In this document: positions 1 to 64,000 of the stretch, in pieces
Layout: each line of letters starts with the position of its first letter
How positions within the stretch are numbered: position 1 is the stretch's first letter
Assembly (NCBI GenBank): GCA_049975205.1
Contig: JBNGDL010000002.1
Span: 132,498-196,497, forward strand
Length of the DNA stretch: 64,000 nt
DNA from: Anaerolineae bacterium
Lineage (GTDB): Bacteria > Chloroflexota > Anaerolineae > B4-G1 > SLSP01
Direction: 5' to 3'
Notes under the pieces: generated by a model
What the model was told of the DNA's origin: nothing
Database searches by the model: none
Seen by the model: the letters and a program-made list of their open reading frames with translations, nothing else
Position numbers and translations under genes: made by a program

Positions 1-2493
1 CTCTTTGCCGGAGCGCCGCTGTTGGCAAACTCACAGGTGGGCGCGCTCTACCCGTTGAACTGGGTGCTCTGGCTGATTGCGCAGCCCTCGCTGGCGGGGA
101 TTGCCCGCGTGCTTCATTGGAGCGTGATCGGGCACCTCTGGCTTGGTGCGCTGAGCGTCTATATGCTGAGTCGCCGGTTGGGGTATGGACGTTGGGGCGC
201 AATGTTGGCCGGCCTCATCTACGCCGGCAGCGGCTTCTTGGGCACCCATAGCGAGCATCTCAATCAGCTTCAGGCTCTAGCGTGGCTGCCTCTGCTCTTG
301 CTGCCCCCTGTGAATTGGCGTGGAGACCACGGGCTCGGTTTCCTGGAGCTACCGCGACCACTGTCGATTGTCGCGTTTGCGATGATCTTGCTTGCAGGGC
401 ACACTCAGATGGCTTTCATCGCGTTGGTAGCACTTGCGGGGTGGCGCCTTGTCGGGGTTGGGCTCATCTTCTCCAGCGGTCGACGCGAGAGATACAGGAT
501 CTCTGCCCAGACATGGCATAATCTAGGGAGGCTTGCGCGCCGGTGGTTTGCTCTGCTCCTTCCGTTTGGGCTCGCATTCCTAGTTGCCGCCGCCCAGCTT
601 GTGCCGACGATTGAGCTCGCCGCGCTGTCGGGTCGAGGGGTCGGCCTAGATTGGCGTGAGGCTGTGTCTTTCTCCGTGGCGCTTTGGGAGGCCCACCGTG
701 CGTTGCTGCCCCCATACCTTGCAGCGCCGCTCTATCCCGAGGGCGTTGCCTACCTGGGGATCATGGGCTTGCTCCTCGCGATCGCCGGTGCCTGGGTCGC
801 GTATAGGCGTCGCAACGCCGTGGGGTGGGGTGCGGTTGCTCTGGTTGCCCTTGGCATCTTCTTGGCTCTGGGAGGCTACAACCCTCTCTACTTGCTCCTG
901 GTTCGAGCCGGCGTGCCCGGTCTGGCGCATTTCCGTGCCCCAGCACGTTTCCTGGCGCTTTATGGGCTGGGGGGTGCGTTGCTTGCGGGCCTGGGCGCAC
1001 AAGGGGTCACGAGGTGGGTTGGACGTCGGCAGGGGATCGGACGACTTGTGCCGCGGTTTGCTCCTGCTGGGCTGGTTGTGGTGCTCGGCGCGGAGCTACT
1101 GCTCTCGGCCGAGGCTCTGCCTCACGCTGATGCGACGGCATCCCGGGCCTACACTGACCTGAGGCCTGCGACGGCACACCTTGTGGCGGCGTCTCAGGCA
1201 GCAGAGCAAGGCGGGCAGCCGACCGCCCGTTTTCTGAGCATCTCGCAGATGCTCTTCGAGGTGGGGGATAAGGCGGAGATCGAGGCCGTCTACGGGGACG
1301 CCTTGTCCCCGGACGCGATGTTAGCCTACCTGGTGGCTGCGAAACAACGAGACATTCTGGCGCCCAACCTCTCTTTAGCCTTTGGTGTATCAGCCGTGGA
1401 CGGCTACGATGGGGGTCTGCTGCCGTTACGCCACTATATCGCTTTCTCTGAACTTCTGCTCCCTGGTGGCACCCTCGATGGCAGACTTCGCGAGAACCTG
1501 CGCGAGATCCCCGACCAGCGATGGCTAGACCTCCTCGGGGTTCGCCATCTGCTCACAGACAAGACGGGCGACGTCTGGCGCGACGGCATCTTGTATGATC
1601 GCCAGTTTCAGCCGACGTTGGCGCCGGGTGAGGCTTTGAGGGTGGGGTGGCTTCCCGATGATTTCCTTGCCGATGGTCTGGCTTTGCTTGCAGAGGGCAC
1701 CGGCGGGGAGGTCACCCTAGACCTGAACGATGGACGCGTGATTCAGCGCTCGTTTGAGAGCTCTGCGGAGGGTGACGGGCCACAGTGGGTTCGCTGGGAC
1801 GAGCCGGCCCTGGTCACCGCGCTCGAAGTCCGTGCCTCGTCTGAGGGCCTTCAGCTCTTCGGGGCAAGCTTGTGGGATGGGCGGGTCGAGGCCTTCTATC
1901 CGCTCGTCCTGTCGGAGTCCTTTCGGCTCGGGCACTCAGGAGACGTCAAAATCTATGAGGATCTGACGCCGCCGGCTCGTGCGTTTCTCGTGCACGGGTG
2001 TCAGGTGACGACTTCGGATTCCGAGGCGTTGAGGCTAATGCGGGATCCAGTGTTCGATCCCTTCACGACGGTTGTACTGATGGAGGACCGCGGCGTCGAT
2101 GCGGAGCGGTGCTATGACCTCGATGGCGCTGCAACATTGGGTGAGGAGCGGGTTTCGGTCAGGTACGAAGGGGGTCGAGTTGTGGTCGACGTGGTGGCTG
2201 CCGACCCAGGGTATCTGGTGTTGACGGATGCTTGGTACCCCGGGTGGCGGGCGAAGGTGAGCGACGCCAGCGCGGCTGCAGAACGGATTCGCACCACCGC
2301 GGAAGGGACGGGTTCAGGGCCTACCTCACCGTTGCGGGCGGATCTTCTGTTTCGGGCCCTGCCCATCGATCCAGGAGCGTGGAAGGTTGTATTTGAGTAT
2401 GAGCCCCGCGCTCTGTATGCCGGCTTAGGGCTGAGTGTGCTTGGGATTTTCGGCCTTCTGGTATATGCTTTCTATACAAATCCCAGGACTTGA
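1..2493 (+). CDS. YfhO-like polytopic membrane protein (putative GT-C type glycosyltransferase), 5' end cut by window edge
   Basis: The frame is open from base 1 (LFAGAPLLANSQVGALYPLNW...), so the listed TTG at 22 is not a real start. There are many hydrophobic segments in the first ~380 aa. The C-terminal 'LTDAWYPGWRAKV...FRALPIDPGAWKVVFEYEP' plus a final TM helix is the pattern I associate with the YfhO family. Confidence 0.6.
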   Translation, partial: LFAGAPLLANSQVGALYPLNWVLWLIAQPSLAGIARVLHWSVIGHLWLGALSVYMLSRRLGYGRWGAMLAGLIYAGSGFLGTHSEHLNQLQALAWLPLLLLPPVNWRGDHGLGFLELPRPLSIVAFAMILLAGHTQMAFIALVALAGWRLVGVGLIFSSGRRERYRISAQTWHNLGRLARRWFALLLPFGLAFLVAAAQLVPTIELAALSGRGVGLDWREAVSFSVALWEAHRALLPPYLAAPLYPEGVAYLGIMGLLLAIAGAWVAYRRRNAVGWGAVALVALGIFLALGGYNPLYLLLVRAGVPGLAHFRAPARFLALYGLGGALLAGLGAQGVTRWVGRRQGIGRLVPRFAPAGLVVVLGAELLLSAEALPHADATASRAYTDLRPATAHLVAASQAAEQGGQPTARFLSISQMLFEVGDKAEIEAVYGDALSPDAMLAYLVAAKQRDILAPNLSLAFGVSAVDGYDGGLLPLRHYIAFSELLLPGGTLDGRLRENLREIPDQRWLDLLGVRHLLTDKTGDVWRDGILYDRQFQPTLAPGEALRVGWLPDDFLADGLALLAEGTGGEVTLDLNDGRVIQRSFESSAEGDGPQWVRWDEPALVTALEVRASSEGLQLFGASLWDGRVEAFYPLVLSESFRLGHSGDVKIYEDLTPPARAFLVHGCQVTTSDSEALRLMRDPVFDPFTTVVLMEDRGVDAERCYDLDGAATLGEERVSVRYEGGRVVVDVVAADPGYLVLTDAWYPGWRAKVSDASAAAERIRTTAEGTGSGPTSPLRADLLFRALPIDPGAWKVVFEYEPRALYAGLGLSVLGIFGLLVYAFYTNPRT

Positions 2494-2571
2494 GCTAGAA
2501 TGGGGGTGCAAACCGTTCTCAAACATTAACTGAAAGGTTATGATCTGGGTTTCGGATTTTAACTGTTTTTA

Positions 2572-2580
2572 TGTTATACT
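2572..2580 (+). promoter_or_regulatory. Candidate extended -10 promoter for the signalling cluster
   Basis: TGtTATACT (TG at 2572-2573, TATACT at 2575-2580) lies in the only AT-rich stretch (2494-2624) upstream of the first receiver gene. The -35 is poor (best TTCGGA, 18-nt spacer). Confidence 0.4.
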
Positions 2581-2624
2581 GGGCACGATCCGGTGGCGTG
2601 CCGATAGCTCGATCGAGGTGCCGC

Positions 2625-3005
2625 ATGAAGATTCTCTATGTTGAGGATAGCCCTTCGAATCGCTTGCTTGTGAAACGTGTGCTCATGGCTGAGGATTACG
2701 AGGTCGTCGAAGCGGAGGATGGCTTAGCCGGTCTCGAGGTCGCTCGTCAGGAGCACCCCGACCTGATTCTGATGGATATGAATCTTCCGGACGTAGACGG
2801 CTACGAGATGACGCGCCGGATCTGCAACGACCCAGAGTTGTCTCACATCCCCGTGGTTGCGATGACGGCGAACGTGATGCAAGGGGATCGAGAGAAAACG
2901 CTTGAGGCTGGCTGCGTTGGATACATCCCCAAGCCAATCGATGTGGACGCGCTGCCTTCTCAGGTGGCGCGTTTTCTTGAGAGCGAGGCTAAGAAACCCA
3001 GATGA
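2625..3005 (+). CDS. Single-domain response regulator (CheY-like receiver), RR1
   Basis: I place the start at ATG 2625 (MKILYVEDSP...); the listed 2571 start lies in the promoter region. Receiver motifs are 'YVEDS', acceptor Asp in 'DLILMDMNLPDVDG', 'VVAMTA' and 'YIPKPI'. It is 126 aa with no output domain. Confidence 0.85.
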   Translation: MKILYVEDSPSNRLLVKRVLMAEDYEVVEAEDGLAGLEVARQEHPDLILMDMNLPDVDGYEMTRRICNDPELSHIPVVAMTANVMQGDREKTLEAGCVGYIPKPIDVDALPSQVARFLESEAKKPR

Positions 3006-3421
3006 AATGGAGCGCCACGCCGCCGTCGGAGGCGGTCATCCTAATCGTCGAGGATAACCTCAACAACTTCATCTTGATGACGAGGCTACTTGCTTTCCTG
3101 GGGGTCAAGAAATGCGAATGGAAGGCCTCGGGTTGGAAAGTCCTGGAGTTTGCCGAAACGCTGGGCAAAATCGATCTGATCTTGATGGACATTGCCCTTC
3201 CGGATGCTGATGGCTATGAGTCGCTGAAATCCTTACGGTCCGACGAGCGGTTTCAGGACGTGCCGATCGTAGCCGTGACGGCTAACGCTTCTGTTGAGAA
3301 CTTCCAGCGCGCCAAGAGAGAGGGTTTCGACGGGTTTATTGGCAAGCCCCTCGATCCGGAGCGCTTTCCAAACCAGGTGAGAAGAATCCTGGGGGGTGAG
3401 GAGGTATGGGAGCGGGTCTAG
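3002..3421 (+). CDS. Single-domain response regulator (CheY-like receiver), RR2
   Basis: ATGA start/stop overlap with RR1 (3002-3005). Receiver motifs are 'ILIVEDN', 'DLILMDIALPDADG', 'IVAVTA' and 'FIGKPL'. It is 139 aa with no output domain. Confidence 0.85.
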   Translation: MKWSATPPSEAVILIVEDNLNNFILMTRLLAFLGVKKCEWKASGWKVLEFAETLGKIDLILMDIALPDADGYESLKSLRSDERFQDVPIVAVTANASVENFQRAKREGFDGFIGKPLDPERFPNQVRRILGGEEVWERV

Positions 3422-5787
3422 TCGAGCCACGAGAATCAGCCCCAGATGTCCCCCGTGTCATTCCGACGACGGGGATGCGGGGCGGATTGGGAAGGACGCT
3501 GCTTACCGCATTCCTGATTCTGACCATCCTGCCTCTGGTCGTGATCGGGGGCTATGCTGCCCAGCAGAACCGCCGGAACCTAGAGGAAGAGGCGGCCTCC
3601 CGCTTGCTGGCAATCGCGGCCCTTAAAGGAGAGATGCTTCTGCGCTGGATTGAGGAGCTCCAGGCGATCACGGCGTCGGTGGAAGGGGGGAGCATTCGGT
3701 CGGCCCCTGCCGAGACCTGGGTACGTCTAGAGGAGCAGGTGCCGGAGTTGCGCGGCGCGGTGGTCCTGGAGTCGGGCGGTACCCCCGTATGGCAGTTCGG
3801 CGGGTGCGAGCGTGCCGTTGAGGATCACATGCCTTCTCTGAGTTCCGTTTCCAGTGGAAGCCTTCCAACTCCGTTTGCACTCTACACGCCAGAGTCGGTT
3901 GCCGTCGTCCCTGTCTCTACGCCTGGAGGGACTTGGATTCTGTGTCTGCAGGACGCCGCTCTCGACGGCGTTATCAACACCGATGCCGGTATCGGGGAGT
4001 CAGGACGGGTCCGTTTGATCGTAGCCTCCTCAGTCTGGCCCAGCGCTTGGGGCTCCGTGGAACCCTTCTTGGACTCTGGGATTGACATTTCAGAGCCCCG
4101 AACCGCGATGTACGAGGACGAGGAAGGCGAACAAGTCATCGGCGCCTTCTATCCACTTCCCAACCTCGATGGAGGCGTCCTGGTCGAGCAGGCCCAGACT
4201 GAGGTCTTGGTGTCCACAGAGCGCATCGCGGCAACACTGATCGCGCTGGTCATGGCTGTCGCGCTCTGCTCCACGGCGATCGCTGCCGTCGTCATCCGCC
4301 AGATCACGCGCCCTGTGATAGAACTGACGGAGTCTGCTTTGGCGATGGCCGAAGGCGACCTGGATCAGCACCTCTCGGTGCGCTCTCGGGATGAGATAGG
4401 CATTCTCACGTTCGTCTTTAACGAGATGGCTGCCGAGCTGCGCTCGCTCTACAAGGACCTGGAGGCGAAGGTCGTTGAGCGGACACGAAGGCTTCAGCGG
4501 GCTAACTATCAGATACAACGGCGGGCTCTGCATCTGCAGGCTAGCCAACGAGTTAGCCAGGCGATTACCTCGATCCGGGATCCGGATCTGTTGCTTGGAC
4601 AGGTCACTGACCTGATTCGAGACTATTTCATCTATTCCTCGGTGGCCGCTTACCTGGTGGCTCCAGGTGGGGGTGAGGCACGGCTTCAGGCATCTAGTCC
4701 GCAACCCGGTCCGGAGGAGCTTGAGGGGAGTCACGACGGCTGGCCACAGAAGCTGCGGGCAGGAGATGGCTCGATCGTGGGTCGCGCGCTCCGGAAGGGC
4801 ACGTCCCAGGTGCATAATGAGCCAGCGCCCTCAGAGTATGGTTGGAACACTCTGATGGTGAGCCGCGCCGCGATCCCGATGAAGATGGAGGATCGCATGG
4901 TGGGCATCATTGGGGTTCTGACGACCGTCCACGAGGGCATCCAAGAGGATGAGTTAGAAGTGTTGGAGGTCCTGGCCAACCAGGTGACGATCGCTCTAGA
5001 GAACGCCCGTGCCTATGAGCGCGAGCGCCTGGCTATCGAGCACCTGGAGACGGCGGAGGCCTTCAAGGGGCGGTTCCTGGCCAACATGTCGCACGAACTT
5101 ATGGAGCCTCTCAACACGATCATTGGGTTCTCGCGCGTGCTTCTGAAGGGGATTGACGGTCCACTGACCCGGCGACAGCGGGAGGACCTAGAGCAGATTC
5201 ACGGGGATAGTCAGCATCTGCTGCTGATGATCAACGACGTGCTCTCGATCTCGCAGATACAGGCGGGGTTGGTGGATCTGCGATTGCAGAGCGTGGATCT
5301 TCACGAGCTCGTGGATGGTGTCCTGCCCACCGCAGGGGCTCTGATCCGGGGTAAGGAGATCGAGCTGAGGCAAGAGATCCCGAACCGACTCCCGTCAGTA
5401 CGCGCTGACCCTTCTCGGCTGCGGCAGGTGCTCGTGCATTTGCTCAATAACGCAGCTAAGTTCACGGAAGAGGGGGAGATCTGCCTTAAGGCGTGGACCA
5501 ACGACGGTGAGGTCTACGTGAGTGTAAGTGATACCGGGGTCGGCATCCCGGTCGAGGACCGGGAGCGGATCTTTGCCTATTTCGAGAAGGGGAACCACGG
5601 TGATGCCCGGCCCGAACAGGGGGCAGGGCTCGGGCTCGCTCTCTGCAAGGAGTTCGTGGAGCTTCACGGCGGCAAGCTCTGGGTCGATAGCGAGGTCGGC
5701 GCCGGCAGCGTGTTTACCTTCACTGTGCCTTTAGATGGTGTTTCTGAGGTGGATGCCCTTCAGACTTGTGGGCAAGAGGCCGGCTGA
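3406..5787 (+). CDS. Transmembrane sensor histidine kinase (periplasmic domain-HAMP-S-helix-GAF-HisKA-HATPase), protein A
   Basis: Two TM segments (LLTAFLILTILPLVVIGGYAA and IAATLIALVMAVALCSTAIAAVVI) flank a ~230-aa outside region. HAMP is 'RPVIELTESALAMAEGDLDQHL..DEIGILTFVFNEMAAEL' and the S-helix is 'LEAKVVERTRRLQRAN'. There is one GAF-like region. The H-box is 'FLANMSHELMEPLN' (His codon 5092-5094), the N box 'LLNNAAKFT', G1 'DTGVGI' and G2 'GAGLGLALC'. An alternative start is ATG 3475 (MRGGLGRTLL...). Confidence 0.85.
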   Translation: MGAGLVEPRESAPDVPRVIPTTGMRGGLGRTLLTAFLILTILPLVVIGGYAAQQNRRNLEEEAASRLLAIAALKGEMLLRWIEELQAITASVEGGSIRSAPAETWVRLEEQVPELRGAVVLESGGTPVWQFGGCERAVEDHMPSLSSVSSGSLPTPFALYTPESVAVVPVSTPGGTWILCLQDAALDGVINTDAGIGESGRVRLIVASSVWPSAWGSVEPFLDSGIDISEPRTAMYEDEEGEQVIGAFYPLPNLDGGVLVEQAQTEVLVSTERIAATLIALVMAVALCSTAIAAVVIRQITRPVIELTESALAMAEGDLDQHLSVRSRDEIGILTFVFNEMAAELRSLYKDLEAKVVERTRRLQRANYQIQRRALHLQASQRVSQAITSIRDPDLLLGQVTDLIRDYFIYSSVAAYLVAPGGGEARLQASSPQPGPEELEGSHDGWPQKLRAGDGSIVGRALRKGTSQVHNEPAPSEYGWNTLMVSRAAIPMKMEDRMVGIIGVLTTVHEGIQEDELEVLEVLANQVTIALENARAYERERLAIEHLETAEAFKGRFLANMSHELMEPLNTIIGFSRVLLKGIDGPLTRRQREDLEQIHGDSQHLLLMINDVLSISQIQAGLVDLRLQSVDLHELVDGVLPTAGALIRGKEIELRQEIPNRLPSVRADPSRLRQVLVHLLNNAAKFTEEGEICLKAWTNDGEVYVSVSDTGVGIPVEDRERIFAYFEKGNHGDARPEQGAGLGLALCKEFVELHGGKLWVDSEVGAGSVFTFTVPLDGVSEVDALQTCGQEAG

Positions 5788-5836
5788 GCCTGTGATGCGC
5801 TCGAAATGGATTGAGACACGGTGAGAGAGATGGCTC

Positions 5837-7840
5837 ATGTCTAAGGAGAGGATCAGCAGCGCCGTTACAGACGCTGTGACGGGATCGCGCAGGATGGCTG
5901 GGGATCCTGGGTACCTATCCAGCGACCAACTGCGCCGGATCCTGAGGATCGCCGCGCTCATTGTGCTGCCGCTGTGGGGACTGGTTGTGCTAGATCTTTA
6001 CGGCACGCCTCAGTCGTGGCTCATCACCCTCGCTGGCGGTGCGTTTGCCCTGCTCGTGATCGGGGCTTTCCTACCTTTACCTCGCACGCTCCGAGCCTGG
6101 ACGTTGCCCGTCGCGCTCTTCCTTCTGGGCAGTGTAGATCTGCTCGTCTATGGATGGACCGGAAGCGGTCGGGTGATATGGCTAGCAGCCGCCGCGGCGA
6201 CTGGCATCCTACTGAATGGGCGGTCGGGAGCTATTATCCTCGCTGCGGTCAGCCTGTTGCTGTTGGGCTATGTGGTGGTCTCCGGGGTGGGGCAGCTAGT
6301 ACCTGTGACACAGAGCCCTCAGCCACCGTTGATGATGCTCATCGCAGGGTGGGGCATCTTTGGTCTCTCTGGTGCGGCACTCATCGTGCTCCTGTGTCAG
6401 CTAGTAGCTGGGTTGCAGGGAGCGTTAGCGTTCGTTGAAGACGAGGCCCAACTTGCAGCCGCCGAACGCGACGAGAAGATAGCGCAGGCAACCGAACTGG
6501 AGGCGTCTGTAGAGGCTCTTGAGCGGAGGAACGCCCAACTGGAGGCGAGCCTTTCTGTGACCCGGCTGTTCTCGATCGTATTTGACCCCGAGGGACTGCT
6601 CAATCGGGCTTCGGAGCTTATCTCGGACCACTTTGGATTCGATCATGTAGCGATATATCTGATGAATGAGACCGGCGAATGGGCAGTGCTCCGGGCAGCC
6701 TCGTCGGTGCCAGGGAAGGAGCTCGTGCTCAAGGAGCAGCGAGTGCGGAGGGGAGAGGAGACGCGCGTGGGCTGGGTTGCCGAGCACCGGCAGCCGCGTC
6801 AGGAGGGTGTGTGCGAGCAGGTGCCGGCCTCGCTTGCTGTCGGCGATTTTCCTGGAAGCTGCTCGTTCCTCGCGCTTCCTTTGGTCGTCAATGGGCAGCT
6901 GCTGGGGATTCTTGATCTTCAGAGCAGTGACGAAAGCGCCTTTTTGGAGAGCGAAACGGAGGTGTTTGCACGGCTGGGGGAGCACCTGGCTCTCGCGATC
7001 AACAACGCGCAGCGCCTGGCTGACGAGGTCGTCCTTCTCGAGAAAGCCGATCCGTTCTATGCGATGACCAACCAACTGGCGACGGCGCGCTCGGAAGCGG
7101 AAGTCTATCAGATCATCCTTAACCCCCTTGTCGACTATAACCCCTCGCGGATTCTCGTGGTTCGTTCGTTTGACGACTCCAGAGATCTGTATGTGGTGGT
7201 CGATAGGGAGGCAGGGGTACCACCGGATGCGCTGGATGACGCACTGGTGTTTCCGGAGAAAGAGTTGGTCGATCTGCAGCCCTCCGGATTGGTCGATCTG
7301 GCGATCATCGGAACGGCTCTTGACGCGCCATTGTGGGCGGAGAACCTGTGGGATCTGGACTCCGAGCTCAGCCCCGAGCTTCGGATGGCCCTAGAGAGCC
7401 TTGCAGAGAGCAGCTCGGTTGGCGGGCTCTCCTTCATCCCCATCCGTTCGGAGCCGGGGTTTGAAGGTGGCGGTGACACCTCTACTGGTGGCAACACCCT
7501 TGGTGGCATCATTGTGCTCTACGGTACCGTGCATCGGTTTATGCCAATGGAGCGTCAGCTTCATAGACTCCTCACGGAGCTAGCTGGACCCGCTATAGAG
7601 CGCAGTCGGCTCCTTGCCGATGCACAAACACGGTTGGAGCAGGAACAACTGCTCTTTTCGATCGGTCAGCGACTTCGTGCCTCCTTCGACCCTGACGCGA
7701 TCCTGCGCACCACCCTAGAGGAACTTGGGACCCTGTTGGACGCTGAGTTGGCGGTGATTGAGATCAAGCCGGAGTTCGGTGAGCCGGAGGCCGGCTCAGG
7801 CGATGGGGCCGAGTCAGGCGAGCGCCTGGCAAGTGGGTGA
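5837..7840 (+). CDS. Polytopic (about 6 TM) membrane protein with coiled coil and 2 GAF-like domains, no output domain, protein B
   Basis: About six hydrophobic helices lie in aa 40-195. The coiled coil is 'EASVEALERRNAQLEAS'. The canonical GAF reads 'FGFDHVAIYLMNETGEWAVLRAASS...LALPLVVNGQLLGILDLQSSDESAF...LALAINNAQRL'. A second degenerate GAF contains 'LGGIIVLYGTVHRF'. It ends with the shared tail 'LLFSIGQRLRASFDPDAILRTTLEELGTLLDAELAVIEI'. No H-box or ATPase boxes are present. Confidence 0.7.
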   Translation: MSKERISSAVTDAVTGSRRMAGDPGYLSSDQLRRILRIAALIVLPLWGLVVLDLYGTPQSWLITLAGGAFALLVIGAFLPLPRTLRAWTLPVALFLLGSVDLLVYGWTGSGRVIWLAAAAATGILLNGRSGAIILAAVSLLLLGYVVVSGVGQLVPVTQSPQPPLMMLIAGWGIFGLSGAALIVLLCQLVAGLQGALAFVEDEAQLAAAERDEKIAQATELEASVEALERRNAQLEASLSVTRLFSIVFDPEGLLNRASELISDHFGFDHVAIYLMNETGEWAVLRAASSVPGKELVLKEQRVRRGEETRVGWVAEHRQPRQEGVCEQVPASLAVGDFPGSCSFLALPLVVNGQLLGILDLQSSDESAFLESETEVFARLGEHLALAINNAQRLADEVVLLEKADPFYAMTNQLATARSEAEVYQIILNPLVDYNPSRILVVRSFDDSRDLYVVVDREAGVPPDALDDALVFPEKELVDLQPSGLVDLAIIGTALDAPLWAENLWDLDSELSPELRMALESLAESSSVGGLSFIPIRSEPGFEGGGDTSTGGNTLGGIIVLYGTVHRFMPMERQLHRLLTELAGPAIERSRLLADAQTRLEQEQLLFSIGQRLRASFDPDAILRTTLEELGTLLDAELAVIEIKPEFGEPEAGSGDGAESGERLASG

Positions 7841-7846
7841 GGTGGC

Positions 7847-10705
7847 ATGCCATCGTTGCTGGTGTTGAGAATCGTACTGGTTGCCGGGGCATTTGTTGCC
7901 GGTGCTGGTGGCTTGCTGTTCGTGGCCAGACGACGGAAGCGCGAAGCTGCTGACATCTTGAGGACGGTACCCGATTCGATTCGACGGCGCCTCGGGCTCC
8001 ACATTGCGTTGATCGTATTGATACCCGTTGTGCTGATCGCAGGTGCTTCGCTGCTTCTCGGGATCCGTGCGAGCGAGCACCGTCTCTTGACGGCTCTGGA
8101 GGCCGCCGCAGAGATGCGCGTCGGCCACATTGAGACCTGGCGGGATGAGCTCCGGCTCGATGTGGCCATGCTGCACGGATTGGAGCTCGATAACCTCCAG
8201 GCACTTCTTTCCTCGCCCCGGGCATCGCAGGAGTTCGAGGACGCTTATGCTGTTGAAAGCCAACGGCTTCTCACTGCGCTCGAACCGCAGGGCAAGCTCG
8301 ACGTCATTGTCCTCGCGGATGCGCAGGGCGAGGTTGTCTTGTCCACAGCCTCATCGGACGAGCAGCCCGACATCAGCAAGGCAGCATTCTTCCCCGCAGG
8401 ATTGGAGAGTCCGTACGTGGGAGCCGTGACCCACTCTATCCTACTGGACGCACCCGCGATCACGGTCGCCATGCCGGTACCAGGCACTGACGGCTCGTTG
8501 GGCATCCTGGTAGGTCAGGCGACGTTAACCCATATTCGGGCGGAGCTCGCGGACCGGGCAGACCTGATCGAGACAGGCGAAGCATACGTCCTTGACGGGG
8601 AGGGGCGGTTCTTGGCGGGCGCGCTAGCCGACTCGATGTCTGCCTTGACCGTGGTCTCTTCCGAGGGCGTCGACAGCCTGCTGAGCTCCCGGCGTGATAC
8701 GAGCGGTCGCTACACCAACTACCGCGACGAGCCTGTGCTGGGCGTCTACCGTTGGCTCCCAGATCTTGAGTTGGCTGTGGTCGTCGAAGCGGAGCGCAAC
8801 GAGATCGTTTCGATGGCCCTACCAACGACGGGCTACACGTTGGCAATAGCCGTGGTCTCCCTGGCGCTGGCCCTCCTCGGAGGCGCTCTTGTCGCCGATG
8901 CCGTGTCGCGTCCGATTTCTGAAATGGCTGAAGCGGCGACCCGGTTTGCTCAAGGCGACCTGACTGCGACCATACCGATAGAGCGGCAGGATGAGCTTGG
9001 GCAGATGGCACTCGCGATCAATGAGATGGCGGAGCGTCTCCGTGAGACGGTGAGCGACCTGGAGGCACGTGTGGCTGACCGCACAGCTGACCTCGAACGT
9101 CGGTCGACGCGACTGCAGACGGCGGCGGGCATCGCCAGACAAGCGGCTTCGATCCGGGAGGTAGATGAACTGCTTCGCGTCGTTGCCGATCAGGTTGTGG
9201 AGCGGCTCGGCTTCTACCATGTGGGCGTATACTTGCTGGATTCTGCGCGTCGTCTGGCGGTCCTCCGGGCTTCAGCGGGTGCTGCCGGTGAGCAGCTCTT
9301 GACGCGGGGTTTCCAAGTTGCGATGGACGAGGAGGTTGTGGGGATGGGGAGGGCCATTGCCGCCGCGGCGTCCTCCGGGCGAGCAGCCATTGTTTCGGAC
9401 GTCCTGGTCGACGAGCGGTACTTAGCTGCGGCTGAGCTTCCCGAGACGCTCTCCGAGATGAGTCTGCCGATCAGGGTGCGCGATGAGATCGTTGGTGTCC
9501 TAGATCTACAATCGGATAGCCCGGGGGTCTTCTCCGAAGATGATGTGACCTATCTCCAGACTTTGGGAGACCAGATCGGCCTGGCCGTCGAGAATGCGTG
9601 GCTCTTAGCAGAGACTACGGAACGATTGCGGGAGACAGAGCGATTGGTTCAGGCGCAGCGACGCGAGGGGTGGTGGCAAATGGCGTCAGAGCGCCCGGTT
9701 TGGTCATATGTCTACGATGGCGTAGAGGTCATGTCTGTTGATGAGGCAGCGGCATCGTGGCTCAGTTCGACATCGTCCGAGGATGCTCCAGATGTCGTCC
9801 TACCGATTGGAGAGCGCGGAGATGAAGTTGGCTCTGTGAAGCTCAGACTGCGAGGACGCGATGGGTTGTCGCGCGACCAGATGCAGCTGGCCAGGGCCAT
9901 CATCGGGGAAGCAGGTAGCGCGCTGGAGCGCGCACGGCTCTTCGGCACGACGCAAGCGGCGCTGCAGGAAGCGAGCATTCTGTATCACTGCAGCCGCGCG
10001 ATGATGGGTGCAAACAGTGAACGAGAGGTGGTGTCCGTCATCGCAGATCACGTGGCAACGTCTGATATCGACCGCGTGATACTACTGGCGCGGGAGACCC
10101 TCGTTGACGCCGCACAGCCGACGGTAAGGGTCGTCGCGACCTGGAGCCAGGCTGAGGAAGGCTCCGTCCCGATCGGTCAGCGTTGGCCCCTGGACCGCGT
10201 CCCAGCGGTGGCTGGTGCGACCTCGGGATGCCGAGCGGTGAACGACGTTGCGGCGTCGGAGGTACTGGACTCAGTCTCGCGGGACGTGCTCCTTGAGGAT
10301 ATAGGGGTCAGGAGCGCGTTGATCCTGCCGCTTTCCTTGAATGGAGAGACCTTAAGGTGGTTGATCCTAGGCACCAGTTCTGTCCCCCACACCTTCCGCG
10401 ATTCTGAGATGCGGCTCTACCGCGGACTCGCCGATCAGGCCGCTATCGTGATTCGCAACTTCCAGCTGCTCGAGTTGGCGACTAAGAGAGCCGAGCGCGA
10501 GCGTCGAATCGCTGAGGCCGGCGCCCGCATTCGGCGTTCTACTGATATCCAGACGATACTGCAGACGTCTGTGAGCGAACTGGCCCGTGTTCTGGGGGCC
10601 CGCGAGGGCTCGATTCGTCTACATTCGGACGGCGACCAAGATGGGCCGGTTGATCGGCAGGATGAGCCCACTTCTCTGGAGGCTGGGGCTGATTCCAATG
10701 AATGA
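7847..10705 (+). CDS. Transmembrane double-Cache-like/HAMP sensor with ~3 GAF-like domains, no output domain, protein C
   Basis: TM1 is at the N-terminus. A ~300-aa periplasmic region has Cache-like strings ('VIVLADAQGEVVLSTA', 'YVLDGEGRFLAGA', 'YRDEPVLGVYRWLPDLELAVVVEAE'). TM2 follows, then HAMP ('RPISEMAEAATRFAQGDLTATIP..DELGQMALAINEMAERL') and the S-helix 'LEARVADRTADLERRSTRLQTAA'. The canonical GAF contains 'LGFYHVGVYLLD...LPETLSEMSLPI..IVGVLDLQSDSPGVF'. A W/Y.Y mini-GAF and a third GAF follow, then the shared tail. Confidence 0.75.
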   Translation: MPSLLVLRIVLVAGAFVAGAGGLLFVARRRKREAADILRTVPDSIRRRLGLHIALIVLIPVVLIAGASLLLGIRASEHRLLTALEAAAEMRVGHIETWRDELRLDVAMLHGLELDNLQALLSSPRASQEFEDAYAVESQRLLTALEPQGKLDVIVLADAQGEVVLSTASSDEQPDISKAAFFPAGLESPYVGAVTHSILLDAPAITVAMPVPGTDGSLGILVGQATLTHIRAELADRADLIETGEAYVLDGEGRFLAGALADSMSALTVVSSEGVDSLLSSRRDTSGRYTNYRDEPVLGVYRWLPDLELAVVVEAERNEIVSMALPTTGYTLAIAVVSLALALLGGALVADAVSRPISEMAEAATRFAQGDLTATIPIERQDELGQMALAINEMAERLRETVSDLEARVADRTADLERRSTRLQTAAGIARQAASIREVDELLRVVADQVVERLGFYHVGVYLLDSARRLAVLRASAGAAGEQLLTRGFQVAMDEEVVGMGRAIAAAASSGRAAIVSDVLVDERYLAAAELPETLSEMSLPIRVRDEIVGVLDLQSDSPGVFSEDDVTYLQTLGDQIGLAVENAWLLAETTERLRETERLVQAQRREGWWQMASERPVWSYVYDGVEVMSVDEAAASWLSSTSSEDAPDVVLPIGERGDEVGSVKLRLRGRDGLSRDQMQLARAIIGEAGSALERARLFGTTQAALQEASILYHCSRAMMGANSEREVVSVIADHVATSDIDRVILLARETLVDAAQPTVRVVATWSQAEEGSVPIGQRWPLDRVPAVAGATSGCRAVNDVAASEVLDSVSRDVLLEDIGVRSALILPLSLNGETLRWLILGTSSVPHTFRDSEMRLYRGLADQAAIVIRNFQLLELATKRAERERRIAEAGARIRRSTDIQTILQTSVSELARVLGAREGSIRLHSDGDQDGPVDRQDEPTSLEAGADSNE

Positions 10706-10774
10706 CCCACGGAGATCTGTCAGGATGACCGGTAGCGGCAGGCGCTACGCTTCATCCAGAGAGGGCTGCTTGCG

Positions 10775-12958
10775 ATGATGCCGTGGCGGAGGAGCCTGGC
10801 GTTTCGAGCGCTGCTGGTTCTTGGCGGGTTCTCGCTCTTGGCCCTGAGTGTCGTGGGGGTGGGTGGGTATCTTCTGGGACGCCGGCTGTTGGAAGATGCG
10901 GTGGCGTCCGAAGTCACTCTCGTGGCGCAGTCAAGGGCGGATGAGATCGGTCGATGGTTAGATACCCAAGAGGCCCAACTCCTGACGATCACAGAGGCCC
11001 CATCCGTGCAGACCTGGACGCAGGTCATCAGCACGACCGATGTATCATCCCCAGACTCCCAAGTGGCCTCTGAGGAGCTATCTGCGCACTTGACCACGCT
11101 GGTGGGTCGGCTGCCCGGAATACGCCAGCTGTCTGTGCTGAGCAGCCCTGAGGGACTCGTCTTAGCATCAACGAATCAGGAACTTGAGGGCACGACTATG
11201 GCCACCGATAGGGCCTACACCGAGGGATTGGCGGGGCTCTATCGGAGCAAAGCCTCGGTGGTGCCAACAACGGGGGCGATCATGATGACTATGTCGGCGC
11301 CCCTCAGGAATGCGGCGGGGGACCTTCTTGGGGTCGTCATCATGGGCCTCGACCTAGATTCGATGCAACACTCGATCCTCGACCGTGTTGGACTTCGGAG
11401 TGGATGGGAGCTTTATCTCGTCGACAGCGATGAGCTGCGGGTTGTCGGCCCGAGCACAGCCCCGGGGCTCGGACTGGAGCTGTGGCCTGAGGCGGTCAGT
11501 CTGATTCGCGGAGAGGACGGGGGCACGGGCGTTTACCGGAATCACCAGGACGAGTTGGTCATCGGTACATATAAGGGGATCGAAGCGCTTGACGTGGTGC
11601 TGCTGATTGAAGCTGACTATGCAGCTGCGGTTGGAGACCAGCTTGAGAGACTCCGTCTGAGCATTGTCGGCGGCGGGTTCCTGGTCGTTGTCATTCTTGG
11701 TGTTGGGATCTATCTGTTGAGCCACCACGTTGCCGAGTCATTGGGAGATCTGAGTCGAAGACTCAGCGGTGTAATCGAAGGTGAGATGCGCCCCTTGCCG
11801 GTGCCGTATGCCCTGAGGGAGAACGAGATCGGAAAGGTGATGCGGGCCTACAATGCCATGGTCCGCCATCTTGGTCACCGTAGCGCCGAGATGGAGACGC
11901 AACTCGAGGAGGGCAGGGCCTCGCTGCGTCGACGGTCCCGACAACTTCAGGCAGCCACACGGATCTCCAGCGCCGTCTCAGCCATTCGGGACGTGTCGGC
12001 CCTCCTTGATGAGGCAGTAAGGCTGATACCCGAGACCTTTGACTACGACCACGCCGGCATTTTCCTGATTGATGAGGCGCGAGGGTATGCTCGGCTCCAG
12101 GCGGCGTCCTCGGAAGGGGGACAACGGATGCTGGCGCGCCAGCACGAGCTGCGTCTGGGTCAGGGCATCGTGGGGTCGGTTGCGCAGACCGGAGAGCCCA
12201 GGATCGCGTTGGATGTTGGTGAGGATCCTGTTTTCTTCGATAACCCTGACTTACCCTTGACCCGCTCTGAGATGGCAGTGCCGCTGACGGCTCGTGATCC
12301 GGCTGCTGGAACACGGTCCGTGATTGGGGTGCTTGACGTGCAGTCCAATCGCGCCGGAGCGTTTTCTTCTGAGGATGTTCTAGTGTTGCAGAGTATGGCA
12401 GATCAGGTCGCACTTGCGATCGAGAACGCGCGACTCCTCGAAGAGACCGACCAGGCGATGCGCGAACTCGAGCTACGGTATGGCGAGCGAGCGGCCCTGT
12501 CCTGGTCCCAGCGCTTGGGACGCGGTGGTCCTGGATACAGATATACCGGCGTCGCGGTGGTGCCGCTGGACACAGAGTCCTCTCAGCCTGCAACCAGGGT
12601 GGCCACGATTCGTGAGTGCGGAGATGGCCTTCGTGAACTATGCGCACCGATCCTCATCCGTGACCAGGTGCTGGGTTCAGTCGCGTTTCGGCAGCGGGTC
12701 GACGAGGAGCCGTGGGATGATGAGGATGTCGCTATGGTGAATGCACTCTGCAATCACATCGGTCAGGCCCTAGAACATGCGCGGCTGCTCAATGAAAGCC
12801 AATTTCGGGCACGGCGCGAGCGTCTGCTTGGTGATCTTGCTTCCCGGATGCGCGAGACACTGGACACAGATCTCATCTTGCAGACTGCTATTCGGGAGAT
12901 CGGACAGACGTTGGGTGTTTCGGATATTGAGGTTCGTATGCGCGGGAGCGACCGGTGA
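10775..12958 (+). CDS. Transmembrane double-Cache-like/HAMP sensor with GAF + mini-GAF, no output domain, protein D
   Basis: TM1 is 'LLVLGGFSLLALSVVGVGGYLL'. The Cache-like periplasmic region contains 'LVLASTNQELEG', 'YLVDSDELRVVGP' and 'HQDELVIGTYKGIEALDVVLLIEAD'. TM2 and a HAMP-like segment follow. The canonical GAF contains 'FDYDHAGIFLIDEARGYARLQAASSEGGQRMLARQHELRLGQGIVG..PDLPLTRSEMAVPL..VIGVLDVQSNRAGAF'. The mini-GAF contains 'WSQRLGRGGPGYRYTG'. The tail is 'LASRMRETLDTDLILQTAIREIGQTLGVSDIEVRM'. Confidence 0.75.
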   Translation: MMPWRRSLAFRALLVLGGFSLLALSVVGVGGYLLGRRLLEDAVASEVTLVAQSRADEIGRWLDTQEAQLLTITEAPSVQTWTQVISTTDVSSPDSQVASEELSAHLTTLVGRLPGIRQLSVLSSPEGLVLASTNQELEGTTMATDRAYTEGLAGLYRSKASVVPTTGAIMMTMSAPLRNAAGDLLGVVIMGLDLDSMQHSILDRVGLRSGWELYLVDSDELRVVGPSTAPGLGLELWPEAVSLIRGEDGGTGVYRNHQDELVIGTYKGIEALDVVLLIEADYAAAVGDQLERLRLSIVGGGFLVVVILGVGIYLLSHHVAESLGDLSRRLSGVIEGEMRPLPVPYALRENEIGKVMRAYNAMVRHLGHRSAEMETQLEEGRASLRRRSRQLQAATRISSAVSAIRDVSALLDEAVRLIPETFDYDHAGIFLIDEARGYARLQAASSEGGQRMLARQHELRLGQGIVGSVAQTGEPRIALDVGEDPVFFDNPDLPLTRSEMAVPLTARDPAAGTRSVIGVLDVQSNRAGAFSSEDVLVLQSMADQVALAIENARLLEETDQAMRELELRYGERAALSWSQRLGRGGPGYRYTGVAVVPLDTESSQPATRVATIRECGDGLRELCAPILIRDQVLGSVAFRQRVDEEPWDDEDVAMVNALCNHIGQALEHARLLNESQFRARRERLLGDLASRMRETLDTDLILQTAIREIGQTLGVSDIEVRMRGSDR

Positions 12959-13046
12959 TGGTCGAAGTTCAACCGTTTAGGCGGACGATCTTCTCGGAGA
13001 TTGAGGACGCCGTGACTGGTGTGGACCCGAGACGGGAGGATGTGCT

Positions 13047-14756
13047 ATGCTAGAGCGATTGCGATCGTTCTTCCTTCCTCCGACGTTCGAGAGCGACGAG
13101 AAGACGCGGGAAGCGCATTTGGCCTACCTCGTGGCGTGGCTCTTCGTGATTCTCCCGGCGGCATACGGGCTCTTCCGTCTCCTCTCCGAGACCGAATCCA
13201 CGTCAGCGGTCTTGCCACTGGCGCTATTCGGAGTGAGCGCCATCAGCGGCGTCATTCTCGTCGTGATCCACCGCGGTTCGGTGAAGGTGGCGAGCTGGCT
13301 GCTGGTGATAGCAAGTTGGATAGGCTTCTTGTTGCTCAGCTGGAACCTAGGTGGCGTCCGGGATGCTAGTTACGCCGGTTTGATTCTTGTTATCGTCTTG
13401 GCGGGTCTGCTGCTGGGCGGCACCGCGAGTGCCGTGGTGGTGGCGTTCAGTGTTCTCCTGGGCTGGTTCCTGGTCGATGCCGAAGTATCCGGCATACTGC
13501 CAGCGGACTATGATGCGCCCGCCGACGTGCTTGCGAGTTTCGTAGCGATTTTCACGATGGCTGCTGGATTGGTTGCTGTCGCAAGCCAGGGATTCCGGCG
13601 GTTGTTGACTCGCATTCGTCAGAATGAGCGGCAGTTGGAGATCCGCAACCGGCAGCTTCAGGCGATGCGAGAGTCACTTGAGCAGCGTGTTGCTGAGCGT
13701 ACGTTGGACCTCGATAAACGCTCTCGTTACCTCGAGGCCGCCGCTGAGGTCGCGTACGCTGCGGGCCAGATCTTGGATGTTGAGGACCTGATGCGCGAAT
13801 CGGTCGATCTGATCCGCGACACCTTCGATCTCTACTACGTGGGCCTCTTCCTGGTCGACGGGGCCCGTGACTACGCTGTCCTGCGTGCTGGCACCGGTGA
13901 GGCAGGACGCACGATGCTGGCCCGAGAGCATCGTATTCGCGTCGGACAGGGCATGGTGGGGTGGGCGATCGAGAACAACCAGAGTCGTGTTGCCCAGCAT
14001 GCTGAGGAGGATCGCGTCCGCCTTGTAATGTCTGAGCTGCCTGAGACGCGGGCGGAGGCGGCGCTACCGTTGCGGGCGCGAGGAAACGTTATCGGTGCGC
14101 TCACAGTCCAGAGCGTGGTGCCCGACTACTTCAATGAAGCCACCGTGACGACGCTCCAGACCATGGCGGATCTCCTAGCCATTGCTCTGAACAACGCAGA
14201 GTTGTTTGAGGAGCGTGAGCGGGCAATGGCAGCGGTGCGGCGAGCCTATGGCGAGGTCGCGACGCAAGCGTGGGACGAACTCCTGCGCGCCCAAGATGAT
14301 TGGGGTTACCGCTACACAGACGGTATCGTCCGCCCGTCGGATCAAGTATCGGAGACGGTGCAGGAAGCGCTGCGACGGGGCGAACCGGTCTATGACCTGG
14401 AACAGCGCGCGTCAGAGGTGGCGATTCCTCTGCGAGTGGGTGGGGAGACCATCGGTGCTATCGGCTATCGACGCCGCGCCGAAGAAGGCGCTTGGGAGGA
14501 GGAGGATGTGGCCTTCCTAAGCGCTTTGACGGAGCAGTTGTCGCAAGCTCTTGATAGCGCGCGGCTGTTGGATGAGAGTAGGAAAACCGCGGCCTTGGAG
14601 CAGGCCATCGTCCAGGTCACGTCGCGCATCCGGGCAGAGGTTGAGATCGAGGCTGTCCTGGAGCGGACGCTTGCCGAGTTAGGAGCCGTCCTGGAAGCCG
14701 ACCAAGGCCACGCGCTTCTGACAATCGATGCTGCCTCTGGGGAGGAGACGCGATGA
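13047..14756 (+). CDS. Polytopic (about 6 TM) membrane protein with S-helix, GAF + mini-GAF, no output domain, protein E
   Basis: RBS GGGAGGA sits 6 nt upstream of the ATG. About six hydrophobic helices are followed by a coiled coil 'LEQRVAERTLDLDKRSRYLEAAA' with no HAMP. The canonical GAF contains 'FDLYYVGLFLVDGARDYAVLRAGTGEAGRTMLAREHRIRVGQGMVG...LPETRAEAALPL..VIGALTVQS'. The mini-GAF contains 'WDELLRAQDDWGYRYTDG'. The tail is 'VTSRIRAEVEIEAVLERTLAELGAVLEADQGHALLTI'. Confidence 0.75.
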   Translation: MLERLRSFFLPPTFESDEKTREAHLAYLVAWLFVILPAAYGLFRLLSETESTSAVLPLALFGVSAISGVILVVIHRGSVKVASWLLVIASWIGFLLLSWNLGGVRDASYAGLILVIVLAGLLLGGTASAVVVAFSVLLGWFLVDAEVSGILPADYDAPADVLASFVAIFTMAAGLVAVASQGFRRLLTRIRQNERQLEIRNRQLQAMRESLEQRVAERTLDLDKRSRYLEAAAEVAYAAGQILDVEDLMRESVDLIRDTFDLYYVGLFLVDGARDYAVLRAGTGEAGRTMLAREHRIRVGQGMVGWAIENNQSRVAQHAEEDRVRLVMSELPETRAEAALPLRARGNVIGALTVQSVVPDYFNEATVTTLQTMADLLAIALNNAELFEERERAMAAVRRAYGEVATQAWDELLRAQDDWGYRYTDGIVRPSDQVSETVQEALRRGEPVYDLEQRASEVAIPLRVGGETIGAIGYRRRAEEGAWEEEDVAFLSALTEQLSQALDSARLLDESRKTAALEQAIVQVTSRIRAEVEIEAVLERTLAELGAVLEADQGHALLTIDAASGEETR

Positions 14757-16507
14757 ACGAGCGCGGGCGTCGTCGCTTGGATGGTGTGCGCCAAGCCTGG
14801 CATCGCCTTGTGACGGTCAACGGCTCCGCCGCGACTCACCTCGATGCGGAGAAGGTTCGCAAGGCTGTGCTGCTCAACACCCTGATCGTCGGGGGCTTTG
14901 GTGTGGCGGTGGGCATTACGGTGGCCATTGCGGTCGCTAGCCGTCTTGGGTATCTTGCTTTCTGGGAACAGACTGCGGGGTTCCTGTTTTTCCCCTTCAT
15001 ACTCTTGGCTATCTCGGCTCTAGCCATCACGATGGCCAAGCGCGGGGAAATTGACCGCGCGGCGTGGCTCTACGTATGGGTGACCTTTGTGACAGTTGTC
15101 GCTGCGGCGATCTTGCTAGATGGATACCGTTCGGCGGGTTGGCTGCTGGTGATCTGGCCCGTGGTTCTGGCTGGGACGTTGCTACGGGCCTGGGTAGGCT
15201 TGCTTTCTGCGTTTGGCGCTGTGGCGATCTATGGGGCCGTTGCTGCGGCTCAGGCGGCCGGCGTGTATACGCCAGTCGTGACCACGCCGGCAGGGGGCTT
15301 CCTCTTCTTCGGGCTGTTTTTCGGCTGGTTGATGATCGTGATAGCTGCGGGGCTGGTGACCTACGTCAATGGGACGAGCCTGCATCGCGCTTTGGCCGGG
15401 CTCAGTGAGGCCTCGCGCGACCTGGAGCTCGCCCGTCGGGCGTTGTCAGAAGACATCGCTGTCCAGTCACGGGAGCTGAGAGAGAGAGCCGGGCAATTCC
15501 GGGCGATCGCTGAGCTAGGGCAGGCGACGGCATCCGTGCGCGATGTGGATGAGCTCATGAGCACAGCCGTGAATCTGATCTCTCAGCGGCTGGGTTTCTA
15601 CCACGCAGGCATCTTCCTCTTGGACGCGCCGCGAGAATGGGCTGTCTTGCGTGCTGCGTCCTCTGAGGGCGGCCGGCGCATGCTTGCGCGGCGCCACCGT
15701 CTGCGTGTTGGTGAAGAGGGCATCGTGGGGTACGTGGCCGAGATGGGAATCTCGCGGATCGCATTGGACGTCGACGATGACACTGTATGGGTCAGCAGTC
15801 CGGATCTGCCCGAGACGAAATCGGAGATGGCTCTTCCCTTGATCTCAGGGGATCAGGTGTTGGGGGTTCTGGACATCCAGACGACCGCGGTTGCTGCGTT
15901 CGACGAGGACGATATCGATGTGCTGCAGGTCCTGGCGGATAGTCTCGCTACAGCCATTGCTAATGCTGAGCTGCTAGAAGAAACCCGTGCGGCCATGAGG
16001 CGGCTGGAGCGGTATCAGGAGACCGACGCGGTTCAGGCGTGGCGTCGAGCGTTAGCCCGACGAAACCTGCGTGTTGGGTATAGCTATGTTTCGGGGGAGA
16101 CGACATCATCGCGTCCCGACGAGATAGATCCCGAGGGGACCTGGAAGGGGCTCGTCGGCGTCACCCGTCAAACAACAGAAAGCGGTGAGCACACGTTGCT
16201 GGCGCCGATCACCGTTGGAGGGCGTCGTCTAGGAATGCTGTCCTTCGAGCGGAGCGCGCCCTGGAGCGATGAGGCTGTCCAGCTTGTTGAGGCTGTTCTC
16301 GACCAGCTCGACCTGGCGCTGGATAACGCGCGCCTTCTGGAGGAGACACAACGGACCGCCAGTCAGGAGGCTGCACGTAGCCAGATCGTGGGCAGGATCC
16401 GGGCTTTGACCAGCACCGATGCAATTCTGCGCAGTGCGGCGGAGCAGTTGGGTAAGGCGCTTCACGTCGAACGTAGCCGCATTCAGCTGGTGCAATTCGA
16501 TGACTGA
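14753..16507 (+). CDS. Polytopic (about 6 TM) membrane protein with coiled coil, GAF + mini-GAF, no output domain, protein F
   Basis: ATGA overlap with protein E, and RBS GGGGAGGAG upstream. There are about six hydrophobic helices. The canonical GAF contains 'LGFYHAGIFLLDAPREWAVLRAASSEGGRRMLARRHRLRVGEEGIVG..PDLPETKSEMALPL..VLGVLDIQTTAVAAF'. The mini-GAF contains 'WRRALARRNLRVGYSYVSG'. The tail is 'IVGRIRALTSTDAILRSAAEQLGKALHVERSRIQL'. Confidence 0.75.
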   Translation: MNERGRRRLDGVRQAWHRLVTVNGSAATHLDAEKVRKAVLLNTLIVGGFGVAVGITVAIAVASRLGYLAFWEQTAGFLFFPFILLAISALAITMAKRGEIDRAAWLYVWVTFVTVVAAAILLDGYRSAGWLLVIWPVVLAGTLLRAWVGLLSAFGAVAIYGAVAAAQAAGVYTPVVTTPAGGFLFFGLFFGWLMIVIAAGLVTYVNGTSLHRALAGLSEASRDLELARRALSEDIAVQSRELRERAGQFRAIAELGQATASVRDVDELMSTAVNLISQRLGFYHAGIFLLDAPREWAVLRAASSEGGRRMLARRHRLRVGEEGIVGYVAEMGISRIALDVDDDTVWVSSPDLPETKSEMALPLISGDQVLGVLDIQTTAVAAFDEDDIDVLQVLADSLATAIANAELLEETRAAMRRLERYQETDAVQAWRRALARRNLRVGYSYVSGETTSSRPDEIDPEGTWKGLVGVTRQTTESGEHTLLAPITVGGRRLGMLSFERSAPWSDEAVQLVEAVLDQLDLALDNARLLEETQRTASQEAARSQIVGRIRALTSTDAILRSAAEQLGKALHVERSRIQLVQFDD

Positions 16508-17624
16508 CCTGCGAGATTGGGTGAGGAGGCGCCACGGTCATCGACTGTTGGCTATCTTGGCGATGGTCCTCTGCATTGCCTCGTGCGCATCCGGGCCCAC
16601 GCCACGCCCAGGTGCGCCGACTGGGCGTGCGGACGACGGAGATCGTGGGCCACTGCGGGTGTTTTGGGTGAACAGTTACACGTCGGACGATCGATGGGCC
16701 CTCAGGATCCGTACAGGTATTCTCGAAGCTCTTGCTCGATCGGGGTACAGCGTGGCGGACGACACGCTCTCGTGGGGAACTTACCATCTTGAGGCGTCCG
16801 GTATCGGCGATAGCGCCGAGAGCATGCGGCGCCTGAACGAAGTCACAGAGGTCATAAGGATTCTCCAGCCGGAGATCGTCATCGTGTCAGATGACGAGGC
16901 ATTTCAGTTGATGATGCCGACGTACAGCGACCCCGAGGTCCGATTTGTCTACTGCGGTGTGGGGGCGACGGCGGAGTCGATGTCGTCGTTGCCCGACAAT
17001 GTGTTTGGGGTCCGAGAGCCGGTGCCCGCTGTTGAGACTCTGTCCATGGGTCGGTCGTTGACGGGGGACGAAGGGCGATACCTTCTGATCGGCGACGGCT
17101 CGATTACGGGACAGATCGTGACAGCTAGGGCCTATAACGAACTGGCGCGTGAGGCGTCTGATGGCGCCACACCATTCCTGGGTGTGGCGGGCTCTTGGGA
17201 GGAGTGGACGACCCTGGTGCAGAGCCGGTCGGGGGAGGTGGATTTCATCATTGTCACGAGCTACCAACCGCTTATAGATGCACAAGGGGAAGTCGTGACT
17301 GGGCAAGCGATGATGGCATGGATGCTCTCGAATGTGTCGGTTCCTGTCTTTTCGCTCTCGGAGACCTTAGTGATAGATGGGGCTGTGGGCGGACTTGTCT
17401 CCGATGCGTACAAGCAGGGACAGGCCGCCGGCCAGATCGCGGCCCGGTTGGCGCAGCACGGCGGCGTTGAGGCCGATTCGCCTTTAGTGGGGAGCGGCAG
17501 CCGATTGGTACTTAACGCAGCTGCGGCCCGTCACTGGGGCTTGCGCATTCCGGCGTTGTTTCCCATTGCGGCTGAGGTCTATCTCAGTCTGCCTGTCGGG
17601 TATGGAGGACAGCCTGATGCGTGA
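16500..17624 (+). CDS. Solute-binding lipoprotein (ABC-type substrate-binding-like fold, no transporter partner nearby), protein G
   Basis: I place the start at ATG 16500, overlapping the stop of protein F by 8 nt; the listed 16419 start runs inside F. The signal peptide has a lipobox ('RRRHGHRLLAILAMVLCIAS-C-ASG'). The alternating beta/alpha periplasmic-binding-protein style sequence includes 'LRVFWVNSY', 'IVIVSDDEAFQLM', 'FVYCGV' and 'DFIIVTSY', reminiscent of the ABC_sub_bind family. The family assignment comes from memory only. Confidence 0.6.
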   Translation: MTDLRDWVRRRHGHRLLAILAMVLCIASCASGPTPRPGAPTGRADDGDRGPLRVFWVNSYTSDDRWALRIRTGILEALARSGYSVADDTLSWGTYHLEASGIGDSAESMRRLNEVTEVIRILQPEIVIVSDDEAFQLMMPTYSDPEVRFVYCGVGATAESMSSLPDNVFGVREPVPAVETLSMGRSLTGDEGRYLLIGDGSITGQIVTARAYNELAREASDGATPFLGVAGSWEEWTTLVQSRSGEVDFIIVTSYQPLIDAQGEVVTGQAMMAWMLSNVSVPVFSLSETLVIDGAVGGLVSDAYKQGQAAGQIAARLAQHGGVEADSPLVGSGSRLVLNAAAARHWGLRIPALFPIAAEVYLSLPVGYGGQPDA

Positions 17625-20600
17625 AGCTGAGGTACGAAGGCGAGGTCTGAGCCTCCGCTGGCGCGTCATCCTGATCGTCGCGGGGATTTCGCTGCTATTG
17701 GTCACGCCTGTGATGCTCTTTGTGGGCCGGCGCTACCAGAATGCCTATCGTGAGGCTTACTGGAGTAAGGGCGATCTGGCTACTATTCAACTGCGCCAGA
17801 CGATCCGCGCTATTTCGCCCTTTGTGGAGACGGTGGGTGACGCTCCTGGCTTAGCAGCTTATTTACAGGACATCGGCGCTAACGTCAGCGACTTCGATTT
17901 CATCGCCTTGGTCGACGGCAACGGACGCGTGCTGATGCATTCGATTCCTGGCTACGAGGGCCGCACGCTCGGTGAGCTGCGAGATCTGGCGGCGGGCGCG
18001 ACTGAGCGAGGTCCGTCTGACGACCCCTATTCGGTTGTCCGGCGAGAGTTGCCCTTTGGCTTGACGTATCTCATCTGGCGCTCCATGCCGATGCCTGGCA
18101 ATGACCAAGACGAGCTCTACATTGTTGTGGGCGAGCGAGCGGCTCTGGTCGATCCTCCAATCTATCCACTGATTGCGATTGGGTTGCTTGCAGCCGTCCT
18201 TCTGGTCGTGCTCATCCGTATTTCCTTGGATCGCCTCGTGATCACGCCCCTGAACCTGCTGGCGGAAGGGGCAGCGATCGTTGGCGCTGGGGAGCTCAGT
18301 CATAAGATTCCGCTGGATCGTGATGACGAGTTTGGCTTTGTCGCACAGGCATTCAACGAGATGGCTGGGCGACTGGAAGAGATCGTGACCCGCCTCGAGC
18401 AGACCGTGACCGAGCGCACGGCAGCCCTCCAACGCCGTAATGCACAGCTCGAGGCTGCGAGCCTTGTTGGACAGGAGGCCGCTCGGGAGCGCAATGTGAA
18501 CGCTATATTGGATACTGCTGTCCGTGCGATCTCTGATAATTTCGGCTTTTACCACACGGGCATTTTCATCGTCGATGATAACAAGGAGTGGGCGATCCTC
18601 AGATCGGCTTCCTCAGAGGGCGGCAGGCGGATGCTGGCCCGAAATCATCGCCTGCAGGTCGGACAAGTCGGCATCGTCGGGCACGTTGCAGCGTCCGGTA
18701 GACCTCGCGTTGCCCTCAACGTGGGCCAGGATGCTGTCTGGTTCAACAACCCGGATTTACCCATGACGAAGTCTGAGATGGCGCTGCCGTTGATCTCGGA
18801 GGGCGAGGTCATCGGTGTGCTGGACGTCCAAAGTCAACAGGTATCCGCCTTTGCGGACGAAGACATCAGTACGCTTCAATTGATGGCCGATCAGCTGACC
18901 GTGGCCCTGAATAACGCTCGGGCACTCGAGGTGACAGAATCCGCGCTCGCCGAGCTACGAGCGCTACAGGTAGACTTCGCGCGGAGTGGATGGGCCCGGA
19001 TCTCGAACCGAGCGCGGCCTGTTGCTTACGAATATGACCGGGTCGATACAGCGCCAGTGGCGCCGCTGGAGGTGCCAGCGGAGCTCGCAGAGGGCAAGGT
19101 CGAACATAGTCTTGTAACTGACGGCGGCGTGCCGATGGTTCTGGAGGAGCTGCGGGCAGGGAACCAGGTCCTGGGCTACCTTGGCCTGTCGGATTCGCGC
19201 CGCACTTGGTCAGAGGAGGAATTGGCCTTCATTCACAGCGTCGGGGAGCAAGTGGCACTCGCATTGGATAACGCGCGGTTGTTCGAAGACACACAGCGCA
19301 ACGAGCGACAGCAGTACCTAATTAGCCAGGTCCTGCAGGCAGCCTCAGCCCCCGGCCTCAGCAGCGATGAAGCCCTGGTGGAGATCGCTAGGGTCTTGGC
19401 TCACGGCCTAGATATGGCGGTTGCGATTCTGACTTTCGAGCAGCTGCAGGTGCCAGTGATCCAGGCGCACACCTTCGTCAGCCCAGAAGGAGAGCCGCTT
19501 CCCCTCTTCGTGGAAGGGTCTGGGCTCTCGTCAGAGCAATCCGCCTTCCTGCAAGGCCTTGTCGAGACTGACGGGGGATCCGTTGCGCCTCTCCTCGGTG
19601 TGACGGAGAGCCCGTCCGCCGCCGATCCAGACGCTCGCCGTACCTTGCGTGCCTACGATACCGAGCGCGTTCTCTACGTTCCGATCAGGCGGGCTAGTGG
19701 GCTGACCAGTGGCTGCATGAGCTTGGTTCAGTATCTCGATGCACCTCACTTTGACTCTGACACGCGGGAACTGATGGAGACCTTGGCGGGGCAAATCGCT
19801 GTAGTGCTGGAGAACCTGACGCTTTCCGAGGAGACCCGTCAGCGCTCGGAAGAGCTCCGCCAGCTCTATCGGATTTCGTTGAGGTTGGCCGAACTCCTGG
19901 AGCCAGACGACGTGCTGGATGAGTTGGTGAGCCAGGGGGCAGTATTGCTGAATGCCGATGGTGCCAATCTATGGGTCTACGATGCTAACGCAGAGATCCT
20001 TGCGTTGAGGTCTAGCAACGGGGGCGGTGCTGAAGGTGAGCTCGGCCGCCGCCTCCGATTGGGTCAGGGGCTAGCGGGCATGGCGTTGGCGCAGCAGCAG
20101 ACCGTCCGTGTCGATGATTACGCGTCTTGGCAAGACCGCATTCCTGATCTCGTGAGTCCAACCTTACACGCGACGATGGCGATCCCGCTGGTGGGCCGAT
20201 TCGGGCCTCTTGGTGTTCTGGTGCTGCTGTCTCGTCAGATCGGTTTCTTTGGCGAGCGAGAGGCAGGCCTTGGGGAGCTCTTCGCTGCTCAGGGTGCGGC
20301 AGCCTTGGAGAACGCCCGCCTCAACCAGGACGCTCAGCGGCGGGCGGAGGAGTTCTCTCAGCTTTACGAGGCCGGCACCGACCTGATCACAATTCTGGAC
20401 TTGGAGGAGTTGCTGGACCGTGCTGCAGACTGGGCGCGGCGTATCTTCGCTGCGGAGCGAGTTGTGGTCACAGTTCGGGATCCAGAGTCGGGCGCCTTTA
20501 TCAGGGGACAGTGTGCCAGTGTGCCAGAGTATCTAGTAAGCCAGGGAGCCGATCAGGCGGCAACCGATGGACTCGTTGAGCGGTTGATGGTGTCGCGGGA

Positions 20601-22101
20601 GAGCCTGCTGGTCCCCGACGCTCGCGAGACTGCTGCACCCGACGCCGCGGAGCTTCCCCGGACGGACATGCTATCCCAGATGGGTGCGTCATTGCAGGTG
20701 GGCGACGAAGTGTTGGGTGCCATCCTCGTCAACGGGGCAGCGATCGAGCAGTTCACGCGTCGGGATCTGGATCTGCTGGAATTCCTGGCTACTCAGGTTG
20801 CATCGGCGCTCCAGAACTCCATCCAGTTTAGACAAACTGAAGAGGCCCTTTCTGTCGTGGGGCAACAGGCTCGCTACCAGACCAACATCTCGCAGGCCGT
20901 GGCACTCTTGAACGAGCGCGGCACGGATGCGACGGGTGATGTTCTCCGGCTGCTCGGCGAGGCGGCCGAGGTGCCAACTGTCCTCTACTTCGAGTCGAGG
21001 GTGAACGGAGACGGGAGCTACTGGTGTCTGCAAGCGCAGTGGGCCGCGCCCGGCCGTGCTCCTGACCGCCTCCAGGATCAGCGATTCCAGCGCTTGTCGA
21101 CCTCCGAGACTGACCCATGGGTGCGCTCGTTGAGGCAGCAGGGATACGTCATGGGTAAGCTGCGACACCTGCCAGGAGCTAAGGATGATGGCATCGTAGC
21201 ATCGGGGTCTGGCGCCGTTCTCGGGCTCGCGGTCCCCGGCGAGACGCGAATCCCGGCATTTGTCGCGCTGCTTAGAGACGACGCCGTGCTGTGGGAGGAT
21301 CAGGAAATCGTGGCGCTGCAGACGGCGGCGGCCGCGCTGTCAAACACGCTGGCCCGTGAGAGGCTTTTCGCGCAGGTCCAGCAGACCCTTAGCGAGACAG
21401 AAGCCCTCTATCGAGGAAGCGCTGCGTTAACCCAGGCTAGTGCTTATCAGGACATTCTGGATGTCCTGCTGGCGCACACGATCTTGGGAGAAGAACCGCA
21501 CATGTCGACCCTTCACCTCTTCGACCAGATGTGGAGCGGTGAGGAGCTGCCTACATACTCGGAGGTCGTGGCCTCTTGGAGCCGCGAGCCCCAGGCTGAG
21601 TTGCGGCGCAGATATGAGGTCCGTAAGTACGCCGACTCGCTTCGTGCGATGGAGGATGGGGCACCGGTGTTCGTAGAAGACCTTGAGCGAGACGCGATGC
21701 CGGATCGGAGATTGCACGCGCTCTTTGAGAGAGCTATGGGGGCCCAGAGTGTGGTCCTCGTGCCGCTAGTGGTCAGTGGGCAGAAGATTGGGTTTCTGCA
21801 CGCCGACTACCCGACGCCGCGCACTTTCCCCGAATCGGCACGGCGTCGTCTGGTAAGCCTTGCGCAGCAGGCCGCGATTGCGGCCCTCAACATCCGGCAA
21901 CTACGGGCCAGTGAAGCCCGCGCACGTCGCGAGCAGCTCATTCGGCAGATCAGCAGTCATATCCAGGAAGCACCCGACGTGCAAGGCGTGTTGGAGACGG
22001 CTGTCCGAGAGCTTGGACGAGCTTTCGGCACGTCTCACAATCGCATCCAGTTCCGACCGCCCAGCGGGGCTGGAGGGAGTCCGGGGGATGGCGATGCATA
22101 G
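17617..22101 (+). CDS. Transmembrane sensor (small periplasmic domain-HAMP-S-helix) with ~7 GAF-like domains, no output domain, protein H
   Basis: I place the start at ATG 17617. GGAGGA sits 7 nt upstream and the start overlaps the stop of protein G by 8 nt. Two TM segments flank a ~150-aa outside region. HAMP is 'TPLNLLAEGAAIVGAGELSHKIP..DEFGFVAQAFNEMAGRL' and the S-helix is 'LEQTVTERTAALQRRNAQLEAAS'. The canonical GAF contains 'FGFYHTGIFIVDDNKEWAILRSASSEGGRRMLARNHRLQVGQVGIVG..PDLPMTKSEMALPL..VIGVLDVQSQQVSAF'. The mini-GAF contains 'WARISNRARPVAYEYD'. Five further GAF-like repeats follow. The tail is 'ISSHIQEAPDVQGVLETAVRELGRAFGTSHNRIQF'. No H-box or ATPase boxes are present. Confidence 0.75.
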   Translation: MREAEVRRRGLSLRWRVILIVAGISLLLVTPVMLFVGRRYQNAYREAYWSKGDLATIQLRQTIRAISPFVETVGDAPGLAAYLQDIGANVSDFDFIALVDGNGRVLMHSIPGYEGRTLGELRDLAAGATERGPSDDPYSVVRRELPFGLTYLIWRSMPMPGNDQDELYIVVGERAALVDPPIYPLIAIGLLAAVLLVVLIRISLDRLVITPLNLLAEGAAIVGAGELSHKIPLDRDDEFGFVAQAFNEMAGRLEEIVTRLEQTVTERTAALQRRNAQLEAASLVGQEAARERNVNAILDTAVRAISDNFGFYHTGIFIVDDNKEWAILRSASSEGGRRMLARNHRLQVGQVGIVGHVAASGRPRVALNVGQDAVWFNNPDLPMTKSEMALPLISEGEVIGVLDVQSQQVSAFADEDISTLQLMADQLTVALNNARALEVTESALAELRALQVDFARSGWARISNRARPVAYEYDRVDTAPVAPLEVPAELAEGKVEHSLVTDGGVPMVLEELRAGNQVLGYLGLSDSRRTWSEEELAFIHSVGEQVALALDNARLFEDTQRNERQQYLISQVLQAASAPGLSSDEALVEIARVLAHGLDMAVAILTFEQLQVPVIQAHTFVSPEGEPLPLFVEGSGLSSEQSAFLQGLVETDGGSVAPLLGVTESPSAADPDARRTLRAYDTERVLYVPIRRASGLTSGCMSLVQYLDAPHFDSDTRELMETLAGQIAVVLENLTLSEETRQRSEELRQLYRISLRLAELLEPDDVLDELVSQGAVLLNADGANLWVYDANAEILALRSSNGGGAEGELGRRLRLGQGLAGMALAQQQTVRVDDYASWQDRIPDLVSPTLHATMAIPLVGRFGPLGVLVLLSRQIGFFGEREAGLGELFAAQGAAALENARLNQDAQRRAEEFSQLYEAGTDLITILDLEELLDRAADWARRIFAAERVVVTVRDPESGAFIRGQCASVPEYLVSQGADQAATDGLVERLMVSRESLLVPDARETAAPDAAELPRTDMLSQMGASLQVGDEVLGAILVNGAAIEQFTRRDLDLLEFLATQVASALQNSIQFRQTEEALSVVGQQARYQTNISQAVALLNERGTDATGDVLRLLGEAAEVPTVLYFESRVNGDGSYWCLQAQWAAPGRAPDRLQDQRFQRLSTSETDPWVRSLRQQGYVMGKLRHLPGAKDDGIVASGSGAVLGLAVPGETRIPAFVALLRDDAVLWEDQEIVALQTAAAALSNTLARERLFAQVQQTLSETEALYRGSAALTQASAYQDILDVLLAHTILGEEPHMSTLHLFDQMWSGEELPTYSEVVASWSREPQAELRRRYEVRKYADSLRAMEDGAPVFVEDLERDAMPDRRLHALFERAMGAQSVVLVPLVVSGQKIGFLHADYPTPRTFPESARRRLVSLAQQAAIAALNIRQLRASEARARREQLIRQISSHIQEAPDVQGVLETAVRELGRAFGTSHNRIQFRPPSGAGGSPGDGDA

Positions 22102-22170
22102 CGCGAGCCCGCCCAAGAAGCGTTCGATGATGGCCTGGTCGAGTTCCGTCGGCACGAGGGCACCATAGTT

Positions 22171-25100
22171 ATGTTCGAAGAGGACAAAGGCAAGATGGAG
22201 CTTGCAGCGGAACTGCGAGCCCTGCAGCAGCAGCTTTCTCACCTGTCCAAGGGGGATTTGGTCGAGAGAGTGCACTTCCTGCAGTCCCTCATCGATGCTA
22301 TCCCGACTCCGATCTTCTATAAGGATGCACGGGGTGTCTACCTGGGATGCAACACGGCCTTTGCCAAGCAGGTCTTGGGACTTGAGCGCGAGCAGATCAT
22401 CGGTCGCACGGTTCACGATCTCTCAGAAGTGATTCCTGCAGCTCTAGCCGATGTCTACCACAAACAGGATGTGGATCTGGTAGCGTCCCGTGGTACGCAG
22501 GTGTACGAAGCACCGGTCAGGTTCGCCGATGGCTCTCGGCGCCAGGTGCTCTTTAACAAGGCCTCACTCTTGGATTCTCACGGTGACGTCGCGGGTATGG
22601 TGGGCGTGATGCTGGATGTCACCGACACGCCGGACGAGGGGAGGCGACAGGTGGCCCTGCTGGAGGATGCTCAGCGGCGGGCCGTGCGACTGCAGACGGC
22701 GGCCGAAGTGTCCCGGATCGCCACATCGTTGCTCAGCCTTGACGAGTTGTTGCCGAAGAGCGTTGAGCTCATCCGCGAGCGGTTCGACCTCTATTACGTT
22801 GGCATCTTTCTCCTAGACGATCGGGGCGTGTGGGCAGTACTTCGAGCGGGGACCGGTGATGCGGGAAGGCAGATGCTCGAGGCCGGACATCGTCTCAAGA
22901 AGGGTAGCAGTTCGATGATCGGTCAGTGCGTGGCCGATGCTCAACCACGCATTGCCCTCTTCGTTGAGCAAGCGGAAGCTCGCTTCGACAACCCCTTGTT
23001 GCCCGAGACGAAGTCCGAGATGGCGCTGCCGCTGGTGGTACGGGGCAACGTGATCGGGGCTATGACGATCCAGTCGGAGGTCTCGGGTGCGTTCACAGAA
23101 GAGGATATCACGGTTCTCCAAACGATGGCAGATCAGCTTGCCAACGCGATTCAGAATGCGCGGCTCTTCGAGCAGATGAACCGGGCCGTCAGAGAGAATG
23201 AGACGCTTTACAACGTCAGCTCCGTTGTGGGACAGGCTCGCTCGCTTGAGGATCTCGTGCGCGCTGCGGTCGATGTTGCATCGTTCCTCGAGATGGATGG
23301 CGCGGCACTACGCGTCTTCACAAAGTGGGGCGTGGACGGTATTCCAACGGCAATGGATGTCTACGGCTTCACGCTTCGCTCTGGAAAGCCAGAGGCCTAT
23401 CACGAACGCAACACCCCTTTCAGCAAAGAGCTCTATCACTGGGTTCTCGCCGATCCCACTCAGGTTCTGATCTACGAGGATCTCGAATACCCGGCGCGCG
23501 ACATTCCCGACACGATCCGAGGGCCTATGTTGCGAGGGGGCAACCGGAGCCTGATTATGGCGCCGCTTCATTTCCGCGGTCGGGCCCAAGGTATTCTCGG
23601 CCTCTTCGGTGCCAAGGCCCTGCGGGCCCTGCCAAATCATTACGTGGAGGTCTTTGCCCGGACTCTGCTCGATCAGGTCGCGTCGGTGCTGGATCGACAA
23701 TCCCTGACAGATGAACTGGCCCAGCGCGCCTCGTACCTAGCAGCAGCGGCCGATGTCTCGCGTTCTGCTTCCTCGTATCTCGATGAGGATCTTCTCCTTT
23801 CGCGGAGCGCAGACCTGATCTGCAAGCGCTTCGACCTGGCCTATGCCGGCCTGTTTCTGCTCGATGATTCCGGGCAGTTTGCTCTACCCCGAGCCAGCCA
23901 CGGCGATGACCGATGGCAAGTCGTGGAGCGTAGTTATCGGGTGACAGCCGAGCGCACTTCCGGCATTGTGGCCTCTATTCTCGATGGGCGCGTGGTCGTT
24001 GATCTGGACCGTGAACGCGAGGCGACAGGGAGGCAGATGGAGGATTCGAACGGGCACCTTCAGAGCTCCAGTGCAGCCCTGCCTTTGATCACGCGCGGTG
24101 AAGCCATTGGCGCGTTAGTCATCCGACCTAGAGAGGGCACCTATCTGTCAAAGGACGACCTGGCGATCTTCGGTACCTTGGCCGACCAGCTGGCCAACGC
24201 CATCGCTAATGCGCGGCTGTATCAGGCCTCCCAAGAGAATCTCGCTGAACTGCAGCGTCTCCAACAGCGCTATGCGCTGGACATGTGGGACGAGTATGTC
24301 GATCGCCAGGAGATCGTTGGTTATACCTACGACCTCAATCAAGTCTCACCACTGATGACATTCGACGAGATGGAGCTCGACACCACCCTGTCAAGCGGCG
24401 ACGAGCAGGGCCGCTGGAGGCCTCTGGTGCAGCGGGGCAACGAGAGTGGAGATGGCGCATCTCTGCGACAGGCGTTGCAGATCCGTGGGGAGCCTGTGGG
24501 CCTGATCAGCTTTGAGGAGCCTGGCGCAACCGTGGACTGGACGGAAGATCAGATCATGGTGCTGGACGCTGTGCACGAGCAGCTGGAGCTCGCCCTTGAG
24601 AACCGGCTGCTGATTGACCGCTCCCAGCGTGCGCTCCAGGAGGCCCGACAGCGCGAGTCTGAGCTGGCGTTCCTGCAGGAGATCTCAGCTCTACTCAATG
24701 CCACCAACGATGTGGTCGGTGCCCAGGCGGAGCTGCTGACGCGTCTGCGGGAGTTCGTCTCGGTTGATCAGCTCACGTTGGCAGGATATCAGCAGGATGG
24801 CGTCCTTCGTTTGTTGGGGAGCACGGGGAACGCCATGCTAGCCTACGGCGCCTTGGGTGATACCGTGTTTGCGGACGGCTCTGGCTTCCAGTGGGTCGCG
24901 ACGAACGGGTCGAGTGTCTCCGAGGCAGACCTGCGGCTGGAGCAGCGCTTCCGAGAAGATGAAGCCCTCGCCGCTCAGGGACTGGCCTCGCGCCTTCTTA
25001 TGCCACTCATGCTTGGGCAACGCATATTGGGCGTCCTTGAGCTCGGCAGTGTTCAGCCTGAGGCCTTCGAGAGATCTGAGTTAATGCCGGTCCTTCTGCA

Positions 25101-28100
25101 AGTTGCAGCACAGGTTGCATCGGCGATGGAGCGGGGGAACCTGCTTCGAGTCGCGCAGCTTAGCGCAGAGGAGTCGCGACGGCTCTATGAGGCTACGAGT
25201 GATCTCGCTGAGGCTCTAGATGCAGAGGACGTCCTTGAGGCCATTGCGCGCCATGCGTTCCCGGATGCCACAGCGTGCGCAGACATGGCGCTCTATGTGA
25301 CCGATCCTGCTACACGGGCCGAGCATGACTGGCTGGAGGTTGTGGCCTCCCTTCGATCCGGCGACCGGCCCGCGGCGCTGGATGTGGGCAGTCGCTTGCG
25401 AGCCGATGAGATGCCAGCCCTCGCGCTTCTTGGTGAGGAACAGCTCATCTACGTTGAAGACATTGAGGCAGACCGCCGCTTGGACGACCAGACACGGCAG
25501 ACTTACCTTGCGAACGGGGTGGGCGCGTTGCTCATCGCGGCGCTCTCCACGGGGGTCGGCCCGGCGGAGCGGATGGGTATCCTGCGGATTCGCTTCAGCG
25601 AACCCATCGAGGTTGGCGAGTCGGATCTGCGACTCTATCGCACGGTCTCAGATCAGGCTGCTGTCGTTCTCTCAAACCGCCAGCTCTTCCAGGAATCGCA
25701 GGCCCGTATCGCACGGCAAGCTGTCGCGGTTGCGCTCGCGAACCTCACGACGTCTCTGTCGGAGCGGGAACCGCTGCTACTGGCCTCAGTCGACTTCCTC
25801 CGGACCCGCTTTGACCTCTACTTCGTGGGTATCTACCTTCTCGATGATCGAGGAGAGTGGGCGACACTGGAGGCCGGCACGGGCGAGGTCGGGCAGAGAT
25901 TGATGCGGATGGGGCACCGGGTGCAGGTGGGGAGCGATACGATGGTCGGTCGCTGTACCGATGAAGGTCAGCGACAGCTGATCCTGGACTTGGACCCAGA
26001 GGCGGCCTCGGTTGAGAACCCTCTTCTGCCGGATGCGCGTACGGTGACCGCTTTCCCGTTGATCAGTCGAGGTCAAATCAACGGTGTGCTCACGCTACAG
26101 AGCGCGCAACGATTCGCCTTCACCGAGGAGGATCTGGCAACCCTTGAGCTGATGGCGAACCAGTTGGCCAACGTCATCGAAAGCGCGAACCTATACGAGC
26201 GCTCGCAGAGCTCACTGGCAGAGACGAGGATGCTCTATCGTATCGCTCAGCAGATTGCCGACGCGCGGACGGTGCAGGCTGTGCTGCAGGCGGCCGTCGA
26301 TGGCATCTCACAGCGCAGCGAGCCGGATTGGGTCCTTGCCGGCGTGCTGGAGCCGCGTCAGGATCCCTCTGTGTTGCGTCTTGTCAACGTGTGGAATCGC
26401 GATGGGGGCTCTCTGCCCGTGAGCGAGCTCCCTCTCAACAAGATAGGAGAGTTCTATGAGTCGCTGCAACTGGAGGAGCGATTCGTAACTCCTGATATTA
26501 CACAGGACCCAAGGGCCGGGGGCCTGATGCGGCGTGTCTTCGCCAACCTCGGGGTCAAAGCGACGGCGGCCTTCCAGCTGCGGGTCCGCGGCGTCCAGTA
26601 CGGCACGATTATGATCCACAGTGAGAACACGCGGGAGTTCACCACAGCAGAGCTGAGCTTCTATGAGAATGTGGCGCGCCAGGCCTTTGTCGCGTTGGAG
26701 AACATCAACTTGGTTGAGGCCACGCGAGAGCAAGCTGAGCGGCGTGATATTCTGAACCAAGTGCTGCGAACGGCATCGAGTTCTCTCGATCAGCCGACGA
26801 TCCTGCAAGATGTCGGTCAAGTCATCGCCCACCGGCTAGACATGCCGGTCATGATGTGGGAATGGTCCGGGACTGGGCTGCGTCTGACGAGCCTACACGA
26901 CGCTGGCGGGCGCAATCTCAGGGTCGAGGCGGAGAGATGGCAGCTCAACCAGGCCTCAGAGGCGGCGTTGGCGCCGCTTCGTGCAGTGGTGGAGAGACGG
27001 CAACCTCTTGCCCTCCCCTCCGACGAGGCGTCCGTCCTGAGGGCATTAGGAGCGCTTCTGCGCACAGAGCTCGTCGAGGGATACGCGGTGCCCCTCACGG
27101 CGCGGGACGTGGTCTATGGTTTGATCGTCTTGGGCCGCCAGGAAGGGCACGACGAGATCGATGAGTCCGAGCGAGAGTTCATGCACAGTGTCGGCACCAA
27201 CGTGGCTGTGGCTTTGGAGACTGCGAGCCTTTACCGCGATGCTCAGGAGACCGCGGAGAAGCTGCGTGAAGTGGACGAGCTGAAGAACCAGTTCATGGCG
27301 AACATGTCCCACGAACTCCGGACGCCCCTGAACTCGATTATCGGATTCTCCCGGGTGATGCTGAAGGGTATCGATGGCCCTCTCACTGACATGCAGCAGA
27401 CAGACCTGAACGCGATCTACGACAGCGGTCGACACCTGCTGAATCTGATCAATGATATCCTCGACATCTCGAAGATCAACGCCGGTAAGATGGAGATTGT
27501 CTTCGAGCCGGTTGATCTCAAGGCCATGATCCAGAGCGTAATGTCCACGGCGATGGGATTCGTCAAGGACAAACCCGTCAAGCTTCGTACGGACGTCCCG
27601 GAGGATCTCCCGGTCGTCGTTGCGGACTCACGCAGGATCCGGCAGGTGCTGATCAACCTGTTGGGCAATGCTGGGAAGTTCACGGAGGAGGGCTTCATCG
27701 AGGTCTCTGCGACCTATGATGACTATCAGGTCATCGTCAGTGTGAGGGACACCGGCATCGGCATCCCACCAGATCGCATCCAGGCCGTCTTCGAGCAGTT
27801 TGAGCAGGTCGATTCTAGCTCGACCCGCCGGTATGGTGGTACGGGGTTGGGCGTACCCCTGAGCCGTGAGTTCGTGCGGCTCCACGGTGGCGATATGTGG
27901 ATACAAGAGTCCGTGGTCGGGCAGGGCACGACGTTCTGTTTCTCCCTTCCGATTGGGGGACCCGACACCCTGGACGAGGAGAGCGGCAGGGACAAGAGCG
28001 CTATGGGCCGGGTCGTGCTCACCGTAGATGACGACGAGAGCGTTGTGACGCTCTTCCGACGTTATCTGGAGAAGCAGGGCTATCGTGTGTTCGGCCTGAC

Positions 28101-28755
28101 GACGGGCGACCGGGTTGTGGAGGAGGCCAGACGTCTCAAGCCCTACGCCATCACGTTGGACGTCATCATGCCGGGAAACGACGGTTGGGAGGTCATTCAG
28201 CAGCTAAAGGCCGACCCGGAGACCTGTGAGATCCCCATCATTGTCTGTTCAATGCTGGGCGATAAGGATAAAGGCCTCAGCATGGGCGTGGCCGACTATC
28301 TGGTGAAGCCAATCTCCGAGGAGGCCCTGCTTGAGGCCCTTGAGCGGATCGGCGAGACTGAGAGGGGATATGTGTTGGTGGTGGATGATAGCCCGGAGGA
28401 CCGGAAGCTGCTGCGCCGCATTCTTGAGAGTGCCGAGTACAGGGTCGAGGAGGCTACCGGCGGGGCTGAAGGTATCGAACGGGTGCAGACCCATCGGCCT
28501 AGTCTGGTGATTCTTGATCTGATGATGCCGGAAGTGGACGGCTTTGCCGTGCTGGAGTGGCTTAAGGCTGAGCCGCAGACTCGTCAGATTCCGGTGATCG
28601 TTGTGACGGCGAAGGAGCTGGACGCCGAGGAACGCTCCCGTCTGCAGCAGCGGGTCGAGGCCCTGTTACAGAAAGGGCTCTTCGATCAGCAGCAGTTGTT
28701 GGAGGACGTGAGCTCGGTACTCTCTCGTCTTTCAGAAAAGAGGAGGCCTCATTAG
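22171..28755 (+). CDS. Cytoplasmic giant hybrid histidine kinase: PAS-(GAF x ~9)-HisKA-HATPase-REC-REC, protein I
   Basis: No TM segment is visible. The PAS domain contains '[31 protein letters not shown]...VGVMLDVTD'. About nine GAF-like repeats follow, and repeats 1, 3 and 7 are of the canonical type. The H-box is '[32 protein letters not shown]' (His codon 27310-27312), the N box 'LLGNAGKFT', G1 'DTGIGIP' and G2 'GGTGLGVPL'. REC1 contains '[27 protein letters not shown]' and REC2 contains '[28 protein letters not shown]'. Confidence 0.85.
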   Translation: [2194 protein letters not shown]

Positions 28756-28812
28756 AGGAGACCTCATTAAGGGTGACGGCGGCATGGTGCCGGAGGTTGC
28801 TGACGCTCTCTC

Positions 28813-28840
28813 TTGACGGCTTTGCTCTCTCGTGTACAAT
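28813..28840 (+). promoter_or_regulatory. Candidate sigma-70 promoter of the ferredoxin gene
   Basis: TTGACG (28813-28818), a 16-nt spacer and TACAAT (28835-28840). AGGAGG sits 7 nt before ATG 28913. Confidence 0.5.
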
Positions 28841-28912
28841 GATTGAGATGAGTGGGGGTACCCACAGCTTAGTTTTCCAGTGATCCTTTAAGAGTTTACA
28901 GGAGGTTCTTCG

Positions 28913-29179
28913 ATGGCGTATGTCATTACATCCCTATGCGAGCGCGCCGGACTGTGTGCCGACGTCTGCCCGACTGATTCGATCCATTTCGTCGACGACG
29001 ATCCCGATTGGCCCATCTACTACATCAATCCTGAGACCTGCATTGACTGCGGAGCTTGCATGGCGGAGTGCCCGAACGAGGCTATTTTCTCCGACTACGA
29101 TCTCCCGGAGGAGTATGAGGAGTACGTCGATATCAACGAGGCATTCTTTACAAAGGGACCCGGGGCGGATCTGGTATAG
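28913..29179 (+). CDS. Small ferredoxin, probably 7Fe type ([3Fe-4S] + [4Fe-4S])
   Basis: The first motif 'C-ERAGL-C-ADV-CP' is CxxxxxCxxxCP and lacks the second Cys. The second motif 'CIDCGACMAECP' is CxxCxxCxxxCP. It is 88 aa with a strong RBS. The overlapping +1 frame ORF (28920..29183) and the antisense ORF are rejected. Confidence 0.85.
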   Translation: MAYVITSLCERAGLCADVCPTDSIHFVDDDPDWPIYYINPETCIDCGACMAECPNEAIFSDYDLPEEYEEYVDINEAFFTKGPGADLV

Positions 29180-29205
29180 ATAAGAAGCAAAGCACACACT
29201 TTGGG

Positions 29206-29228
29206 CGAGGCCGACATTGTCGGCCTCG
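29206..29228 (+). terminator. Hairpin between convergent ferredoxin and PHP genes
   Basis: CGAGGCCGAC (29206-29215) pairs with GTCGGCCTCG (29219-29228). It is followed by TTCGGGTTC, a weak U-tract. It could serve both strands. Confidence 0.45.
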
Positions 29229-29309
29229 TTCGGGTTCAGGCCGTCCGTCAGCTGCGGGCGCCGGCCTTCATCGTTGGGTCCTGGGCACCACGCATGCCCC
29301 GGCTATCGG

Positions 29310-30371
29310 CTAGACGACGAAAATGGGACTGGTGAAAATCCACCCGACGCGGCGAGCTTTGAATCTTCGGTAAACCTCAATGCGATAGATTCCAGCCTCT
29401 GCGGAGGTGTAGGTCAAGCTGTGTCCCACCGCTTTCTGGATTACGTCCCCGTTCTTCAAGAGGTGGATCTCGCCCGAGGCCGGCAGCGTGACTGTGATGT
29501 TGATAGCACCTAGCCGCCGCAGCTCCTCTCCAGGAACTGCTGAGGCTGACCCGCTCTCCATTCGGAATCGAAACCCTCGCGTCGTATGCGGTAGATCGTA
29601 GCCCACCCACGTACGCCCAGCCCGAAGGGCATTGTAGATCAGCTGTTTGTCGGTATCCACATCCCCCGTGAGCGGCTCCTCCGTGAGTACATGGGTGTTA
29701 ACACAGCGGAAGAGATAGTCATAGGGTAGGATCTTGCGCTGAATGGGACCCCACGTGTAAGTGGTGCCGTGGGCATCCGCGCCGCCGAGGGCGCCGATCC
29801 GGTATCCTTGGGCCAGCAACTCGTCCCAGAGGCGGAGTGTTCTGCGGTAGGGCCCGCGAATGCCCCATTCGGGCCTGAAGGCGTAGATCACGGCTGCGAG
29901 CCTGCTCCAGAGCAAGCCTTTGAACTCTGACATGTAGTTCCAGATCTCTATGCCGTGAATGTCCTCTGGTGGCCAATAGGACCACGGAATGGCAGCTAGA
30001 TCAGGGCTGATCCGGCTCCCTTTCTCGATGGGGTGCGCGATGTAGCAGGCACCGTCGCGGCTGCGGGCTGCCTGGATCAGCGTCCGCGTGCTGCTGAAGG
30101 CGTATGGAGCCATTTCGTGCTCGGCCCCGTAAATCAGTAGGTGGTTAGCCTGCGGGGAACGGCGCACGTTGTGCACCTCTTCGCCTGAGAGAATCAGCAC
30201 CTGGTCATGGTACGTCTCCAGACCTACCGGACGGACGTTGTGATCGGTGACGATCACGAAATTGAGCGCAGCGGCATTCGCCGCCGCGGCGATCTCACGG
30301 TAGGTGGCTGCGCCGTCGGAGTAGACGCTGTGAACGTGAGGATTGCCGACGTACTCCCGATAAGTCTCCAT
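29310..30371 (-). CDS. PHP-domain metallohydrolase (CehA/McbA-like)
   Basis: The N-terminus 'GNPHVHSVYSDGAAT..NFVIVTDHN' carries the HxH motif. Later His/Asp motifs are 'IAHPIEKG' and 'LGGADAHG'. There is a beta-rich C-terminal domain. Confidence 0.6.
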   Translation of the reverse strand: METYREYVGNPHVHSVYSDGAATYREIAAAANAAALNFVIVTDHNVRPVGLETYHDQVLILSGEEVHNVRRSPQANHLLIYGAEHEMAPYAFSSTRTLIQAARSRDGACYIAHPIEKGSRISPDLAAIPWSYWPPEDIHGIEIWNYMSEFKGLLWSRLAAVIYAFRPEWGIRGPYRRTLRLWDELLAQGYRIGALGGADAHGTTYTWGPIQRKILPYDYLFRCVNTHVLTEEPLTGDVDTDKQLIYNALRAGRTWVGYDLPHTTRGFRFRMESGSASAVPGEELRRLGAINITVTLPASGEIHLLKNGDVIQKAVGHSLTYTSAEAGIYRIEVYRRFKARRVGWIFTSPIFVV

Positions 30372-30391
30372 AGTGCTCTTAGGCAGCCTTG

Positions 30392-30757
30392 CTAGAGCTC
30401 TCGGTGGTAAACAACAACGACTGCCGCTTGGTCGCCTCGATTATGGAAGCGCAGAATCTCGTCGATCTCCTCTGCCGTGCATCCCAGGAGTGCCTTCACC
30501 TCCGCGTCTCTCTTCTGTCCGTCGACCGTGCAGATGACGCCTGTCAAGCGGCGTGATGGAAGGGTGCCAATCCAGACGTCGATGCCGTCGCCGTCAATGG
30601 CGCCTGTTCCCTTCAAGTAACCGTAGTCCAGGGGATAGGTGACGGAGCGATGCCGAGGATGTCCAGATCCCTTGGGCCGGTCGATGACGATCTCGGCTGT
30701 TTCGATGATCTGCCGGAGTTGCTGCTGGAATCTTTGCGAGAACCTCAAATCGTTCAT
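30392..30757 (-). CDS. Short inorganic pyrophosphatase-like protein
   Basis: 'YPLDYGYLKGTGAIDGDGIDVWI' resembles the family I PPase 'YPxNYGFIPxTxxxDGDPxDVLV' core. At 121 aa it is about two thirds of a normal PPase. Confidence 0.45.
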   Translation of the reverse strand: MNDLRFSQRFQQQLRQIIETAEIVIDRPKGSGHPRHRSVTYPLDYGYLKGTGAIDGDGIDVWIGTLPSRRLTGVICTVDGQKRDAEVKALLGCTAEEIDEILRFHNRGDQAAVVVVYHREL

Positions 30758-30782
30758 TGTCTGCGCTCGCTTCGTTCACTTC

Positions 30783-31844
30783 TTAGATGATCAGCATCGC
30801 ATCGCCAAAGGAGAAGAATCGATAGCGCTCGGCGATCGCCTCCTGGTAAGCGCGACGGATATTGTCCTCGCCACCGAAGGCCATGACCAGCGCTAGAAGG
30901 CTGCTGCGTGGGAGATGGAAATTGGTGATCAGAGCGTCAACGACCCGGAAATCGAATCCCGGCGTGATGTAGAGGTCTGTGAATCCTTCATAAGGCGACA
31001 CAGGGCGCCAGGGACAGGTTCCCTCATTCGATTGGAAGAGGCCCCGTCGCGCCGCAGTCTCAAGTACCCTGACACTGGTGGTGCCCACCGCGAAGAGCCG
31101 GTTGCCCATCACCTTCGTGCGGTTGATTTGTTCGGCAGTCGGAGGGTCTAGGACACACCACTCGCTGTGAATTTCGTGTTCTTCGATCGAGTTTTCGGTG
31201 ATCGGGCGAAAGGTATCGAGCCCCACGTGCAGCGTGACGAAGGCGAACCTCGCGCCCTCATCGCGTAGGTGCAACATCAGGTCGGGCGTGAAGTGCAGGC
31301 CCGCTGTGGGAGCTGCTGCACTCCCGGGCGTCCGCGCATACACAGTCTGGTAGCGTTCGGGATCCTCCAGCGGACGGTGAATGTACGGCGGCAGGGGCAC
31401 GTGGCCTATCGTCTCCAAGTAGAGTGTCACCGGTTTGGAGAAGCGCAAACGGCGCTCACCACGCTCTCCAGTCTCCAGGACTTGGGCCCTGAGCGCTGTT
31501 GGTGTCTCGGCGTTGTCGAGCTGGATCACGGTACCCTCTCGCGTTCGGGCGCCCCCTACCAGGCCTAGCCATTCGCGATCATCCAGTTGGCGCAGGAGCA
31601 AGATCTCCACCTTGCCGCCCGTAGTGGCCTTATGCCCATAGAGACGGGCTGGAATGACCCGGCTCTCGTTGGCGACAAGCAGATCCCCGGCTGTCACGTA
31701 GTCGACGATGTGTCGAAAGGTTCGGTGCTCGATCTGGCCAGTGTCACGGTGAAGGACCAGCAGCCTCGACTCGTCGCGCGGCTCGATTGGCTCTTGCGCA
31801 ATGAGCTCCTCTGGGAGATCGTAGTCTAGTTCAGCGGTCTTCAT
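30783..31844 (-). CDS. queA: S-adenosylmethionine:tRNA ribosyltransferase-isomerase
   Basis: 'LDYDLPEELIAQEPIEPRDESRLLVL', 'LPPYI', 'RYQTVYA..GSAAAPTAGLHFT', 'VTLHVGLDTF', 'VGTTSVRVLE' and 'TNFHLPRSSLL..AF' are all classical QueA blocks. Confidence 0.9.
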   Translation of the reverse strand: MKTAELDYDLPEELIAQEPIEPRDESRLLVLHRDTGQIEHRTFRHIVDYVTAGDLLVANESRVIPARLYGHKATTGGKVEILLLRQLDDREWLGLVGGARTREGTVIQLDNAETPTALRAQVLETGERGERRLRFSKPVTLYLETIGHVPLPPYIHRPLEDPERYQTVYARTPGSAAAPTAGLHFTPDLMLHLRDEGARFAFVTLHVGLDTFRPITENSIEEHEIHSEWCVLDPPTAEQINRTKVMGNRLFAVGTTSVRVLETAARRGLFQSNEGTCPWRPVSPYEGFTDLYITPGFDFRVVDALITNFHLPRSSLLALVMAFGGEDNIRRAYQEAIAERYRFFSFGDAMLII

Positions 31845-31876
31845 CGTGCTGGGTCACCTGCTCTGACGGCAATCTG

Positions 31877-33202
31877 TTAGCTTGGCAGCAACGCAGCCCT
31901 GAGCGTCGGCGCGTAGGCGTCCATCATTTCTGGTGTGATCGCGTTCGACTTGGCGACGGCTGCATAGAGATCGGCGCTCGGCCTAGGTGTCCGGACCTGA
32001 GTCTTCGGATCCAATTCGATGAGGCCAAAAGGCATGGTCCAACCATCGGCCCACTCGAAGTTATCCACCAAGGTCCAGTGATAGTAGCTCATTACAGGGA
32101 TATTCTCCTGGATGGCCCTCCACAGCTGATGTAGATGCAACAGCAGGGCCCTGGGTCGTTGGTTGTCGTCAGCATCGGGGATGCCGTTCTCTGTGATGTG
32201 GATCGGTAGCCCCAGGCGCGATAAACGCTTCAGCGCACGATAGAGGCCGGCTGGATAGAGCTCGCCGTAGCCGGCGTCCATCAGCTCCGCGTCGTCGGCG
32301 TGTGTCATGACTCCCAAGGGGCCTTCTTCGGAACGTCGATCAAACGCGATCAGGTCCCGCGTGTAGTAGTTCAGGCCGAACCAATCCAATGTTCGGCGCG
32401 TCGCAAACGCCGGTCCGAATCCCAACGGCGGCAGCCACCAACCGTCCCAGACGGCCTTGATCGTGGCCTTGTTGAACCAGAGATCATGGGCCCACGCCGC
32501 TGCGCGGTCGAGCCAGCGCCTCGGATTGGCGGGGTCGGAGAAGCGCAGGTTGTGGGCCAGACCAACTCGTGCCTCCGGTTGGAGTTGATGAATCAGGTGA
32601 TAGGCGGCGCCGTGTGCTTGCAGCATATGTCGCAGAACCCGCCCCGAGGTTCTTAGGTCCCGAACACCCGGCGGAAACTTCCCAAGGATGTACCCCAGCG
32701 ATGCGTAGACGTTGGGCTCATTGATCGTGCACCAGAGCGTCACGGCCTCACCTAGCGCCTGGACGACCTGCTCTACGTACCGCTTAAAGTAGGGCACGAC
32801 ATCGGGATTGACCCACCCCCCCTGTTCGGAGAGCCACAGGGGATCGGAGAAGTGGTGAAGCGTGACCATCGGCTCGATCCCACGCTCATGGAGCGCCTGG
32901 AGCATCTCGCGATAGCGATCCAAAGCAGCCTGGTCGATCCGTCCAGGCGCGACCTCCACACGGCTCCACTCAATTGAGAGGCGCAGAGTGGTCAGCCCCA
33001 TCGCCGCGGCCCGGTCGAAGTCCGCCTCCGCATCCTCCCACCAATTACACGCGAGGCCAGACTTGCTCCCATCGGCGATGCGACCTGGCTGGTGCTCCCA
33101 GGCCCACCATTGGTTGTTTGTGTTACCGCCTTCCACCTGATGAGAGGCTGTTGCAACGCCCCATAGGAAGTCAGGTGGGAAGTGAAATGTCGCATCTGGC
33201 AT
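31877..33202 (-). CDS. GH1 beta-glucosidase
   Basis: I place the start at Met16 (33202, MPDATFHFPPDFLWGVATASHQVEGG). The acid/base motif 'TINEPN' and the nucleophile motif 'ITENG' are both present. Confidence 0.85.
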   Translation of the reverse strand: MPDATFHFPPDFLWGVATASHQVEGGNTNNQWWAWEHQPGRIADGSKSGLACNWWEDAEADFDRAAAMGLTTLRLSIEWSRVEVAPGRIDQAALDRYREMLQALHERGIEPMVTLHHFSDPLWLSEQGGWVNPDVVPYFKRYVEQVVQALGEAVTLWCTINEPNVYASLGYILGKFPPGVRDLRTSGRVLRHMLQAHGAAYHLIHQLQPEARVGLAHNLRFSDPANPRRWLDRAAAWAHDLWFNKATIKAVWDGWWLPPLGFGPAFATRRTLDWFGLNYYTRDLIAFDRRSEEGPLGVMTHADDAELMDAGYGELYPAGLYRALKRLSRLGLPIHITENGIPDADDNQRPRALLLHLHQLWRAIQENIPVMSYYHWTLVDNFEWADGWTMPFGLIELDPKTQVRTPRPSADLYAAVAKSNAITPEMMDAYAPTLRAALLPS

Positions 33203-33475
33203 CGTATCGTTTCCTTTGATATCGCCACCAGACGATATCCACAACAAGGCCCCGGCGTAGCACCGGGCCCATCCTGATTATAGCCGATCCGGGTCAGCAG
33301 ACAATGCTTCGCGGCGCTCTGCACTGCCTCCGGGACAACGGTGCGGGACCGGAGCCCTGCGCTTGAGTATTCCCGGCGCCTTCATAGAATAACACGAACA
33401 GACCAAGATTGTGCGTAATGCGACAGGGGCGGCGGGGTTCGAACCAGGATTCTGCTGAAGAGAGGGGGCTGATTG

Positions 33476-34564
33476 ATGAGACCAAGAGAGCGCGTACTTG
33501 CGATTCTAGACCGCGAACCTGTGGATCGGATCCCGGTCGACCTCTGGCACACGCCTGAGATCGTGGACATGCTGATTCAGGCCACCGGCGCCAGCGACGA
33601 CTTCGAGATGTGGCATCGCCTCAACCTGGATAAGATTGTCTGGGTCTTTATGGACTATCGGTCAGAGGCAGACGAAACTGCTGGCTCGCAGGTGGGTGCG
33701 CTAGCGACGGGAGAGCTGACGATGTGGGGCGCGGTGTTGCGCGACGTGGAGGCGGGTGAGGCTCGCTACCAAGAGACAACCACGCCGCCGCTGCAGGGCT
33801 TAACGTCACTTAGCGAGTTGGATGACTATGCCTATTGGCCCGATCCAGATCGCTTCGACTATGCAGCGGCGGTGGCCTTGGCCCAGAAGGCGCGCGAGCA
33901 TGATTTCGCCGTGATCGGGCCGTGGGTCTCGTGCTTTGAGATCTACTCGCAACTGCGGGGCATCGAGCAGTCCTTAATGGATCTTGCTCTCGATCCTGCA
34001 TTGGTCGAGGCGACGCTGGATCGCATTGAGACGATACAGACGGAGATGATGCATCGGTTTCTGTCCGAGGCGGCGGATCTCGTCGATCTGGTCTTCATCA
34101 GCGATGATATTGGAGGTCAGAACGGTTTGCTGATGTCCCCGCAAATGTGGCGCCGCCACCTCAAGCCCCGGCTCACGCGTTGGTGCGATCTGATCCACAG
34201 CTATGGTGTCAAGGTCTTCTATCACACAGATGGAGGCGTCGGTCCGGTCATCCCCGAGTTGATCGAGGCCGGCATCGATGTGCTGAACCCTATCCAGCAC
34301 GCGTGCCCCGGTATGGAGCTGGAGCAACTGGCTGAGAAGTACGGTGACCAGATCATCTTCCACGGTGGCGTGGACAACCAACAGGTGCTGCCGTTCGGCA
34401 ACGTGGAAGACGTCCGTGCCGAGACTCTGCGCTGTCTTGAGACGCTGGGCGCCGGTAGGGAGGGCTATATCTGTTGTTCTTGTCACAACGTGCAACCAGG
34501 GACGCCGCTTGCCAACGTCATGACGATGATCGAGACGGTGCAGAACTGGGAAGGCGGTCGCTGA
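33476..34564 (+). CDS. Uroporphyrinogen decarboxylase (URO-D) family protein, methyltransferase-like subgroup
   Basis: 'RERVLAILDREPVDRIPVDLW' at the N-terminus, then 'DLVFISDDIGGQNGLLMSPQMWRRHLKP', 'FYHTDGGV' and 'LNPIQ'. This is the typical URO-D/MtaA-like layout. The ATG at 33476 follows the listed TTG. Confidence 0.65.
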   Translation: MRPRERVLAILDREPVDRIPVDLWHTPEIVDMLIQATGASDDFEMWHRLNLDKIVWVFMDYRSEADETAGSQVGALATGELTMWGAVLRDVEAGEARYQETTTPPLQGLTSLSELDDYAYWPDPDRFDYAAAVALAQKAREHDFAVIGPWVSCFEIYSQLRGIEQSLMDLALDPALVEATLDRIETIQTEMMHRFLSEAADLVDLVFISDDIGGQNGLLMSPQMWRRHLKPRLTRWCDLIHSYGVKVFYHTDGGVGPVIPELIEAGIDVLNPIQHACPGMELEQLAEKYGDQIIFHGGVDNQQVLPFGNVEDVRAETLRCLETLGAGREGYICCSCHNVQPGTPLANVMTMIETVQNWEGGR

Positions 34565-34576
34565 GGCGGCTCCTGC

Positions 34577-34608
34577 GGACGCGGGCCGAAATCACACCCC
34601 GCGTGTCC
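34577..34608. terminator. Weak hairpin between convergent genes
   Basis: GGACGCGGG (34577-34585) pairs with CCCGCGTGTCC (34598-34608) with a one-nucleotide bulge. There is no U-tract. Confidence 0.25.
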
Positions 34609-34618
34609 ACGCTATAGG

Positions 34619-37600
34619 TCAGCGCAACGGCAAGCGGAGCGTAGCTCTCAACGTTAGGCGGTCGTTTTCGACCGATCCAGGATCCTCTGGCGTCACTAGC
34701 AGTCGATCGAGCGTCTCTGGGTCGTACCATCCGACCCCGATGCGATAGCTTCCCGGGGCGGCCTCTGAGACGTCGAACTCTATTGTCTCGCTGACCACCT
34801 CACCGGCGACCCAGAGGGTGGTTGGGTAGGTCCAGTCGCGCGGCATCGCATCATCTTGACGAGCGATCTGCTCGCTCGACGGGTCGTAGAGATGGACAAA
34901 GCGCTTGTAATCGACCTCTGGAGTCTTGCGAGCGCGCCACCAGAGCGTCAGAACGAGCGTTTGACCTCTTTGGTTCTCCTCAACAGCGTAGCCCAAGAGC
35001 TCGATAGTCCTACCGAAGGTGGCGGATGTCGGATGGGCCATCTCCGGGGCAGTAAAGGTCCTCGGGCGGGGCACGACGACCATCGAGGCGACCGTCTCGC
35101 ACTGGACGATGGATGTCTCGCCCTGCAGCGTCAGGGCCAGGTCATAGGACCCTTCGGGCAGGCGCGGCGGAAGTGCAATCTCGACGGGGGATGCGATCCA
35201 GGCAAAAGGGGGCCACGTTGTTGTTGGACTCCCTGCTGCCAGTGCCTTCTCTGTCGTCCCCACGATGTCGCCGCCCGGACCTGTTAGTGACCAGGTAGCC
35301 TCGATGTCCTCTGTGGGTTGGCCCCGAGCGTTCCACTCGGCGCGGAACCGCAGGTTGTTGCCCTCCTCCAACTTCGCGGGTAGATCCAGCCCGAGGAGCG
35401 CGACCTCGCCGGCCTGGCAGATAGTCGCAGGCCCGGGAGACACGTGCTCGCAGCACGATGGGCCGATGTCGTGGTATGTGGTGGCCTCGAGCCGGATGGG
35501 GACGTCGGCTTCTCCTCCACCCTCCATGGTAGCAAGTAGATAGGTCACGATTCGCAGCGTATAGGTCCCGGGGGCTAAGCCCTCAGGAAGGAGAAGCAGT
35601 CTATAGTCAATGACCTGCTCCCCCGAACGCCAGAGGGTCGTCGGTAGATAGCCATACCCGGGCTGGTCGTCGCGGGCGGCAATCTCGCGTCCCTCGGCGT
35701 CGATGAGCCGGAGAGAGAGCCGCCAATTGCGTGGGGTCCCTTGGGTAGACCACGTCATCCAGACTTGAAGCTCACCGAGTCTTGTCTGGCTGGTCTCGAC
35801 GCTGTGTAAGGTCAGATCGCGGAACTGGGCGATTTCGGGGGCGTTATCTGAGAGGGATGGCCCTTGAGGCACCCGGATGGCGCCTACATACAGCGTCCCC
35901 ATTGTCCTCCCGTTAGGAGTGTGCGGGGGTAGCTCCGCTCTTCCAGCGTATAGCCGAAGCTGAAGCAGATAAAGGCCCCGCGAGAGATCCGCTGGCAGCT
36001 TGATCGACACCCGGGTCTGGGGTTCCACCGTTGCGGCAGCCTCGGCTACGGCGTAGTCGATGCCGTGACGTGGTTCAGCAGGTGAGACGAGGCGTAGCGT
36101 TGCGGTCAGGGGAGACTGCGTGAGAGCTTCCCAGGAGAGTGAGATGTCCACCGTCGTACCCGGTCGGCTGACTTCGGCTGAAACCTCAACATCCTCCAAT
36201 CGAGCCAAGCCGAAGTCGATGGGCCCTTGGTGAGGGTAGGGCATCTGCTCAAAGTCGAAGAAGACAGCGGGTGCATCTTCCGGAGTCTGCAGTACTAGCG
36301 AGGGGAGGGTCGCCAGCGTGAGGGCGCCCAGCGCCCACATGATGCCCTTTGCCACAGGCGTGAGACGGGGGCGCCGGCGCTGGGCCAGGACGGTCCACAG
36401 CGTCAAGACAGTGGCACCTGCAAATGAGATGATGGCTGCGCCCCGTTGGAGGGGCGTTGCACGCAGGCGTAACTCGACGGTATGCTCCCCGGGGGGCAGG
36501 TCGAGTGCGAGCCTGCCGGAGCCTACTATAGGATAGGTGTCTACGGACTCTGTGTCCGATGTCGCTTGCCAACCGGGCCACCAGTTGAGCGGGAAGGCGA
36601 CGGCTACCGGCCTGTCAGTATTCAAGGTGACGTGCCACATCTGCTGGGTCGGACCTCGCCTCAGTCGCTCTGCATGCAGTTGTGCCGCATCCTCAGCGAT
36701 GACGCTACCTTCTCCGTCCACGACGGCTTCAGAGATGTAGAGACGAGGCACGACATCTCGGGGTAGGTACTCGTGGCGGATCGTCGTTCCGATGTTGCCG
36801 GTGAAAGTCTCATAGAGCAGGAGGTTCTCACGGCTTACATCCTCTTCATCGATCAATAGCCTCTCGGGATGGAGTCCCCACAAAGCTGAGGCGATGAGAA
36901 GAGCGATGCCTGCCGTCGCACACAACCCACTGATGCGGCGTGCTGTCCTTGGCGGGACGCTATGAGCCCACAGTTCAGGCTCCGCAATCGCGCCTGTCAC
37001 GATGGCGGCGAAGAAGGCCTGTATTGAGAGAAACCGCCAGGGGAACTGGGTCAGGGCTAACAACGGTAGGTGATCCCACAGCGGTTTGGAGATAGGCGTG
37101 ATCATCACCGTAGCCAGCAGCAACTCCAAGAGCAGCACGATCCCGTGACGCTTTGTTCTGGATGAGCCCGAGCCGGGAGCCTTCAGCAAGCCGACCGCAA
37201 GGGTCAGACTCCCGAGGAGGGCTAGCGCCGCCTGGACCAATCCCATCGAGAAGGGCCCGGCGCTGGTGACTGTCCTGGCGACGCTGTAATCAAATGCCAG
37301 TTTCGGCTGTACGAGATCGACTCCTCGGAAATGGTTGCTGTAGTGGAAATAGCCCTCGGTGAAGGCGGGGCCTAGTTGTGCATACTTGGTCTCCAGCAGG
37401 GCCGGCATCCAAAACCAGGCGGTCAGGATGATGCCGCCAACCAGCGCGGCGCCGATGGCGGCAAGCGCGTGCCAATGAGATCTGGCATCTGTGCGCGTGC
37501 GAGATGACTCAACGTGACATATGGCGTCGTCTCCCTCGATAGGAGCAGGGGGGCGCGTCATGATCATCGCGAGCCCATAGAGAATGGCAAAGGGAGAGAA

Positions 37601-38218
37601 GATCATCGCCGACACGTTGTGTGTCAGAATCAGCGCCCCGTAGGAGAGGGCTCCCATGAGGATCCTGCCTGGTCTCGGGTGTTCGGCGATCCGGTGCAGT
37701 GCCCAGAGGATCAGAGGATACCAGACAAAGGCATAGAACTCGGACATCGAGTCGCCCCGTACGTAGACGTTGACGAGATGGAAGGGTGCAAAGGTGTACG
37801 CGGCGACTGCCAGCAGCCTGGCTGAGGGCTTGGTGAATACTTCGCCGGCCCAGAGGCCCATCGTCACGGCAGCGAGGATGAACCCGAGGGTCTGGGTACT
37901 CTGGATGGCCGAAAGGACGTTAACGCCCAGGAGCATCAGGCCACCGCTTACGTAGTAGGGCAGGGCGGCATAGTGGTTGAAGAAGGGGTAGCCCAGGTCA
38001 TAGGCCGCGTGATCCATCCAACGTGGCGGAAGAGCCCCGTGACGCAGGTTGTCTGCCATCGCCACTGTACGTTGGAGCAAAAAGGGGCTATCGCCGCCGC
38101 CGCGCGTGTTGACGATGCCGGGGCCCCATAGCGGCGCCGCGGCGAGTAATGCGCCAAGCAGAGCCAGCACGAAGGTGAGGCGTCTAGGCCATCGACTTGA
38201 TTTGATGCGGGGCGTCAT
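34619..38218 (-). CDS. Giant polytopic membrane protein, PTPS-related/COG5617-like (putative GT-C glycosyltransferase) with 4 tandem C-terminal beta-rich modules
   Basis: The N-terminus 'GGGDSPFLLQRTVAMADNLRHGALPPRWMDHAAYDLGYPFFNHYAALPYY' matches my memory of the PTPS_related membrane family. About 13 or more TM helices lie in the first ~640 aa. Four repeats of a ~110-aa module follow (see findings). Confidence 0.6.
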   Translation of the reverse strand: MTPRIKSSRWPRRLTFVLALLGALLAAAPLWGPGIVNTRGGGDSPFLLQRTVAMADNLRHGALPPRWMDHAAYDLGYPFFNHYAALPYYVSGGLMLLGVNVLSAIQSTQTLGFILAAVTMGLWAGEVFTKPSARLLAVAAYTFAPFHLVNVYVRGDSMSEFYAFVWYPLILWALHRIAEHPRPGRILMGALSYGALILTHNVSAMIFSPFAILYGLAMIMTRPPAPIEGDDAICHVESSRTRTDARSHWHALAAIGAALVGGIILTAWFWMPALLETKYAQLGPAFTEGYFHYSNHFRGVDLVQPKLAFDYSVARTVTSAGPFSMGLVQAALALLGSLTLAVGLLKAPGSGSSRTKRHGIVLLLELLLATVMITPISKPLWDHLPLLALTQFPWRFLSIQAFFAAIVTGAIAEPELWAHSVPPRTARRISGLCATAGIALLIASALWGLHPERLLIDEEDVSRENLLLYETFTGNIGTTIRHEYLPRDVVPRLYISEAVVDGEGSVIAEDAAQLHAERLRRGPTQQMWHVTLNTDRPVAVAFPLNWWPGWQATSDTESVDTYPIVGSGRLALDLPPGEHTVELRLRATPLQRGAAIISFAGATVLTLWTVLAQRRRPRLTPVAKGIMWALGALTLATLPSLVLQTPEDAPAVFFDFEQMPYPHQGPIDFGLARLEDVEVSAEVSRPGTTVDISLSWEALTQSPLTATLRLVSPAEPRHGIDYAVAEAAATVEPQTRVSIKLPADLSRGLYLLQLRLYAGRAELPPHTPNGRTMGTLYVGAIRVPQGPSLSDNAPEIAQFRDLTLHSVETSQTRLGELQVWMTWSTQGTPRNWRLSLRLIDAEGREIAARDDQPGYGYLPTTLWRSGEQVIDYRLLLLPEGLAPGTYTLRIVTYLLATMEGGGEADVPIRLEATTYHDIGPSCCEHVSPGPATICQAGEVALLGLDLPAKLEEGNNLRFRAEWNARGQPTEDIEATWSLTGPGGDIVGTTEKALAAGSPTTTWPPFAWIASPVEIALPPRLPEGSYDLALTLQGETSIVQCETVASMVVVPRPRTFTAPEMAHPTSATFGRTIELLGYAVEENQRGQTLVLTLWWRARKTPEVDYKRFVHLYDPSSEQIARQDDAMPRDWTYPTTLWVAGEVVSETIEFDVSEAAPGSYRIGVGWYDPETLDRLLVTPEDPGSVENDRLTLRATLRLPLR

Positions 38219-38234
38219 GACGCTAGCCTCTCTG

Positions 38235-40280
38235 TCACGGCGCCGCCACGATCACCGGAACCTCGACGGCGTCGCCCACGGGGTTGCCGGCGGCATCCAC
38301 CGTTGCGAGCCCGGCACCCGTCTCGGCGTGGTAGAGGCCCACGCGCAGCGTGTCTCGCTGTGGCAGAGGCGCGACGCTCGGAATCCGGTGTGAGTCCTGG
38401 ATTAGGTCTCCAGGCCGCCAGAAAGAGGTCCGAAGGTGCCCAAGGCCCGGCTGGGCATCATCTTGAGTGATTCGCTCGCCGTCGCGAAGATAATGGACGA
38501 AGACTGTGTAATCATTGGTGATAGGTTTTGTGGCCTCCCACCAGAGTTGGACGACGACGCCCTCGCCCGCCGGCTGGACTAGCGCGGCTCGCAGGCCAAT
38601 CCCCTTCTCAAAGGTCGCGATGAGTGGCGGTACTGGCGGTCTGGCTCTGCTCGTGACAATGATTGCTGTCGAAAACGGTTGGGGATCGAGGTCTCCCTGC
38701 GCCAGCGGGCCCTCGGCAACCTGAAGGTAGGAAGGATGGGAGAGGCTCGGCAACACGTCAGGTTCCCAGCTCCGGTAAGGCCAGGCGGCAAAGAGCACAT
38801 CTGCGTTAACGGCTAGCCCCTCAGGGAGTGGCAGGAACCCCACATCTGACTCAGGAAGCAGGAAGGGGATCGCCGCCCACTCCTCCCAGATCTCGCGGTC
38901 CAGATAGATGGCGGTATCTCCTTCGGCGCTGTGCAGCATCCTGTCTCCCGTCCATCCTTCTCCCCTGAACGCGTTGATTTGCCCCACCAACTCCACCGGC
39001 CCGGCCTCAAACCAGTGGTAAGCAAGCGGGTTGGATGCGTACCGTACGAAGTAGTCGTACGTGGTGCTGACCAGCCCCACTGCAACCATAAGATAGGGCA
39101 CGCTTGCCAAGCCGATGACCAGCCAACGAGGAGGAGCAGCTTGTCCCACATAAGCTCTGTTCATCAGGAGGGCTTGGAACCAATCGAGACCCACCGCCGT
39201 GAGGAGGGCGGCAGTGGGGAGCACGCCGACCCCTCTGAGAAAGTGGGGCGCATCTTCAGCGAGCAGGGTGGGGATAGCCATCACGGCTGTCCAGAGGAGT
39301 GGTAACGCCAGGGATGCCTCGCGGCGGCCCCGCCCGATGGCAACACCGACCCCTAGCACGAAGGCAAGGCCCAGCGCTGGACCCCACACAGGACGCCACG
39401 CCAGGTTGTGCCGCCAGATACGATCGCCGCGTATCGTGAACATGCCAAGAGTCCTGAAGAGGTGCTGCCCCAAGGTCCTCCAGACCTGGCCTTGGTGGAT
39501 CTCCGGGCTAAAGACAGAGACCTGCCCGCTCCGCGCAAGAACCGTCTCCGGGTACGCCAGCGTGTAGATGCCGAGAGGGAGCAGCATCACCAGGGCTGTC
39601 CCGACCGCAAGCAGGGCGCCCCGCCAGTGCTGCGCGAGGTGCCGGCGATGGCAGGCAAGACCATAGATGAGGAAGGTGGCAATAGCGACTGGCGTGAACC
39701 GCGCCGCGATATACGTGTACCAGCTGACTCCGTAGAGAAAGCCTGCCGCAACCCAATGACGGCGCCGGCGGGTCTGGATGGCCTTTGCGGCCTGGGACAG
39801 ATAGAGTGCTGTGAAAAGCGGCAAGAGGACGGCGCGAAAACCCACACGGCTCAGATGGACGTGCCAGAGCGTGACCGCGAGTACGGCCAAGGCCCAGAAA
39901 CCAACGCGACGGCCCCAAAGGGTTCTCGCGAGGTCGTAAGTGGCTGCAAGGGTGAGGATGCCAATATACACCGAGGGCAACCTAACGGCGATGGGACTGC
40001 GGCCTAGGATTGCGACTGCGCCGGCGACCAGATAGACGAAGAGAGGCTCGCGACCGTTGTTGGCCTCAAAGTAGAGCGGCAGATGCCCCTCCAGTACCTC
40101 GAGGGCGTCCAGACCGTGGTAGGCTTCGTCGTGGTAGAGTCCGGGCGGAACTTGGCCAATGCCCGGTAGTCGGAGACCGAGCCCCAGGACTATGACGCCC
40201 AGCACTGCGAGCTGGATCCTCCAAGATGAAGCCTGTCGCCGTCTCTGGTATGGCCCGGAGATCGCTGCCCCTCCCTTCAT
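38235..40280 (-). CDS. Glycosyltransferase family 39 / ArnT-PMT-like membrane protein with one C-terminal beta-rich module
   Basis: 'PPGLYHDEAYHGLDALEVLEG' is the DE-type first-loop motif of GT-C/GT39. There are many TM helices. The C-terminal 'VVVQLWWEATKPITNDYTVFVHYL..QDDAQPG..TSFWRPGDLIQDSH' is homologous to the repeats of the downstream gene. Confidence 0.7.
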   Translation of the reverse strand: MKGGAAISGPYQRRRQASSWRIQLAVLGVIVLGLGLRLPGIGQVPPGLYHDEAYHGLDALEVLEGHLPLYFEANNGREPLFVYLVAGAVAILGRSPIAVRLPSVYIGILTLAATYDLARTLWGRRVGFWALAVLAVTLWHVHLSRVGFRAVLLPLFTALYLSQAAKAIQTRRRRHWVAAGFLYGVSWYTYIAARFTPVAIATFLIYGLACHRRHLAQHWRGALLAVGTALVMLLPLGIYTLAYPETVLARSGQVSVFSPEIHQGQVWRTLGQHLFRTLGMFTIRGDRIWRHNLAWRPVWGPALGLAFVLGVGVAIGRGRREASLALPLLWTAVMAIPTLLAEDAPHFLRGVGVLPTAALLTAVGLDWFQALLMNRAYVGQAAPPRWLVIGLASVPYLMVAVGLVSTTYDYFVRYASNPLAYHWFEAGPVELVGQINAFRGEGWTGDRMLHSAEGDTAIYLDREIWEEWAAIPFLLPESDVGFLPLPEGLAVNADVLFAAWPYRSWEPDVLPSLSHPSYLQVAEGPLAQGDLDPQPFSTAIIVTSRARPPVPPLIATFEKGIGLRAALVQPAGEGVVVQLWWEATKPITNDYTVFVHYLRDGERITQDDAQPGLGHLRTSFWRPGDLIQDSHRIPSVAPLPQRDTLRVGLYHAETGAGLATVDAAGNPVGDAVEVPVIVAAP

Positions 40281-40299
40281 CGAGTTCTGGCGCTACCGA

Positions 40300-41115
40300 C
40301 TAGCTGTGGATGAGGGTTCCGGTGGAGATCCCTTCGGGATCGAGTAGGGCCTCTCTAAGGTTCCCGGGTGTCAATCCCGTCATGATGCGCACCCGCACTT
40401 CGGGTAGCTTCTCGACGAGCTCGACCATTCCCTCAACCTTGTCAGCCATGCCACCCGTGACGTCGGTGTAGGCAGAGCTCCGCAGGTGTTCCTTGACCTC
40501 CGGGAGCGTCTCAGGGGTGATGGTCGGGATCACCTGGTGTTCACCGTCGAGCACACCGGGAGCATTCCCTAACAGCAGGATCCATGTCGGATGAAGGTAG
40601 GTGGCCAGATGAGCGAAGAGCTCTTCAGTTGAGACAATGGTACCCCCCAACTTCTGATCGAAGGCGACATCCCCAAAGATGAGCGGCACCAGGCCGTGTG
40701 CCAGCGCTCGCCGGATGGGTCCTAGCTCCAGGCTGACGAGGGCACCAGCATCGGCAAGTGCCGACGCCAAAGGCTGCAAGCTAAGAACTGGAACGCCGGC
40801 GGCGATAAAGGCGTTCAAGACCAATCGATCGAGCTGCAGAGCGGCTGCACTGACCCGCGTGAATCCCTGCCACGCCTCGGCAGAGTAGATGCCTTCGTGC
40901 GTACCGTAATGGCTTGCCTCCCAGTGGCCAAAAGACCCCGAGCCGTGTCCTAGCACCAGACGAAGTTGCGAGGCCTGCGCACGTGCTTCAGCCAGCTCGG
41001 TTGCGAGTTGCTTGATGATGCCGCGACGCGCTGTAGAGCGACGTTGCTTATCGGTAATCAGAGATCCACCGAGTTTTACAAAGAAGAGCGGGCCAGGAGC
41101 TGCTTCCGCCTTCAC
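40300..41115 (-). CDS. ipk: Isopentenyl phosphate kinase (amino-acid kinase fold)
   Basis: 'FVKLGGSLITDK' and 'LVLGHGSGSFGH' are present, plus a C-terminal 'DVTGGM'. I prefer the GTG start at 41115, which forms a GTGA overlap with the mvk stop. The listed ORF start at 41187 runs 76 nt into mvk. Confidence 0.75.
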   Translation of the reverse strand: MKAEAAPGPLFFVKLGGSLITDKQRRSTARRGIIKQLATELAEARAQASQLRLVLGHGSGSFGHWEASHYGTHEGIYSAEAWQGFTRVSAAALQLDRLVLNAFIAAGVPVLSLQPLASALADAGALVSLELGPIRRALAHGLVPLIFGDVAFDQKLGGTIVSTEELFAHLATYLHPTWILLLGNAPGVLDGEHQVIPTITPETLPEVKEHLRSSAYTDVTGGMADKVEGMVELVEKLPEVRVRIMTGLTPGNLREALLDPEGISTGTLIHS

Positions 41116-42050
41116 GAAGATCCTACCTGTGTCTGCCAGACGTGGGCTGCGCCGGCCGAGATCAACGCTTGCCTGACCGACGCACACTCGTCCTCAACGA
41201 GGGCGATGATGTTGCCGCCCTGACCGGAGCCTGTGAGCTTGGCGCCCAAGGCCCCAGCGTCCCGTGCTGCTTCTACTAGCCGATCAAGCTCGGGCAGCGA
41301 CACTCCCATCTTGGAGAGTAGCTCATGGTTCTCAGTTAGGAGGACGCCTAGAGCTCGGAGGGCGCCCTGCTCAGCCGCGGCCCGGGCTGCTCGCGCGATT
41401 GCGCCGATGCAGTCGAAGACGATGTCGTAGTAGCTGGGGGTGGCGTGCCAACGTCGACGTACCTCCACGACGGCCTCGCGTGTCGAGCTGGCGATCCCGC
41501 TATTTGCGATCAGGAGATGGAACGGGGTATGAATGGTGAAAGTCTCCGGCGGAGCGCCCTTCACAAAGTAGACGGGTTGCTCCCACGCGATCACTGTGTT
41601 ATCGATGCCGCTCGGTGTGCCATGGTGAATCTTCTCCACCTCATAGGTCATCTCGCTTACCTCCTCGGCGGTGAGCTCAGTGCCGAGAGAGGCCGCCAGG
41701 GCGCGGGCCGCTGCTGCGGTGATCGCGGCGCCGCTGCCCATGCCCGAGGCGATGGGTAGGTCCGATTTGAGGGTGAGCACAGCGTCTGGCTCGGGAAGCC
41801 GTAGTCGGTCGAGGACCAGGCGGACGATTCGACGAAGAGGGTCCTCGGCCTTAGTATCGGTCAGGGTTAGGTCCCGCCGGAGGTCAAGGGCTCTGATGCG
41901 CAGCCCCTGTCCCGTCGGGCCGGGTTCGACACGGGCACAGGCCCGCATGTCGCTTACCGGCACCGCAATGGCAGGGCGACCGTAGACGACGCTGTGTTCG
42001 CCGCACAGGATCACCTTCCCCGGGGCCGTACGTTCGACCGTCGTGACCAT
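41112..42050 (-). CDS. mvk: Mevalonate kinase (GHMP family)
   Basis: 'PGKVILCGEHSVVYGRPAIAV' and the GHMP motif 'PIASGMGSGAAITAAAARA' are present, plus a C-terminal 'KLTGSGQGG'. Confidence 0.85.
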   Translation of the reverse strand: MVTTVERTAPGKVILCGEHSVVYGRPAIAVPVSDMRACARVEPGPTGQGLRIRALDLRRDLTLTDTKAEDPLRRIVRLVLDRLRLPEPDAVLTLKSDLPIASGMGSGAAITAAAARALAASLGTELTAEEVSEMTYEVEKIHHGTPSGIDNTVIAWEQPVYFVKGAPPETFTIHTPFHLLIANSGIASSTREAVVEVRRRWHATPSYYDIVFDCIGAIARAARAAAEQGALRALGVLLTENHELLSKMGVSLPELDRLVEAARDAGALGAKLTGSGQGGNIIALVEDECASVRQALISAGAAHVWQTQVGSS

Positions 42051-42056
42051 AGCCCG

Positions 42057-42932
42057 CTAACCCAGATACATGATAGCTACCACCGTGAGACCCCAAAGGA
42101 CGATATTGGCCTGAGATGGTCGGTCGGTGAGGAGGACCTCATCCGGCGCAAGCGTGCAATGCTCAGCATGGATAAGGTACATATACCGGAAAAGCCCATA
42201 GATTACGAAGGGAATTGTCAACATCATCGCATGGTCCGCGGGTAAGTTGGCCGCAGAGAAAGTGTATAGGGCGTACGCAAGAATCGTGGAGGCCGTCACC
42301 ATGTTGATGAGCTGATCCAACAGGGGCTGGGTGTACTGTTTCAGGATCGGACGGTGGTTTTCGGCCTCCTCCCGAAGCATAACCAACTCCCCGCGCCGCT
42401 TCGAGAGGCCGAGGAAGAGAGCCAAGAGCGTCGTACAGATGTAAAGCCAGGGTGAGAACCGCTCGGCATCGACCAGCGGGACGCCAGCTCCCACGCGCAG
42501 GACGAAGCCTGCTGCGATCGCCATAACGTCTATCAGCACGATGTGTTTGAGCAGGAAGGAGTAGGCCAATTGCAGCACGAGATACCCACTGAGGATCAGG
42601 GCGAAGTCCCGATCGAGCCATATAGCAGCCGCAAAGGAGCCAGCGCTTAAGATGATGGCAGCTGTTATCGCAAACCTAGGCGTCAGCTGTCCCGATGCGA
42701 GGGGCCGCTGTCGTTTCTTCGGGTGTAGCCGATCCTTCTCGAGGTCCACCACGTCGTTCACCGTATAGACGACGCCGGAGACCAGACAGAAGAGGACGAA
42801 ACCGATCAATGTACGCAGGGTGTACGTCACGTCAAAGAGCTTGAGATCAAAGATGAGGGCCGCGAAGATGATCGCGTTCTTTGTCCATTGATGCGGCCGC
42901 ATGGTCTTAAGAAGGGCACGAAGGCTTTTCAC
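42057..42932 (-). CDS. UbiA-family prenyltransferase, decaprenyl-phosphate phosphoribosyltransferase-like
   Basis: 'MRPHQWTKNAIIFAALIF' at the N-terminus and 'NDVVDLEKDRLHPKKRQRPLASG' (NDxxDxxxD). There are about 8 TM helices. The resemblance to the Rv3806c-type subfamily is from memory. Confidence 0.65.
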   Translation of the reverse strand: MKSLRALLKTMRPHQWTKNAIIFAALIFDLKLFDVTYTLRTLIGFVLFCLVSGVVYTVNDVVDLEKDRLHPKKRQRPLASGQLTPRFAITAAIILSAGSFAAAIWLDRDFALILSGYLVLQLAYSFLLKHIVLIDVMAIAAGFVLRVGAGVPLVDAERFSPWLYICTTLLALFLGLSKRRGELVMLREEAENHRPILKQYTQPLLDQLINMVTASTILAYALYTFSAANLPADHAMMLTIPFVIYGLFRYMYLIHAEHCTLAPDEVLLTDRPSQANIVLWGLTVVAIMYLG

Positions 42933-43037
42933 AATGTCATCTCGCTAAGGTTGGTTGTCGTAGAAGGTGTCGCACGATGCCGCCCAACAGAGCCGTCAAG
43001 TAGTGCTGCTAAACGATAGCGTTGCACCTTCGATCGA

Positions 43038-43065
43038 ATAATAGCGCGTTCGACGGGATTGACAA
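43038..43065 (-). promoter_or_regulatory. Candidate promoter of the ubiA-mvk-ipk-GT operon
   Basis: On the minus strand: TTGTCA (43065-43060), a 16-nt spacer and TATTAT (43043-43038). The -35 overlaps the -35 of rpoC P1 on the other strand. Confidence 0.4.
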
Positions 43066-43087
43066 CCGCCTGAGGTTTGTGTATACT
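43059..43087 (+). promoter_or_regulatory. Candidate promoter P1 upstream of rpoC leader
   Basis: TTGACA (43059-43064), a 17-nt spacer and TATACT (43082-43087). Confidence 0.55.
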
Positions 43088-43121
43088 AATTGAAGTTAGC
43101 ACAAACGAGGTCATAGAACGA

Positions 43122-43294
43122 TATCTGATCCTCTTCTGCTATCACGGCTCGAGAGGCTTAGCTTGGGGAAGCTCGAGCGCTGCCACGGGGCACAGGATAG
43201 CATCGGATCAGGATAGTCAATCTATTGAGACAGGCAGACGCTTTACGAACTTTCTGCGAGGGGTTCATTCCTCGCAGGTTCAGCGCTGCCTGTC
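43122..43294 (+). promoter_or_regulatory. Candidate structured RNA element (nested helices) between P1 and P2
   Basis: First domain: CTGATCC 43125-43131 pairs with GGATCAG 43205-43211, TGCTATC 43137-43143 with GATAGCA 43196-43202, and GCTCGAG 43147-43153 with CTCGAGC 43172-43178. Second domain: GACAGGCAG 43229-43237 pairs with CTGCCTGTC 43286-43294, enclosing CTGCGAGG 43254-43261 paired with CCTCGCAG 43270-43277. Confidence 0.35.
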
Positions 43295-43302
43295 GATTGT
43301 TG

Positions 43303-43330
43303 TTGACTTTTGAAGAACATTGGCTATAAT
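43303..43330 (+). promoter_or_regulatory. Candidate promoter P2 of rpoC
   Basis: TTGACT (43303-43308), a 16-nt spacer and TATAAT (43325-43330). Confidence 0.55.
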
Positions 43331-43365
43331 AACTCGACTTGTCTCGATGGCAGATCTATGGGTCA

Positions 43366-43404
43366 GAGAGCACTGAGTTGACCTTGACTCAGACGCTCTT
43401 TTTA
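43366..43404 (+). terminator. Candidate leader hairpin + T5 (attenuator-like) upstream of rpoC
   Basis: CTGAGT (43373-43378) pairs with ACTCAG (43387-43392). An outer GAG/CTC pair follows, then TTTTT (43399-43403). The stem is short. Confidence 0.3.
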
Positions 43405-43448
43405 TCTCTTAGGGGCGTTTAGGACCGATCCACTTGGGGGGAGGAAGA

Positions 43449-47768
<4,320 letters not shown>

Positions 47769-47788
47769 CCTGTTTGTGTGGTGAATCA

Positions 47789-47820
47789 GAGGGCGACCCC
47801 TAATCAGGGTCGCCCTTTTC
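47789..47820 (+). terminator. Rho-independent terminator after rpoC
   Basis: AGGGCGACCC (47789-47798) pairs with GGGTCGCCCT (47806-47815). The hairpin is followed by TTTTCT. Confidence 0.8.
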
Positions 47821-47994
47821 TGTGCAACCCAAACGACCCGATTGCGTATAGAATAGTGACTTAAGGCTCGCCGTCTATGTCTGGTTCATGGCAATCGTGT
47901 GTCAGAAGGCAGGTCTGTGTCTCTTGAGTTGTGGCGGGTACACCTAGAGGGGGCAGGAATCGGTGCCAGTTGGGCACCGGTCACCTGAATCGGG

Positions 47995-48558
47995 TTGGAG
48001 GCAATGGAACGAGAGCTTTTTCGTTTGGCTCAAGCGGGTGATGAGAGCGCGATCACCGAGCTGGTCGAGACCTATCAACGGAGTGTCTTTGGTGTCTGCT
48101 ACAGGATGTTAGGTGAAGCCACGGAAGCCGAAGATGCCACGCAGGAAGCCCTGGTCAAGGCGGTGACGAACTTGCACTCCTACGATATCGATCGCCCGTT
48201 TAAGCCGTGGTTGCTGCGCATTGCTTCGAACGAGTGCATTGACCGCATTCGGCGTCGGAAAGATCCCCTTTCTTTGGATGGCCTTGGCGAAGATGGTGCC
48301 TGGGAGTGGAAGCCCGGTGATAGTCCCAATCCGGAGTCGGAGCTCTTGCGCCGAGAGCAGCATCAGAGGGTTCGGGATGTGCTGGATCACCTGAGCCCGA
48401 CCGATCGTGCGGTAGTGGCGCTCTTCTACTGGGAGGGCTTGTCCTATGCGGAGATCGAGGAGGTCACCGGCTTGACGATCTCCGCGATCAAGTCCAGGCT
48501 TTTTCGAGCCCGTCGCACGATGGCGGAGCTGTTGGTTCAGGAGGGATCGTATGCCTAA
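47995..48558 (+). CDS. ECF-type sigma-70 family factor
   Basis: Region 2 reads 'VFGVCYRMLGEATEAEDATQEALVKA..FKPWLLRIASNECIDRIRR' and region 4 reads 'LSPTDRAVVALFYWEGLSYAEIEEVTGLTISAIKSRLFRAR'. The start is either TTG 47995 or ATG 48004. Confidence 0.85.
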   Translation: MEAMERELFRLAQAGDESAITELVETYQRSVFGVCYRMLGEATEAEDATQEALVKAVTNLHSYDIDRPFKPWLLRIASNECIDRIRRRKDPLSLDGLGEDGAWEWKPGDSPNPESELLRREQHQRVRDVLDHLSPTDRAVVALFYWEGLSYAEIEEVTGLTISAIKSRLFRARRTMAELLVQEGSYA

Positions 48559-49159
48559 TAGGATGTCTGGAAATGAGCGGGGGAGGGTGCGACCTCTGCG
48601 GGATAGGCAGCGAGACGTTCTGCCTGATATGCACAGTGAAGCGTGGTGGATTCGCTTGACAGAAGATGATCTGACGGCGCAGGAGCGTGAGCTGTGGCAC
48701 GCTCATCTGCAGGAGTGTGAGGCTTGCCGTGCGGAGTGGGAGGCATTGGCGTATGTCGACGAGATCCTGCGCCAGGCGCCCACACCCCCGCCGCTTTCCC
48801 CGGGATTCACGGACGAGACAGTGATCAAGATCGTCCGAAGGCAGCGGCTCCATCGCCTGCTCACGTTTCTTGTCGGTGTCGTGATCGTGGCTGTCGTCTC
48901 GGCGATCATCCTTGGATACACGGGGTCTGTCTACGCCTCAGTGGGCCGGAGACTCGGCGCGATTGTGTCGGCGCGCCAGATGTTGTTCCAGTCGTTGGTT
49001 CAGACTTTCGTGGGTGTGATGCTAGCGTGGCGAACCGCGCTGCCCTTTATCTTGGGAGGTATCGCCTTAGCTTTCCTCTTGGTGATGCCCAATGGCCTGC
49101 TGATGACCGTGGCCCTTGTCTGGTTGACAAATCGGCAGCGATCGATGGCAGACGCCTAG
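48551..49159 (+). CDS. Membrane anti-sigma factor (zf-HC2-like)
   Basis: Its start overlaps the sigma gene stop by 8 nt. 'HAHLQECEACRAEWEAL' is the H-x3-C-x2-C motif. Three or four TM helices follow. Confidence 0.65.
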   Translation: MPNRMSGNERGRVRPLRDRQRDVLPDMHSEAWWIRLTEDDLTAQERELWHAHLQECEACRAEWEALAYVDEILRQAPTPPPLSPGFTDETVIKIVRRQRLHRLLTFLVGVVIVAVVSAIILGYTGSVYASVGRRLGAIVSARQMLFQSLVQTFVGVMLAWRTALPFILGGIALAFLLVMPNGLLMTVALVWLTNRQRSMADA

Positions 49160-49223
49160 GTGGGTCGTTGAGCAGTTCTCTGTCGCACGCCAGCGGGGCG
49201 GCGACTGAATCTGGAGGTATGGA

Positions 49224-50423
49224 ATGAAGAGACTACGCTTGTGCGTCCTGGTATTGGTCATGACGTTGCTGTTGGCTGCGCCTGTGCTTGCTGCGCCGGA
49301 GGGCCAGGGGAGCGGTGAAATTCACTTCGGGCCCTATACGCTCGGCGCTGGCAGCCGGGCCACGGGAGATCTGGTAGTCCTTGGCGGACCAGCTATGTTG
49401 CGCGAGGATTCGGAATTCGACGGCGATCTCACCGTCTTCGGGGCTTTGAAGGTGGACGAGGGAGCCACAGTTGACGGTCAAGTCGTCGTGATGGGGGAAG
49501 CAGACGTTGCAGGTGAGATCGTGGGTGACGTCTTCGCAGCCGGCTCCCTGGTGCTTCGGCAGACAGCGTACGTGAACGGTGACGTCACGTCGGCCGGCAC
49601 AATCGAGCAGGATCCGGGCGCCGTGATCGTCGGCGAGCTTCTGCCGTTTGCGGAAGGCGGTGGGTTCCGCTGGGAGGCGCCGGTGACCGTCCCCTTTGCC
49701 ATACCTCGCACCTGGGAGAGGAGCTTTCAGATCGATCAGACGCCACGATGGGTGCACTTTCTGTGGAGCATTGTGCGGGGGTTTGTCAGCGTCGTTATGC
49801 TCGGACTCCTTGCGCTCGTGATCGCAAGCTTGTGGCCCGTCCAGACTGAGAGAATCGGTCGAGTGATTGAGGAAGCACCGCTGACCGCCTTTGGGACCGG
49901 TCTCCTGTCACTGTTGGTGGCCACCGTGGTGGCCGTGTTGCTCACGCTCACCATCTGTCTCAGCCCCTTTGCGATCCTTGGTTTGATCATTGTTGGGATT
50001 GGTGTGCTTCTAGGGTGGGTTGCCTTGGGTCTGGTGCTGGCCCGTCGCGTGCTGGTCGGGGCGTTCAATCAACCCTCGCCCCGTCCGGCAGTGGCCGCGA
50101 TGCTGGGCACGGCCTTGATCACGTTGGTTCTGGCGCTTTCCCGTGTGTTTGGCGTGTTGCACACACTTCTGCTCTTGTTCCTTGTGCCACCGGCTGTTGG
50201 CGCTGTCGTCTTGACGCGTTTCGGCTCCATGCCGTATGCGACGCGAGGACCTTCTGAAACGCCTCCTCCTCCCGCACCTCGGGTCACAGAACCACCACGA
50301 CCAGGCGCCCGGTCTCCCAAGCGGGAGGAAGCCGAGCTGCCAGGGGAAGCAATGACGACGCTGTCCGGTTCCGAAGGCAACGCTAGTTCACCCGAACGAG
50401 ACGAGGACGCCGAAGCGGCCTAA
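49224..50423 (+). CDS. Secreted/membrane protein with bactofilin-like (polymer-forming, beta-helical) repeats, multi-TM region and Pro-rich tail
   Basis: The signal peptide is 'MKRLRLCVLVLVMTLLLAAPVLAAPEG'. The repeats 'GDLVVLGGPAMLREDSEFDGDLTVFGALKVDEGATVDGQVVVMGEADVAGEIVGDVFAAGSLVL..VNGDVTSAGTI' follow. About five TM helices come next, then 'PPPPAPRVTEPPRPG'. Confidence 0.55.
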   Translation: MKRLRLCVLVLVMTLLLAAPVLAAPEGQGSGEIHFGPYTLGAGSRATGDLVVLGGPAMLREDSEFDGDLTVFGALKVDEGATVDGQVVVMGEADVAGEIVGDVFAAGSLVLRQTAYVNGDVTSAGTIEQDPGAVIVGELLPFAEGGGFRWEAPVTVPFAIPRTWERSFQIDQTPRWVHFLWSIVRGFVSVVMLGLLALVIASLWPVQTERIGRVIEEAPLTAFGTGLLSLLVATVVAVLLTLTICLSPFAILGLIIVGIGVLLGWVALGLVLARRVLVGAFNQPSPRPAVAAMLGTALITLVLALSRVFGVLHTLLLLFLVPPAVGAVVLTRFGSMPYATRGPSETPPPPAPRVTEPPRPGARSPKREEAELPGEAMTTLSGSEGNASSPERDEDAEAA

Positions 50424-50451
50424 CACCTTGGTGGCGGACCTGGGTTCGCGT

Positions 50452-50490
50452 AGGAGCCGACGTCCACTCGACAGACGTCGGCTCCTTCTT
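50452..50490 (+). terminator. Terminator hairpin after the sigma/anti-sigma operon
   Basis: AGGAGCCGACGTC (50452-50464) pairs with GACGTCGGCTCCT (50474-50486). The hairpin is followed by TCTTGGTT. Confidence 0.65.
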
Positions 50491-50492
50491 GG

Positions 50493-50520
50493 TTGCAGGT
50501 CGGTCATGCTTAGCTATACT
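50493..50520 (+). promoter_or_regulatory. Candidate promoter of the ThiF/MoeB-like gene
   Basis: TTGCAG (50493-50498), a 16-nt spacer and TATACT (50515-50520). Confidence 0.4.
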
Positions 50521-50565
50521 AGGACTGTAGTTACGTTGTGACGGCTAGTCAGGATCAACGAGGGC

Positions 50566-51300
50566 TTGATGGAAAACCGTTATGAGCGCCAGCTTGTGAT
50601 ACCGGAGATCGGAGAATCGGGTCAGAAGCGCCTGCAGGACTCGCGGGTATTTGTTGTCGGAGCAGGAGGGCTGGGTTCGCCGATTCTGCTTTACTTAGCC
50701 GCTGCCGGGGTCGGTACGCTGGGCATCGCGGATAACGACAAGGTAAGCATCACCAACCTCAACCGACAGATTCTCTACACGACCGAGGAGGTCGGTCGGA
50801 GCAAGGCGGTGAATGCCGTCCAACGCGTTAGGGCGCTTAACCCTGAGGTCAAGGCTGTTCCTCACGAAGTGCGGGTATTGCGTGAGAATGGCTTGGCCTT
50901 GGTGCAGAAGTACGATCTTGTTGTAGAGGCCAGTGACAATCTCGAGACCAAGAACCTGATGAATGAGCTCTGTGTGGAGGCGGGCATTCCGCTTGTCTGG
51001 GGTGCTGTTGCCCGTTTCGAGGGCCAACTGGGGGCCTACATACCCGGACAGGCCTGCCGTGCATGCATCTTCCCCGAGGTCCCAGAGCCTGGGACCTACC
51101 CCTCACCAGCGGAGCTGGGCATCGTGGGGGCCGTGGCGGGCGTGATCGGTGCCTTGGAAGCTATGGAAGCCATCAAAATACTCCTGGACATCGGTGATAC
51201 GTTGGCAGACCGCCTGCTAATCTGGGACGGCCTTCGAAACTCGTTTGAGTTCGTCAACTTCTCGCGAGACCCCCAGTGCCCAGTCTGCAGCAAGGCGTAA
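50566..51300 (+). CDS. ThiF/MoeB/HesA family E1-like adenylyltransferase
   Basis: 'RYERQLVIPEIGESGQKRLQDSRVFVVGAGGLGSP' is the nucleotide-binding GxGxxG. 'DNDKVSITNLNRQILY' follows. Two CxxC pairs ('CRAC' and 'CPVC') are present. Confidence 0.8.
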   Translation: MMENRYERQLVIPEIGESGQKRLQDSRVFVVGAGGLGSPILLYLAAAGVGTLGIADNDKVSITNLNRQILYTTEEVGRSKAVNAVQRVRALNPEVKAVPHEVRVLRENGLALVQKYDLVVEASDNLETKNLMNELCVEAGIPLVWGAVARFEGQLGAYIPGQACRACIFPEVPEPGTYPSPAELGIVGAVAGVIGALEAMEAIKILLDIGDTLADRLLIWDGLRNSFEFVNFSRDPQCPVCSKA

Positions 51301-51344
51301 AGACGCGACAAGCGTTCTTGTCAATGGATGTGAAAGATAACTAC

Positions 51345-51370
51345 AACCGGACGGCGATTGCCGTCCGGTT
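51345..51370. terminator. Hairpin between convergent ThiF-like and proS genes
   Basis: AACCGGACGGC (51345-51355) pairs with GCCGTCCGGTT (51360-51370) around a GATT loop. A/T-rich sequence flanks both sides. Confidence 0.6.
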
Positions 51371-51390
51371 AGTTTATGCGTCTTGCTTGC

Positions 51391-52824
51391 TCAGTACGCC
51401 TTGCCGAAGATCGCGATTTCGGTCGCCGGTTTCCCGGTGAAGAAGCAGGTGCCGGTCCCGCCGGGCTGGGCGAGCGGGATGCAGCGCAGGGTGGCCTTGG
51501 TCTCATCTTTGACGCGGGCCTCGTCCTCGCTTGTGCCAGCCCACCAGACGCGCGCGAAACCTGCCTCCACCGCCTCCTTGAACTCGTCGTAGGTGTTGAC
51601 ATCGTGGGTGTTTCGGTCGCGGAAGTCAAGCGCTTTCTCGTAGATCGCCTGTTGCACCGTCTCGAGCATCGCAGGGATGCGGGTCTCGATCTCGGACATC
51701 GGGATTAGGGCTTTGCCCTCTCGTCCCGGCACATCCCGCCGGGCGAGCATCACATTCTGTTTGGCGATGTCTCGGGGACCAATCTCGATACGCAGGGGGA
51801 CCCCTCGCATCTCCCAGTCATTGAATTTCCACCCTGGTGAATAGCCTTCACGCTCGTCCAACTCGACGCGGACGAGGGGACTTAGGCGCGCCTTGATCTG
51901 CGTGGCTGCCGCCAGCACCTCTGTCTTCTCCTCGTCCTTGCGCCAGATTGGCACGATCACGACCTGGATGGGGGCGAGCCTGGGCGGCAGCACCAGCCCC
52001 TGATCGTCTCCATGGGTCATTACGACGGCACCCACCATGCGGGTGCTCACACCCCAGGACGTTGTCCAGGCGTACTGCAGCTCGTTGTTCTCATCGAGGT
52101 ATTGGATATCGAAGGCCTTGGCGAAGTTCTGGCCCAGAAAGTGGCTCGTGCCTGATTGCAGCGCCTTACCGTCCTTCATCATCGCCTCAATCGTGTAGCT
52201 TGAAACGGCGCCTGCGAACTTCTCGGTCTCGCTCTTGCGTCCCGCTATCACAGGAATAGCGGCTTCTTTGACAGCGAAGTCTGCATAGACGTCGAGCATA
52301 CGGAGGGTCTCGTCAACTGCTTCCTGCTCAGTGGCGTGAGCTGTATGGCCCTCCTGCCACAGGAACTCGGTCGTACGCAAGAATAGGCGGGTGCGCATTT
52401 CCCAGCGGACCACGTTGGCCCACTGGTTGATGAGGACAGGTAGGTCGCGATAGGACTGGATCCATTTTGCGTACGCATGGCCAATGATCGTCTCTGAGGT
52501 AGGGCGCACGACAAGGGGTTCCTCTAGCTCACTGCCTCCACCGTGGGTGACAACGGCTAACTCGGGGGAGAATCCTTCAACGTGATCGCTTTCCTTCTCC
52601 AGGAAACTCATAGGAATGAAGAGCGGAAAATAGGCGTTGACGTGGCCCGTCTCCTTGAAGCGCCGGTCTAGCTCCTCGCGAATGCGCTCCCAGAGGGTGT
52701 AGCCGTAAGGCTTGATGATCATGCACCCCCGAACCGGGGAGTAATCCGCGAGATCGGCCTTCTGCACGATCTCATTGTACCACTTGGAGAAGTCCTCATT
52801 TTGCGAAGTTAGAAAGTCTGCCAT
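51391..52824 (-). CDS. proS: Prolyl-tRNA synthetase, archaeal/eukaryotic-like type
   Basis: 'FSKWYNEIVQKADLADYSPVRGCMIIKPYGYTLWERI', 'FRDLPVLINQWANVVRWE' and 'TSHFLGQNFAKAF' are present. The 477-aa length and C-terminal Zn-like domain ending in 'FGKAY' match the short ProRS class that lacks the bacterial editing insertion. Confidence 0.9.
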   Translation of the reverse strand: MADFLTSQNEDFSKWYNEIVQKADLADYSPVRGCMIIKPYGYTLWERIREELDRRFKETGHVNAYFPLFIPMSFLEKESDHVEGFSPELAVVTHGGGSELEEPLVVRPTSETIIGHAYAKWIQSYRDLPVLINQWANVVRWEMRTRLFLRTTEFLWQEGHTAHATEQEAVDETLRMLDVYADFAVKEAAIPVIAGRKSETEKFAGAVSSYTIEAMMKDGKALQSGTSHFLGQNFAKAFDIQYLDENNELQYAWTTSWGVSTRMVGAVVMTHGDDQGLVLPPRLAPIQVVIVPIWRKDEEKTEVLAAATQIKARLSPLVRVELDEREGYSPGWKFNDWEMRGVPLRIEIGPRDIAKQNVMLARRDVPGREGKALIPMSEIETRIPAMLETVQQAIYEKALDFRDRNTHDVNTYDEFKEAVEAGFARVWWAGTSEDEARVKDETKATLRCIPLAQPGGTGTCFFTGKPATEIAIFGKAY

Positions 52825-52924
52825 AACCTGCCTCTTATCTAGGGTCTACTGTGAATGCTCTATCTCAAAGGTGTATCGTCACGCCGTCATGTCAGCACGG
52901 CATGCCGAGGTCAGCCAACAGATG

Positions 52925-53587
52925 CTAACAAACGTGCCTGACGGAAATCTCCTCTTCGGTCATATCGATGATACAGAGAGGATGGACATTGACAATATGC
53001 GTTCCCTGGTATCGGGTAAGCCATGCCTCGCGTCCGTAGCGATGGGTGTGCCCGTGAAGGAGCAGGCGTGGTCGATAGGTCTTGACCAGATCCCGGAAAG
53101 CCGAGAAGCCCTGATGCGCACCGGTGGGTTGATCGTGGATCCCCTTAGGGGGTGCGTGCGTGATTAGGATGTCAAGACGGCTCCCGTGGAGCGCGCGCTG
53201 TAGCAGCAACTGAGGCACCAAGCGCCCCGCGCGCCATCTCATCTGCCGCTGAGTGTACTGGTGGGGCGCGCCGGGCTGATACCTGATTGAACCCTCCAAG
53301 CCAGCTACTACCAAGTCAAGCTCTCGAACGTAGACGGCGCGGCGGTCGACATTCGTCCACCCGCCGGGAGCGTGCAGTGTCCGTTGCTCGCTCAGTCGCT
53401 GTGGTCGGTCGTGATTGCCGTGGACGAAGTAGGCGTGGCGCACGCGCGCCTGTGTCACAATGAACTCCATGTAGCTGTAGGGCAAGTCGCCGCACCCGAG
53501 CAGGAGGTCAATGTCGCCCATAACTCTCGTGAAGTCGGCCCGATACAAGGCGGTCATGACCTCATCGCTCATGGCTAGGATTCGCAC
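52925..53587 (-). CDS. Calcineurin-like metallophosphoesterase
   Basis: 'MRILAMSDE', 'GCGDLP', 'VHGNHD' and 'LLHGHTH' are present. Confidence 0.75.
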   Translation of the reverse strand: MRILAMSDEVMTALYRADFTRVMGDIDLLLGCGDLPYSYMEFIVTQARVRHAYFVHGNHDRPQRLSEQRTLHAPGGWTNVDRRAVYVRELDLVVAGLEGSIRYQPGAPHQYTQRQMRWRAGRLVPQLLLQRALHGSRLDILITHAPPKGIHDQPTGAHQGFSAFRDLVKTYRPRLLLHGHTHRYGREAWLTRYQGTHIVNVHPLCIIDMTEEEISVRHVC

Positions 53588-53637
53588 GCTATGTCACGCT
53601 CTCTATCATCTCACTCAGCCATACCGACTTCTGGATA

Positions 53638-53973
53638 TCACTTGTGCTGCGTTTGTGACGCCCGATTGCGCCCGAATCTCTCATAGTTGAGCCTCAGTTT
53701 CTCAAGGACGGCCTCTCCAAGATCCACCTCAAGGAGGTAGGCGAGTTGTAGCAGGTAAAGCATCACGTCCGCAAGCTCCTCGGAGATCGCATCCGGGTCG
53801 ACGTCGTCCCCCCACTGGAAGTGCTCCAAGACCTCCGCTGCCTCAAGGGAGAGCGAGATAGCGATGTTGCGTGGAGACTGCTTGAACTCCGAGTCGGGGC
53901 GGTACCAGCCCATGGCCTCGACAAAGGCGTTCATGGCGTCGGTGAGTTCGTCTACCGTCTTCGGATTGCTCAT
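53638..53973 (-). CDS. MazG-like nucleotide pyrophosphohydrolase (small all-alpha NTP-PPase)
   Basis: 'LSLEAAEVLEHFQW' and 'EELADVMLYLLQLA' form the EExxE...ExxD helix pair. It is 111 aa. Confidence 0.7.
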   Translation of the reverse strand: MSNPKTVDELTDAMNAFVEAMGWYRPDSEFKQSPRNIAISLSLEAAEVLEHFQWGDDVDPDAISEELADVMLYLLQLAYLLEVDLGEAVLEKLRLNYERFGRNRASQTQHK

Positions 53974-53997
53974 GGGATGCCTGGGTACGTCCTCACA

Positions 53998-55506
53998 CTA
54001 GCTGACCCAGTTCCGAAGGAGGTCCACGAGGAGCCTTACGCCGAACCCTGTTCCTCCCTTAGGTACGTACGGTCTTGCCTTTTCCGCGGTCTCGAGGCCG
54101 GCGATATCGATGTGAACCCATGGCGTCTCGTTGGGCACGAACCTGCTCAGGAAGAATCCAGCGGTGATCGCGCTCGCGGCTCGTCCACCTACGTTCTTTA
54201 GATCGGCAACGTCGCTCTCAAGGTGCTTGCCGTAGTCGTCGAAGAGCGGCAGGGGCCAGACGCGTTCGTGGGTCCGATCGCCGGCGCTTCGGAGGCGCTC
54301 GATCACGTCGTCGTCGCCCATCACGGCAGCGGCGTGGTCTCCCAACGCGATGATGCGACCGCCAGTCAAGGTGGCAACATCCACGATTGCGTCGGGCTCA
54401 AACTCACCGGCGTAGGTGAGGGCATCGGCCAAGATGAGCCGTCCCTCGGCGTCAGTGTTGATGATCTCGACGGTCAGCCCCTTCAGCGAGCGGACGACGT
54501 CACCCGGCTTTGTAGCCTTGGCGTCAGGCATATTCTCGGTCACCGGTGCCAGCCCCACCACGTGGAGGGGCAGGTCCAAGAGGGCAACAGCACGCATCGT
54601 CCCCAGGACCGCAGCGGCGCCTCCCATGTCGCCCTTCATTCGCTCCATACCCGCGCTGGGCTTCAGCGATATGCCCCCGGTGTCAAAGGTGATGCCCTTA
54701 CCCACGAGCACGATGGTAGGCAGGTCCTTCTCCTCGGGATGGTGCTCAAGGACGATGAGTTGCGCGGGGTTGTCACTCCCTTGGTTGACGCTCAACAGAA
54801 GCTCCATACCGAGGGTTTCCATCGTGGCTTTGTCGATCACTCGGCAGGTGAGTCCTGTCTTCGAGGCGATTTCCCTGGCGGTCTCTGCGATGTGATCGGG
54901 GGTGGCGATGTTGGCGGGTCTGTTGACCAGATCGCGAGCCACCATCGTGGCCTCTGCCAGGATGCGCCCGGCTCGTAGCCCCGCCTCAATCTGCGCTAGA
55001 CCCTCGGCAGAAGGCGTGACGATCACAAACCTCTCAGGGTCTGGCTTCTGTTCTTCCTTGTTTTCGGTCTTGAGCTCTGTGAAGCGATAAAGGCCGAGCA
55101 ACGCACCCTCGACCATCGCCTCGGCAGCCTGCTCTGGCATGACCTTGCCAGCTGGTCCGTTGATCACAAGCGCGTGTACGTTGGGAACCCTGAGTTGGCG
55201 GGCGGCGGTAGCCGCTGTCGCCATCGCTTCGCGAAGGGTGTCCTGAGTGAATGCCTCTTGTTTCCCCAGGCCAACGAGAAGAACCCGCTTGGGGGGGATG
55301 AGGCCGAAGGTCCTGATGACCAAAGTCTCATTCCGTTTGCCGCTGAAGTCACCATCGCTGAGTGCTGATTCGATCTCGTGATTGAGCGCGCTGTCTAGCT
55401 CCGCGAGCGTTCCCTCGAAGGGGGGCATCTCGTCCTCGAAAAGGCATAGGATGATCAGGGAGGTGTCCTGAGCCTGAATCTGTCCTATGACGGTACTGAT
55501 CTCCAT
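53998..55506 (-). CDS. pepA: Leucyl aminopeptidase (M17)
   Basis: 'VGKGITFDTGGISLKP', 'MKGDMGGAA' and 'NTDAEGRLILADAL' are present. Confidence 0.9.
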   Translation of the reverse strand: MEISTVIGQIQAQDTSLIILCLFEDEMPPFEGTLAELDSALNHEIESALSDGDFSGKRNETLVIRTFGLIPPKRVLLVGLGKQEAFTQDTLREAMATAATAARQLRVPNVHALVINGPAGKVMPEQAAEAMVEGALLGLYRFTELKTENKEEQKPDPERFVIVTPSAEGLAQIEAGLRAGRILAEATMVARDLVNRPANIATPDHIAETAREIASKTGLTCRVIDKATMETLGMELLLSVNQGSDNPAQLIVLEHHPEEKDLPTIVLVGKGITFDTGGISLKPSAGMERMKGDMGGAAAVLGTMRAVALLDLPLHVVGLAPVTENMPDAKATKPGDVVRSLKGLTVEIINTDAEGRLILADALTYAGEFEPDAIVDVATLTGGRIIALGDHAAAVMGDDDVIERLRSAGDRTHERVWPLPLFDDYGKHLESDVADLKNVGGRAASAITAGFFLSRFVPNETPWVHIDIAGLETAEKARPYVPKGGTGFGVRLLVDLLRNWVS

Positions 55507-55557
55507 GCATTGCCTCCATCTATGTTATACGCAGTCATGTGATTATACCATGGCTGT

Positions 55558-55585
55558 TTGGCGCTGCACTGGAGTATGCTATAGT
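55558..55585 (+). promoter_or_regulatory. Candidate promoter of the orphan kinase-like gene
   Basis: TTGGCG (55558-55563), a 16-nt spacer and TATAGT (55580-55585). Confidence 0.4.
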
Positions 55586-55646
55586 GGTGGCGTCGATAGG
55601 CGGTGCCCCTAGTAACCGCGGAGCTGAGCAAGAAGGAACCTGAGCT

Positions 55647-56687
55647 ATGAATCTGCAACGCTACATTCAACCTGTTGCGATGGCGTGGGCAGAGGCCCTC
55701 CAGCAAGTGAACCCGGTGTTGGAGTCTGATGACGTCCGCTCGGAAATCCAACGACTGACGGAGCGGATCCTAGTGTTGTTAGAAGAGGAACGGCTTGAGC
55801 CGGCGGCAGCCGAGGCCATCGGTATGCGGCTCGAGGAGCTGGACAGCTTCCAGCCGGGGGATCTCCAGGTGACGCAGGCTGCTCTCTTCGACGCCTTTGC
55901 CGAGCGACTGACACGGGCGGAATGGGAAAAACTGCAGCGAAAGGTTGCCTGTCTGCTCTTTTCCTTGGGCGCGGGCTTTTTTGCCGGCAAGGCTCAGCGG
56001 GCCAGTCGCTTCGAAATGGACGCGATGTCCAGGATGGGACACGACCTGAAGACGCCGGTCAACGCGATCACGGGCTTCTCCCGAGTCATCCTTAAAGGGA
56101 TCGATGGACCCATCACTGATTTCCAACGCGAGGACCTGATCTCTATCTATGAGGCGGGTCAGAAGCTCCTGGCAATGATCGATGACCTATTCTCAATTCG
56201 CAAGCTGGATGCGGCGCGGACCCTGATCTACAGCGCGCCCTTTGAGGTCTCCGACCTGCTTGCTGACGTGGTGCGGACCATCCAGCCTATGGTTGCTGAC
56301 GAGCACCGTGAGTTCGAGCTCCGGATGGCCGGAAGCCTGGGCACTATGTCGCTGGACGCATCCAGAGTGCGTTGGGTGTTGCTGGGCTTATTGAGTGCAA
56401 CCGTCCGGCACACGCGAAACGGCCTGATCCGCCTGGTCGTCAGCCGCGATGGCGACGATAGGAGCCGGATAAAGTTCGAAGTGATCCACCTCTCCCGCGG
56501 CGGGACTGCGTCCTTCACTGGCGTAAGCGGTCAGGAAATGACGGACGCCTCAATTTGGCAGGACGATATGGTGCTTGGGACCTGCCGCCGGTTCTGCGAG
56601 CAAATGGACGGCACCTTGGCGATGTCAGTGGAGGACGTTACCTCTTTCACCGTTCGCTTACCAGCTGACCCACAGAGGGCATTCTGA
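55647..56687 (+). CDS. Soluble histidine-kinase-like protein with intact HisKA but degenerate HATPase domain
   Basis: The H-box 'MSRMGHDLKTPVNAITGFSRVILKGIDGPITDFQREDL' is intact (His codon 56040-56042). The ATPase boxes are lost: the N box reads 'LLGLLSATVRHT', the G1 region reads 'EVIHLSRGG' and the G2 region reads 'DDMVLGTCR'. No TM segment is present. Confidence 0.7.
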   Translation: MNLQRYIQPVAMAWAEALQQVNPVLESDDVRSEIQRLTERILVLLEEERLEPAAAEAIGMRLEELDSFQPGDLQVTQAALFDAFAERLTRAEWEKLQRKVACLLFSLGAGFFAGKAQRASRFEMDAMSRMGHDLKTPVNAITGFSRVILKGIDGPITDFQREDLISIYEAGQKLLAMIDDLFSIRKLDAARTLIYSAPFEVSDLLADVVRTIQPMVADEHREFELRMAGSLGTMSLDASRVRWVLLGLLSATVRHTRNGLIRLVVSRDGDDRSRIKFEVIHLSRGGTASFTGVSGQEMTDASIWQDDMVLGTCRRFCEQMDGTLAMSVEDVTSFTVRLPADPQRAF

Positions 56688-56812
56688 GGAGCGCGTCCTC
56701 TGTCTGTGTCTGAGCACTAGATAACCCCACAACTGATTGGCCGCGGCCGCAACCTCGGCGTGCCTTCTGCGTAATACCTCGTAGGAAAACTGACAGGCAG
56801 AAGGAGTCTGGC

Positions 56813-57166
56813 ATGAAGACTAACATAAAAGTACTTGGGTGGCTGCATATCGTCTTTGGGATCCTCGGCGTCTTGCTAGGTTTGGTGGTCTTGCTGATTC
56901 TGATGGGGGTTGGGTGGGCGGTCCCTGAGAGAGACGCCACCGCCATCTTATTCATCGTGGGCATCGTGGTGATGGTCTTTGCGGCCCTCGTGAGTGCGCC
57001 GGGCATCGTCGTGGGCATTGGTCTCCTCCAGTACAGATCGTGGGCTCGGGTGCTTGCCCTGGTGCTGGCATTTCTGAACCTGCCCAACTTCCCTCTTGGG
57101 ACTATCCTGGGTGTCTATACGTTGGTTTCGTTGCTTAACTCCGACGTGGAAGGGCTCTTCTCCTAG
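56813..57166 (+). CDS. Small membrane protein, 4 predicted TM helices, unknown function
   Basis: RBS GAAGGAG is present. There are four hydrophobic stretches in 117 aa. A terminator hairpin lies downstream. Confidence 0.55.
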   Translation: MKTNIKVLGWLHIVFGILGVLLGLVVLLILMGVGWAVPERDATAILFIVGIVVMVFAALVSAPGIVVGIGLLQYRSWARVLALVLAFLNLPNFPLGTILGVYTLVSLLNSDVEGLFS

Positions 57167-57189
57167 CCAGCCGCGCGACGTCCAAACGA

Positions 57190-57221
57190 CAAGACCCCCG
57201 ACAGCATAGTCGGGGGTCTTG
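57190..57221. terminator. Hairpin between convergent genes
   Basis: CAAGACCCCCGAC (57190-57202) pairs with GTCGGGGGTCTTG (57209-57221). Confidence 0.65.
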
Positions 57222-57261
57222 CTATTGGGCCGTGCCTGAATGACCCCCGAAGGCCTGGCTT

Positions 57262-58476
57262 CTAGGCGTGGTTGTAAGCTTCGAGCGGCAAGAGCTGGGT
57301 ATCGACCAGCTTTCCCGAAGCGGAGGTTGCACTCAAGTCCAGCACGCCTCCGTCCGCAAAGTAGGGGAAGTCGAAGTGGACGGGATCTCCAGCCTTCTTG
57401 CCGGGAAGCGGCATCAACCGCGCGGTCAAAGGTTTGTTTAGCCTCACTGAGAGCGCGGCGACGTCGAAGAGCAGCGCGCTTAGGGCTTCCTCGCTCACGT
57501 CGCCGGGCAGGGGCACCGTGTCGAGACCGGTGCCGCAGACTGCCGACCAGACCAGCAGATCGTGAATATGCAGGCGTCCCTCGGCAGCCCGCTGTGCCAG
57601 TATGTTATCTTCGAGGACAGGCATCATAAGGCCACAGAACCCTGTTTGAGCGAAGGCTACGCTCTGGACAGCGTGGGTCAGCGCTGCCGCTGCGGCTAGT
57701 GTCCCCGCATCTCCCAGCATTCCTCCCGCGAGCGTCTCAAGTGCCGCACCGATACTCACGTCGGGATCCGGAAAGGGTGCAGGAGAGAAATCGATACCGC
57801 CAAACCGCAGCCCTTGGGCCTGACCGACTGCCTCGCCGATCCTTTGGATGTTCCCCGCGTGGGACTGAACGAGGGCTGAGAAACGCTTGCAGGCATGGGC
57901 GGCGTCTCTGGCACCTCGACATGCGCTCAGGGCCAGATCTGCGGACTGTGTGGCGATGGCAAAGGCGGGTTCATCGCCAAGCCAGTAAGCCGCGGGGAAG
58001 AAAGGAGTCCCTGGCTTGACGTTGGCCAAGGCCGCGAACCGGAGATTGCCGAAGCCATCCTCGATCTCCGCGGCACGACGGATGATCGCAGCACACTCGC
58101 GAATGCTTGCACCGTCAATATTGCCGCTGCCCGGCTCGACGATGTGGGTGGTCGCGAAGACGCCGTTGGTTGCCTTGAGGATGTCGGGCAACCAACCGCG
58201 TGTCCCGGGCCAGGCGGACCCCAGGGATAGATACTCAAACCCTGCGGATTGGCAGCTCGATTCCAGATCGCCGATAAGGGCAACCGCTTCGGTCCTACCC
58301 CCGTAGCGCAGAAGTGCGGGAAAGAGACTGGTGGCTAGCCTGACAGTTTGGACTTCGTAACCTTCTGAGGTAAAGGTCTCTGCTGCGATTCTCGCCGCCT
58401 CTCCTAGCTGCTCGATGTGCCGCATGTTGACGGGCACCTCTAGCTTTGCGAACAGTGTGATTGACCGAATCTTCAT
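57262..58476 (-). CDS. UPF0210/DUF711 family protein
   Basis: I place the start at ATG 58476 (MKIRSITLF...), preceded by AGGAGGAG. The N-terminal 'MKIRxITL' and the ~400-aa size fit my memory of DUF711. The function is unknown. Confidence 0.55.
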   Translation of the reverse strand: MKIRSITLFAKLEVPVNMRHIEQLGEAARIAAETFTSEGYEVQTVRLATSLFPALLRYGGRTEAVALIGDLESSCQSAGFEYLSLGSAWPGTRGWLPDILKATNGVFATTHIVEPGSGNIDGASIRECAAIIRRAAEIEDGFGNLRFAALANVKPGTPFFPAAYWLGDEPAFAIATQSADLALSACRGARDAAHACKRFSALVQSHAGNIQRIGEAVGQAQGLRFGGIDFSPAPFPDPDVSIGAALETLAGGMLGDAGTLAAAAALTHAVQSVAFAQTGFCGLMMPVLEDNILAQRAAEGRLHIHDLLVWSAVCGTGLDTVPLPGDVSEEALSALLFDVAALSVRLNKPLTARLMPLPGKKAGDPVHFDFPYFADGGVLDLSATSASGKLVDTQLLPLEAYNHA

Positions 58477-58754
58477 TGTGGTATCTCCTCCTGCACTCCC
58501 TTTTCGAGAAGCCTCTCGCATCGTCAGGGGGCTGAACATCGGTGCGCGGCATAGATTGGCTCCATCCAGCGATTATAGACGTTTCTCGTGTCGTGACGAT
58601 TTGAGCGTAAAGCCGATGCATACTATTATCACAGGAGAGCGATTGCGGTGTTTTCGGGTCTAGGGTATAGTAGGTGTCAACCTCGACAGGCAGAGGTCCT
58701 ACGGTGTGCCTGCGCTTGTGTATCCGGCTTTTCTAGTTCTCGAAGGGGGTAGTT

Positions 58755-59408
58755 ATGCCAGTGATCACGATTTCTCGGGAGTATGGCAGTGGAGGCGTCG
58801 AGGTTGCTGAGCGCCTTTGCGACGTCCTGGGGTACACGTATTTCGATAAGAACTTGATGGCGCAGGTGGCTGCCGAGATGGGGGTTTCTGAGGAGGAAGT
58901 GGTGGATTTCTCGGAGGATACCTATCGGATGCGGGGCTTCCTGGAGCGCCTCTTTGGCCGTCGCCGGTTGAGGTCCGAGGCCGGTTTCAGTGGGACCGCG
59001 AAGTCTTCCCTACGCGTCGAGACACTGAGTGAAGCCGAGGGGATCAACCTCGTCCGGGACACGATCCTTGCCGCTTACGACCGGGACAATGTCGTCATTG
59101 TTGGGCGCGGTGGACAAGCGATCCTGCGCGAGAAGCCCGGCGTGCTGCATGTGCGGCTGAATGCCCCCTTAGGGGCGCGCGCGCTGCGGGTCAAGGAGCG
59201 TGAGGATACCTCGCTGGCCGAGGCGACGGAAATGACCAAGAACAAGGATCAGGCAGCCATCGCCTATCTCGAGCGGTTCTTTGAAGTCGATTGGGATAAC
59301 CCGATGCTGTATCACATCATCCTCAACACAGGCAAGTGGGAGCTGGCAAGCGTTACGGATATTCTCATCGCCGCGCTCACGAATCTGAAGGTCGTCTCTG
59401 AGATCTGA
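58755..59408 (+). CDS. Cytidylate kinase-like family protein (P-loop-less 'ISREYGSGG' type)
   Basis: 'VITISREYGSGGVEVAERLCDVLGYTYFDKNLM' and 'VIVGRGG' are present. Confidence 0.6.
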   Translation: MPVITISREYGSGGVEVAERLCDVLGYTYFDKNLMAQVAAEMGVSEEEVVDFSEDTYRMRGFLERLFGRRRLRSEAGFSGTAKSSLRVETLSEAEGINLVRDTILAAYDRDNVVIVGRGGQAILREKPGVLHVRLNAPLGARALRVKEREDTSLAEATEMTKNKDQAAIAYLERFFEVDWDNPMLYHIILNTGKWELASVTDILIAALTNLKVVSEI

Positions 59409-59467
59409 CGCCGGCGAGAGTGGGCTCCTGAGAACTGTCTGCGGGGCCCAATCGCCTGATCTGTAAG

Positions 59468-60646
59468 TCAGGTGAGGGGGCTCAGAGCTTGGTCGAGGTC
59501 GTCAATGATATCGTCGGCATCCTCCAGGCCGACGGCGAACCGAACCAGCCCATCGGTGATGCCTGCATCCAGGCGAGCCTCGCGCGGCACGCTGTGGTGC
59601 GTCGTGCTGGCTGGGTGTGTGATCAGGGTCCGTACGTCACCAAGGCTGACCGTTCTGGCGCAGAGTTGAACTCTATCTAGCAGCCGGGCGCCGGCCTCGA
59701 CCCCTCCCTTTAACTCGAAGACCACGACACCGCCGCCGCCTCCCGGCATTTGGCGTTGGGCCAACGCGTACTGTGGGTGGCTCGGATGCCACGGATAACG
59801 GACCTGAGAGATGGCGGGGTGGTGGGTGAGCCATTCAGCTATCCGAAGCGCATTGCCGTTGTGGCGTGCCATCCGAAGGGGGAGGGTGGTAATGCCTCGG
59901 GCGATGAGCCAGGCGTTGAAGGGGCTGATGCAGCCCCCGAATCGGCGGATGGGTCCTTTGAGCACTTGGTCGGTGAAGGCGCGAGATCCCGCGACGGCGC
60001 CGCCGAGCGCGTCGCCATGACCTCCCAGGTACTTGGTGGCAGAATGGATCACGACGTCAATGCCCAGGTCGACGGGGCGCTGGTTGATGGGTGTGGCAAA
60101 GGTGTTATCCAGCATAGTGAGGATCACATGTGACTTGGCCAAGCTGGCGATCGCGGCAACGTCGTTCATGAGGAGGGCTGGGTTACCCGGCGATTCCAGA
60201 TAGATGACTCGGGTGTCGGGCCTGATAGCGGCCTCGAATGCCTGAGTATCCGTGGCCTCGACGATCGTGGTGTCGATGCCGTACCGCGGTAGGTCCTCGA
60301 TGACGACGTGGTAAGTGCCGCTGTACAGCCCGGTGGTAGCAATGAGATGATCGCCGGCTTTGAGCGCGGCCAAGAGGGCGGCGGTCACGGCAGCCATACC
60401 GGAAGCCGTGGCCACGGCGGCCTCGGCATTCTCCAGCGCCGCGATCTTCTGCTCCATCACCCTTGTCGTGGGGTTGCCCCAGCGCGTGTAGATAGGTCGA
60501 TGTTCTTGCTCAAAGGCCGCGGCAGCTTCCTCGGCGCTCTCGAAGATATAGGTATTCGCCATATGGATGGGGGGCGATACATCTTGAGGCTCGATCTCCA
60601 TCCCAACATGAATCGCCTTTGTGTGTAGTCCCCAGGAATTCTTCAT
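59468..60646 (-). CDS. PLP-dependent Cys/Met metabolism enzyme (cystathionine gamma-synthase / O-acylhomoserine sulfhydrylase / Met gamma-lyase family)
   Basis: 'YTRWGNPT' is present. 'HSATKYLGGHGD' carries the PLP Lys. 'HPASTTH' lies near the C-terminus. Confidence 0.8.
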   Translation of the reverse strand: MKNSWGLHTKAIHVGMEIEPQDVSPPIHMANTYIFESAEEAAAAFEQEHRPIYTRWGNPTTRVMEQKIAALENAEAAVATASGMAAVTAALLAALKAGDHLIATTGLYSGTYHVVIEDLPRYGIDTTIVEATDTQAFEAAIRPDTRVIYLESPGNPALLMNDVAAIASLAKSHVILTMLDNTFATPINQRPVDLGIDVVIHSATKYLGGHGDALGGAVAGSRAFTDQVLKGPIRRFGGCISPFNAWLIARGITTLPLRMARHNGNALRIAEWLTHHPAISQVRYPWHPSHPQYALAQRQMPGGGGGVVVFELKGGVEAGARLLDRVQLCARTVSLGDVRTLITHPASTTHHSVPREARLDAGITDGLVRFAVGLEDADDIIDDLDQALSPLT

Positions 60647-60800
60647 ACAATCACCTCGTTACCACCACATTCCGATTGCCTGAAGTGTATCATAGCTGTC
60701 CAGCTATCCAACTGGAGTGAAAGGAACTTTTTGGGCTTGGAAATCGTCTCGCATGGTAGAATGTGCTAGACTTAGTCAACAGGTTCGTTAGGAGGCGACT

Positions 60801-61283
60801 ATGAGACGCTGGATGATCGTGTTTTTACTTGTGTCCATCTTTGCACTGGTGGGGTGCGGCGTGTTGCCTGACTCCGCTCCCGAGGCGCCGAGCCCAGAGC
60901 TTCTGACGCCCATCGCCGAGGTCCGGGGTGGTATCGAGGGCACGTTTACCATTCGGATGGGCATCGCCAATAACTCCAGTCGGGAGATCCGAGAGAGTGA
61001 GGACTTCGAGGGACGCTGGCAGCTTCTCGACGCCTCGGGCGCTGTCCGCGCAGCCGGGCATGTCTATCACCTCGGATCCCTTGGGCCGGAGGAGTCGAGA
61101 TACCCGCTTGCCTGGGAGTCAGAGTTAGAACCAGGGTCGTACACACTGCTGTGGGGCGCGCCCTCCATCGGTTCTGTGGTTGTAGAGTTCGAGGCAGAGG
61201 TCAGCAATGGTGCGGCCAACGTACAGGGTATGACTTCGGCCCCGAGTGACGACTTCCCGCCGGGAGATGGCTTCGTGGAGTAG
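60801..61283 (+). CDS. Small lipoprotein, unknown function
   Basis: The signal peptide has a lipobox ('MRRWMIVFLLVSIFALVG-C-G'). RBS AGGAGG is present. A strong terminator follows. Confidence 0.6.
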   Translation: MRRWMIVFLLVSIFALVGCGVLPDSAPEAPSPELLTPIAEVRGGIEGTFTIRMGIANNSSREIRESEDFEGRWQLLDASGAVRAAGHVYHLGSLGPEESRYPLAWESELEPGSYTLLWGAPSIGSVVVEFEAEVSNGAANVQGMTSAPSDDFPPGDGFVE

Positions 61284-61312
61284 TTCGAATCGACTCTCCT
61301 GGCTCGCTGCAT

Positions 61313-61355
61313 CCAGACGTCCCCCGTCTTCCGGCGGGGGACGTCTGGTGTTTTC
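61313..61355 (+). terminator. Rho-independent terminator
   Basis: CCAGACGTCCCCCG (61313-61326) pairs with CGGGGGACGTCTGG (61335-61348). The hairpin is followed by TGTTTTC. Confidence 0.8.
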
Positions 61356-61484
61356 GAGTGTCATGGGTTGCTAGAACGTTCATCATAGGTAGAATCCAGA
61401 GACGTGGATTTCACCGATAAGCTCGAGTTAGGCCTTGTCGTGGCGCAGCAGCCCGCAGGGCGAACGAATCTTGACGGAGTGACG

Positions 61485-64000
61485 ATGACGGACTCTGCAC
61501 AGACCTCCCCTGCTCGCCGGTCGCGTGTGGATGGCTGGAAGATCGCGCTTGTTGTGATCTTGATCCTGGCCATCTTCACGCGCCTGGTCGCTTTGGGCGA
61601 CCGCGCGGTCAGCCATGACGAGACAACGCATGCGAAGTACAGCTGGAACCTCTACTCAGGGCGTGGCTTTAGGCACGATCCGCTGATGCACGGGCCACTT
61701 CTATTCGAGGCGACGGCGCTCTTCTATGCGCTCTTCGGCGTCAGTGATTTTTCGGCGCGGCTCTACACGGCGTTGACCGGGATTGCATTGGTGATGGTCC
61801 CATGGCTCTTTCGCCGCTGGTTGGGACGTCTTGGGTCGCTGCTGGCCTCAGTCATGCTGTTGATCTCCCCGTCGATCGCGTACTACTCCCGCTACACCCG
61901 CCACGACATCCCGATCATTCTGTTCAGCACGCTGCTGCTCTGGGCAGTACTGCGATATCTCGAAGAGGGAAAGGTGCGGTGGCTGGGATGGACGGGCATC
62001 TTCTTCGCGCTGATGTATGCCACCAAGGAGAACGCCTACATCTACACGGCCATCTTCGCGGGTCTCATGGCGTTGCCGTTGATCTGGCAAATGCTCCAAG
62101 TCCGATGGGAGCGCCCTAAGTTGATTCCGGTGCTCGTGGCAATCCTCGTTTTCGTGTTGGTCGCAGGCAGCGTCTTCGTCCTCGCACTACGTAGCGCGGA
62201 GGTGACTCCCGAGGGAGAGGGGAATACGATCTCGAGTGCGATCGTGCCTCTGTGGGGGCGGGCGGCGCTGGGTTTTGCCTTTCTCGCGGCACTTGCGCTG
62301 ATCATTATGGTCACGCGCGCGGTAGGTGAAGTTCAGATGCGAAGGTTCAGGCTCTTCGACGTATTGCTGGTTCTCGGGAGCTTCACACTTCCTCTGGGAT
62401 CAGCCCTGTTGATGAACCTCGCCGCGGGCGTGGATATGTCGGTGTTCTATCCTGCGCTTATGTCGCGAGACTTCTCGGCGGTGCCGACGGGATCCGTCTT
62501 TGCGGCTGCTGCTACACTTGTGCTGCTGATTGGCGTAGGCGTCGCTCTAGGCCTCTGGTGGGACACGCGACGGTGGCCCACCATCGCGATCATTCACTAC
62601 GGTGTCTTCTTCGTGCTCTACAGCACGCTCTTCACCTATGGCTGGGGTGGTGTCACCGGACTGGTGGGCGGGTTGGCCTACTGGATTGCACAACAAGGCG
62701 TCGAGCGCGGCAACCAGCCTTGGTACTACTATGGCATCGTCGGACCGCTCTATGAGTATGCACCGATCCTGATCTCAATGGTTGGCGCTGTTTGGCTGGG
62801 CGTACGAGGTCTTGTGGGTCGGCAGCCCAGAGTCCCGGATGACCCCGATGGCGATGAGGACGCTGTTTGGCTTCGCGTCCGTGCCGCCATTCCGCATCTA
62901 CTCGCTGGTTTCCTCTTTTTGTGGGCCCTGCTGTCCTGGGTCGCCTACGCAGTTGCCGGCGAGAAGATGCCCTGGCTTTTCGTCCACATTGCCTATCCCC
63001 ATATTCTGTTGGCCGCTCTCGTTCTCGGTCGTGCCTTCCACGGTCTCTCTGTGCGATCCTTGGTCGAGGATCGCGCCTGGTTGGTGCCCGTGTCGCTGCT
63101 ATTCCTTGCTTTGGCCTGGGTGGCCTTTACGCAGTCATCCGGATCCCTTCGGCAGATTCTTGAGCAGAGTGGGGCCGGCGAGCAGTTGGCTCTCACCATC
63201 ACGCAGCTACAGCCGTTGGGACGGACCGTGGGTGGGGCAGTTGGCGTCCTGCTCTTCGCCGGGCTCTTGGTCGTGGGTGTCTCCTCGTTGACGGTTGAGC
63301 ACAGCTTGCGGTTGATTGCTCTCACAGGGGTCCTGCTGTTGGGCGGCCTGACGACGCGGACGATGATTATGCTGAACTACATCAATGATGAGCTGGCGAA
63401 GGAGTATATCGTCTACGCTCACAGCACGCCAGACGTATCGATGGTCCTGGATCAACTGGAAGCGTTGTCCTGGCGCCTGACAGGTACACCGGATCAACTC
63501 AGGGTCGCCTATGGAAGCGAGGTCGCTTGGCCTTTCTATTGGTATATGGACACCCAGTATCCTAACAATTACTATTTTGTGGAGCCGGAGCCGGATCGGC
63601 TCCTCGAGTCGCCCGTCATTCTGGCTGCCAGCTCAGAATGGTCTCGCGTCGAGGCCATCATCGGCGACCAATACGATGCTTTCGACTATAAGCACATCTG
63701 GTGGCCAGTCGAGGACTATAAGGACCTCACTTGGGATCGCATCAGGTACGTAGTGACTAACGCTGAGTGGCGAAGAGCCCTGTGGGACATTGCCTGGGCT
63801 CGCGATTATGCACGCTATGCTAGGCTAAAGAATCCCACCGATCCTTTCACGCTGAAGACCTGGCCCCATCGCCTCGAGTTCCGGCTCTATCTGCGTCGAG
63901 ACCTCGTTGAGCTGGTGTGGGACTACCGGTTACAGGAGGGGCGGATCGTACAGGGTGGTGGGGATGGGAGCCCCGGCACGGAGGCGGATCCCTTTTCGGA
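61485..64000 (+). CDS. TIGR03663-like / GT39-related polytopic membrane protein, 3' end cut by window edge (not in the supplied ORF track because it has no stop)
   Basis: My own translation from ATG 61485 stays open to base 64000. It begins MTDSAQTSPARRSRVDGWKIALVVILILAIFTRLVALGDRAVSHDETTHAKYSWNLYSGRGFRHDPLMHGPLLF and later reads YWIAQQGVERGNQPWYYYGIVGPLYEY. The 'SHDE' loop and the 'QPWYYY' string fit my memory of the TIGR03663 family. The short ORFs listed at 61802-63497 are off-frame or antisense to it. Confidence 0.65.
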   Translation, partial: MTDSAQTSPARRSRVDGWKIALVVILILAIFTRLVALGDRAVSHDETTHAKYSWNLYSGRGFRHDPLMHGPLLFEATALFYALFGVSDFSARLYTALTGIALVMVPWLFRRWLGRLGSLLASVMLLISPSIAYYSRYTRHDIPIILFSTLLLWAVLRYLEEGKVRWLGWTGIFFALMYATKENAYIYTAIFAGLMALPLIWQMLQVRWERPKLIPVLVAILVFVLVAGSVFVLALRSAEVTPEGEGNTISSAIVPLWGRAALGFAFLAALALIIMVTRAVGEVQMRRFRLFDVLLVLGSFTLPLGSALLMNLAAGVDMSVFYPALMSRDFSAVPTGSVFAAAATLVLLIGVGVALGLWWDTRRWPTIAIIHYGVFFVLYSTLFTYGWGGVTGLVGGLAYWIAQQGVERGNQPWYYYGIVGPLYEYAPILISMVGAVWLGVRGLVGRQPRVPDDPDGDEDAVWLRVRAAIPHLLAGFLFLWALLSWVAYAVAGEKMPWLFVHIAYPHILLAALVLGRAFHGLSVRSLVEDRAWLVPVSLLFLALAWVAFTQSSGSLRQILEQSGAGEQLALTITQLQPLGRTVGGAVGVLLFAGLLVVGVSSLTVEHSLRLIALTGVLLLGGLTTRTMIMLNYINDELAKEYIVYAHSTPDVSMVLDQLEALSWRLTGTPDQLRVAYGSEVAWPFYWYMDTQYPNNYYFVEPEPDRLLESPVILAASSEWSRVEAIIGDQYDAFDYKHIWWPVEDYKDLTWDRIRYVVTNAEWRRALWDIAWARDYARYARLKNPTDPFTLKTWPHRLEFRLYLRRDLVELVWDYRLQEGRIVQGGGDGSPGTEADPFS

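Follow-up and report, generated by a model that had tools for sequence, protein, structure and literature searches.

An array of kinase-less GAF sensors between two response regulators and a giant hybrid kinase, widely conserved in Anaerolineae

In a 64,000-nt stretch of contig JBNGDL010000002.1 of an Anaerolineae bacterium (the window), we analyzed a 26-kb block of 11 tightly packed + strand genes, which encode two single-domain receivers (RR1 and RR2), two histidine kinases (A and I), one lipoprotein binding protein (G) and six sensors without a kinase (B–F and H). The analysis confirmed that the gene block is real, i.e. a co-oriented, tightly coupled single set of genes, and revealed that the array is widely conserved and common within the class Anaerolineae. 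We consider it somewhat better than an even bet (probability approx. 0.55) that the block constitutes a lineage-specific, operon-like multi-receptor two-component system, in which a cytoplasmic cassette shared by the sensors would act on a few kinases and, through them, on RR1 and RR2.

Organization of the gene block

The genes (2625–28755; Table 1) sum to approx. 8,620 codons. ATGA overlaps occur at RR1/RR2 (4 nt) and E/F, longer overlaps at RR2/A (16 nt), F/G and G/H (8 nt each), and the remaining junctions are gaps of 49 nt (A/B), 6 nt (B/C), 69 nt (C/D), 88 nt (D/E) and 69 nt (H/I). In a consensus scan, the sole basis for these regulatory signals, promoter-like sites were found only in the head region and at 28813–28840, just past the block end, and there were no terminator-like matches in the intergenic junctions of the block.

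Table 1. Genes, C-terminal stubs and putative regulatory region of the block (positions within the window)
Feature	Positions	Strand	Composition	Support
Head region	2473..2544	+	AT-rich; two sigma-70-like promoter matches	Consensus scan only
RR1	2625..3005 (ORF open from 2571; ATG 2625, MKILYVED...)	+	Single-domain response regulator	Pfam Response_reg 2.3e-28
RR2	3002..3421	+	Single-domain response regulator	Pfam Response_reg 4.2e-20
Kinase A	3406..5787	+	TM, extracytoplasmic region, TM, HAMP, GAF, HisKA, HATPase_c	Pfam
Sensor B	5837..7840	+	Approx. 6 TM (weak MASE11-like match), GAF, reduced GAF-like unit, stub; no kinase	
Stub of B	7661..7765	+		Stub HMM E 2.1e-9
Sensor C	7847..10705	+	dCache_1, HAMP, GAF, reduced GAF, GAF, stub	
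Stub of C	10496..10621	+		Stub HMM E 2.7e-7
Sensor D	10775..12958	+	dCache_1, TM, linker helix, GAF, reduced GAF, stub	
Stub of D	12815..12922	+		Stub HMM E 3.6e-9
Sensor E	13047..14756	+	Multi-TM domain (paralogue of that of F), GAF, reduced GAF, stub	
Stub of E	14598..14702	+		Stub HMM E 1.9e-6
Sensor F	14753..16507	+	6–7 TM helices, long signalling helix, GAF, reduced GAF, stub	Pfam
Stub of F	16364..16498	+	First GAF helix and strand 1	
Binding protein G	16500..17624	+	Lipoprotein-type periplasmic binding protein	
Sensor H	17617..22101	+	TM, approx. 150-residue extracytoplasmic region, TM, HAMP, GAF, reduced GAF, five GAFs, stub	
Stub of H	21928..22062	+		Stub HMM E 6.9e-7
Hybrid kinase I	22171..28755	+	Coiled coil, PAS, nine GAF/GAF-like units, HisKA, HATPase_c, REC, REC	

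The combined use of Pfam, our own HMMs and, for the two weakest segments, hhalign (H 1084–1318, probability 96%; B 392–608, probability 89%) gave 28 GAF or GAF-like units (A, 1; B, 2; C, 3; D, 2; E, 2; F, 2; H, 7; I, 9), seven of which are reduced GAF-like units. Pfam also placed HAMP domains in A, C and H, dCache_1 domains in C and D, and a PAS domain in I.

A histidine kinase core (HisKA with the phospho-acceptor His, followed by HATPase_c) was detected by Pfam exclusively in A and I. Kinase A contains TM segments at residues 31–49 and 279–297; kinase I has none, and the protein stops directly after its second receiver. The H-box/DHp regions of the two kinases are near-identical, with the H-box SHEL in both. 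Response_reg domains with intact acceptor-Asp contexts (one of which reads LVILDLMMP) are present in RR1, RR2 and twice in I. The best solved relative of both RR1 (1m5t, E 2e-29) and RR2 (E 1e-14) is DivK, a likeness that extends to the receiver fold and family only.

The original prediction, made from the letters of the window, is borne out by these data: it had described 11 consecutive + strand genes of about 8,600 codons, very tight junctions, each of which matches the sequence, about 28 GAF units, kinase boxes in A and I alone and four receivers with an intact acceptor Asp. It had also placed the only AT-rich promoter-like stretch at the head of a block lacking internal terminators, with which the scans agree, adding the one further promoter-like site after the block.

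Sensors and binding protein

Each sensor gene has its own start codon and its own TM/sensor module, and its product ends with a stub (see below) and a short acidic tail. Sensor F has more than 100 full-length homologues (40–57% identity), and a sub-threshold match to an MCP-like PDC sensor was noted in D. Among homologues of these proteins the input modules include 4HB_MCP and periplasmic binding domains, and no transporter or enzyme family was detected by Pfam in the N-terminal sensor modules.

In the case of G, the Pfam match to ABC_sub_bind is weak (E 2e-5, under the gathering score); the homologues in two related loci (L003 and L005) carry a precomputed, unmarked match to the same family. 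The G-H pair is conserved in related loci.

A common cassette ending in a truncated GAF

All six kinase-less sensors share a cytoplasmic cassette, in which a conserved GAF is followed by a reduced GAF-like unit, in some cases by additional GAFs, and finally by the stub. The latter comprises approx. 45 C-terminal residues, which correspond to helix 1 and strand 1 of a GAF, at which point the protein ends. It is found at the C-terminus in 6/6 of these sensors, whereas A, G, I and the regulators do not have it. In sequence, the stub resembles the way in which GAF domains, such as those of cyanobacteria, usually begin. Three of the nine units of kinase I are of the sensor type and one is reduced, so that it contains the same GAF-reducedGAF cassette as the sensors.

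Pairwise identity is 43% in the first GAF, 36% in the stub, 28% in the reduced GAF and 20% in the TM/input domain. As the cassette is better conserved than the input domains, it looks like a shared transmitter, and the GAFs of the kinase-less proteins would, judging from these sequences, not simply be input domains. Alternatively, a ligand common to the sensors could account for how well the first GAF is conserved.

Foldseek superposed the GAF and reduced-GAF pair on the GAF-PHY pair of phytochromes, and fRMsr-type GAFs are the nearest solved GAFs by sequence. Cys is absent from E and F, and there is no invariant Cys across the F family. A reading of the proteins as bilin sensors was rejected for lack of a conserved Cys, as was one as fRMsr enzymes, whose catalytic Cys is not conserved even though the nearest solved GAFs are of that type. 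Neither did the stub qualify as an Hpt- or DHp-like phospho-site, as no residue shows the conservation expected of such a His and there was no HisKA or Hpt match.

AlphaFold2 was run on full-length F with 34 sequences (pLDDT 81) and on F 405–584 with 91 sequences. In both models the last 14–15 residues form a coil, and the stub helix is undocked or runs on from the preceding helix; the two monomer runs do not support docking of the stub in cis onto the reduced GAF, a region modelled with low confidence (pLDDT 48–79). The short F model gave weak Foldseek matches to GAF, PHY and CodY, none better than E 0.014. A profile search with the reduced GAF plus stub against 1.84 billion representatives returned 44,928 matches (3,579 at 1e-30), a count which is no measure of the size of the stub family, since giant multi-GAF proteins top the list.

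Related arrays in Anaerolineae

We found the same array in 82 related loci of Chloroflexota/Anaerolineae genomes, which indicates that the arrangement of the block is not due to chance, and at least 483 related stretches among species-representative genomes. The 82 loci contain 392 stub ORFs, in 390 of which the stub lies within 50 residues of the C-terminus and in none of which there is a kinase; viewed the other way, the stub is present in 352 of the 449 complete GAF ORFs that lack a kinase. Each 22-kb locus has a median of 7 co-oriented GAF genes (maximum 13), only two such genes being on the opposite strand.

The core order F-G-H-I is retained, with 41–57% identity. An ordered RR1-RR2 pair (50–77% identity) heads at least 19 arrays; within it, the RR1 orthologs show 55–69% identity and an RR2 ortholog (50–77%) invariably follows. 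A GAF-rich hybrid kinase of the KIN-REC(-REC) type closes 23 arrays. Sensors and kinases are also found fused. A 3015-residue protein (locus L018) aligns to H (residues 225–1510) and further on to I (from residue 156), and at the position of the H stub it runs on into a complete GAF, while two further loci (L030 and L084) encode HAMP-GAF-reducedGAF-GAF-kinase proteins.

An RR pair or kinase A is missing from the head of some arrays (that of L005 begins after a methyltransferase gene), and sensor number does not follow how many GAFs the tail kinase contains.

The co-location of these genes in relatives, proposed with the original prediction as a check, was thus observed in many genomes. The architecture had also been called unusual, which is true in comparison with textbook systems, but not within Anaerolineae, where it is common.

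Search for an effector

No HTH, GGDEF/EAL, HD-GYP, Hpt, STAS, PP2C or MCPsignal domain was found by Pfam in the 11 proteins (E≤0.01), or in unassigned fragments and long antisense ORFs (E≤1). A regulator with an output domain was found neither in the block nor beside the related arrays, where the genes turned up by the search for an effector were limited to EamA transporters, NMT1-type binding proteins and a PLP enzyme. CheA and CheW are absent from the block and its neighbours. The earlier statement that the block has no recognisable effector therefore stands, and the claim that it matches no named signalling system agrees with our search of the literature, in which none of the papers covered describes such arrays.

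Proposed mechanism and alternative explanations

In the mechanism that we propose, the six membrane sensors would take different inputs, through dCache domains, multi-TM domains or, in one case, a HAMP sensor paired with binding protein G. Having no catalytic output, they would use the GAF-reducedGAF-stub cassette as a transmitter, which may act by protein-protein contact on the kinases at the two ends of the block, membrane-bound A and giant, soluble I. These would set the phosphorylation of the DivK-like RR1 and RR2 and of the receivers of I itself. The final output would lie outside the block, in protein-protein interactions of RR1/RR2, or in an unlinked Hpt plus regulator. The anatomy, conservation, synteny and fusions, and the lack of known effectors, are observed; what we infer in this scheme is the coupling of sensors to kinases, the target, and which way the signal flows.

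Several observations support the multi-receptor system: the tight or overlapping junctions, the C-terminal stub in every kinase-less sensor and the F-G-H-I synteny; the recurring RR1-RR2 head, the hybrid-kinase tail and the conserved cassette; the sensor-kinase fusions of the Rosetta-stone type and the near-identical DHp regions of A and I; and the DivK-like nature of RR1/RR2 together with the NreA/NreB precedent (see below). Against it count the failure of sensor number to follow tail-kinase GAF number, the arrays without an RR pair or kinase A, and the AlphaFold2 monomers, in which the stub is undocked, at low confidence, and which are silent on a partner. Tandem duplication alone also tends to leave paralogues adjacent.

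How the cassette might contact a kinase is suggested by a sister clade, in which at least 17 tail kinases start with an orphan GAF fragment (the last two strands and last helix), preceded by a conserved KRLxKLF motif and a disordered linker. Since strand 1 of the GAF/PAS fold forms a pair with its last strand, and the first helix packs against the last one, the stub and this kinase fragment are topologically complementary. We tentatively propose, as a possibility that falls well short of even odds, that the stub is one half of a split GAF, a plug that would couple many receptors to one kinase by fold complementation. An orphan C-terminal half-GAF was not found in A, I or close relatives of I; kinase I begins with a PAS domain instead, and its docking site would therefore be elsewhere.

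The sensors are clear paralogues, arrays range from a few genes to 13, and in some the 22 kb retrieved include neither an RR pair nor a kinase, all of which would also be seen if the stub sensors were independent, each acting on an unlinked target, and were clustered only by tandem duplication beside a separate, ordinary two-component system formed by the flanking kinases and regulators. We regard this as unlikely: stop/start overlaps tie the sensor genes to each other and to G and H, the RR1-RR2 head and hybrid-kinase tail recur across clades, sensor-kinase fusions occur, and the GAF-reducedGAF cassette is present within kinase I itself.

The signal might also flow in reverse, with the first GAF binding a common cytoplasmic ligand or the phosphorylated regulators, and the membrane parts serving as outputs (e.g. 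in transport or at the envelope). This would agree with the first GAF being the best conserved part of the proteins, with the resemblance of RR1/RR2 to DivK, whose signal runs back into a kinase-fold protein, and with the absence of any other visible effector. The N-terminal modules are nevertheless classical inputs (dCache_1 and HAMP here, 4HB_MCP and periplasmic binding domains in homologues), served in one case by the dedicated protein G, and no transporter or enzyme family was recognized in them, which makes this explanation improbable.

Little more can be said for the view that the stub proteins are truncated, dominant-negative kinase copies, which heterodimerize with the kinases and damp them without conveying a specific signal; we think it an improbable explanation as well. 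An origin by truncation fits the finding that the stub sits exactly where the L018 fusion runs on into a full GAF, with a kinase after it. Each stub protein has a different input domain, however, and hundreds of family members keep the stub, which points to a selected signalling role rather than to inert decoys. Mechanistically, this view overlaps with the multi-receptor explanation.

That the genes are fragments of one or two giant multi-GAF genes, disrupted by frameshifts from assembly or sequencing, as is seen in one long-read MAG locus (L002, which shares its contig with L006), can be practically dismissed, given that every gene has its own start codon and TM/sensor module and ends in a stub plus acidic tail, and that identical gene boundaries occur in dozens of independent assemblies.

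Significance

If the multi-receptor system is as we propose, Anaerolineae, which are abundant in sediments, sludge and the subsurface, would wire their main environmental sensing unlike textbook two-component systems, with up to 13 kinase-less receptors sharing a GAF-based transmitter that addresses a few kinases and DivK-like regulators. Outside chemotaxis, it would be a second case of many receptors coupling to one kinase, and split-GAF docking, if it occurs, would be a receptor-kinase principle not described for bacterial signalling. Docking of the stub and the targets of RR1/RR2 are testable hypotheses for signal integration in filamentous Chloroflexota.

The analysis also defines a large unannotated family, labelled so far only "GAF domain-containing protein", for which the C-terminal motif is diagnostic, and it carries a warning for annotation, namely that GAFs in tandem need not serve as input.

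Comparison with known systems

What is new here is the shared cassette with its stub, its recurrence in 82 loci, the RR1-RR2 heads and kinase tails, and the sensor-kinase fusions. Individual features can be likened to known systems. Long tandem GAF arrays ending in HisKA-HATPase-REC are shared with multi-GAF phytochrome and cyanobacteriochrome kinases; in contrast to these, the chromophore Cys is not conserved in the present proteins, and the sensors have no kinase. LuxP-LuxQ and TorT-TorS are binding-protein-dependent sensor kinases, with which the block shares a binding-protein gene (G) overlapping that of a membrane sensor with an extracytoplasmic region (H), but H has no kinase and ends in GAFs and the stub.

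A mechanistic precedent is NreA of the Staphylococcus carnosus NreA-NreB-NreC system, a GAF-only co-sensor that binds and controls the kinase NreB (PMC12423327). Like NreA, B–F and H are GAF proteins without an output domain, encoded together with a histidine kinase. NreA is a single soluble GAF, and the Nre system consists of one co-sensor and a DNA-binding regulator, whereas the block has six membrane sensors with tandem GAFs and a conserved truncated-GAF tail, and no DNA-binding regulator.

The single-domain regulator DivK shows how a receiver may signal onwards, as DivK~P binds kinase-fold proteins instead of using an effector domain (PMC5361649). RR1 and RR2 likewise consist of a receiver only and have DivK as their best solved relative. 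The DivK/DivL/CckA circuit is that of Caulobacter, whereas the host here is a Chloroflexota bacterium, and the block has no DivL-type pseudokinase, ChpT or CtrA.

A parallel in overall design exists with chemosensory pathways, in which many paralogous membrane receptors with diverse inputs also share one cytoplasmic module and address few kinases and single-domain receivers, the output passing through a small CheY-like protein and not a DNA-binding regulator. Unlike these pathways, the block contains no MCPsignal, CheA, CheW, CheB or CheR; its module is GAF-reducedGAF-stub, its kinases are HisKA-type hybrids, and the contact between receptor and kinase is a putative one. The likeness to chemoreceptors is thus one of logic, not of homology.

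Domain composition of the encoded proteins

Pfam analysis revealed that the receivers RR1 and RR2 each consist of one Response_reg domain and nothing else. Kinase A contains two TM segments and the modules HAMP-GAF-HisKA-HATPase_c, while kinase I, which is devoid of a TM segment, is composed of PAS, many GAFs, HisKA, HATPase_c, REC and REC. Among the kinase-less sensors, GAFs come after a multi-TM N-terminus in B, E and F, whereas C is of the type dCache_1-HAMP-GAFs, D is dCache_1-GAFs, and H carries HAMP, then many GAFs. Protein G, a periplasmic binding protein by a weak ABC_sub_bind match, carries a lipoprotein-like signal sequence. Effector, Hpt, STAS, PP2C and MCPsignal families were detected neither in any of the eleven proteins (Pfam, E≤0.01) nor, at E≤1, in unassigned fragments or long antisense ORFs.

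A unit-by-unit count from Pfam and window-derived HMMs, with hhalign added for the two weakest segments, gave 28 GAF or GAF-like units (A, 1; B, 2; C, 3; D, 2; E, 2; F, 2; H, 7; I, 9), in agreement with the approx. 28 of the original prediction. Kinase I includes three sensor-type GAF copies and one reduced unit. The sequence around the phospho-acceptor His is almost identical in A and I, which suggests that the two kinases may share partner specificity.

Gene organization and surroundings

The eleven ORFs follow one another without interruption on the + strand and encode approx. 8,620 residues. Neighboring genes overlap by 4 nt (ATGA; RR1/RR2 and E/F), 16 nt (RR2/A) or 8 nt (F/G and G/H, with starts at ATG 16500 and ATG 17617, respectively), and the remaining gaps are 49, 6, 69, 88 and 69 nt; every predicted junction proved correct when checked against the sequence. 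Consensus scans, which are weak evidence, placed promoter-like sites only at the head of the block and 3′ of it, before the ferredoxin gene, and found no terminator-like matches in its intergenic junctions, as had been proposed.

Upstream of the block is a gene for an 823-residue membrane protein (weak YfhO match). The downstream genes are of a housekeeping type and encode, among others, a ferredoxin (with a promoter-like site of its own), a PHP-family protein, a pyrophosphatase-like protein, QueA and a GH1 glycosidase. Related arrays have EamA transporters, NMT1-type binding proteins or a PLP enzyme as neighbors, and no signalling effector was found beside them or beside the block. The ferredoxin gene, a small one of the 2x[4Fe-4S] type, comes immediately after the giant kinase gene, as it does in L001 (a 55%-identical relative), which probably reflects neighborhood synteny, not function.

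Elsewhere in the window, at a position unrelated to the array, a 346-residue protein with HisKA and no HATPase_c match in Pfam could be a kinase-core fragment or pseudokinase. Just downstream of rpoC, an ECF-type sigma factor gene precedes a family-less 202-residue ORF, possibly encoding an anti-sigma factor, and a gene for a bactofilin-domain protein. A 1199-residue ORF without a Pfam family at E≤0.001 adjoins the gene of a PMT_2 glycosyltransferase-like membrane protein.

Positions of features in the window and in related loci (a short acidic tail follows each window stub; the fusions are single polypeptides of up to 3283 residues)
Feature	Location	Strand
Block of eleven ORFs	window 2571-28755	+
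Promoter-like site, head of block	window 2473-2544	
Promoter-like site, 3′ of block	window 28813-28840	
Stub of B	window 7661-7765	
Stub of C	window 10496-10621	
Stub of D	window 12815-12922	
Stub of E	window 14598-14702	
Stub of F	window 16364-16498	
Stub of H	window 21928-22062	
Ferredoxin gene with its promoter-like site	window 28813-29179	+
Ferredoxin gene	L001 21136-21402	
1199-residue ORF	window 34619-38218	-
PMT_2-like gene	window 38235-40280	
rpoC	window 43434-47768	
Sigma factor to bactofilin genes	window 47995-50423	+
346-residue HisKA protein	window 55647-56687	+
Tail kinase, KRLxKLF head and orphan C-terminal GAF fragment	L027 15164-19306	
Same	L069 13783-16809	
Same	L079 17574-21104	
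Same	L065 16209-20090	
Same	13 more loci	
Fusion of sensor-type module and hybrid kinase	L018 11828-20875	
Same	L066 11162-21013	
Same	L084 12779-16195	
Same	L030 15969-20150	

A truncated GAF motif terminates the sensors

A shared motif of approx. 45 residues (the stub), overlooked in the original prediction, closes all six kinase-less GAF proteins. It takes in the last part of a linker helix plus helix 1 and strand 1 of a GAF, and there the protein stops; in F it reads ...IVGRIRALTSTDAILRSAAEQLGKALHVERSRIQLVQFDD. An HMM built from F homologues matched the six sensors (B, C, D, E, F and H) at their C-termini only, and not the starts of the internal GAFs of A and I. In C, D, E, F and H the stub is preceded by a pair, present also in kinase I, of a well conserved GAF of the fRMsr-like sequence type and a reduced GAF-like unit (approx. 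125 residues, signature RYQE..A..AWR); B has this GAF and a reduced unit of a more divergent kind. The architecture common to the sensors is therefore [input]-[signalling helix or HAMP]-GAF-reducedGAF-(GAF)n-stub.

In the AlphaFold2 model of F (pLDDT 81), 6-7 TM helices lead into a signalling helix of 80 residues and a canonical GAF; next come a long helix, a reduced unit with five strands, a second long helix, the stub helix and 15 disordered last residues. The terminal strand was again unpaired when residues 405-584 were remodeled with 91 sequences. Completion of the reduced GAF by the stub in cis thus received no support from either run, and the strand looks free for a partner, in a region of low model confidence.

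In at least 17 sister-clade loci the tail kinases begin with a conserved MPKKKP..KRLxKLF motif, a disordered Pro/Lys/Ala-rich linker and an orphan fragment corresponding to the last two strands and last helix of a GAF (..LSLAFQAGQ..WATLQVLDE...W..DE.LLV.QV.DQLSLALENARLFQE). Since strand 1 of a GAF/PAS fold adjoins its final strand, and its opening and closing helices pack against each other, the sensor stub and the kinase head complement one another, which suggests that the two may dock via fold complementation. No half-GAF head was found in kinases A and I or in close relatives of I, and such docking at the window's own locus is speculative.

Conservation in related genomes

A protein from an Anaerolineae MAG matches F at 100% identity, and full-length homologues of F number more than 100 (40-57% identity). 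We compared the contexts of five homologues plus 79 loci of species-representative genomes, among which at least 483 related stretches were found; ORFs were called in these loci and scanned with window-derived HMMs. The related loci belong to the Chloroflexota, for the most part Anaerolineae; the sole exception, a typical stub-sensor array in a Phycisphaerae-labelled bin (L064, contig JAGPEO010000064.1), is probably due to mis-binning. The array of L002/L006 (one 520-kb contig of a long-read MAG) is split into many short ORFs, apparently by frameshift errors, and was left out of the statistics.

Of the 392 ORFs bearing the stub, 390 have it no more than 50 residues from the C-terminus (median 14), with a short tail after it in which Glu, Gly, Ser, Ala, Asp and Pro abound; none of the 392 also encodes a kinase, and 352 of 449 complete kinase-less GAF ORFs have a stub. 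Co-oriented GAF genes number 7 per locus (median; maximum 13), and just 2 GAF genes lie on the other strand. In L003-L005, L009-L017 and L019 the succession F, binding protein G, H, giant kinase I is preserved (41-57% identity), and at least 19 arrays start with an RR1-type gene followed by an RR2-type gene (50-77% identity, above that of the sensors themselves). A GAF-rich KIN-REC(-REC) protein occurs in 23 loci, mostly as the final array gene. Had the genes never been neighbors in relatives, the original prediction would have been refuted; they clearly are neighbors there. In one clade (L042, L045, L048, L054, L055, L061, L070) the array closes with the hybrid kinase and an additional single-domain receiver, after which an EamA-family transporter is encoded on the same strand.

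Interpretation of the locus

Gene layout, domains and relatives uphold the predicted supercluster, for which the best description is that of a lineage-specific multi-receptor two-component system: known domains in an undescribed organization, with a diagnostic truncated-GAF tail. Our literature search, incomplete in coverage, found no publication on such an array; an earlier description is possible.

Natural fusions link the sensor-type module to hybrid kinases. The 3015-residue protein of L018 aligns with H (225-1510), then with I (from residue 156), and at the stub-equivalent position its chain runs on into a complete GAF; L030 and L084 encode HAMP-GAF-reducedGAF-GAF-kinase proteins. That the sensors couple to the kinases, and what the output is, are inferences that we rate at slightly better than even odds (approx. 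0.55). The main rival explanation is that the sensors are independent and were grouped through duplication. A functionless leftover of truncation would not be expected to show the conservation seen in the stub (Glu at position 30, 93%; Leu at position 24, 81%).

The solved structure closest to both RR1 and RR2 (E 2e-29 and 1e-14, respectively) is that of DivK, a single-domain regulator which works through binding kinase-fold proteins (PMC5361649). In the NreA/NreB system, a GAF-only protein controls a kinase by contact (PMC12423327).

Conservation points to the cytoplasmic cassette as a putative transmitter: averaged over pairs of approx. 390 stub proteins, identity reaches 43% in the first GAF, 36% in the stub and 28% in the reduced GAF, against 20% in the F-type membrane domain. 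The input modules differ among homologues (dCache, 4HB_MCP, periplasmic binding domains, MASE-like TM domains) and the cytoplasmic cassette is constant; in chemoreceptors, too, inputs vary while the cytoplasmic part stays the same.

Follow-up and report, generated by a model that had tools for sequence, protein, structure and literature searches.

Our analysis shows that six neighbouring proteins encoded in a 64,000-nucleotide stretch of an Anaerolineae genome (the window), here called sensors B, C, D, E, F and H, belong as functional members to a large family of transmembrane sensors without kinases, found in Anaerolineae (Chloroflexota). They share one plan: a variable input, a conserved heptad or signalling helix (S-helix) joined to a GAF domain (GAF1), usually a small degenerate GAF (mini-GAF), and a terminal stub amounting to a quarter of a GAF. 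We propose that they are interchangeable input subunits, each without a kinase, that modulate the kinases of their operon by direct contact, a reading that we hold with about even confidence.

The operon spans about 26 kb of the + strand and runs from two REC genes and kinase A, through the six sensors and a further gene, G, to hybrid kinase I. The first-pass annotation of this DNA had drawn it too short, overlooking gene G and the two REC genes upstream of kinase A. The genes are:

RR1, 2571..3005, + strand: opens the operon; single-domain response regulator with REC alone (Pfam Response_reg, 99 bits)
RR2, 3002..3421, + strand: second single-domain response regulator (Pfam Response_reg, 72 bits)
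Kinase A, 3406..5787, + strand: two TM segments, HAMP, S-helix (ERT), GAF, HisKA, HATPase_c (Pfam, TM segments)
Sensor B, 5837..7840, + strand: about six TM segments, divergent GAF1, degenerate second GAF, terminal tail; 667 aa
Sensor C, 7847..10705, + strand: TM, dCache, TM, HAMP, S-helix (ERT), GAF1, mini-GAF (SYVYD), extra GAF, tail; 952 aa
Sensor D, 10775..12958, + strand: TM, dCache, TM, linker, GAF1, mini-GAF (GYRYTG), tail; 727 aa
Sensor E, 13047..14756, + strand: six TM segments, S-helix (ERT), GAF1, mini-GAF (GYRYTD), tail; 569 aa
Sensor F, 14753..16507, + strand: about six TM segments, GAF1, mini-GAF (GYSYVS), tail; 584 aa
G, 16419..17624, + strand: membrane-anchored periplasmic solute-binding protein, ABC_sub_bind/TrpX-like (weak Pfam and NCBIfam matches)
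Sensor H, 17566..22101, + strand: two TM segments, HAMP, S-helix (ERT), GAF1, mini-GAF (AYEYD), about five further GAFs, tail; 1511 aa
Kinase I, 22171..28755, + strand: soluble hybrid kinase without TM segments: PAS, sensor-like GAF units, more GAFs, HisKA, HATPase_c, REC, REC (Pfam)

All six sensor frames are intact at the lengths first assigned to them, sensor H having 1494 aa when read from the ATG at 17617. RR1 likely starts at the ATG at 2625, and G likely starts at 16500, where it overlaps the stop codon of sensor F. The RR2 ORF overlaps both the RR1 stop codon and the kinase A start codon, the sensor E stop and sensor F start overlap by 4 nt, and the intergenic gaps at the sensors range from –4 to 88 nt, larger ORF overlaps arising only with the longest possible starts. 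The operon contains no conventional output gene. Promoter and terminator scans of the operon gave counts not above chance, though a promoter-like hexamer pair at 2473–2544, upstream of RR1, is suggestive.

Pfam finds HisKA and HATPase_c in both flanking kinases, A and I, as first reported. The accompanying claim, that the six sensors carry no kinase, cyclase or other output, held in Pfam, in NCBIfam, in PDB sequence searches and in Foldseek comparisons of two AlphaFold models. Pfam recognizes only GAF/GAF_2/GAF_3, HAMP (C and H) and dCache_1 (C and D) in them, with no HisKA, HATPase_c, GGDEF, cyclase or HTH match, and a sequence pattern scan found no H-box in B–H. GAF profiles (PF01590/PF13185/PF13492) match all six at 48–224 bits against cut-offs of 22–29; HAMP (PF00672) scores 57.8 bits in C and 47.6 bits in H and gave no match in the other four sensors. 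We rejected a cryptic catalytic or other domain after Pfam at E<=10 on C-terminal pieces, NCBIfam, PDB searches with the C-terminal regions of sensors B, C and H, and Foldseek with the two models returned only GAF, HAMP and Cache. Pfam matched neither the MCP signalling domain (PF00015) nor PAS_2 or PHY in the sensors, and the NCBIfam MCP matches are confined to the HAMP region of C and H. The NreA equivalog model reaches 20.5 bits against a cut-off of 175, in D and H only, so that these proteins are not members. The sensors are anchored by 5–6 hydrophobic segments in B, E and F and 2–3 in C, D and H, and their inputs consist of a polytopic membrane domain, a dCache or a periplasmic loop with HAMP. 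Input domains differ between sensors, whereas the cytoplasmic GAF unit is conserved.

The S-helix is a parallel coiled coil of about 40 residues with a central ERT signature, placed between two signalling domains (Anantharaman et al. 2006, PMC1592074). It had been assigned to all six sensors; C (411), E (217) and H (283) carry the ERT/DRT signature, as does kinase A, but B, D and F have only a heptad helix without it. Every sequence string quoted in the first-pass annotation occurs in the protein named for it. The three-part transmitter unit described there (S-helix, GAF and a short second module) is incomplete, lacking the terminal GAF stub as a strongly conserved fourth part, and the second module, described as opening with a Trp and an aromatic triplet, does not extend to B, which has a longer degenerate GAF instead. 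In an NJ tree, the canonical units of C, D, E, F and H form a single group (mutual identity of the S-helix and GAF units 33–55%), but the unit of B (27–36% identity) falls outside, as does that of kinase A (24–32%). The sister of the sensor group is a set of kinase I GAFs (I_1, I_5, I_2). The first GAF of kinase I is 39–49% identical to GAF1 of these five sensors, and so as close to them as they are to each other, a similarity that shared ancestry alone could explain.

GAF1 has a set of nearly invariant polar residues (W276, R296, T334, E337, Q355, S356, Q371 and D375 in sensor E numbering), and its nearest structures and profiles are fRMsr, PtsP, the N-terminal GAF of NifA, and NreA. The full AlphaFold model of sensor E (pLDDT 87.7) has a long helix at 158–241, and its Foldseek matches are all GAFs, with target TM-scores of 0.77–0.88 against solved structures. 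Among 257 non-redundant relatives, the information content is 2.0–3.3 bits per column in GAF1, 0.6–1.7 in the mini-GAF core and 2.3–3.0 in the terminal tail.

This tail, about 55 residues long and conserved on a par with the main GAF, ends all six sensors; elsewhere in proteins A–I, the tail HMM scores at most 14 bits. Its positions are:

Tail of B, 7607..7795, + strand: tail HMM 60.1 bits
Tail of C, 10463..10651, + strand: tail HMM 64.7 bits
Tail of D, 12779..12955, + strand: tail HMM 72.6 bits
Tail of E, 14559..14741, + strand: tail HMM 53.2 bits
Tail of F, 16328..16504, + strand: tail HMM 52.8 bits
Tail of H, 21901..22080, + strand: tail HMM 49.9 bits

Profile comparison identifies the tail as the opening quarter of one more GAF, comprising linker helix, alpha1 and beta1 and ended by the stop codon. 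Against the S-helix end, alpha1 and beta1 of GAF, hhalign gives a probability of 85% (E 6e-6), and the tail of sensor C matches Pfam GAF positions 1–33 and GAF_2 positions 1–35 and, when aligned with 8w26, falls in register with its GAF-to-PHY junction. A degenerate DHp, that is, a kinase hairpin without its histidine, was rejected on the same comparison, since hhalign gave 5% against the DHp of the local kinases. The AlphaFold model of sensor D residues 545–727 (pLDDT 81.5; partial GAF matches only in Foldseek) shows the tail as a long helix, a short helix and an unpaired end, and sensor E has tail helices at 485–530 and 534–548. In both monomer models, the last 12–20 residues, corresponding to beta1 of the stub, are unpaired coil. 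The mini-GAF has its own N-terminal beta hairpin in both models, so we also rejected a circularly permuted GAF made of the short second module and the terminal alpha1-beta1, a term that our literature search did not find in use. An extreme C-terminal tethering motif like that of chemoreceptors was rejected too, as the extension after the tail is G/E/D/P-rich without positional preference. The stub is the hallmark of the family and the most obvious candidate for an interaction element, although it may do no more than cap the helical bundle passively.

That the array is a unique oddity, as the first-pass annotation implied, is incorrect: the sensors belong to a widespread family whose members are annotated just as "GAF domain-containing protein". 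We counted as members the proteins that have the stub (consensus ARLYQETQRRAARERLISEITARMRETLDVETVLQTAVRELGQALGASEAEVRL) at most 60 residues before the stop codon and no kinase domain, a definition that includes all six sensors. Homologues number more than 2160 at E<=1e-10, and among the matches listed nearly all end in the same tail. The 78 GTDB loci collected are all from Chloroflexota MAGs, labelled mostly Anaerolineae or Anaerolineales. A first HMM pass gave 451 tail-bearing ORFs in all 82 loci, and stricter cut-offs gave 432 in 80 loci (median six per locus, all on the same strand). TM-like segments occur in 339 of 372 complete sensors, and the input domains of the relatives, located upstream of HAMP or the S-helix, include dCache, sCache and solute-binding domains. 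A search of 1.84 billion representatives with a six-sequence tail profile was unspecific as a census, matching each inter-GAF junction of giant multi-GAF kinases, and is useful only for the mutual exclusivity of tail and kinase: none of the 150 top representatives had a strong terminal tail and a kinase in one ORF. A local HisKA+HATPase HMM likewise matched no strong-tail ORF in the 82 loci, in which three weak internal tail matches in kinase-bearing ORFs are GAF junctions. Our literature search found nothing on a tail-bearing GAF sensor family.

The genes around these arrays recur as well. Where the ends are visible, the arrays have REC, REC and an A-type kinase upstream and a giant GAF hybrid kinase downstream, although some show no REC pair in the stretch of sequence covered; the same frame as in the window occurs in loci L001, L004–L007, L011, L014, L018, L043, L055, L071 and others. 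Of the 24 related loci with a visible boundary before the first tail protein, 14 have an A-type kinase as the gene immediately upstream of it, and a sensor B-like protein (33–37% identity) directly follows the A-type kinase in relatives also. The large REC-bearing kinases downstream mostly have no TM-like segment at the N-terminus and, at other loci as in the window, carry GAF1 and then a mini-GAF; in kinase I, which has no hydrophobic segment, a GAF at 513–687 is directly followed by a mini-GAF at 693–811. A BLAST comparison of H with kinase I, intended to place the truncation by colinearity, gave only repeated GAF-to-GAF matches. Some related arrays have a gene for a ParA/MinD-like ATPase inside them.

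The first-pass suggestion that the sensors act as accessory co-sensors of the flanking kinases is consistent with this evidence, because the REC-REC-HK-[sensors]n-giant hybrid HK frame is conserved across the Anaerolineae, because kinase I shares the GAF unit of the sensors, and because the inputs vary while the cytoplasmic unit stays conserved. Since arrays of the family adjoin the same kinases, the sensors are probably plug-in units for them. Linkage in an operon is evidence of a shared function but not of physical contact. The likeliest mechanism is that each sensor would form a parallel dimer and relay its input along a continuous helical spine (TM/HAMP, S-helix, GAF alpha5 and stub), modulating the phosphorelay of the operon through direct protein contact. 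From sequence, the partner would be kinase A or kinase I; kinase I is the most likely target, having the same GAF unit and no membrane sensor of its own. Docking could involve a conserved GAF surface, the stub or both, and the kinases, together with the two single-domain response regulators, would carry the output.

Two other readings are unlikely but deserve weight. The sensors could be scaffolds that bind response regulators, in the manner of the pseudo-kinase DivL, RR1 or RR2 (phosphorylated or not) docking on the stub or GAF1 and the sensor state setting the availability of the regulator instead of acting directly on a kinase. Such a role would suit the pair of stand-alone REC genes with which the operon begins, in the window as in no fewer than 12 related loci, and RR1 and RR2 are the most conserved operon proteins, as expected of hubs with many partners (76–81% and 81–83% identity to related loci against 53–59% for kinase A, the sensor complement varying). 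The stub, a helix-turn-helix after a long dimeric helix, also loosely resembles the helical hairpin on which kinases dock response regulators. However, its profile is that of a GAF start and not of the local kinases' DHp, and the REC pair is not seen at some related arrays. We give this reading a low probability, and we are no more inclined to the second, in which all the sensors receive or sequester the same small molecule, for example a metabolite or nucleotide messenger, in the GAF1 pocket, so that the cytoplasmic GAF is itself the input, and act independently of the kinases through the membrane domain or by sequestration. That GAF1, with its many nearly invariant polar residues, is the most conserved part favours a common ligand, as does the metabolite-binding nature of the GAFs nearest to it. 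Yet such a role leaves unexplained the strict operon linkage to kinases, the conserved stub and the diverse extracytoplasmic inputs (dCache, sCache, solute-binding) before HAMP or the S-helix, an arrangement that normally signals inward, and no ligand can be named from sequence.

A bolder version of the input-subunit proposal, which we consider rather improbable, is that the sensors, the giant soluble multi-GAF hybrid kinase and the two response regulators make up a receptor-array-like supramolecular complex without CheA/CheW. Many different membrane receptors would feed into one cytoplasmic kinase, docking would work by a split domain in which alpha1-beta1 of the stub inserts into or pairs with a partner GAF, and a ParA/MinD-like ATPase from within the cluster would position the complex in some lineages.

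That the sensors are decaying histidine kinase remnants, pseudogenes or functionless truncated paralogues is scarcely credible: the tail is a truncated domain and the architecture resembles a kinase minus its catalytic end, but the frames are intact as first noted, the gaps between them leave no space for a leftover kinase, sensor E has orthologues of equal length at 54–57% identity, the family has hundreds of members, tail conservation equals that of the main GAF, and 428 tail-bearing ORFs in related loci stop a median of 9 residues past the same motif (10 in a first pass). A cryptic enzyme like free methionine-R-sulfoxide reductase (fRMsr) has next to no likelihood and was rejected, because fRMsr chemistry needs catalytic cysteines and cysteine is absent from the S-helix and GAF1 units of all sensors but B, whose two are non-conserved; the best Foldseek match of the E model, fRMsr 3mmh (TM-score 0.84 on the target, rmsd 1.8 A), has just 22% sequence identity, and the likeness is one of fold only.

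Among known systems, the clearest precedent for a GAF-only accessory sensor is NreA, which has a GAF fold and controls the two-component system NreBC (PMC8199190). Like the sensors, NreA, which modulates the kinase NreB in Staphylococcus carnosus, is a GAF without an output domain encoded beside its own two-component genes; unlike them, it consists of just one GAF, is small and soluble, and occurs once per system, whereas the sensors are membrane-anchored, have polytopic or extracytoplasmic inputs, at least two GAFs and the stub, and occur in six tandem copies. Chemoreceptors (MCPs, which signal to CheA) are likewise numerous output-less TM paralogues with variable periplasmic inputs (dCache, HAMP) and a conserved cytoplasmic module, and all of them feed their signals to a soluble kinase and to single-domain response regulators, as we propose for the sensors. 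The sensor module is GAF-based, however, its operon has no MCP signalling domain, CheA, CheW, CheR or CheB, and the sensors have no terminal pentapeptide-like motif. Some chemotaxis clusters do include a ParA/MinD-like ATPase gene. The RsbR paralogues of the stressosome combine variable N-terminal sensor domains with a conserved C-terminal assembly domain and act jointly on one kinase, but they are soluble, contain STAS domains and have a serine kinase as partner, and the operon in the window encodes no RsbR homologue. DivL (with CckA/DivK) and RetS (with GacS) do not signal by phosphotransfer of their own and bind another kinase or a single-domain response regulator; both retain DHp and CA domains, neither of which is found in the window sensors. 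In multi-GAF kinases and knotless phytochromes (SyB-Cph1, PDB 8w26; dual-sensor kinase 6oap), the sequence of GAF, long helix and start of the next domain is in register with the last GAF and tail of the sensors, but there the junction leads to a complete GAF or PHY and finally to a kinase, whereas the sensors end after beta1. In contrast to phytochromes and cyanobacteriochromes, GAF1 of the sensors has no conserved bilin-attaching cysteine.

Sediments, digesters and wastewater sludge contain abundant Anaerolineae, which are hard to culture and whose signalling is, to our knowledge, essentially unstudied. The analysis defines a class-wide, highly paralogous family, recognizable by its terminal quarter-GAF stub and its fixed operon frame, of which the 80 loci hold hundreds of members and metagenomes thousands. 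If the sensors are plug-in units for shared kinases, two-component signalling in the Anaerolineae would be many-to-one, as with chemoreceptors, the kinase and sensor repertoires of these genomes would have to be counted differently, and GAF-GAF hetero-association across separate polypeptides would become directly testable. The conserved truncated end also provides a clean case for studying the role of a deliberately incomplete domain. Should the receptor-array-like complex prove true, bacteria would have a third general way, in addition to chemoreceptor arrays and stressosomes, of integrating many sensory inputs into one.

Finally, two loci encode the G-like domain in a gene of its own, upstream of one for a tail protein, and the domain is also matched in 17 other proteins of 748–841 aa (one cut at 557 aa), themselves tail proteins, and G is a probable ligand-binding partner of sensor H.

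Six long ORFs on the forward strand between 5837 and 22101 encode the membrane sensors B, C, D, E, F and H (667, 952, 727, 569, 584 and 1511 aa by ORF calling, H having 1494 aa when started at the ATG at 17617). Adjoining ORFs are separated by –4 to 88 nt, larger overlaps arising only with the longest possible starts. Our data demonstrate that these sensors carry no output domain, as the first-pass annotation had proposed: Pfam, NCBIfam, PDB sequence and Foldseek matches were only to sensory domains (GAF, HAMP, dCache). Pfam matched every one of the six to GAF models; its only further matches were HAMP (C, H) and dCache_1 (C, D). NCBIfam gave no match near its cut-off, only partial ones to HAMP/GAF parts of kinases, NifA, PtsP and NreA, and a PDB sequence search with the C-terminal parts of B, C and H returned GAF regions and no other domain. 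By hydropathy, B, E and F each have 5–6 membrane segments, and C, D and H have two around a periplasmic loop, C with an extra N-terminal hydrophobic segment. The AlphaFold model of full-length E (60-sequence alignment, pLDDT 87.7) comprises six membrane helices, one long helix (158–241), a complete GAF (the main GAF), a five-stranded mini-GAF (421–475) and a C-terminus made of a long helix (485–530), a short helix (534–548) and a disordered end. Foldseek matched this model to GAF domains of the PDB exclusively (fRMsr, PtsP, PDE2/5, phytochromes). A model of D 545–727 (pLDDT 81.5) has the same layout, with partial, non-significant GAF matches. An fRMsr-like enzyme was considered and rejected, the likeness being in fold only, with zero cysteines in the main GAF of C, D, E, F and H.

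The peptide strings quoted in the first-pass annotation were all located in the proteins as described. Its second module opening on a Trp and an aromatic triplet (the mini-GAF) holds except for B, which has none, and its signalling helix (S-helix) shows the canonical ERT signature (PMC1592074) in C, E and H and lacks it in the other three. In the neighbour-joining tree that the first-pass annotation had asked for, the S-helix+GAF units of C, D, E, F and H form one group, with 33–55% pairwise identity. The sister of this group consists of GAFs from kinase I, and the first GAF of I is 39–49% identical to the units of the five sensors; the units of B (27–36%) and of the membrane kinase A (24–32%) branch outside.

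All six sensors share a C-terminal motif of ~55 residues, missed by the first-pass annotation, with the family consensus ARLYQETQRRAARERLISEITARMRETLDVETVLQTAVRELGQALGASEAEVRL followed by a short G/E/D/P-rich extension. A tail HMM scores 50–73 bits at the C-terminus of each sensor and at most 14 bits elsewhere in A–I, the weak matches being internal GAF junctions of H and I. In profile–profile comparison the tail aligns in register with the S-helix end, α1 and β1 of the main GAF (85% probability, E 6e-6); a kinase DHp was rejected, the probability with the kinases' DHp being 5%. Pfam matches the tail of C to GAF at model positions 1–33 and to GAF_2 at 1–35, and in the knotless phytochrome 8w26 the GAF, the long helix and the start of PHY line up colinearly with the last GAF plus tail of C. 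By these profile, Pfam and 8w26 alignments, the tail is the opening part of another GAF domain, so that the sensors end one strand into a further GAF. Among 257 non-redundant relatives, information per column is 2.3–3.0 bits in the tail, 2.0–3.3 in the main GAF and 0.6–1.7 in the mini-GAF core; strong selection acts on this stub. In the monomer models of E and D its two helices are confident and β1 is unpaired; β1 may pair within a dimer or to a partner, or else may be no strand at all.

A protein search with E gave over 2160 matches at E ≤ 1e-10, of which those named are from MAGs of Anaerolineae, Anaerolineales and Thermoflexia and called just 'GAF domain-containing protein'; the tail closes nearly all of the 120 best matches, and orthologues of equal length reach 57% identity. 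For E (13047–14756), the closest public copy, on a 16-kb Logan contig, shares 99% identity. Identity falls to 55–56% for the best species representative in GTDB, a collection that therefore includes no genome closely representing the source organism. Scanning GTDB with one genome per species yielded 78 loci, without exception from Chloroflexota MAGs mostly labelled Anaerolineae or Anaerolineales. In all 82 loci ORFs were called, and local HMMs (tail, main GAF, HisKA+HATPase, REC) were used to map them. Tail-bearing ORFs numbered 451, with a median of 10 residues from tail to stop codon; a kinase shared the ORF in 3/451, where the tail matches are weak (24–27 bits) and lie at internal junctions. 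Stricter cut-offs left 432 tail ORFs in 80 loci (median 6 per locus, maximum 9, on a single strand). TM-like segments occur in 339/372 complete sensors. In one 1491-aa ORF (L038, 6767–11242) a strong tail motif (75.8 bits) lies 893 residues short of the C-terminus; loss of a stop codon or an error in assembly may have joined two sensors, or the fusion may be natural.

The sensors are flanked by kinases A (3406–5787) and I (22171–28755), both with HisKA and HATPase_c by Pfam. Pfam adds PAS and two REC domains in I, for which hydropathy gives no membrane segment. Two REC-only genes precede A:
2571–3005, RR1, single-domain response regulator gene overlapping RR2
3002–3421, RR2, single-domain response regulator gene overlapping RR1 and the start of A
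In those related loci that show their upstream edge, the gene before the first sensor encodes an A-type membrane kinase (14 loci), a REC protein (4) or another GAF protein (5), and the A-type kinase usually has two REC-only genes ahead. Because the window has the same two genes before A, the operon reads REC-REC-A-B-C-D-E-F-G-H-I, ~26 kb. Downstream of the arrays lies a giant multi-GAF protein, a hybrid kinase in every case with its end inside the locus. N-terminal TM-like segments are mostly absent from these REC-bearing kinases, in several of which a mini-GAF comes immediately after a main GAF, the order of the sensors. An orthologue comparison against six related loci found the highest conservation in the REC proteins (64–83% where an orthologue is present, 76–83% in the nearest relatives), and A shows 44–59% identity (53–59% where the RECs reach 76–83%). 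The four nearest loci each contain an orthologue of E (54–57%), a B-like protein stays after A (30–37%), and C, D, F and H have no clear orthologues in the six loci. The frame of the operon is thus constant, and the sensor complement varies.

Inside the array, G (16419/16500–17624) encodes a membrane-anchored, ABC_sub_bind/TrpX-like solute-binding protein (Pfam, NCBIfam). Two loci have a homologue as a gene of its own, immediately before that of a ~970-aa sensor (L080, 7702–8802; L037, 16979–18070), and the domain lies within 17 other proteins of 748–841 aa (one cut at 557 aa) that are themselves tail-bearing sensors. From this occurrence as separate gene or inside sensors we infer a gene-fusion link between G and H, which makes G the probable ligand-binding partner of H. 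Some arrays have genes for additional periplasmic binding proteins (NMT1/THI5-like, ABC_sub_bind) immediately behind their last sensor:
L011, 19848–20858
L008, 10533–11537
L043, 16212–17264 and 17525–18550

The architecture, the conserved stub, the variable inputs, the operon frame and the GAF unit common to the sensors and the soluble kinase are established. Our best reading, to which we give an even chance, is that the sensors act by contact and feed the operon's phosphorelay. They would form dimers passing the signal along a helical spine and modulate the phosphorelay directly, most likely through the soluble kinase I, since it has no membrane input of its own; the docking element would be the conserved GAF surface or the stub. 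Two alternatives seem improbable, and equally so: that the single-domain response regulators dock on the sensors, or that a common small ligand binds the conserved GAF pocket with an effect independent of the kinases. That the six genes are pseudogenes, or that the sensors are a cryptic enzyme, is scarcely credible. For sensors acting by contact, MCP-CheA arrays, the RsbR paralogues of the stressosome, DivL and RetS offer precedents. Another is NreA, a GAF-fold regulator of NreBC (PMC8199190).

None of the sensor domains is new, and accessory sensors without a kinase are already known. New relative to the literature found are the definition of the family, which includes a terminal quarter-GAF stub, the scale of the family and its arrangement in tandem, and an operon frame conserved across a whole bacterial class; a full-text search, with most subscription journals outside its scope, found no description of the family.

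A gene for a ParA/MinD-like ATPase (AAA_31/CbiA) separates the last sensor from the hybrid kinase in a subset of related arrays; it has no counterpart in the window's operon and recalls ParA-like proteins positioning chemoreceptor clusters:
L058, 11114–11911
L050, 15056–15844
L026, 12260–13294
L003, 16370–17128
After the hybrid kinase, these arrays encode a PLP-dependent enzyme (PF00291) fused to a C-terminal REC, in one case with an N-terminal zinc-ribbon-like DUF7129, followed in L058 and L026 by an EamA transporter gene; in those lineages this may give the system a metabolic output:
L058, 15700–17409 and 17411–18358
L026, 18268–20124 and 20189–21100
L076, 19928–21610

The remainder of the window (29310–64000) is ordinary chromosome:
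30783–31844, reverse strand, queA
31877–33247, reverse strand, GH1 glycosidase
33473–34564, URO-D-like gene
34619–38218, reverse strand, 1199-aa ORF without Pfam match
38235–42932, reverse strand, PMT_2 glycosyltransferase, isoprenoid-type kinases and UbiA prenyltransferase
43434–47768, rpoC
55647–56687, small kinase-like ORF

Follow-up and report, generated by a model that had tools for sequence, protein, structure and literature searches.

Sensor-domain proteins without an output domain are frequent in genome censuses. A set of such proteins is encoded in the locus studied here, a 64,000-nucleotide stretch of an Anaerolineae contig (Chloroflexota) that we call the window. According to the first-pass annotation, six of its predicted sensors stop at the same structural point, with a C-terminal tail resembling a GAF domain cut after its first strand. 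The locus raises the question of whether this tail is a genuine module, where it comes from, and what it could do in sensors that have no recognisable output domain.

The sensor array and its shared ending

The genes of the array are listed below, with the basis of each assignment in brackets.

Gene A, 3406-5787, + strand: membrane histidine kinase (HAMP, GAF, HisKA, HATPase) heading the array; no tail (Pfam; no tail-profile match)
Gene B, 5837-7840, + strand: multi-pass membrane protein with two GAF domains and the tail; no output domain, no W-type mini-GAF (ORF list, Pfam)
Gene C, 7847-10705, + strand: dCache, HAMP, GAF, W-type mini-GAF (9611-9955), GAF, tail (ORF list, Pfam)
Gene D, 10775-12958, + strand: dCache, a HAMP-like region, GAF, W-type mini-GAF (12443-12802), tail (ORF list, Pfam)
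Gene E, 13047-14756, + strand: multi-pass membrane region, GAF, W-type mini-GAF (14211-14582), tail (ORF list, Pfam)
Gene F, 14753-16507, + strand: multi-pass membrane region, GAF, W-type mini-GAF (15986-16351), tail (ORF list, Pfam, AlphaFold2)
Gene G, 16500-17624, + strand: predicted lipoprotein, ABC-type substrate-binding-like, TrpX-like (Pfam ABC_sub_bind; NCBIfam TrpX-like, E 7e-7)
Gene H, 17617-22101, + strand: membrane/periplasmic region, HAMP, GAF, W-type mini-GAF (18934-19296), several GAFs, tail (ORF list, Pfam)
Gene I, 22171-28755, + strand: soluble hybrid histidine kinase with PAS, about nine GAF units, HisKA, HATPase and two receiver domains; no tail (Pfam; no tail match)

Related loci keep the gene order F-(G)-H-kinase, and in 17 of them F is followed by gene G, whose likely start and stop overlap its neighbours F and H. 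For gene H, the listed ORF starts from a TTG at 17566, the ATG at 17617 being the likelier start. The GAF units of kinase I include one W-type mini-GAF (24229-24627).

The description of B, C, D, E, F, and H as sensors without output was borne out by Pfam, which detects only Cache, HAMP, and GAF domains in these proteins and no output domain. There is likewise no Pfam match to the MCPsignal domain in B-F or H; the only related hit, a marginal one, is that of D to an MCP-like periplasmic sensor domain. No module other than the tail is common to all of the output-less sensors and missing from kinases A and I, neither of which matches the tail profile. Its copies are located as follows.

Tail of B, 7583-7774, + strand: 73.1 bits with the tail profile, 23.0 bits leave-one-out; 21 residues to the stop at 7840
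Tail of C, 10433-10630, + strand: 72.7 bits, 23.4 bits leave-one-out; 24 residues to the stop
Tail of D, 12755-12952, + strand: 77.9 bits, 20.7 bits leave-one-out; 1 residue to the stop
Tail of E, 14532-14723, + strand: 59.0 bits, 18.7 bits leave-one-out; 10 residues to the stop
Tail of F, 16301-16501, + strand: 82.1 bits; 1 residue to the stop
Tail of H, 21865-22065, + strand: 77.4 bits, 18.5 bits leave-one-out; 11 residues to the stop

The six tail peptides quoted in the first-pass annotation were all found in frame where it had placed them, each at the extreme end of its ORF. The module, about 45 residues long and ungapped across the six sensors, begins with the last helix of the preceding GAF domain, continues through a linker helix, an S/T-x-D turn, an amphipathic helix, and a short strand-like segment, and is followed by a variable end of 1-24 residues; in B, it runs in the same way from the end of the preceding GAF helix through linker helix, turn, and amphipathic helix to the strand. 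Leave-one-out HMMs confirm that the six share one pattern. Built from only the 40-residue core of five tails and run on the full set of 518 six-frame ORFs in the window, each model recovers the remaining tail with 18.5-23.4 bits (E 1e-6 to 3e-5), and no non-tail match exceeds 6.4 bits. Hence, the similarity is beyond chance.

We assigned a protein to the tail family if it matched the profile at 40 bits or more, no further than about 100 residues from the C-terminus and after a GAF-type closing helix. All six window proteins belong to the family by this definition (59-82 bits), as do a total of 143 copies in the window and 29 species-level Chloroflexota MAG loci, and 118 of 120 database homologues. 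The same pattern had also been proposed to occur internally in H and in kinase I. Both of these segments are indeed GAF openings, but they are generic rather than specifically tail-like, and none of the approximately 25 internal GAF openings in the window is significant against the tail profiles.

The tail derives from the opening of a GAF domain

A profile built from 75 tails and compared with the PDB matches the N-terminal helix and first-strand segment of phytochrome and cyanobacteriochrome GAF domains: 6OAP residues 125-181 (E 6e-14), 8W26 (1e-12), 2LB5 (3e-8), 6OZA (1e-7), and 6BHN (3e-7). All of the profile matches are located at the GAF N-terminus. The likeness to these domains (6OAP, 8W26, 2LB5, 6OZA/6OZB, 6BHN, 3W2Z) runs from the linker helix through the 'IRxS-x-D' turn and the amphipathic helix to the first strand, and includes the hydrophobic pattern as well as conserved polar residues (T, E, R). 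The differences are equally clear. The tail signature reads ELG-x-AL-G and S/T-R-A-x-V-R-L, as against EVRQLL and DRVLIYRF in the phytochrome and cyanobacteriochrome domains, and while the latter go on for about 120 residues, which make up the sheet and its ligand pocket, nothing of the GAF is left in the tail after the first strand.

The relationship to GAF is thus statistically significant, and a tail that merely continues the preceding domain, with no GAF relationship, is contradicted. Internal copies of the module lead to the same conclusion, as the remainder of a GAF domain comes next in every one inspected. These copies (e.g., P0158, P0086, P0093, P0154, P0203, P0237, and a fused ORF in locus L016; 35-78 bits with the tail profile) open reduced 'mini-GAF' units of the same family, in which the module is internal and is followed by strands and a closing helix, whereas the six window proteins have only a short variable end after it. 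Taken together, the PDB matches and the internal copies support the earlier view of the tail as a GAF domain cut after its first strand; its source is the opening of a phytochrome/cyanobacteriochrome-type GAF, from linker helix and turn through amphipathic helix to first strand.

A complete GAF fold spans about 130-150 residues, with five or six strands in its sheet and a helix that closes it; none of the tails forms such a fold, since all of the proteins stop 1-24 residues past the first strand. No Pfam or NCBIfam family covers the tail. When the tails alone were compared with the Pfam GAF models (PF01590, PF13185, PF13492), only that of C gave a match, to GAF positions 1-30 at 13.3 bits, below the cut-off of 22.4; no Pfam GAF match was found in the tails of B, D, E, F, and H. 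NCBIfam MadS-kinase matches to these proteins stem from the GAF part and not from the tail.

A degenerate DHp, HisKA, or pseudo-kinase hairpin was considered and rejected, as the tails have neither a HisKA match nor a conserved histidine. The tail of F has a sub-threshold HWE_HK match (14.9 bits), which presumably does not cover the histidine position of that profile; the tail of H contains a histidine at one position only, occupied by arginine in the other five. Signalling-helix or coiled-coil linkers join tandem GAF, PAS, and DHp domains, and the first half of the tail resembles them, its helix running on without a break from the final helix of the GAF before it. Such linkers, however, connect two domains, whereas the tail ends as a helix-strand stub that is better conserved than the domains before it.

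Terminal position and conservation across genomes

In the window and the 29 MAG loci, strong copies of the tail are terminal in 143 cases and internal in 3. The tail is the end of the protein in 118 of 120 database homologues, and all 16 metagenomic orthologues of F end at the same point. Among the best library representatives, 34 of 149 end with the tail, and the weaker internal matches mostly score 20-27 bits. At least 3302 database proteins match a GAF1-mini-GAF-tail profile at E 1e-10 or better; a word-indexed search with the tail profile returned 31 short fragments only. Thus, the tail terminates a large family of Chloroflexota multi-GAF proteins without a recognisable output domain, and the alternative named in the first-pass annotation, that orthologues carry more sequence beyond the tail, fails. 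Neither natural GAF fragments nor these arrays turned up in our literature search.

Among F orthologues (n=15), the tail is the best-conserved segment, with a column conservation of 0.86 compared with 0.81 for GAF1 and 0.55 for the membrane region. Between paralogues, on the other hand, the tails share 27% identity vs. 44% for GAF1. Paralogue-specific flavours of the tail recur from locus to locus, each conserved across genomes.

A trivial origin, whether in gene calls that stop short, in breaks of the assembly, or in longer multi-GAF genes that recently became pseudogenes, is hardly credible for the tail as it stands today. Giant multi-GAF proteins of 1000-3900 residues do dominate among the relatives, and truncation of a longer ancestor is therefore the likely origin of the tail. 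But a neutral relic or an artefact would not produce the same end point in 29 independent MAGs and hundreds of database proteins, nor would it leave the strongest conservation of the protein in the tail. Moreover, the next gene starts within 7-90 bases or overlaps, so there is no room for a missing remainder. An assembly or annotation artefact is rejected on the counts given above for F orthologues, MAG loci, and homologues. The same counts, along with the conservation of the tail in F, strongly support the suggestion that the ending is kept by selection and not by random truncation: with its roughly 45 residues, the tail is a C-terminal module that is autonomous and under selection.

Possible roles of the tail

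The tail is probably the part through which the sensors pass their signal on, because many Chloroflexota genomes have retained this ending in one and the same gene array. AlphaFold2 models, built for monomers and of moderate confidence in the tail (pLDDT ~75-78), agree that the linker helix runs on from the last GAF helix, and neither shows the tail folding back onto the preceding domain. In the deep-alignment model of F, this helix breaks at the TSTD turn and is followed by a second helix, the last 15 residues being an unpaired coil, as would be expected of a strand that has no partner in a monomer. Fold searches gave only weak GAF matches for the first model (E 0.02 or worse) and clear GAF and tandem-GAF matches for the second, with none of the latter specific to the tail. 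Among the top 100 mfDCA pairs, 30 are within the tail, 12 connect linker and tail, and 4 connect the tail with the preceding mini-GAF, the last being the least enriched class (0.13%). The coupled positions would roughly fit a helix-helix-strand zig-zag, but with about 131 effective sequences and strong subfamily structure the analysis is underpowered and its signal may be largely phylogenetic; it is therefore taken as weak evidence only. Across the window and the 29 loci, the tail follows different kinds of domain. These data argue against the tail complementing the preceding domain of its own chain, and fit capping as well as docking.

Complementation within the chain would make D, E, and F circularly permuted GAFs, the tail folding back to supply the missing opening of the W-type mini-GAF before it. 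Most tails do follow such a unit directly (89/143 in the loci, 103/118 homologues), and the first part of the modelled mini-GAF is of low confidence (pLDDT ~61-68). Yet 54 of the 143 tails come after a complete GAF instead, 20 long kinase-like ORFs have a mini-GAF and no tail, and the couplings and both structure models give no sign of the fold-back; we reject permutation as a general explanation and regard it as very improbable. Complementation in trans, where the tail would donate its strand and helix to a GAF-like domain of another subunit or of kinase I in a manner likened to the donor-strand exchange of pilus subunits, appears less improbable, though still doubtful. It is favoured by the terminal strand being unpaired in the monomer models, by the internal copies that continue into a GAF remainder (in the minimal case, P0237, a hairpin and a helix), and by a natural in-frame fusion in L016 that joins a tail to the strand-onward part of the next gene's mini-GAF, although this fusion could be an assembly artefact. 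The window itself has six tails and six W-type mini-GAFs, B having a tail without a mini-GAF and I a mini-GAF without a tail. The one-to-one pairing that this count suggests, with the tail of B serving the mini-GAF of I, fails in other loci, where there are proteins with two mini-GAFs but a single tail, and 29 tails belong to proteins without a mini-GAF. Furthermore, the W-type mini-GAF comes out of the modelling, albeit with low confidence in its first part, as a complete unit of five strands that has an opening helix itself, and no GAF unit lacking its own opening, an obvious candidate acceptor, was recognised within the window.

A stronger contender, albeit on balance an unlikely one, is a purely structural cap that closes and stabilises the dimeric coiled coil and enforces homodimer specificity while touching no other protein; the signal would then leave via different surfaces, or else the effect of the proteins would lie in ligand sequestration. 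The continuous linker helix and the couplings internal to the tail are in line with capping, and the paralogue flavours would also block heterodimers among 6-7 co-expressed paralogues. Capping alone, however, does not explain why the tail is conserved above the ligand-binding GAF1, or why the output-less members all keep it and the kinases, whose GAF spine also ends in a helix, do not; and it leaves the sensors without a signalling route. We tentatively favour, at slightly less than an even chance, a paralogue-specific dimer or docking element that possibly couples the sensors to the co-encoded kinases. High conservation and paralogue flavours are equally expected from homodimer specificity alone, without kinase docking.

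Tandem-GAF proteins are generally parallel dimers. Assuming the same for the sensors, a dimer or docking element could work as follows. The linker helix would lengthen the dimeric helical spine, and the second helix and the strand would pack back against it, making up a small unit at the terminus. This unit would be the sole 'output' of the sensors, with a recognition surface setting which paralogue pairs with which, and would most probably dock the membrane sensors onto a partner acting downstream. Foremost among the candidate partners are the two co-encoded kinases, the soluble multi-GAF hybrid histidine kinase I or kinase A. A kinase encoded by a gene of its own would in that case read the conformational changes passed along the GAF spine. 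The most elaborate version, a split sensor-kinase system, seems unlikely to us: here 6-7 output-less membrane sensors with distinct inputs would each plug into the single soluble multi-GAF hybrid kinase via their own tail flavour, which might complete one particular GAF unit of that kinase or pair with it.

Methyl-accepting chemotaxis proteins are output-less transducers that signal via a conserved interaction module. The window sensors share with them the membrane location, the combination of sensor and HAMP modules, the lack of a catalytic output, a single highly conserved cytoplasmic element, and a soluble kinase encoded nearby. In contrast, they have no MCP signalling domain and no CheW or CheA, and the conserved element is a 45-residue GAF fragment, for which kinase binding is only proposed, rather than the helical hairpin tip of MCPs. 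If the split sensor-kinase reading is true, one kinase would integrate many inputs by a paralogue-specific docking code, as a GAF-based counterpart of chemoreceptor-to-CheA coupling.

The tail provides an annotation model for a region that is blank in Pfam and NCBIfam. It may also interest engineers of split phytochrome or cyanobacteriochrome reporters, being a naturally occurring, stable piece of the GAF fold that is smaller than a domain. For the family itself, a well-defined and strongly conserved 45-residue terminal module now marks a large set of output-less sensors, and since it sits in a syntenic array beside a kinase and in distinct conserved flavours, it is directly testable whether a piece of a domain was co-opted here for docking or for specificity.

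The array and its terminal module

Nine closely spaced genes lie on one strand (window 3406-28755) of this metagenome-assembled Anaerolineae (Chloroflexota) genome. The small spacing and the start/stop overlaps at three junctions, E/F (14753-14756), F/G (16500-16507), and G/H (17617-17624), the last two counted from the likely starts of G and H, give them the appearance of one operon-like array, and the overlaps suggest translational coupling. The NCBI entries identical to E and F (MGC9467067.1 and MGC9467068.1, respectively) are both labelled only 'GAF domain-containing protein'.

Genes of the array
A: membrane histidine kinase, HAMP-GAF-HisKA-HATPase
B-F and H: output-less sensors; membrane proteins, N-terminus Cache/HAMP or multi-pass, thereafter GAF domains only
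G: predicted lipoprotein resembling TrpX-type substrate-binding proteins, between sensors F and H
I: soluble hybrid kinase of 2194 residues, with PAS, ~9 GAF units, HisKA, HATPase, and two receivers

Elsewhere in the window, a 346-residue ORF (55647-56687, plus strand) contains HisKA with no HATPase_c match at E <= 1e-4, and a 1199-residue ORF (34619-38218, minus strand) matches no Pfam family at the same threshold.

The six C-terminal peptides (tails) listed for the sensors in the first-pass annotation are all in frame, and they align without gaps as one common module.

Parts of the tail, from N- to C-terminus
1: end of the closing helix of the preceding GAF, ALxNARLL
2: charged linker helix, xxRRAxRExLxxEIxxRIR
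3: S/T-x-D turn
4: amphipathic helix, xxILxTAVxELGxAL
5: short alternating segment, xxRxxVxL

The variable end that follows comprises 1-24 residues in the window and up to ~100 residues elsewhere. Leave-one-out profiles of the 40-residue core recovered every omitted tail at 18.5-23.4 bits, and no other sequence in the window, translated in all six frames, scored above 6.4 bits. Hence, the tails form a class of their own and not just any GAF opening. The internal examples of the pattern proposed earlier in H and kinase I gave no significant match to the tail profile.

Five of the sensors and kinase I also contain a reduced GAF-like unit of ~120 residues, the W-type mini-GAF. Its name refers to a conserved helix with a Trp residue and a GYxY strand; a hairpin and a closing helix are also part of it. 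In each protein the unit comes directly after a GAF of the FYHxGIFLLD type.

W-type mini-GAFs (window coordinates)
9611-9955: C
12443-12802: D
14211-14582: E
15986-16351: F
18934-19296: H
24229-24627: kinase I

Occurrence in other genomes

The tail is no peculiarity of this genome; it recurs terminally in F orthologues, in 29 MAG loci, and in database homologues. The end point is identical in 16/16 metagenomic F orthologues. A scan of species-representative genomes yielded 29 loci, all in Chloroflexota MAGs (Anaerolineae/Anaerolineales, Thermoflexales, Caldilineaceae), most with the same tandem array. In these loci and the window, strong tail matches (40 bits or more) are terminal (<=100 residues from the ORF end) in 143 cases versus only 3 internal ones. 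When mini-GAF plus tail served as the query of an exhaustive profile search, 36,457 representatives in the library passed E <= 1e-3, and most of them are giant multi-GAF proteins. Of the 149 best, 34 have a strong terminal tail (36-72 bits); internal matches score mostly 20-27 bits. Homologues were also collected with the region spanning GAF1 (the full GAF preceding the mini-GAF in F), mini-GAF, and tail; 118 of the best 120 end with the tail, a median of 12 residues coming after it.

Synteny extends across Anaerolineae, Thermoflexales, and Caldilineaceae MAGs (L001-L029 and window 3406-28755): 5-7 tandem tail-ending sensors are followed by a long multi-GAF sensor and a PAS-multi-GAF hybrid kinase. 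The order F-(G)-H-kinase is repeated in every related locus that extends far enough, and G is kept 3' of F in 17 related loci. Two loci (L011 4762-7128, L009 4744-7128) encode an apparently soluble array member without a counterpart in the window, with two N-terminal ~55-residue repeats (…VEVPEG…LSDLAVG…MIDDI…), then a pair of W-type mini-GAFs, further GAF-like units, and a tail. The tail-coding regions of L006 (1391-2141) and L026 (10112-10310) are broken across two reading frames; MAG frameshifts or sequencing errors are the likely cause.

One of the three internal copies is an in-frame fusion. A single 1467-codon ORF in L016 (2715-7115) corresponds to two genes that are separate in the sister loci L011 and L013; 12 residues after the upstream tail, the ORF continues with the downstream protein's mini-GAF from its strand onward, and the N-terminal ~165 residues of that protein are missing. 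The fusion arose either by natural deletion or as an artefact of assembly.

Relation to the GAF fold

Pfam and NCBIfam contain no model for the module, and a literature search found no paper describing it. In a search of PDB sequences, a profile of 75 diverse tails matched GAF domains of phytochromes and cyanobacteriochromes at their N-terminal segment (6OAP residues 125-181, E 6e-14; 8W26, 1e-12; 2LB5, 3e-8; 6OZA/B, 1e-7; 6BHN, 3e-7; and others); the alignments cover the stretch from the linker helix up to where the first strand begins. Internal copies in relatives open a GAF-like unit. The library representative P0134 has four tandem full GAFs (residues 250-880); each starts with a tail-like segment, RIRxSLDLDxILxTxVxEVRxLL, at 31-39 bits. 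These are examples of the complete domain type that gave rise to the tail. The internal module precedes a reduced mini-GAF in P0158, P0086, P0093, P0154, and P0203, and only a hairpin and closing helix in P0237. Given the PDB matches and these internal copies, the original description holds: the tail is a GAF cut after strand one. While homologous to part of a GAF, the tail does not qualify as a GAF domain proper, nor as a DHp domain, an MCP-type transducer, or a permuted GAF. A complete GAF precedes 54 of the 143 terminal tails, and in I-type kinases the mini-GAF occurs without a tail; as the tail is thus not tied to the mini-GAF, circular permutation was rejected as a general explanation.

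With a shallow alignment, AlphaFold2 predicted a single long helix across closing helix, linker, and tail (F 409-584). A deeper model (F 227-584, 128 aligned sequences, mean pLDDT 85) has a canonical GAF1, a five-stranded mini-GAF with the conserved Trp helix and GYxY strand, which Pfam does not recognise and whose first part is modelled at low confidence, a helix over residues 280-324 breaking precisely at the TSTD turn, a second helix (329-343), and 15 unpaired final residues; tail pLDDT is ~75-78. Fold searches confirmed the domains as GAF and added nothing on the tail. In a mean-field coupling analysis of 203 mini-GAF-plus-tail sequences, weak at an effective number of 131, the top 100 pairs include 30 within the tail, 12 between linker and tail, and 4 between tail and mini-GAF, the least enriched class. 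Index sums of coupled positions are about constant, which fits a helix-helix-strand zig-zag like a real GAF opening.

Possible role of the tail

Across 15 F orthologues, the tail is the most conserved region.

Column conservation in F
Tail helix and strand: 0.86
GAF1: 0.81
Mini-GAF sheet: 0.60
Membrane region: 0.55

Among window paralogues the order is reversed (27% identity for tails, 44% for GAF1). The non-redundant tails fall into recurring flavours, each present in several loci, for example H-type (IQEAPDVxGVLxxAVRELGRAFGT), E-type (RAEVEIEAVLERALAELG), and F-type (ALTSTDAILRxAAEELGxALQVERSRIQL). Slow change in orthologues and fast change among paralogues is the pattern expected of a specificity-determining surface, without proving that the tail is one.

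As a rule, tandem-GAF proteins form parallel dimers through their domain-linking helices. On this premise, the linker helix of the tail would prolong the dimeric helical spine, and the second helix and strand would pack back onto it, forming a small terminal unit. Because the tail is the sole module common to all output-less sensors and missing from both kinases, is the most conserved, and occurs in paralogue-specific flavours, it may be the effective output of the sensors, a recognition element for pairing. We infer that it most probably docks to a co-encoded kinase, either kinase I, the soluble multi-GAF one, or kinase A. The chief alternative is a cap with no function beyond stabilising the dimer and enforcing homodimer specificity. 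In a more specific form of docking, the tail would complement a partner's GAF in trans. The internal copies and the L016 fusion hint at this, but no GAF lacking its own opening, as an acceptor would, was recognised in the window. As a terminal module of GAF origin, the tail defines a large and syntenic family of Chloroflexota sensors that lack an output.

What the first reader, a model, noticed from the sequence alone, without database searches (positions are those of the whole stretch)
16500..17624. Orphan solute-binding lipoprotein translationally coupled between two sensors
Protein G has a lipoprotein signal peptide (LLAILAMVLCIAS|C) and a periplasmic-binding-protein-like alternating beta/alpha sequence. 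No ABC permease or ATPase gene occurs anywhere in the 64-kb window. Its ATG (16500) overlaps the stop of sensor F by 8 nt. Its stop (17622-17624) overlaps the ATG (17617) of sensor H by 8 nt, and a GGAGGA for H lies inside G. H has only a small (~150 aa) periplasmic domain. Binding proteins that present ligands to membrane sensors are established in other systems, for example LuxP-LuxQ, TorT-TorS and ChvE-VirA. G is therefore a plausible ligand receptor feeding H, or the whole array. This would be the first handle on what the cluster senses.
Basis: partly seen in the sequence, partly recalled or inferred. Interest (0 to 1): 0.6.

Follow-up and report, generated by a model that had tools for sequence, protein, structure and literature searches.

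The report
Binding lipoprotein paired with GAF sensor
A membrane-tethered nutrient-binding-type protein with no transporter is kept, gene-to-gene, in front of a membrane sensor across a whole family of Anaerolineae, so it most likely catches a ligand for that sensor; this trick is known, but here it uses an unlisted binding-protein family and a sensor with no enzyme output.

Summary
G (16500-17624, 374 aa) overlaps F's stop by 8 nt. It also overlaps H's ATG by 8 nt, and H's GGAGGA lies inside G's Gly-Gly codons. G has a lipobox Cys29 that is conserved in at least 90% of 50 homologues.

AlphaFold2 (pLDDT 88) gives a type I periplasmic-binding fold. The nearest structures are the PF04392 aromatic-amino-acid binders 3LKV, 6HNI and 3LFT.

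No ABC gene lies in the window; the nearest ATPase is 43 kb away. The genome's three PF02653-type permease loci each carry their own binding protein.

In 61 genomes of the same family, 46 of 52 H-type sensor domains have a G orthologue directly upstream. Distant free-standing G relatives also precede Cache-HAMP sensors, with kinase or GAF outputs. Related domains are fused to GAF, GGDEF, kinase and dCache proteins.

H's outer domain models as an sCache fold (pLDDT 92), closest to the WalK and CitA sensor domains.

Caveats:
- Five congeners keep H without G, and their H sensor domain is not more diverged.
- The ligand is unknown.
- G-H binding is untested.

Verdict: G is a dedicated co-sensor for H. 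This is a new variant of the LuxP-LuxQ / HptA-HptS principle, of moderate interest.

The parts
14753..16507 (+). F: multi-pass membrane protein with GAF and no output domain; it is the conserved upstream neighbour of G
   Evidence: Pfam finds GAF only. An F-type gene of 583-629 aa precedes G in L001-L003, L005, L007 and L034-L036. F's stop overlaps G's ATG by 8 nt.
16500..17624 (+). G: 374-aa lipoprotein with a type I periplasmic-binding fold, a divergent relative of PF04392
   Evidence: Translation. Pfam PF04392 scores 24.4 bits, below the 25.9 cut-off. AF2 pLDDT 88. Foldseek and profile hits to 3LKV, 3LFT and 6HNI.
16500..16586 (+). Signal peptide and lipobox of G (residues 1-29; Cys29 codon at 16584-16586)
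   Evidence: I-A-S-C lipobox. The Cys is conserved in at least 90% of 50 homologues. A low-confidence Pro-rich tether follows at residues 30-50.
17604..17609 (+). GGAGGA Shine-Dalgarno for H, encoded by the Gly-Gly codons of G's C-terminus
   Evidence: Sequence. The G/H junction overlaps by 1, 4 or 8 nt in 9 of 9 orthologous loci; GGAGG sits in the C-terminal Gly-Gly codons in 8 of them and GGTGG in one, L003. 35 of 50 homologues end in GG within the last 9 residues.
17617..22101 (+). H: TM, sCache-like outer domain, TM, HAMP and six GAF stretches, with no kinase or other output; the proposed partner of G
   Evidence: Pfam. AF2 of residues 1-275 gives pLDDT 92. Orthologues are 36-62% identical over the N-terminal 275 residues.
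17725..18165 (+). Extracytoplasmic sensor domain of H (residues 37-183), a PDC/sCache fold and the proposed docking site for G
   Evidence: AF2 topology is a long helix plus a five-stranded sheet. The nearest structures are the WalK extracellular domain, CitA, KinD and DctB; LuxQ is also listed. No Pfam model matches it. Invariant residues are Y44, R45, P68, D75, F95, G103, H108, S109, L124 and Y168.
22171..28755 (+). I: soluble PAS, multi-GAF, HisKA, HATPase and two REC domains; a hybrid kinase and the likely downstream output of the block
   Evidence: Pfam. It follows H in all orthologous loci read.

Best explanation
G is a signalling-dedicated, membrane-tethered solute-binding protein. It is exported, lipidated at Cys29 and held on the outer face of the cytoplasmic membrane by a flexible Pro-rich tether. 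Its two-lobed cleft closes on a still-unknown small molecule. The loaded or unloaded form docks on the sCache-like outer domain of H, which is made in fixed proportion from the same mRNA by translational coupling.

The change then passes through TM2 and HAMP into H's chain of GAF domains. H has no enzymatic output, so the signal presumably reaches the soluble hybrid kinase I and the receivers encoded in the cluster.

Shown here:
- the fold, the export and lipobox signals, and the absence of a transporter;
- the conserved, coupled G-H gene pair;
- the sCache fold of H;
- fusions of the same domain to signalling proteins.

Inferred only:
- ligand binding by G;
- physical G-H contact;
- the H-to-I relay.

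G looks like an accessory input. Some congeners have lost it and kept H.
For: 1. Fold. AF2 gives pLDDT 88. The closest structures are the PF04392 binders 3LKV, 6HNI and 3LFT.

2. Export. The lipobox Cys is conserved, and LspA is present.

3. No transporter.
- There are no ABC genes in the window.
- G is the only PF04392-like gene in the genome.
- All three PF02653 permease loci have their own binding protein.

4. Gene pairing.
- 46 of 52 H-type sensor domains in 61 family genomes have G directly upstream on the same strand.
- Starting from the most divergent H orthologues, 3 of 3 are preceded by a G homologue.
- The stop/start overlap is kept in 9 of 9 loci; the SD sits in Gly-Gly codons in all nine (GGAGG in 8, GGTGG in L003).

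5. Portability. Distant free-standing G relatives precede three kinds of sensor:
- sCache-HAMP-HisKA (L016);
- sCache-HAMP-GAF (L017);
- dCache-HAMP-HisKA (L028).

6. Fusions.
- The same domain is fused as the outer domain of TM-GAF proteins in sister arrays.
- It is also fused to GGDEF, Ser/Thr kinase, histidine kinase and dCache domains.

7. Partner. H's outer domain is a confident sCache fold, the class that binds partner proteins in WalK and LuxQ.
Against: - Five species of the same genus have an H-like gene but no G. In the two read in detail, F abuts H directly.
- In those two species, H's sensor domain is not more diverged relative to GAF1. The identity ratio is 0.84 and 0.72, against 0.47-0.74 in species with G. 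H's outer domain is therefore constrained independently of G.
- No interaction prediction or measurement was possible.
- The ligand is unknown.
- The two published specificity positions of the aromatic-amino-acid binders (VC_1101 Ala246 and Tyr262, PMC6816091) are Ser287 and Ala303 in G, and Gly at the second position in most orthologues.
- G scores just under Pfam's cut-off for PF04392.
- The assembly is 89% complete, so a transporter could be missing.
Confidence: 0.62

Rival explanations
1. G is a ligand-independent accessory or scaffold protein. It would use the binding-protein fold only as a docking body that modulates or stabilises H's sCache domain or helps assemble the receptor array, as the membrane-anchored WalH/WalI (YycH/YycI) proteins do for WalK.
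For: - H's outer domain is structurally closest to the WalK extracellular domain, including a WalK-YycH model.
- G can be lost while H persists with an undiverged sensor domain.
- The published specificity positions of the aromatic-amino-acid binders are not kept.
Against: - Residues near strand ends that line the cleft in type I binding proteins are nearly invariant across 50 homologues: D199, the G294-A295-x-G297-G298 motif (G294 itself is invariant) and P282 (invariant), with G153, G170 and V171.
- The same domain serves as the N-terminal outer sensor module of many different signalling proteins. That is the usual signature of a ligand-binding input.
Confidence: 0.15
2. G serves F, or several receptors of the array, rather than H specifically.
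For: - F is as conserved an upstream neighbour as H is downstream, and F's stop overlaps G's start.
- The window holds two dCache receptors and other TM-GAF proteins that could also be partners.
Against: - F appears to have a multi-pass membrane domain without a sizeable outer domain. This is read from the sequence only and was not modelled.
- In distant lineages the F-type gene is absent while a Cache-HAMP gene still follows the G-like gene.
- The SD-in-Gly-Gly coupling ties G's synthesis to H.
Confidence: 0.12
3. G is an ordinary transport binding protein that delivers its substrate to an ABC importer encoded elsewhere. Its position among the sensors would then be incidental or purely regulatory.
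For: - The nearest structures are transport proteins for Phe, Tyr and Trp (PMC10443332).
- The genome is 89% complete and holds 96 ABC ATPase hits.
- Binding proteins can share importers.
Against: - There is no ABC gene within 43 kb.
- All three PF02653-type permease loci have their own binding protein.
- The G-H adjacency is kept over family-level divergence, with G at 31-44% identity.
- Homologous domains are fused to signalling outputs.
Confidence: 0.06

Closest known systems
HptA-HptS (Staphylococcus aureus) and XylFII-LytS (Clostridium): binding proteins dedicated to a membrane sensor (from my own knowledge and the review PMC8050422)
   Same: The binding protein has no transport role. It is encoded next to and co-transcribed with the membrane sensor, is tethered or secreted at the outer face, and is proposed to relay ligand occupancy to the sensor's outer domain.
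   Different: Those partners are true histidine kinases, whereas H has only HAMP and GAF domains. Those binding proteins belong to other Pfam families. The interaction and ligand are proven there and only inferred here.
LuxP-LuxQ (Vibrio AI-2 sensing)
   Same: A type I periplasmic-binding fold is paired with a PDC/Cache-type outer domain. LuxP and LuxQ both appear among the structural neighbours of G and H.
   Different: LuxQ has a tandem PDC domain and a kinase output, and LuxP is Peripla_BP_4. G is lipid-anchored and PF04392-like. G is dispensable in some congeners.
PF04392 transport binding proteins: VC_1101 (3LKV, Phe), SP1069/TrpX (3LFT, Trp), CD0873 (6HNI, Tyr)
   Same: These are the best sequence-profile and fold matches. 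CD0873 is also a lipoprotein (PMC6816091).
   Different: They sit in operons with a permease and an ATPase, for example trpXYZ (PMC9382623). G has no transporter, scores below the Pfam cut-off, and differs at the two published specificity positions.
WalK with WalH/WalI (YycH/YycI)
   Same: An sCache outer domain of a membrane sensor is regulated by membrane-anchored accessory proteins encoded in the same operon. WalK's outer domain is the nearest structure to H's.
   Different: WalH and WalI are not binding-protein folds and are not known to bind ligands. WalK is a kinase.

Membership tests
Pfam PF04392 (ABC_sub_bind) | Sequence score above Pfam's gathering cut-off (25.9 bits) | tested here: not met
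   G scores 24.4 bits over residues 265-351 only. Many orthologues carry a precomputed PF04392 hit, and the family profile matches 3LKV at E 2e-18. G is therefore a divergent relative, not a clean member.
Pfam PF04392 (ABC_sub_bind) | Type I (cluster B) two-lobe periplasmic-binding fold closest to the solved PF04392 structures | tested here: met
   AF2 pLDDT 88.3. Foldseek ranks 3LKV, 6HNI, 6HNJ and 3LFT first, with E 7e-14 to 4e-12 and TM (target) 0.74-0.79.
Pfam PF04392 (ABC_sub_bind) | Encoded with a cognate PF02653-type permease and an ABC ATPase | tested here: not met
   No ABC gene is in the window. The genome's three PF02653 loci have their own Bmp or Peripla_BP_6 proteins.
Pfam PF04392 (ABC_sub_bind) | Aromatic-amino-acid pocket (specificity positions equivalent to VC_1101 Ala246 and Tyr262) | tested here: inconclusive
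   By alignment these positions are Ser287 and Ala303 in G, with Gly at the second in most orthologues (PMC6816091). The residues that hold the amino and carboxylate groups are not named in the text I could read.
Binding-protein-dependent membrane sensors (LuxPQ, HptAS, XylFII-LytS, TorTS, AioXS type) | Binding-protein gene adjacent to and co-transcribed with the sensor gene, conserved across species | tested here: met
   8-nt overlap here. 46 of 52 pairs are adjacent in the family, and 9 of 9 junctions overlap.
Binding-protein-dependent membrane sensors (LuxPQ, HptAS, XylFII-LytS, TorTS, AioXS type) | Sensor has an extracytoplasmic domain able to dock the binding protein | tested here: met
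   H residues 37-183 form an sCache/PDC fold between two TM helices, pLDDT 92.
Binding-protein-dependent membrane sensors (LuxPQ, HptAS, XylFII-LytS, TorTS, AioXS type) | Physical, ligand-modulated complex between the binding protein and the sensor | not testable with these tools
   No multimer prediction tool is available. The roughly 50 sequence pairs within reach (only about 12 were fetched here) are too few for coupling analysis.
Binding-protein-dependent membrane sensors (LuxPQ, HptAS, XylFII-LytS, TorTS, AioXS type) | Sensor carries an enzymatic transmitter (kinase, cyclase) or an MCP signalling domain | tested here: not met
   H has HAMP plus six GAF stretches and nothing else. The kinase is the separate protein I.
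Bacterial lipoproteins | Signal peptide ending in a lipobox with an invariant Cys, plus Lgt and LspA in the organism | tested here: met
   I-A-S-C29 lipobox; the Cys is at least 90% conserved. LspA is present. Lgt is absent from this 89%-complete assembly but present in 13 of 15 congeners.

The most novel reading that the evidence does not exclude
The PF04392-like binding lipoprotein plus a Cache-HAMP membrane protein may be a portable two-gene input cassette. Lineages would plug it into different transmitters: a histidine kinase in L016 and L028, and output-less multi-GAF receptors here. In this Anaerolineae family it would be one detachable input channel of a many-receptors-to-one-kinase GAF array. 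It can be lost (G-less congeners) or hard-wired by fusion (the SBP-TM-GAF paralogues).
Probability: 0.4. Interest if true: 0.65.

Novelty: new variant of a known kind. Interest (0 to 1): 0.5.

Why it matters
Binding-protein-mediated activation of sensors is thought to be widespread, but only a few systems are documented. The 2021 review (PMC8050422) counts thirteen binding-protein families, and its text never mentions ABC_sub_bind.

G would add a PF04392-like family to that list. It would also be the most tractable entry point into an uncharacterised array of output-less GAF receptors in Anaerolineae. G is a small soluble domain that can be expressed and screened for ligands. Finding its ligand would give the first chemical stimulus for the cluster and a way to test how receptors without an enzyme output pass signals to a separate kinase.

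Tried and rejected
1. Relaxed-constraint test. If H's outer domain existed only to bind G, it should diverge faster in G-less congeners. It does not. The test therefore gives no support and argues that H has a function of its own.

2. Deletion scar. A 16-nt match links the F-H spacer of L038 to G's 3' end, including the SD. It is too short to tell from chance.

3. Pfam on H's outer domain at E up to 5 found nothing beyond HAMP. The fold assignment rests on AF2 and Foldseek only.

4. Apparent loss of Lgt in the genus was rejected. 13 of 15 congeners have it, so its absence here is probably assembly incompleteness.

5. The search for an unpaired ABC importer found none.

7. Literature searches for PF04392 or COG2984 in signalling, and for this GAF array, found no description.

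8. Residue-level pocket mapping was not possible. Model coordinates are not exposed, and the paper names only two specificity residues.
Full report
**What is in the sequence**

G runs from ATG 16500 to TGA 17624 and encodes 374 aa.
- F (14753-16507) ends 8 nt inside G.
- H starts at ATG 17617, 8 nt before G's stop.
- GGAGGA lies at 17604-17609, 7 nt upstream of H's ATG. An earlier in-frame ATG for H at 17602 overlaps this Shine-Dalgarno, so it is the less likely start.

G begins with a positively charged stretch, a hydrophobic core and an I-A-S-C lipobox.
- In an alignment of 50 homologues, Cys29 is at least 90% conserved.
- 44 of the 50 have a lipobox-like motif.
- The public gene call of 318 aa from Val57 has therefore lost the export signal.
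- Signal peptidase II is encoded in the genome.
- Lgt was not found in this 89%-complete assembly. It is present in 13 of 15 species of the genus, so I take G to be a lipoprotein.

**Fold and family of G**

- By sequence, G scores 24.4 bits on Pfam PF04392 (ABC_sub_bind), just under the 25.9-bit cut-off.
- It is a weak match to the NCBIfam TrpX model.
- A profile of the 50 homologues matches the PF04392 structures 3LKV (E 2e-18), 3LFT and 6HNI.
- AlphaFold2 with that alignment gives pLDDT 88.3 and pTM 0.82. The model has a disordered Pro-rich tether (residues 30-50) followed by two alpha/beta lobes.
- Foldseek ranks 3LKV, 6HNI/6HNJ and 3LFT first (E 7e-14 to 4e-12). Sugar, LIV and LacI-type type I binding folds follow, with LuxP further down.

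The three solved PF04392 proteins bind Phe, Tyr and Trp (PMC10443332, PMC6816091). The two positions that paper names as setting specificity (VC_1101 Ala246 and Tyr262) align with Ser287 and Ala303 in G. The second position is Gly in most orthologues. The ligand need not be an aromatic amino acid, and I cannot name it.

**No transporter**

- Pfam scans of the large ORFs of the window found no ABC permease or ATPase.
- A six-frame scan of the whole assembly for PF00005 found 96 hits. None is inside the window, and the nearest is about 43 kb upstream of G.
- G is the only PF04392-like gene in the genome.
- PF04392 proteins work with the PF02653 permease type. I state this from my own knowledge of the COG4120 and trpXYZ systems. 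That type occurs at three loci, each with its own Bmp or Peripla_BP_6 binding protein.

**Conserved pairing with H**

Searching from G found 33 close homologues, 33-44% identical, in Anaerolineae-type metagenome bins. In every long contig read, the order is the same:
- an F-type TM-GAF gene (about 590 aa);
- G (about 360 aa);
- a HAMP-multi-GAF gene (965-1492 aa);
- a giant GAF-HisKA-HATPase-REC kinase.

Searching from H's N-terminal 270 residues found 44 HAMP-multi-GAF homologues (E 4e-166 to 6e-21); the 43 aligned over at least 96% of the query are 36-99% identical. The three divergent ones whose contigs I read are each preceded by a gene of 363-426 aa. hhalign confirms two of these as G homologues, and Pfam annotates the third as PF04392.

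In a scan of 61 genomes of the window's own family, 51 have the H sensor domain and 50 have a G-profile match at E of 1e-10 or better, of which 46 are free-standing G orthologues. 46 of 52 H hits have a G hit directly upstream on the same strand.

At nine orthologous loci the G stop and H start overlap by 1, 4 or 8 nt. H's SD lies in the Gly-Gly codons at G's C-terminus, as GGAGG in eight loci and GGTGG in one (L003). 35 of 50 homologues end in GG within the last 9 residues. Part of G's conserved C-terminus is therefore dual-coding for H's ribosome-binding site.

**The pairing is older than the GAF array**

More distant free-standing G relatives in other Anaerolineae lineages are followed by different sensors:
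- an sCache-HAMP-HisKA kinase (L016);
- an sCache-HAMP-GAF protein (L017);
- a dCache-HAMP-HisKA kinase (L028).

The constant is a Cache-HAMP membrane partner, and the output varies.

Domain fusions point the same way.
- In most genomes of the family, a second copy of the domain is the N-terminal outer domain of a protein of about 760-790 aa. Its order is SBP, TM, signalling helix, GAF, and it sits within the same arrays.
- Remoter homologues are fused to GGDEF, Ser/Thr kinase, PAS-histidine kinase or directly to dCache domains.

**The partner**

H residues 1-275 model with pLDDT 92. The model is TM helix 1 running into a long helix, then a five-stranded sheet, then TM2 and HAMP.
- Foldseek places the outer domain (residues 37-183) with the WalK extracellular domain, CitA, KinD and DctB. 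LuxQ is lower in the list.
- No Pfam model recognises it.
- It is well conserved. Invariant residues are Y44, R45, P68, D75, F95, G103, H108, S109, L124 and Y168.

**Evidence that limits the claim**

Five species of the window's own genus have an H-like gene but no G.
- In the two read in detail, F is followed by H after a short spacer: about 85-125 nt in L037, depending on which H start is used, and 36 nt in L038.
- Their H sensor domains are not more diverged relative to GAF1 than in species that keep G.

H's outer domain therefore has a constrained role without G, and G behaves as an accessory input. Direct interaction, ligand binding and the relay from H to kinase I are all inferred.

**Comparison with known systems**

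The logic matches known binding-protein-dependent sensors: LuxP-LuxQ, HptA-HptS, XylFII-LytS, TorT-TorS and AioX-AioS (PMC8050422, PMC11113362). Those sources also note that such genes usually lie side by side.

Two things differ here.
- The binding-protein family is a PF04392-like clade, which is not mentioned in that review.
- The partner has no kinase, cyclase or MCP module.

I therefore call this a new variant of a known kind.

Earlier notes of this scan on other Anaerolineae genomes reach a similar reading. I treat them as leads only. My conclusion rests on the calls cited above.

Noticed in passing
window 16500-16668: The public gene call for G is 318 aa and starts at Val57. It drops the signal peptide, the lipobox and the tether. 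Homologues show the longer form is right.
   Followed up: yes
L037 (G345:C73) 1500-1700 and L038 (G357:C495) 4300-4340: Two congeners have F directly followed by H, with no G between them. In all, five of 13 sampled species of the genus have an H-like gene without G, and seven have neither.
   Followed up: partly
L007 3657-5933; L005 5938-8229; about 40 hits: Most genomes of the family carry a fused paralogue inside the same arrays: signal anchor, PF04392-like domain, TM, signalling helix, GAF (about 760-790 aa). The window's own genome has none.
   Followed up: partly
window 17598-17624 and the G/H junctions of L001-L015: The conserved C-terminal Gly-Gly of G is encoded by GGAGG, which is the Shine-Dalgarno of H. 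This is a case of dual coding across an overlapping gene pair.
   Followed up: yes
own genome (G000): No Lgt (PF01790) hit in this assembly, although LspA is present. Most congeners have Lgt, so this is probably assembly incompleteness.
   Followed up: yes
L037 about 4800-5300 (minus strand): The dCache-HAMP-GAF protein of G345 carries a tandem hexapeptide repeat (MSQQTG/LSQQTG, about six copies) inside its outer domain.
   Followed up: no
P0094, P0150: These proteins have a PF04392 domain followed directly by dCache_1 and a further sensor domain in one extracytoplasmic region. They are a fusion counterpart of the SBP plus Cache pair.
   Followed up: no
L005 828-1973: One sister array also contains a Peripla_BP_5/6-type binding protein between a MASE11-GAF gene and a dCache-HAMP-GAF gene. 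A second binding-protein family is therefore recruited to these arrays.
   Followed up: no
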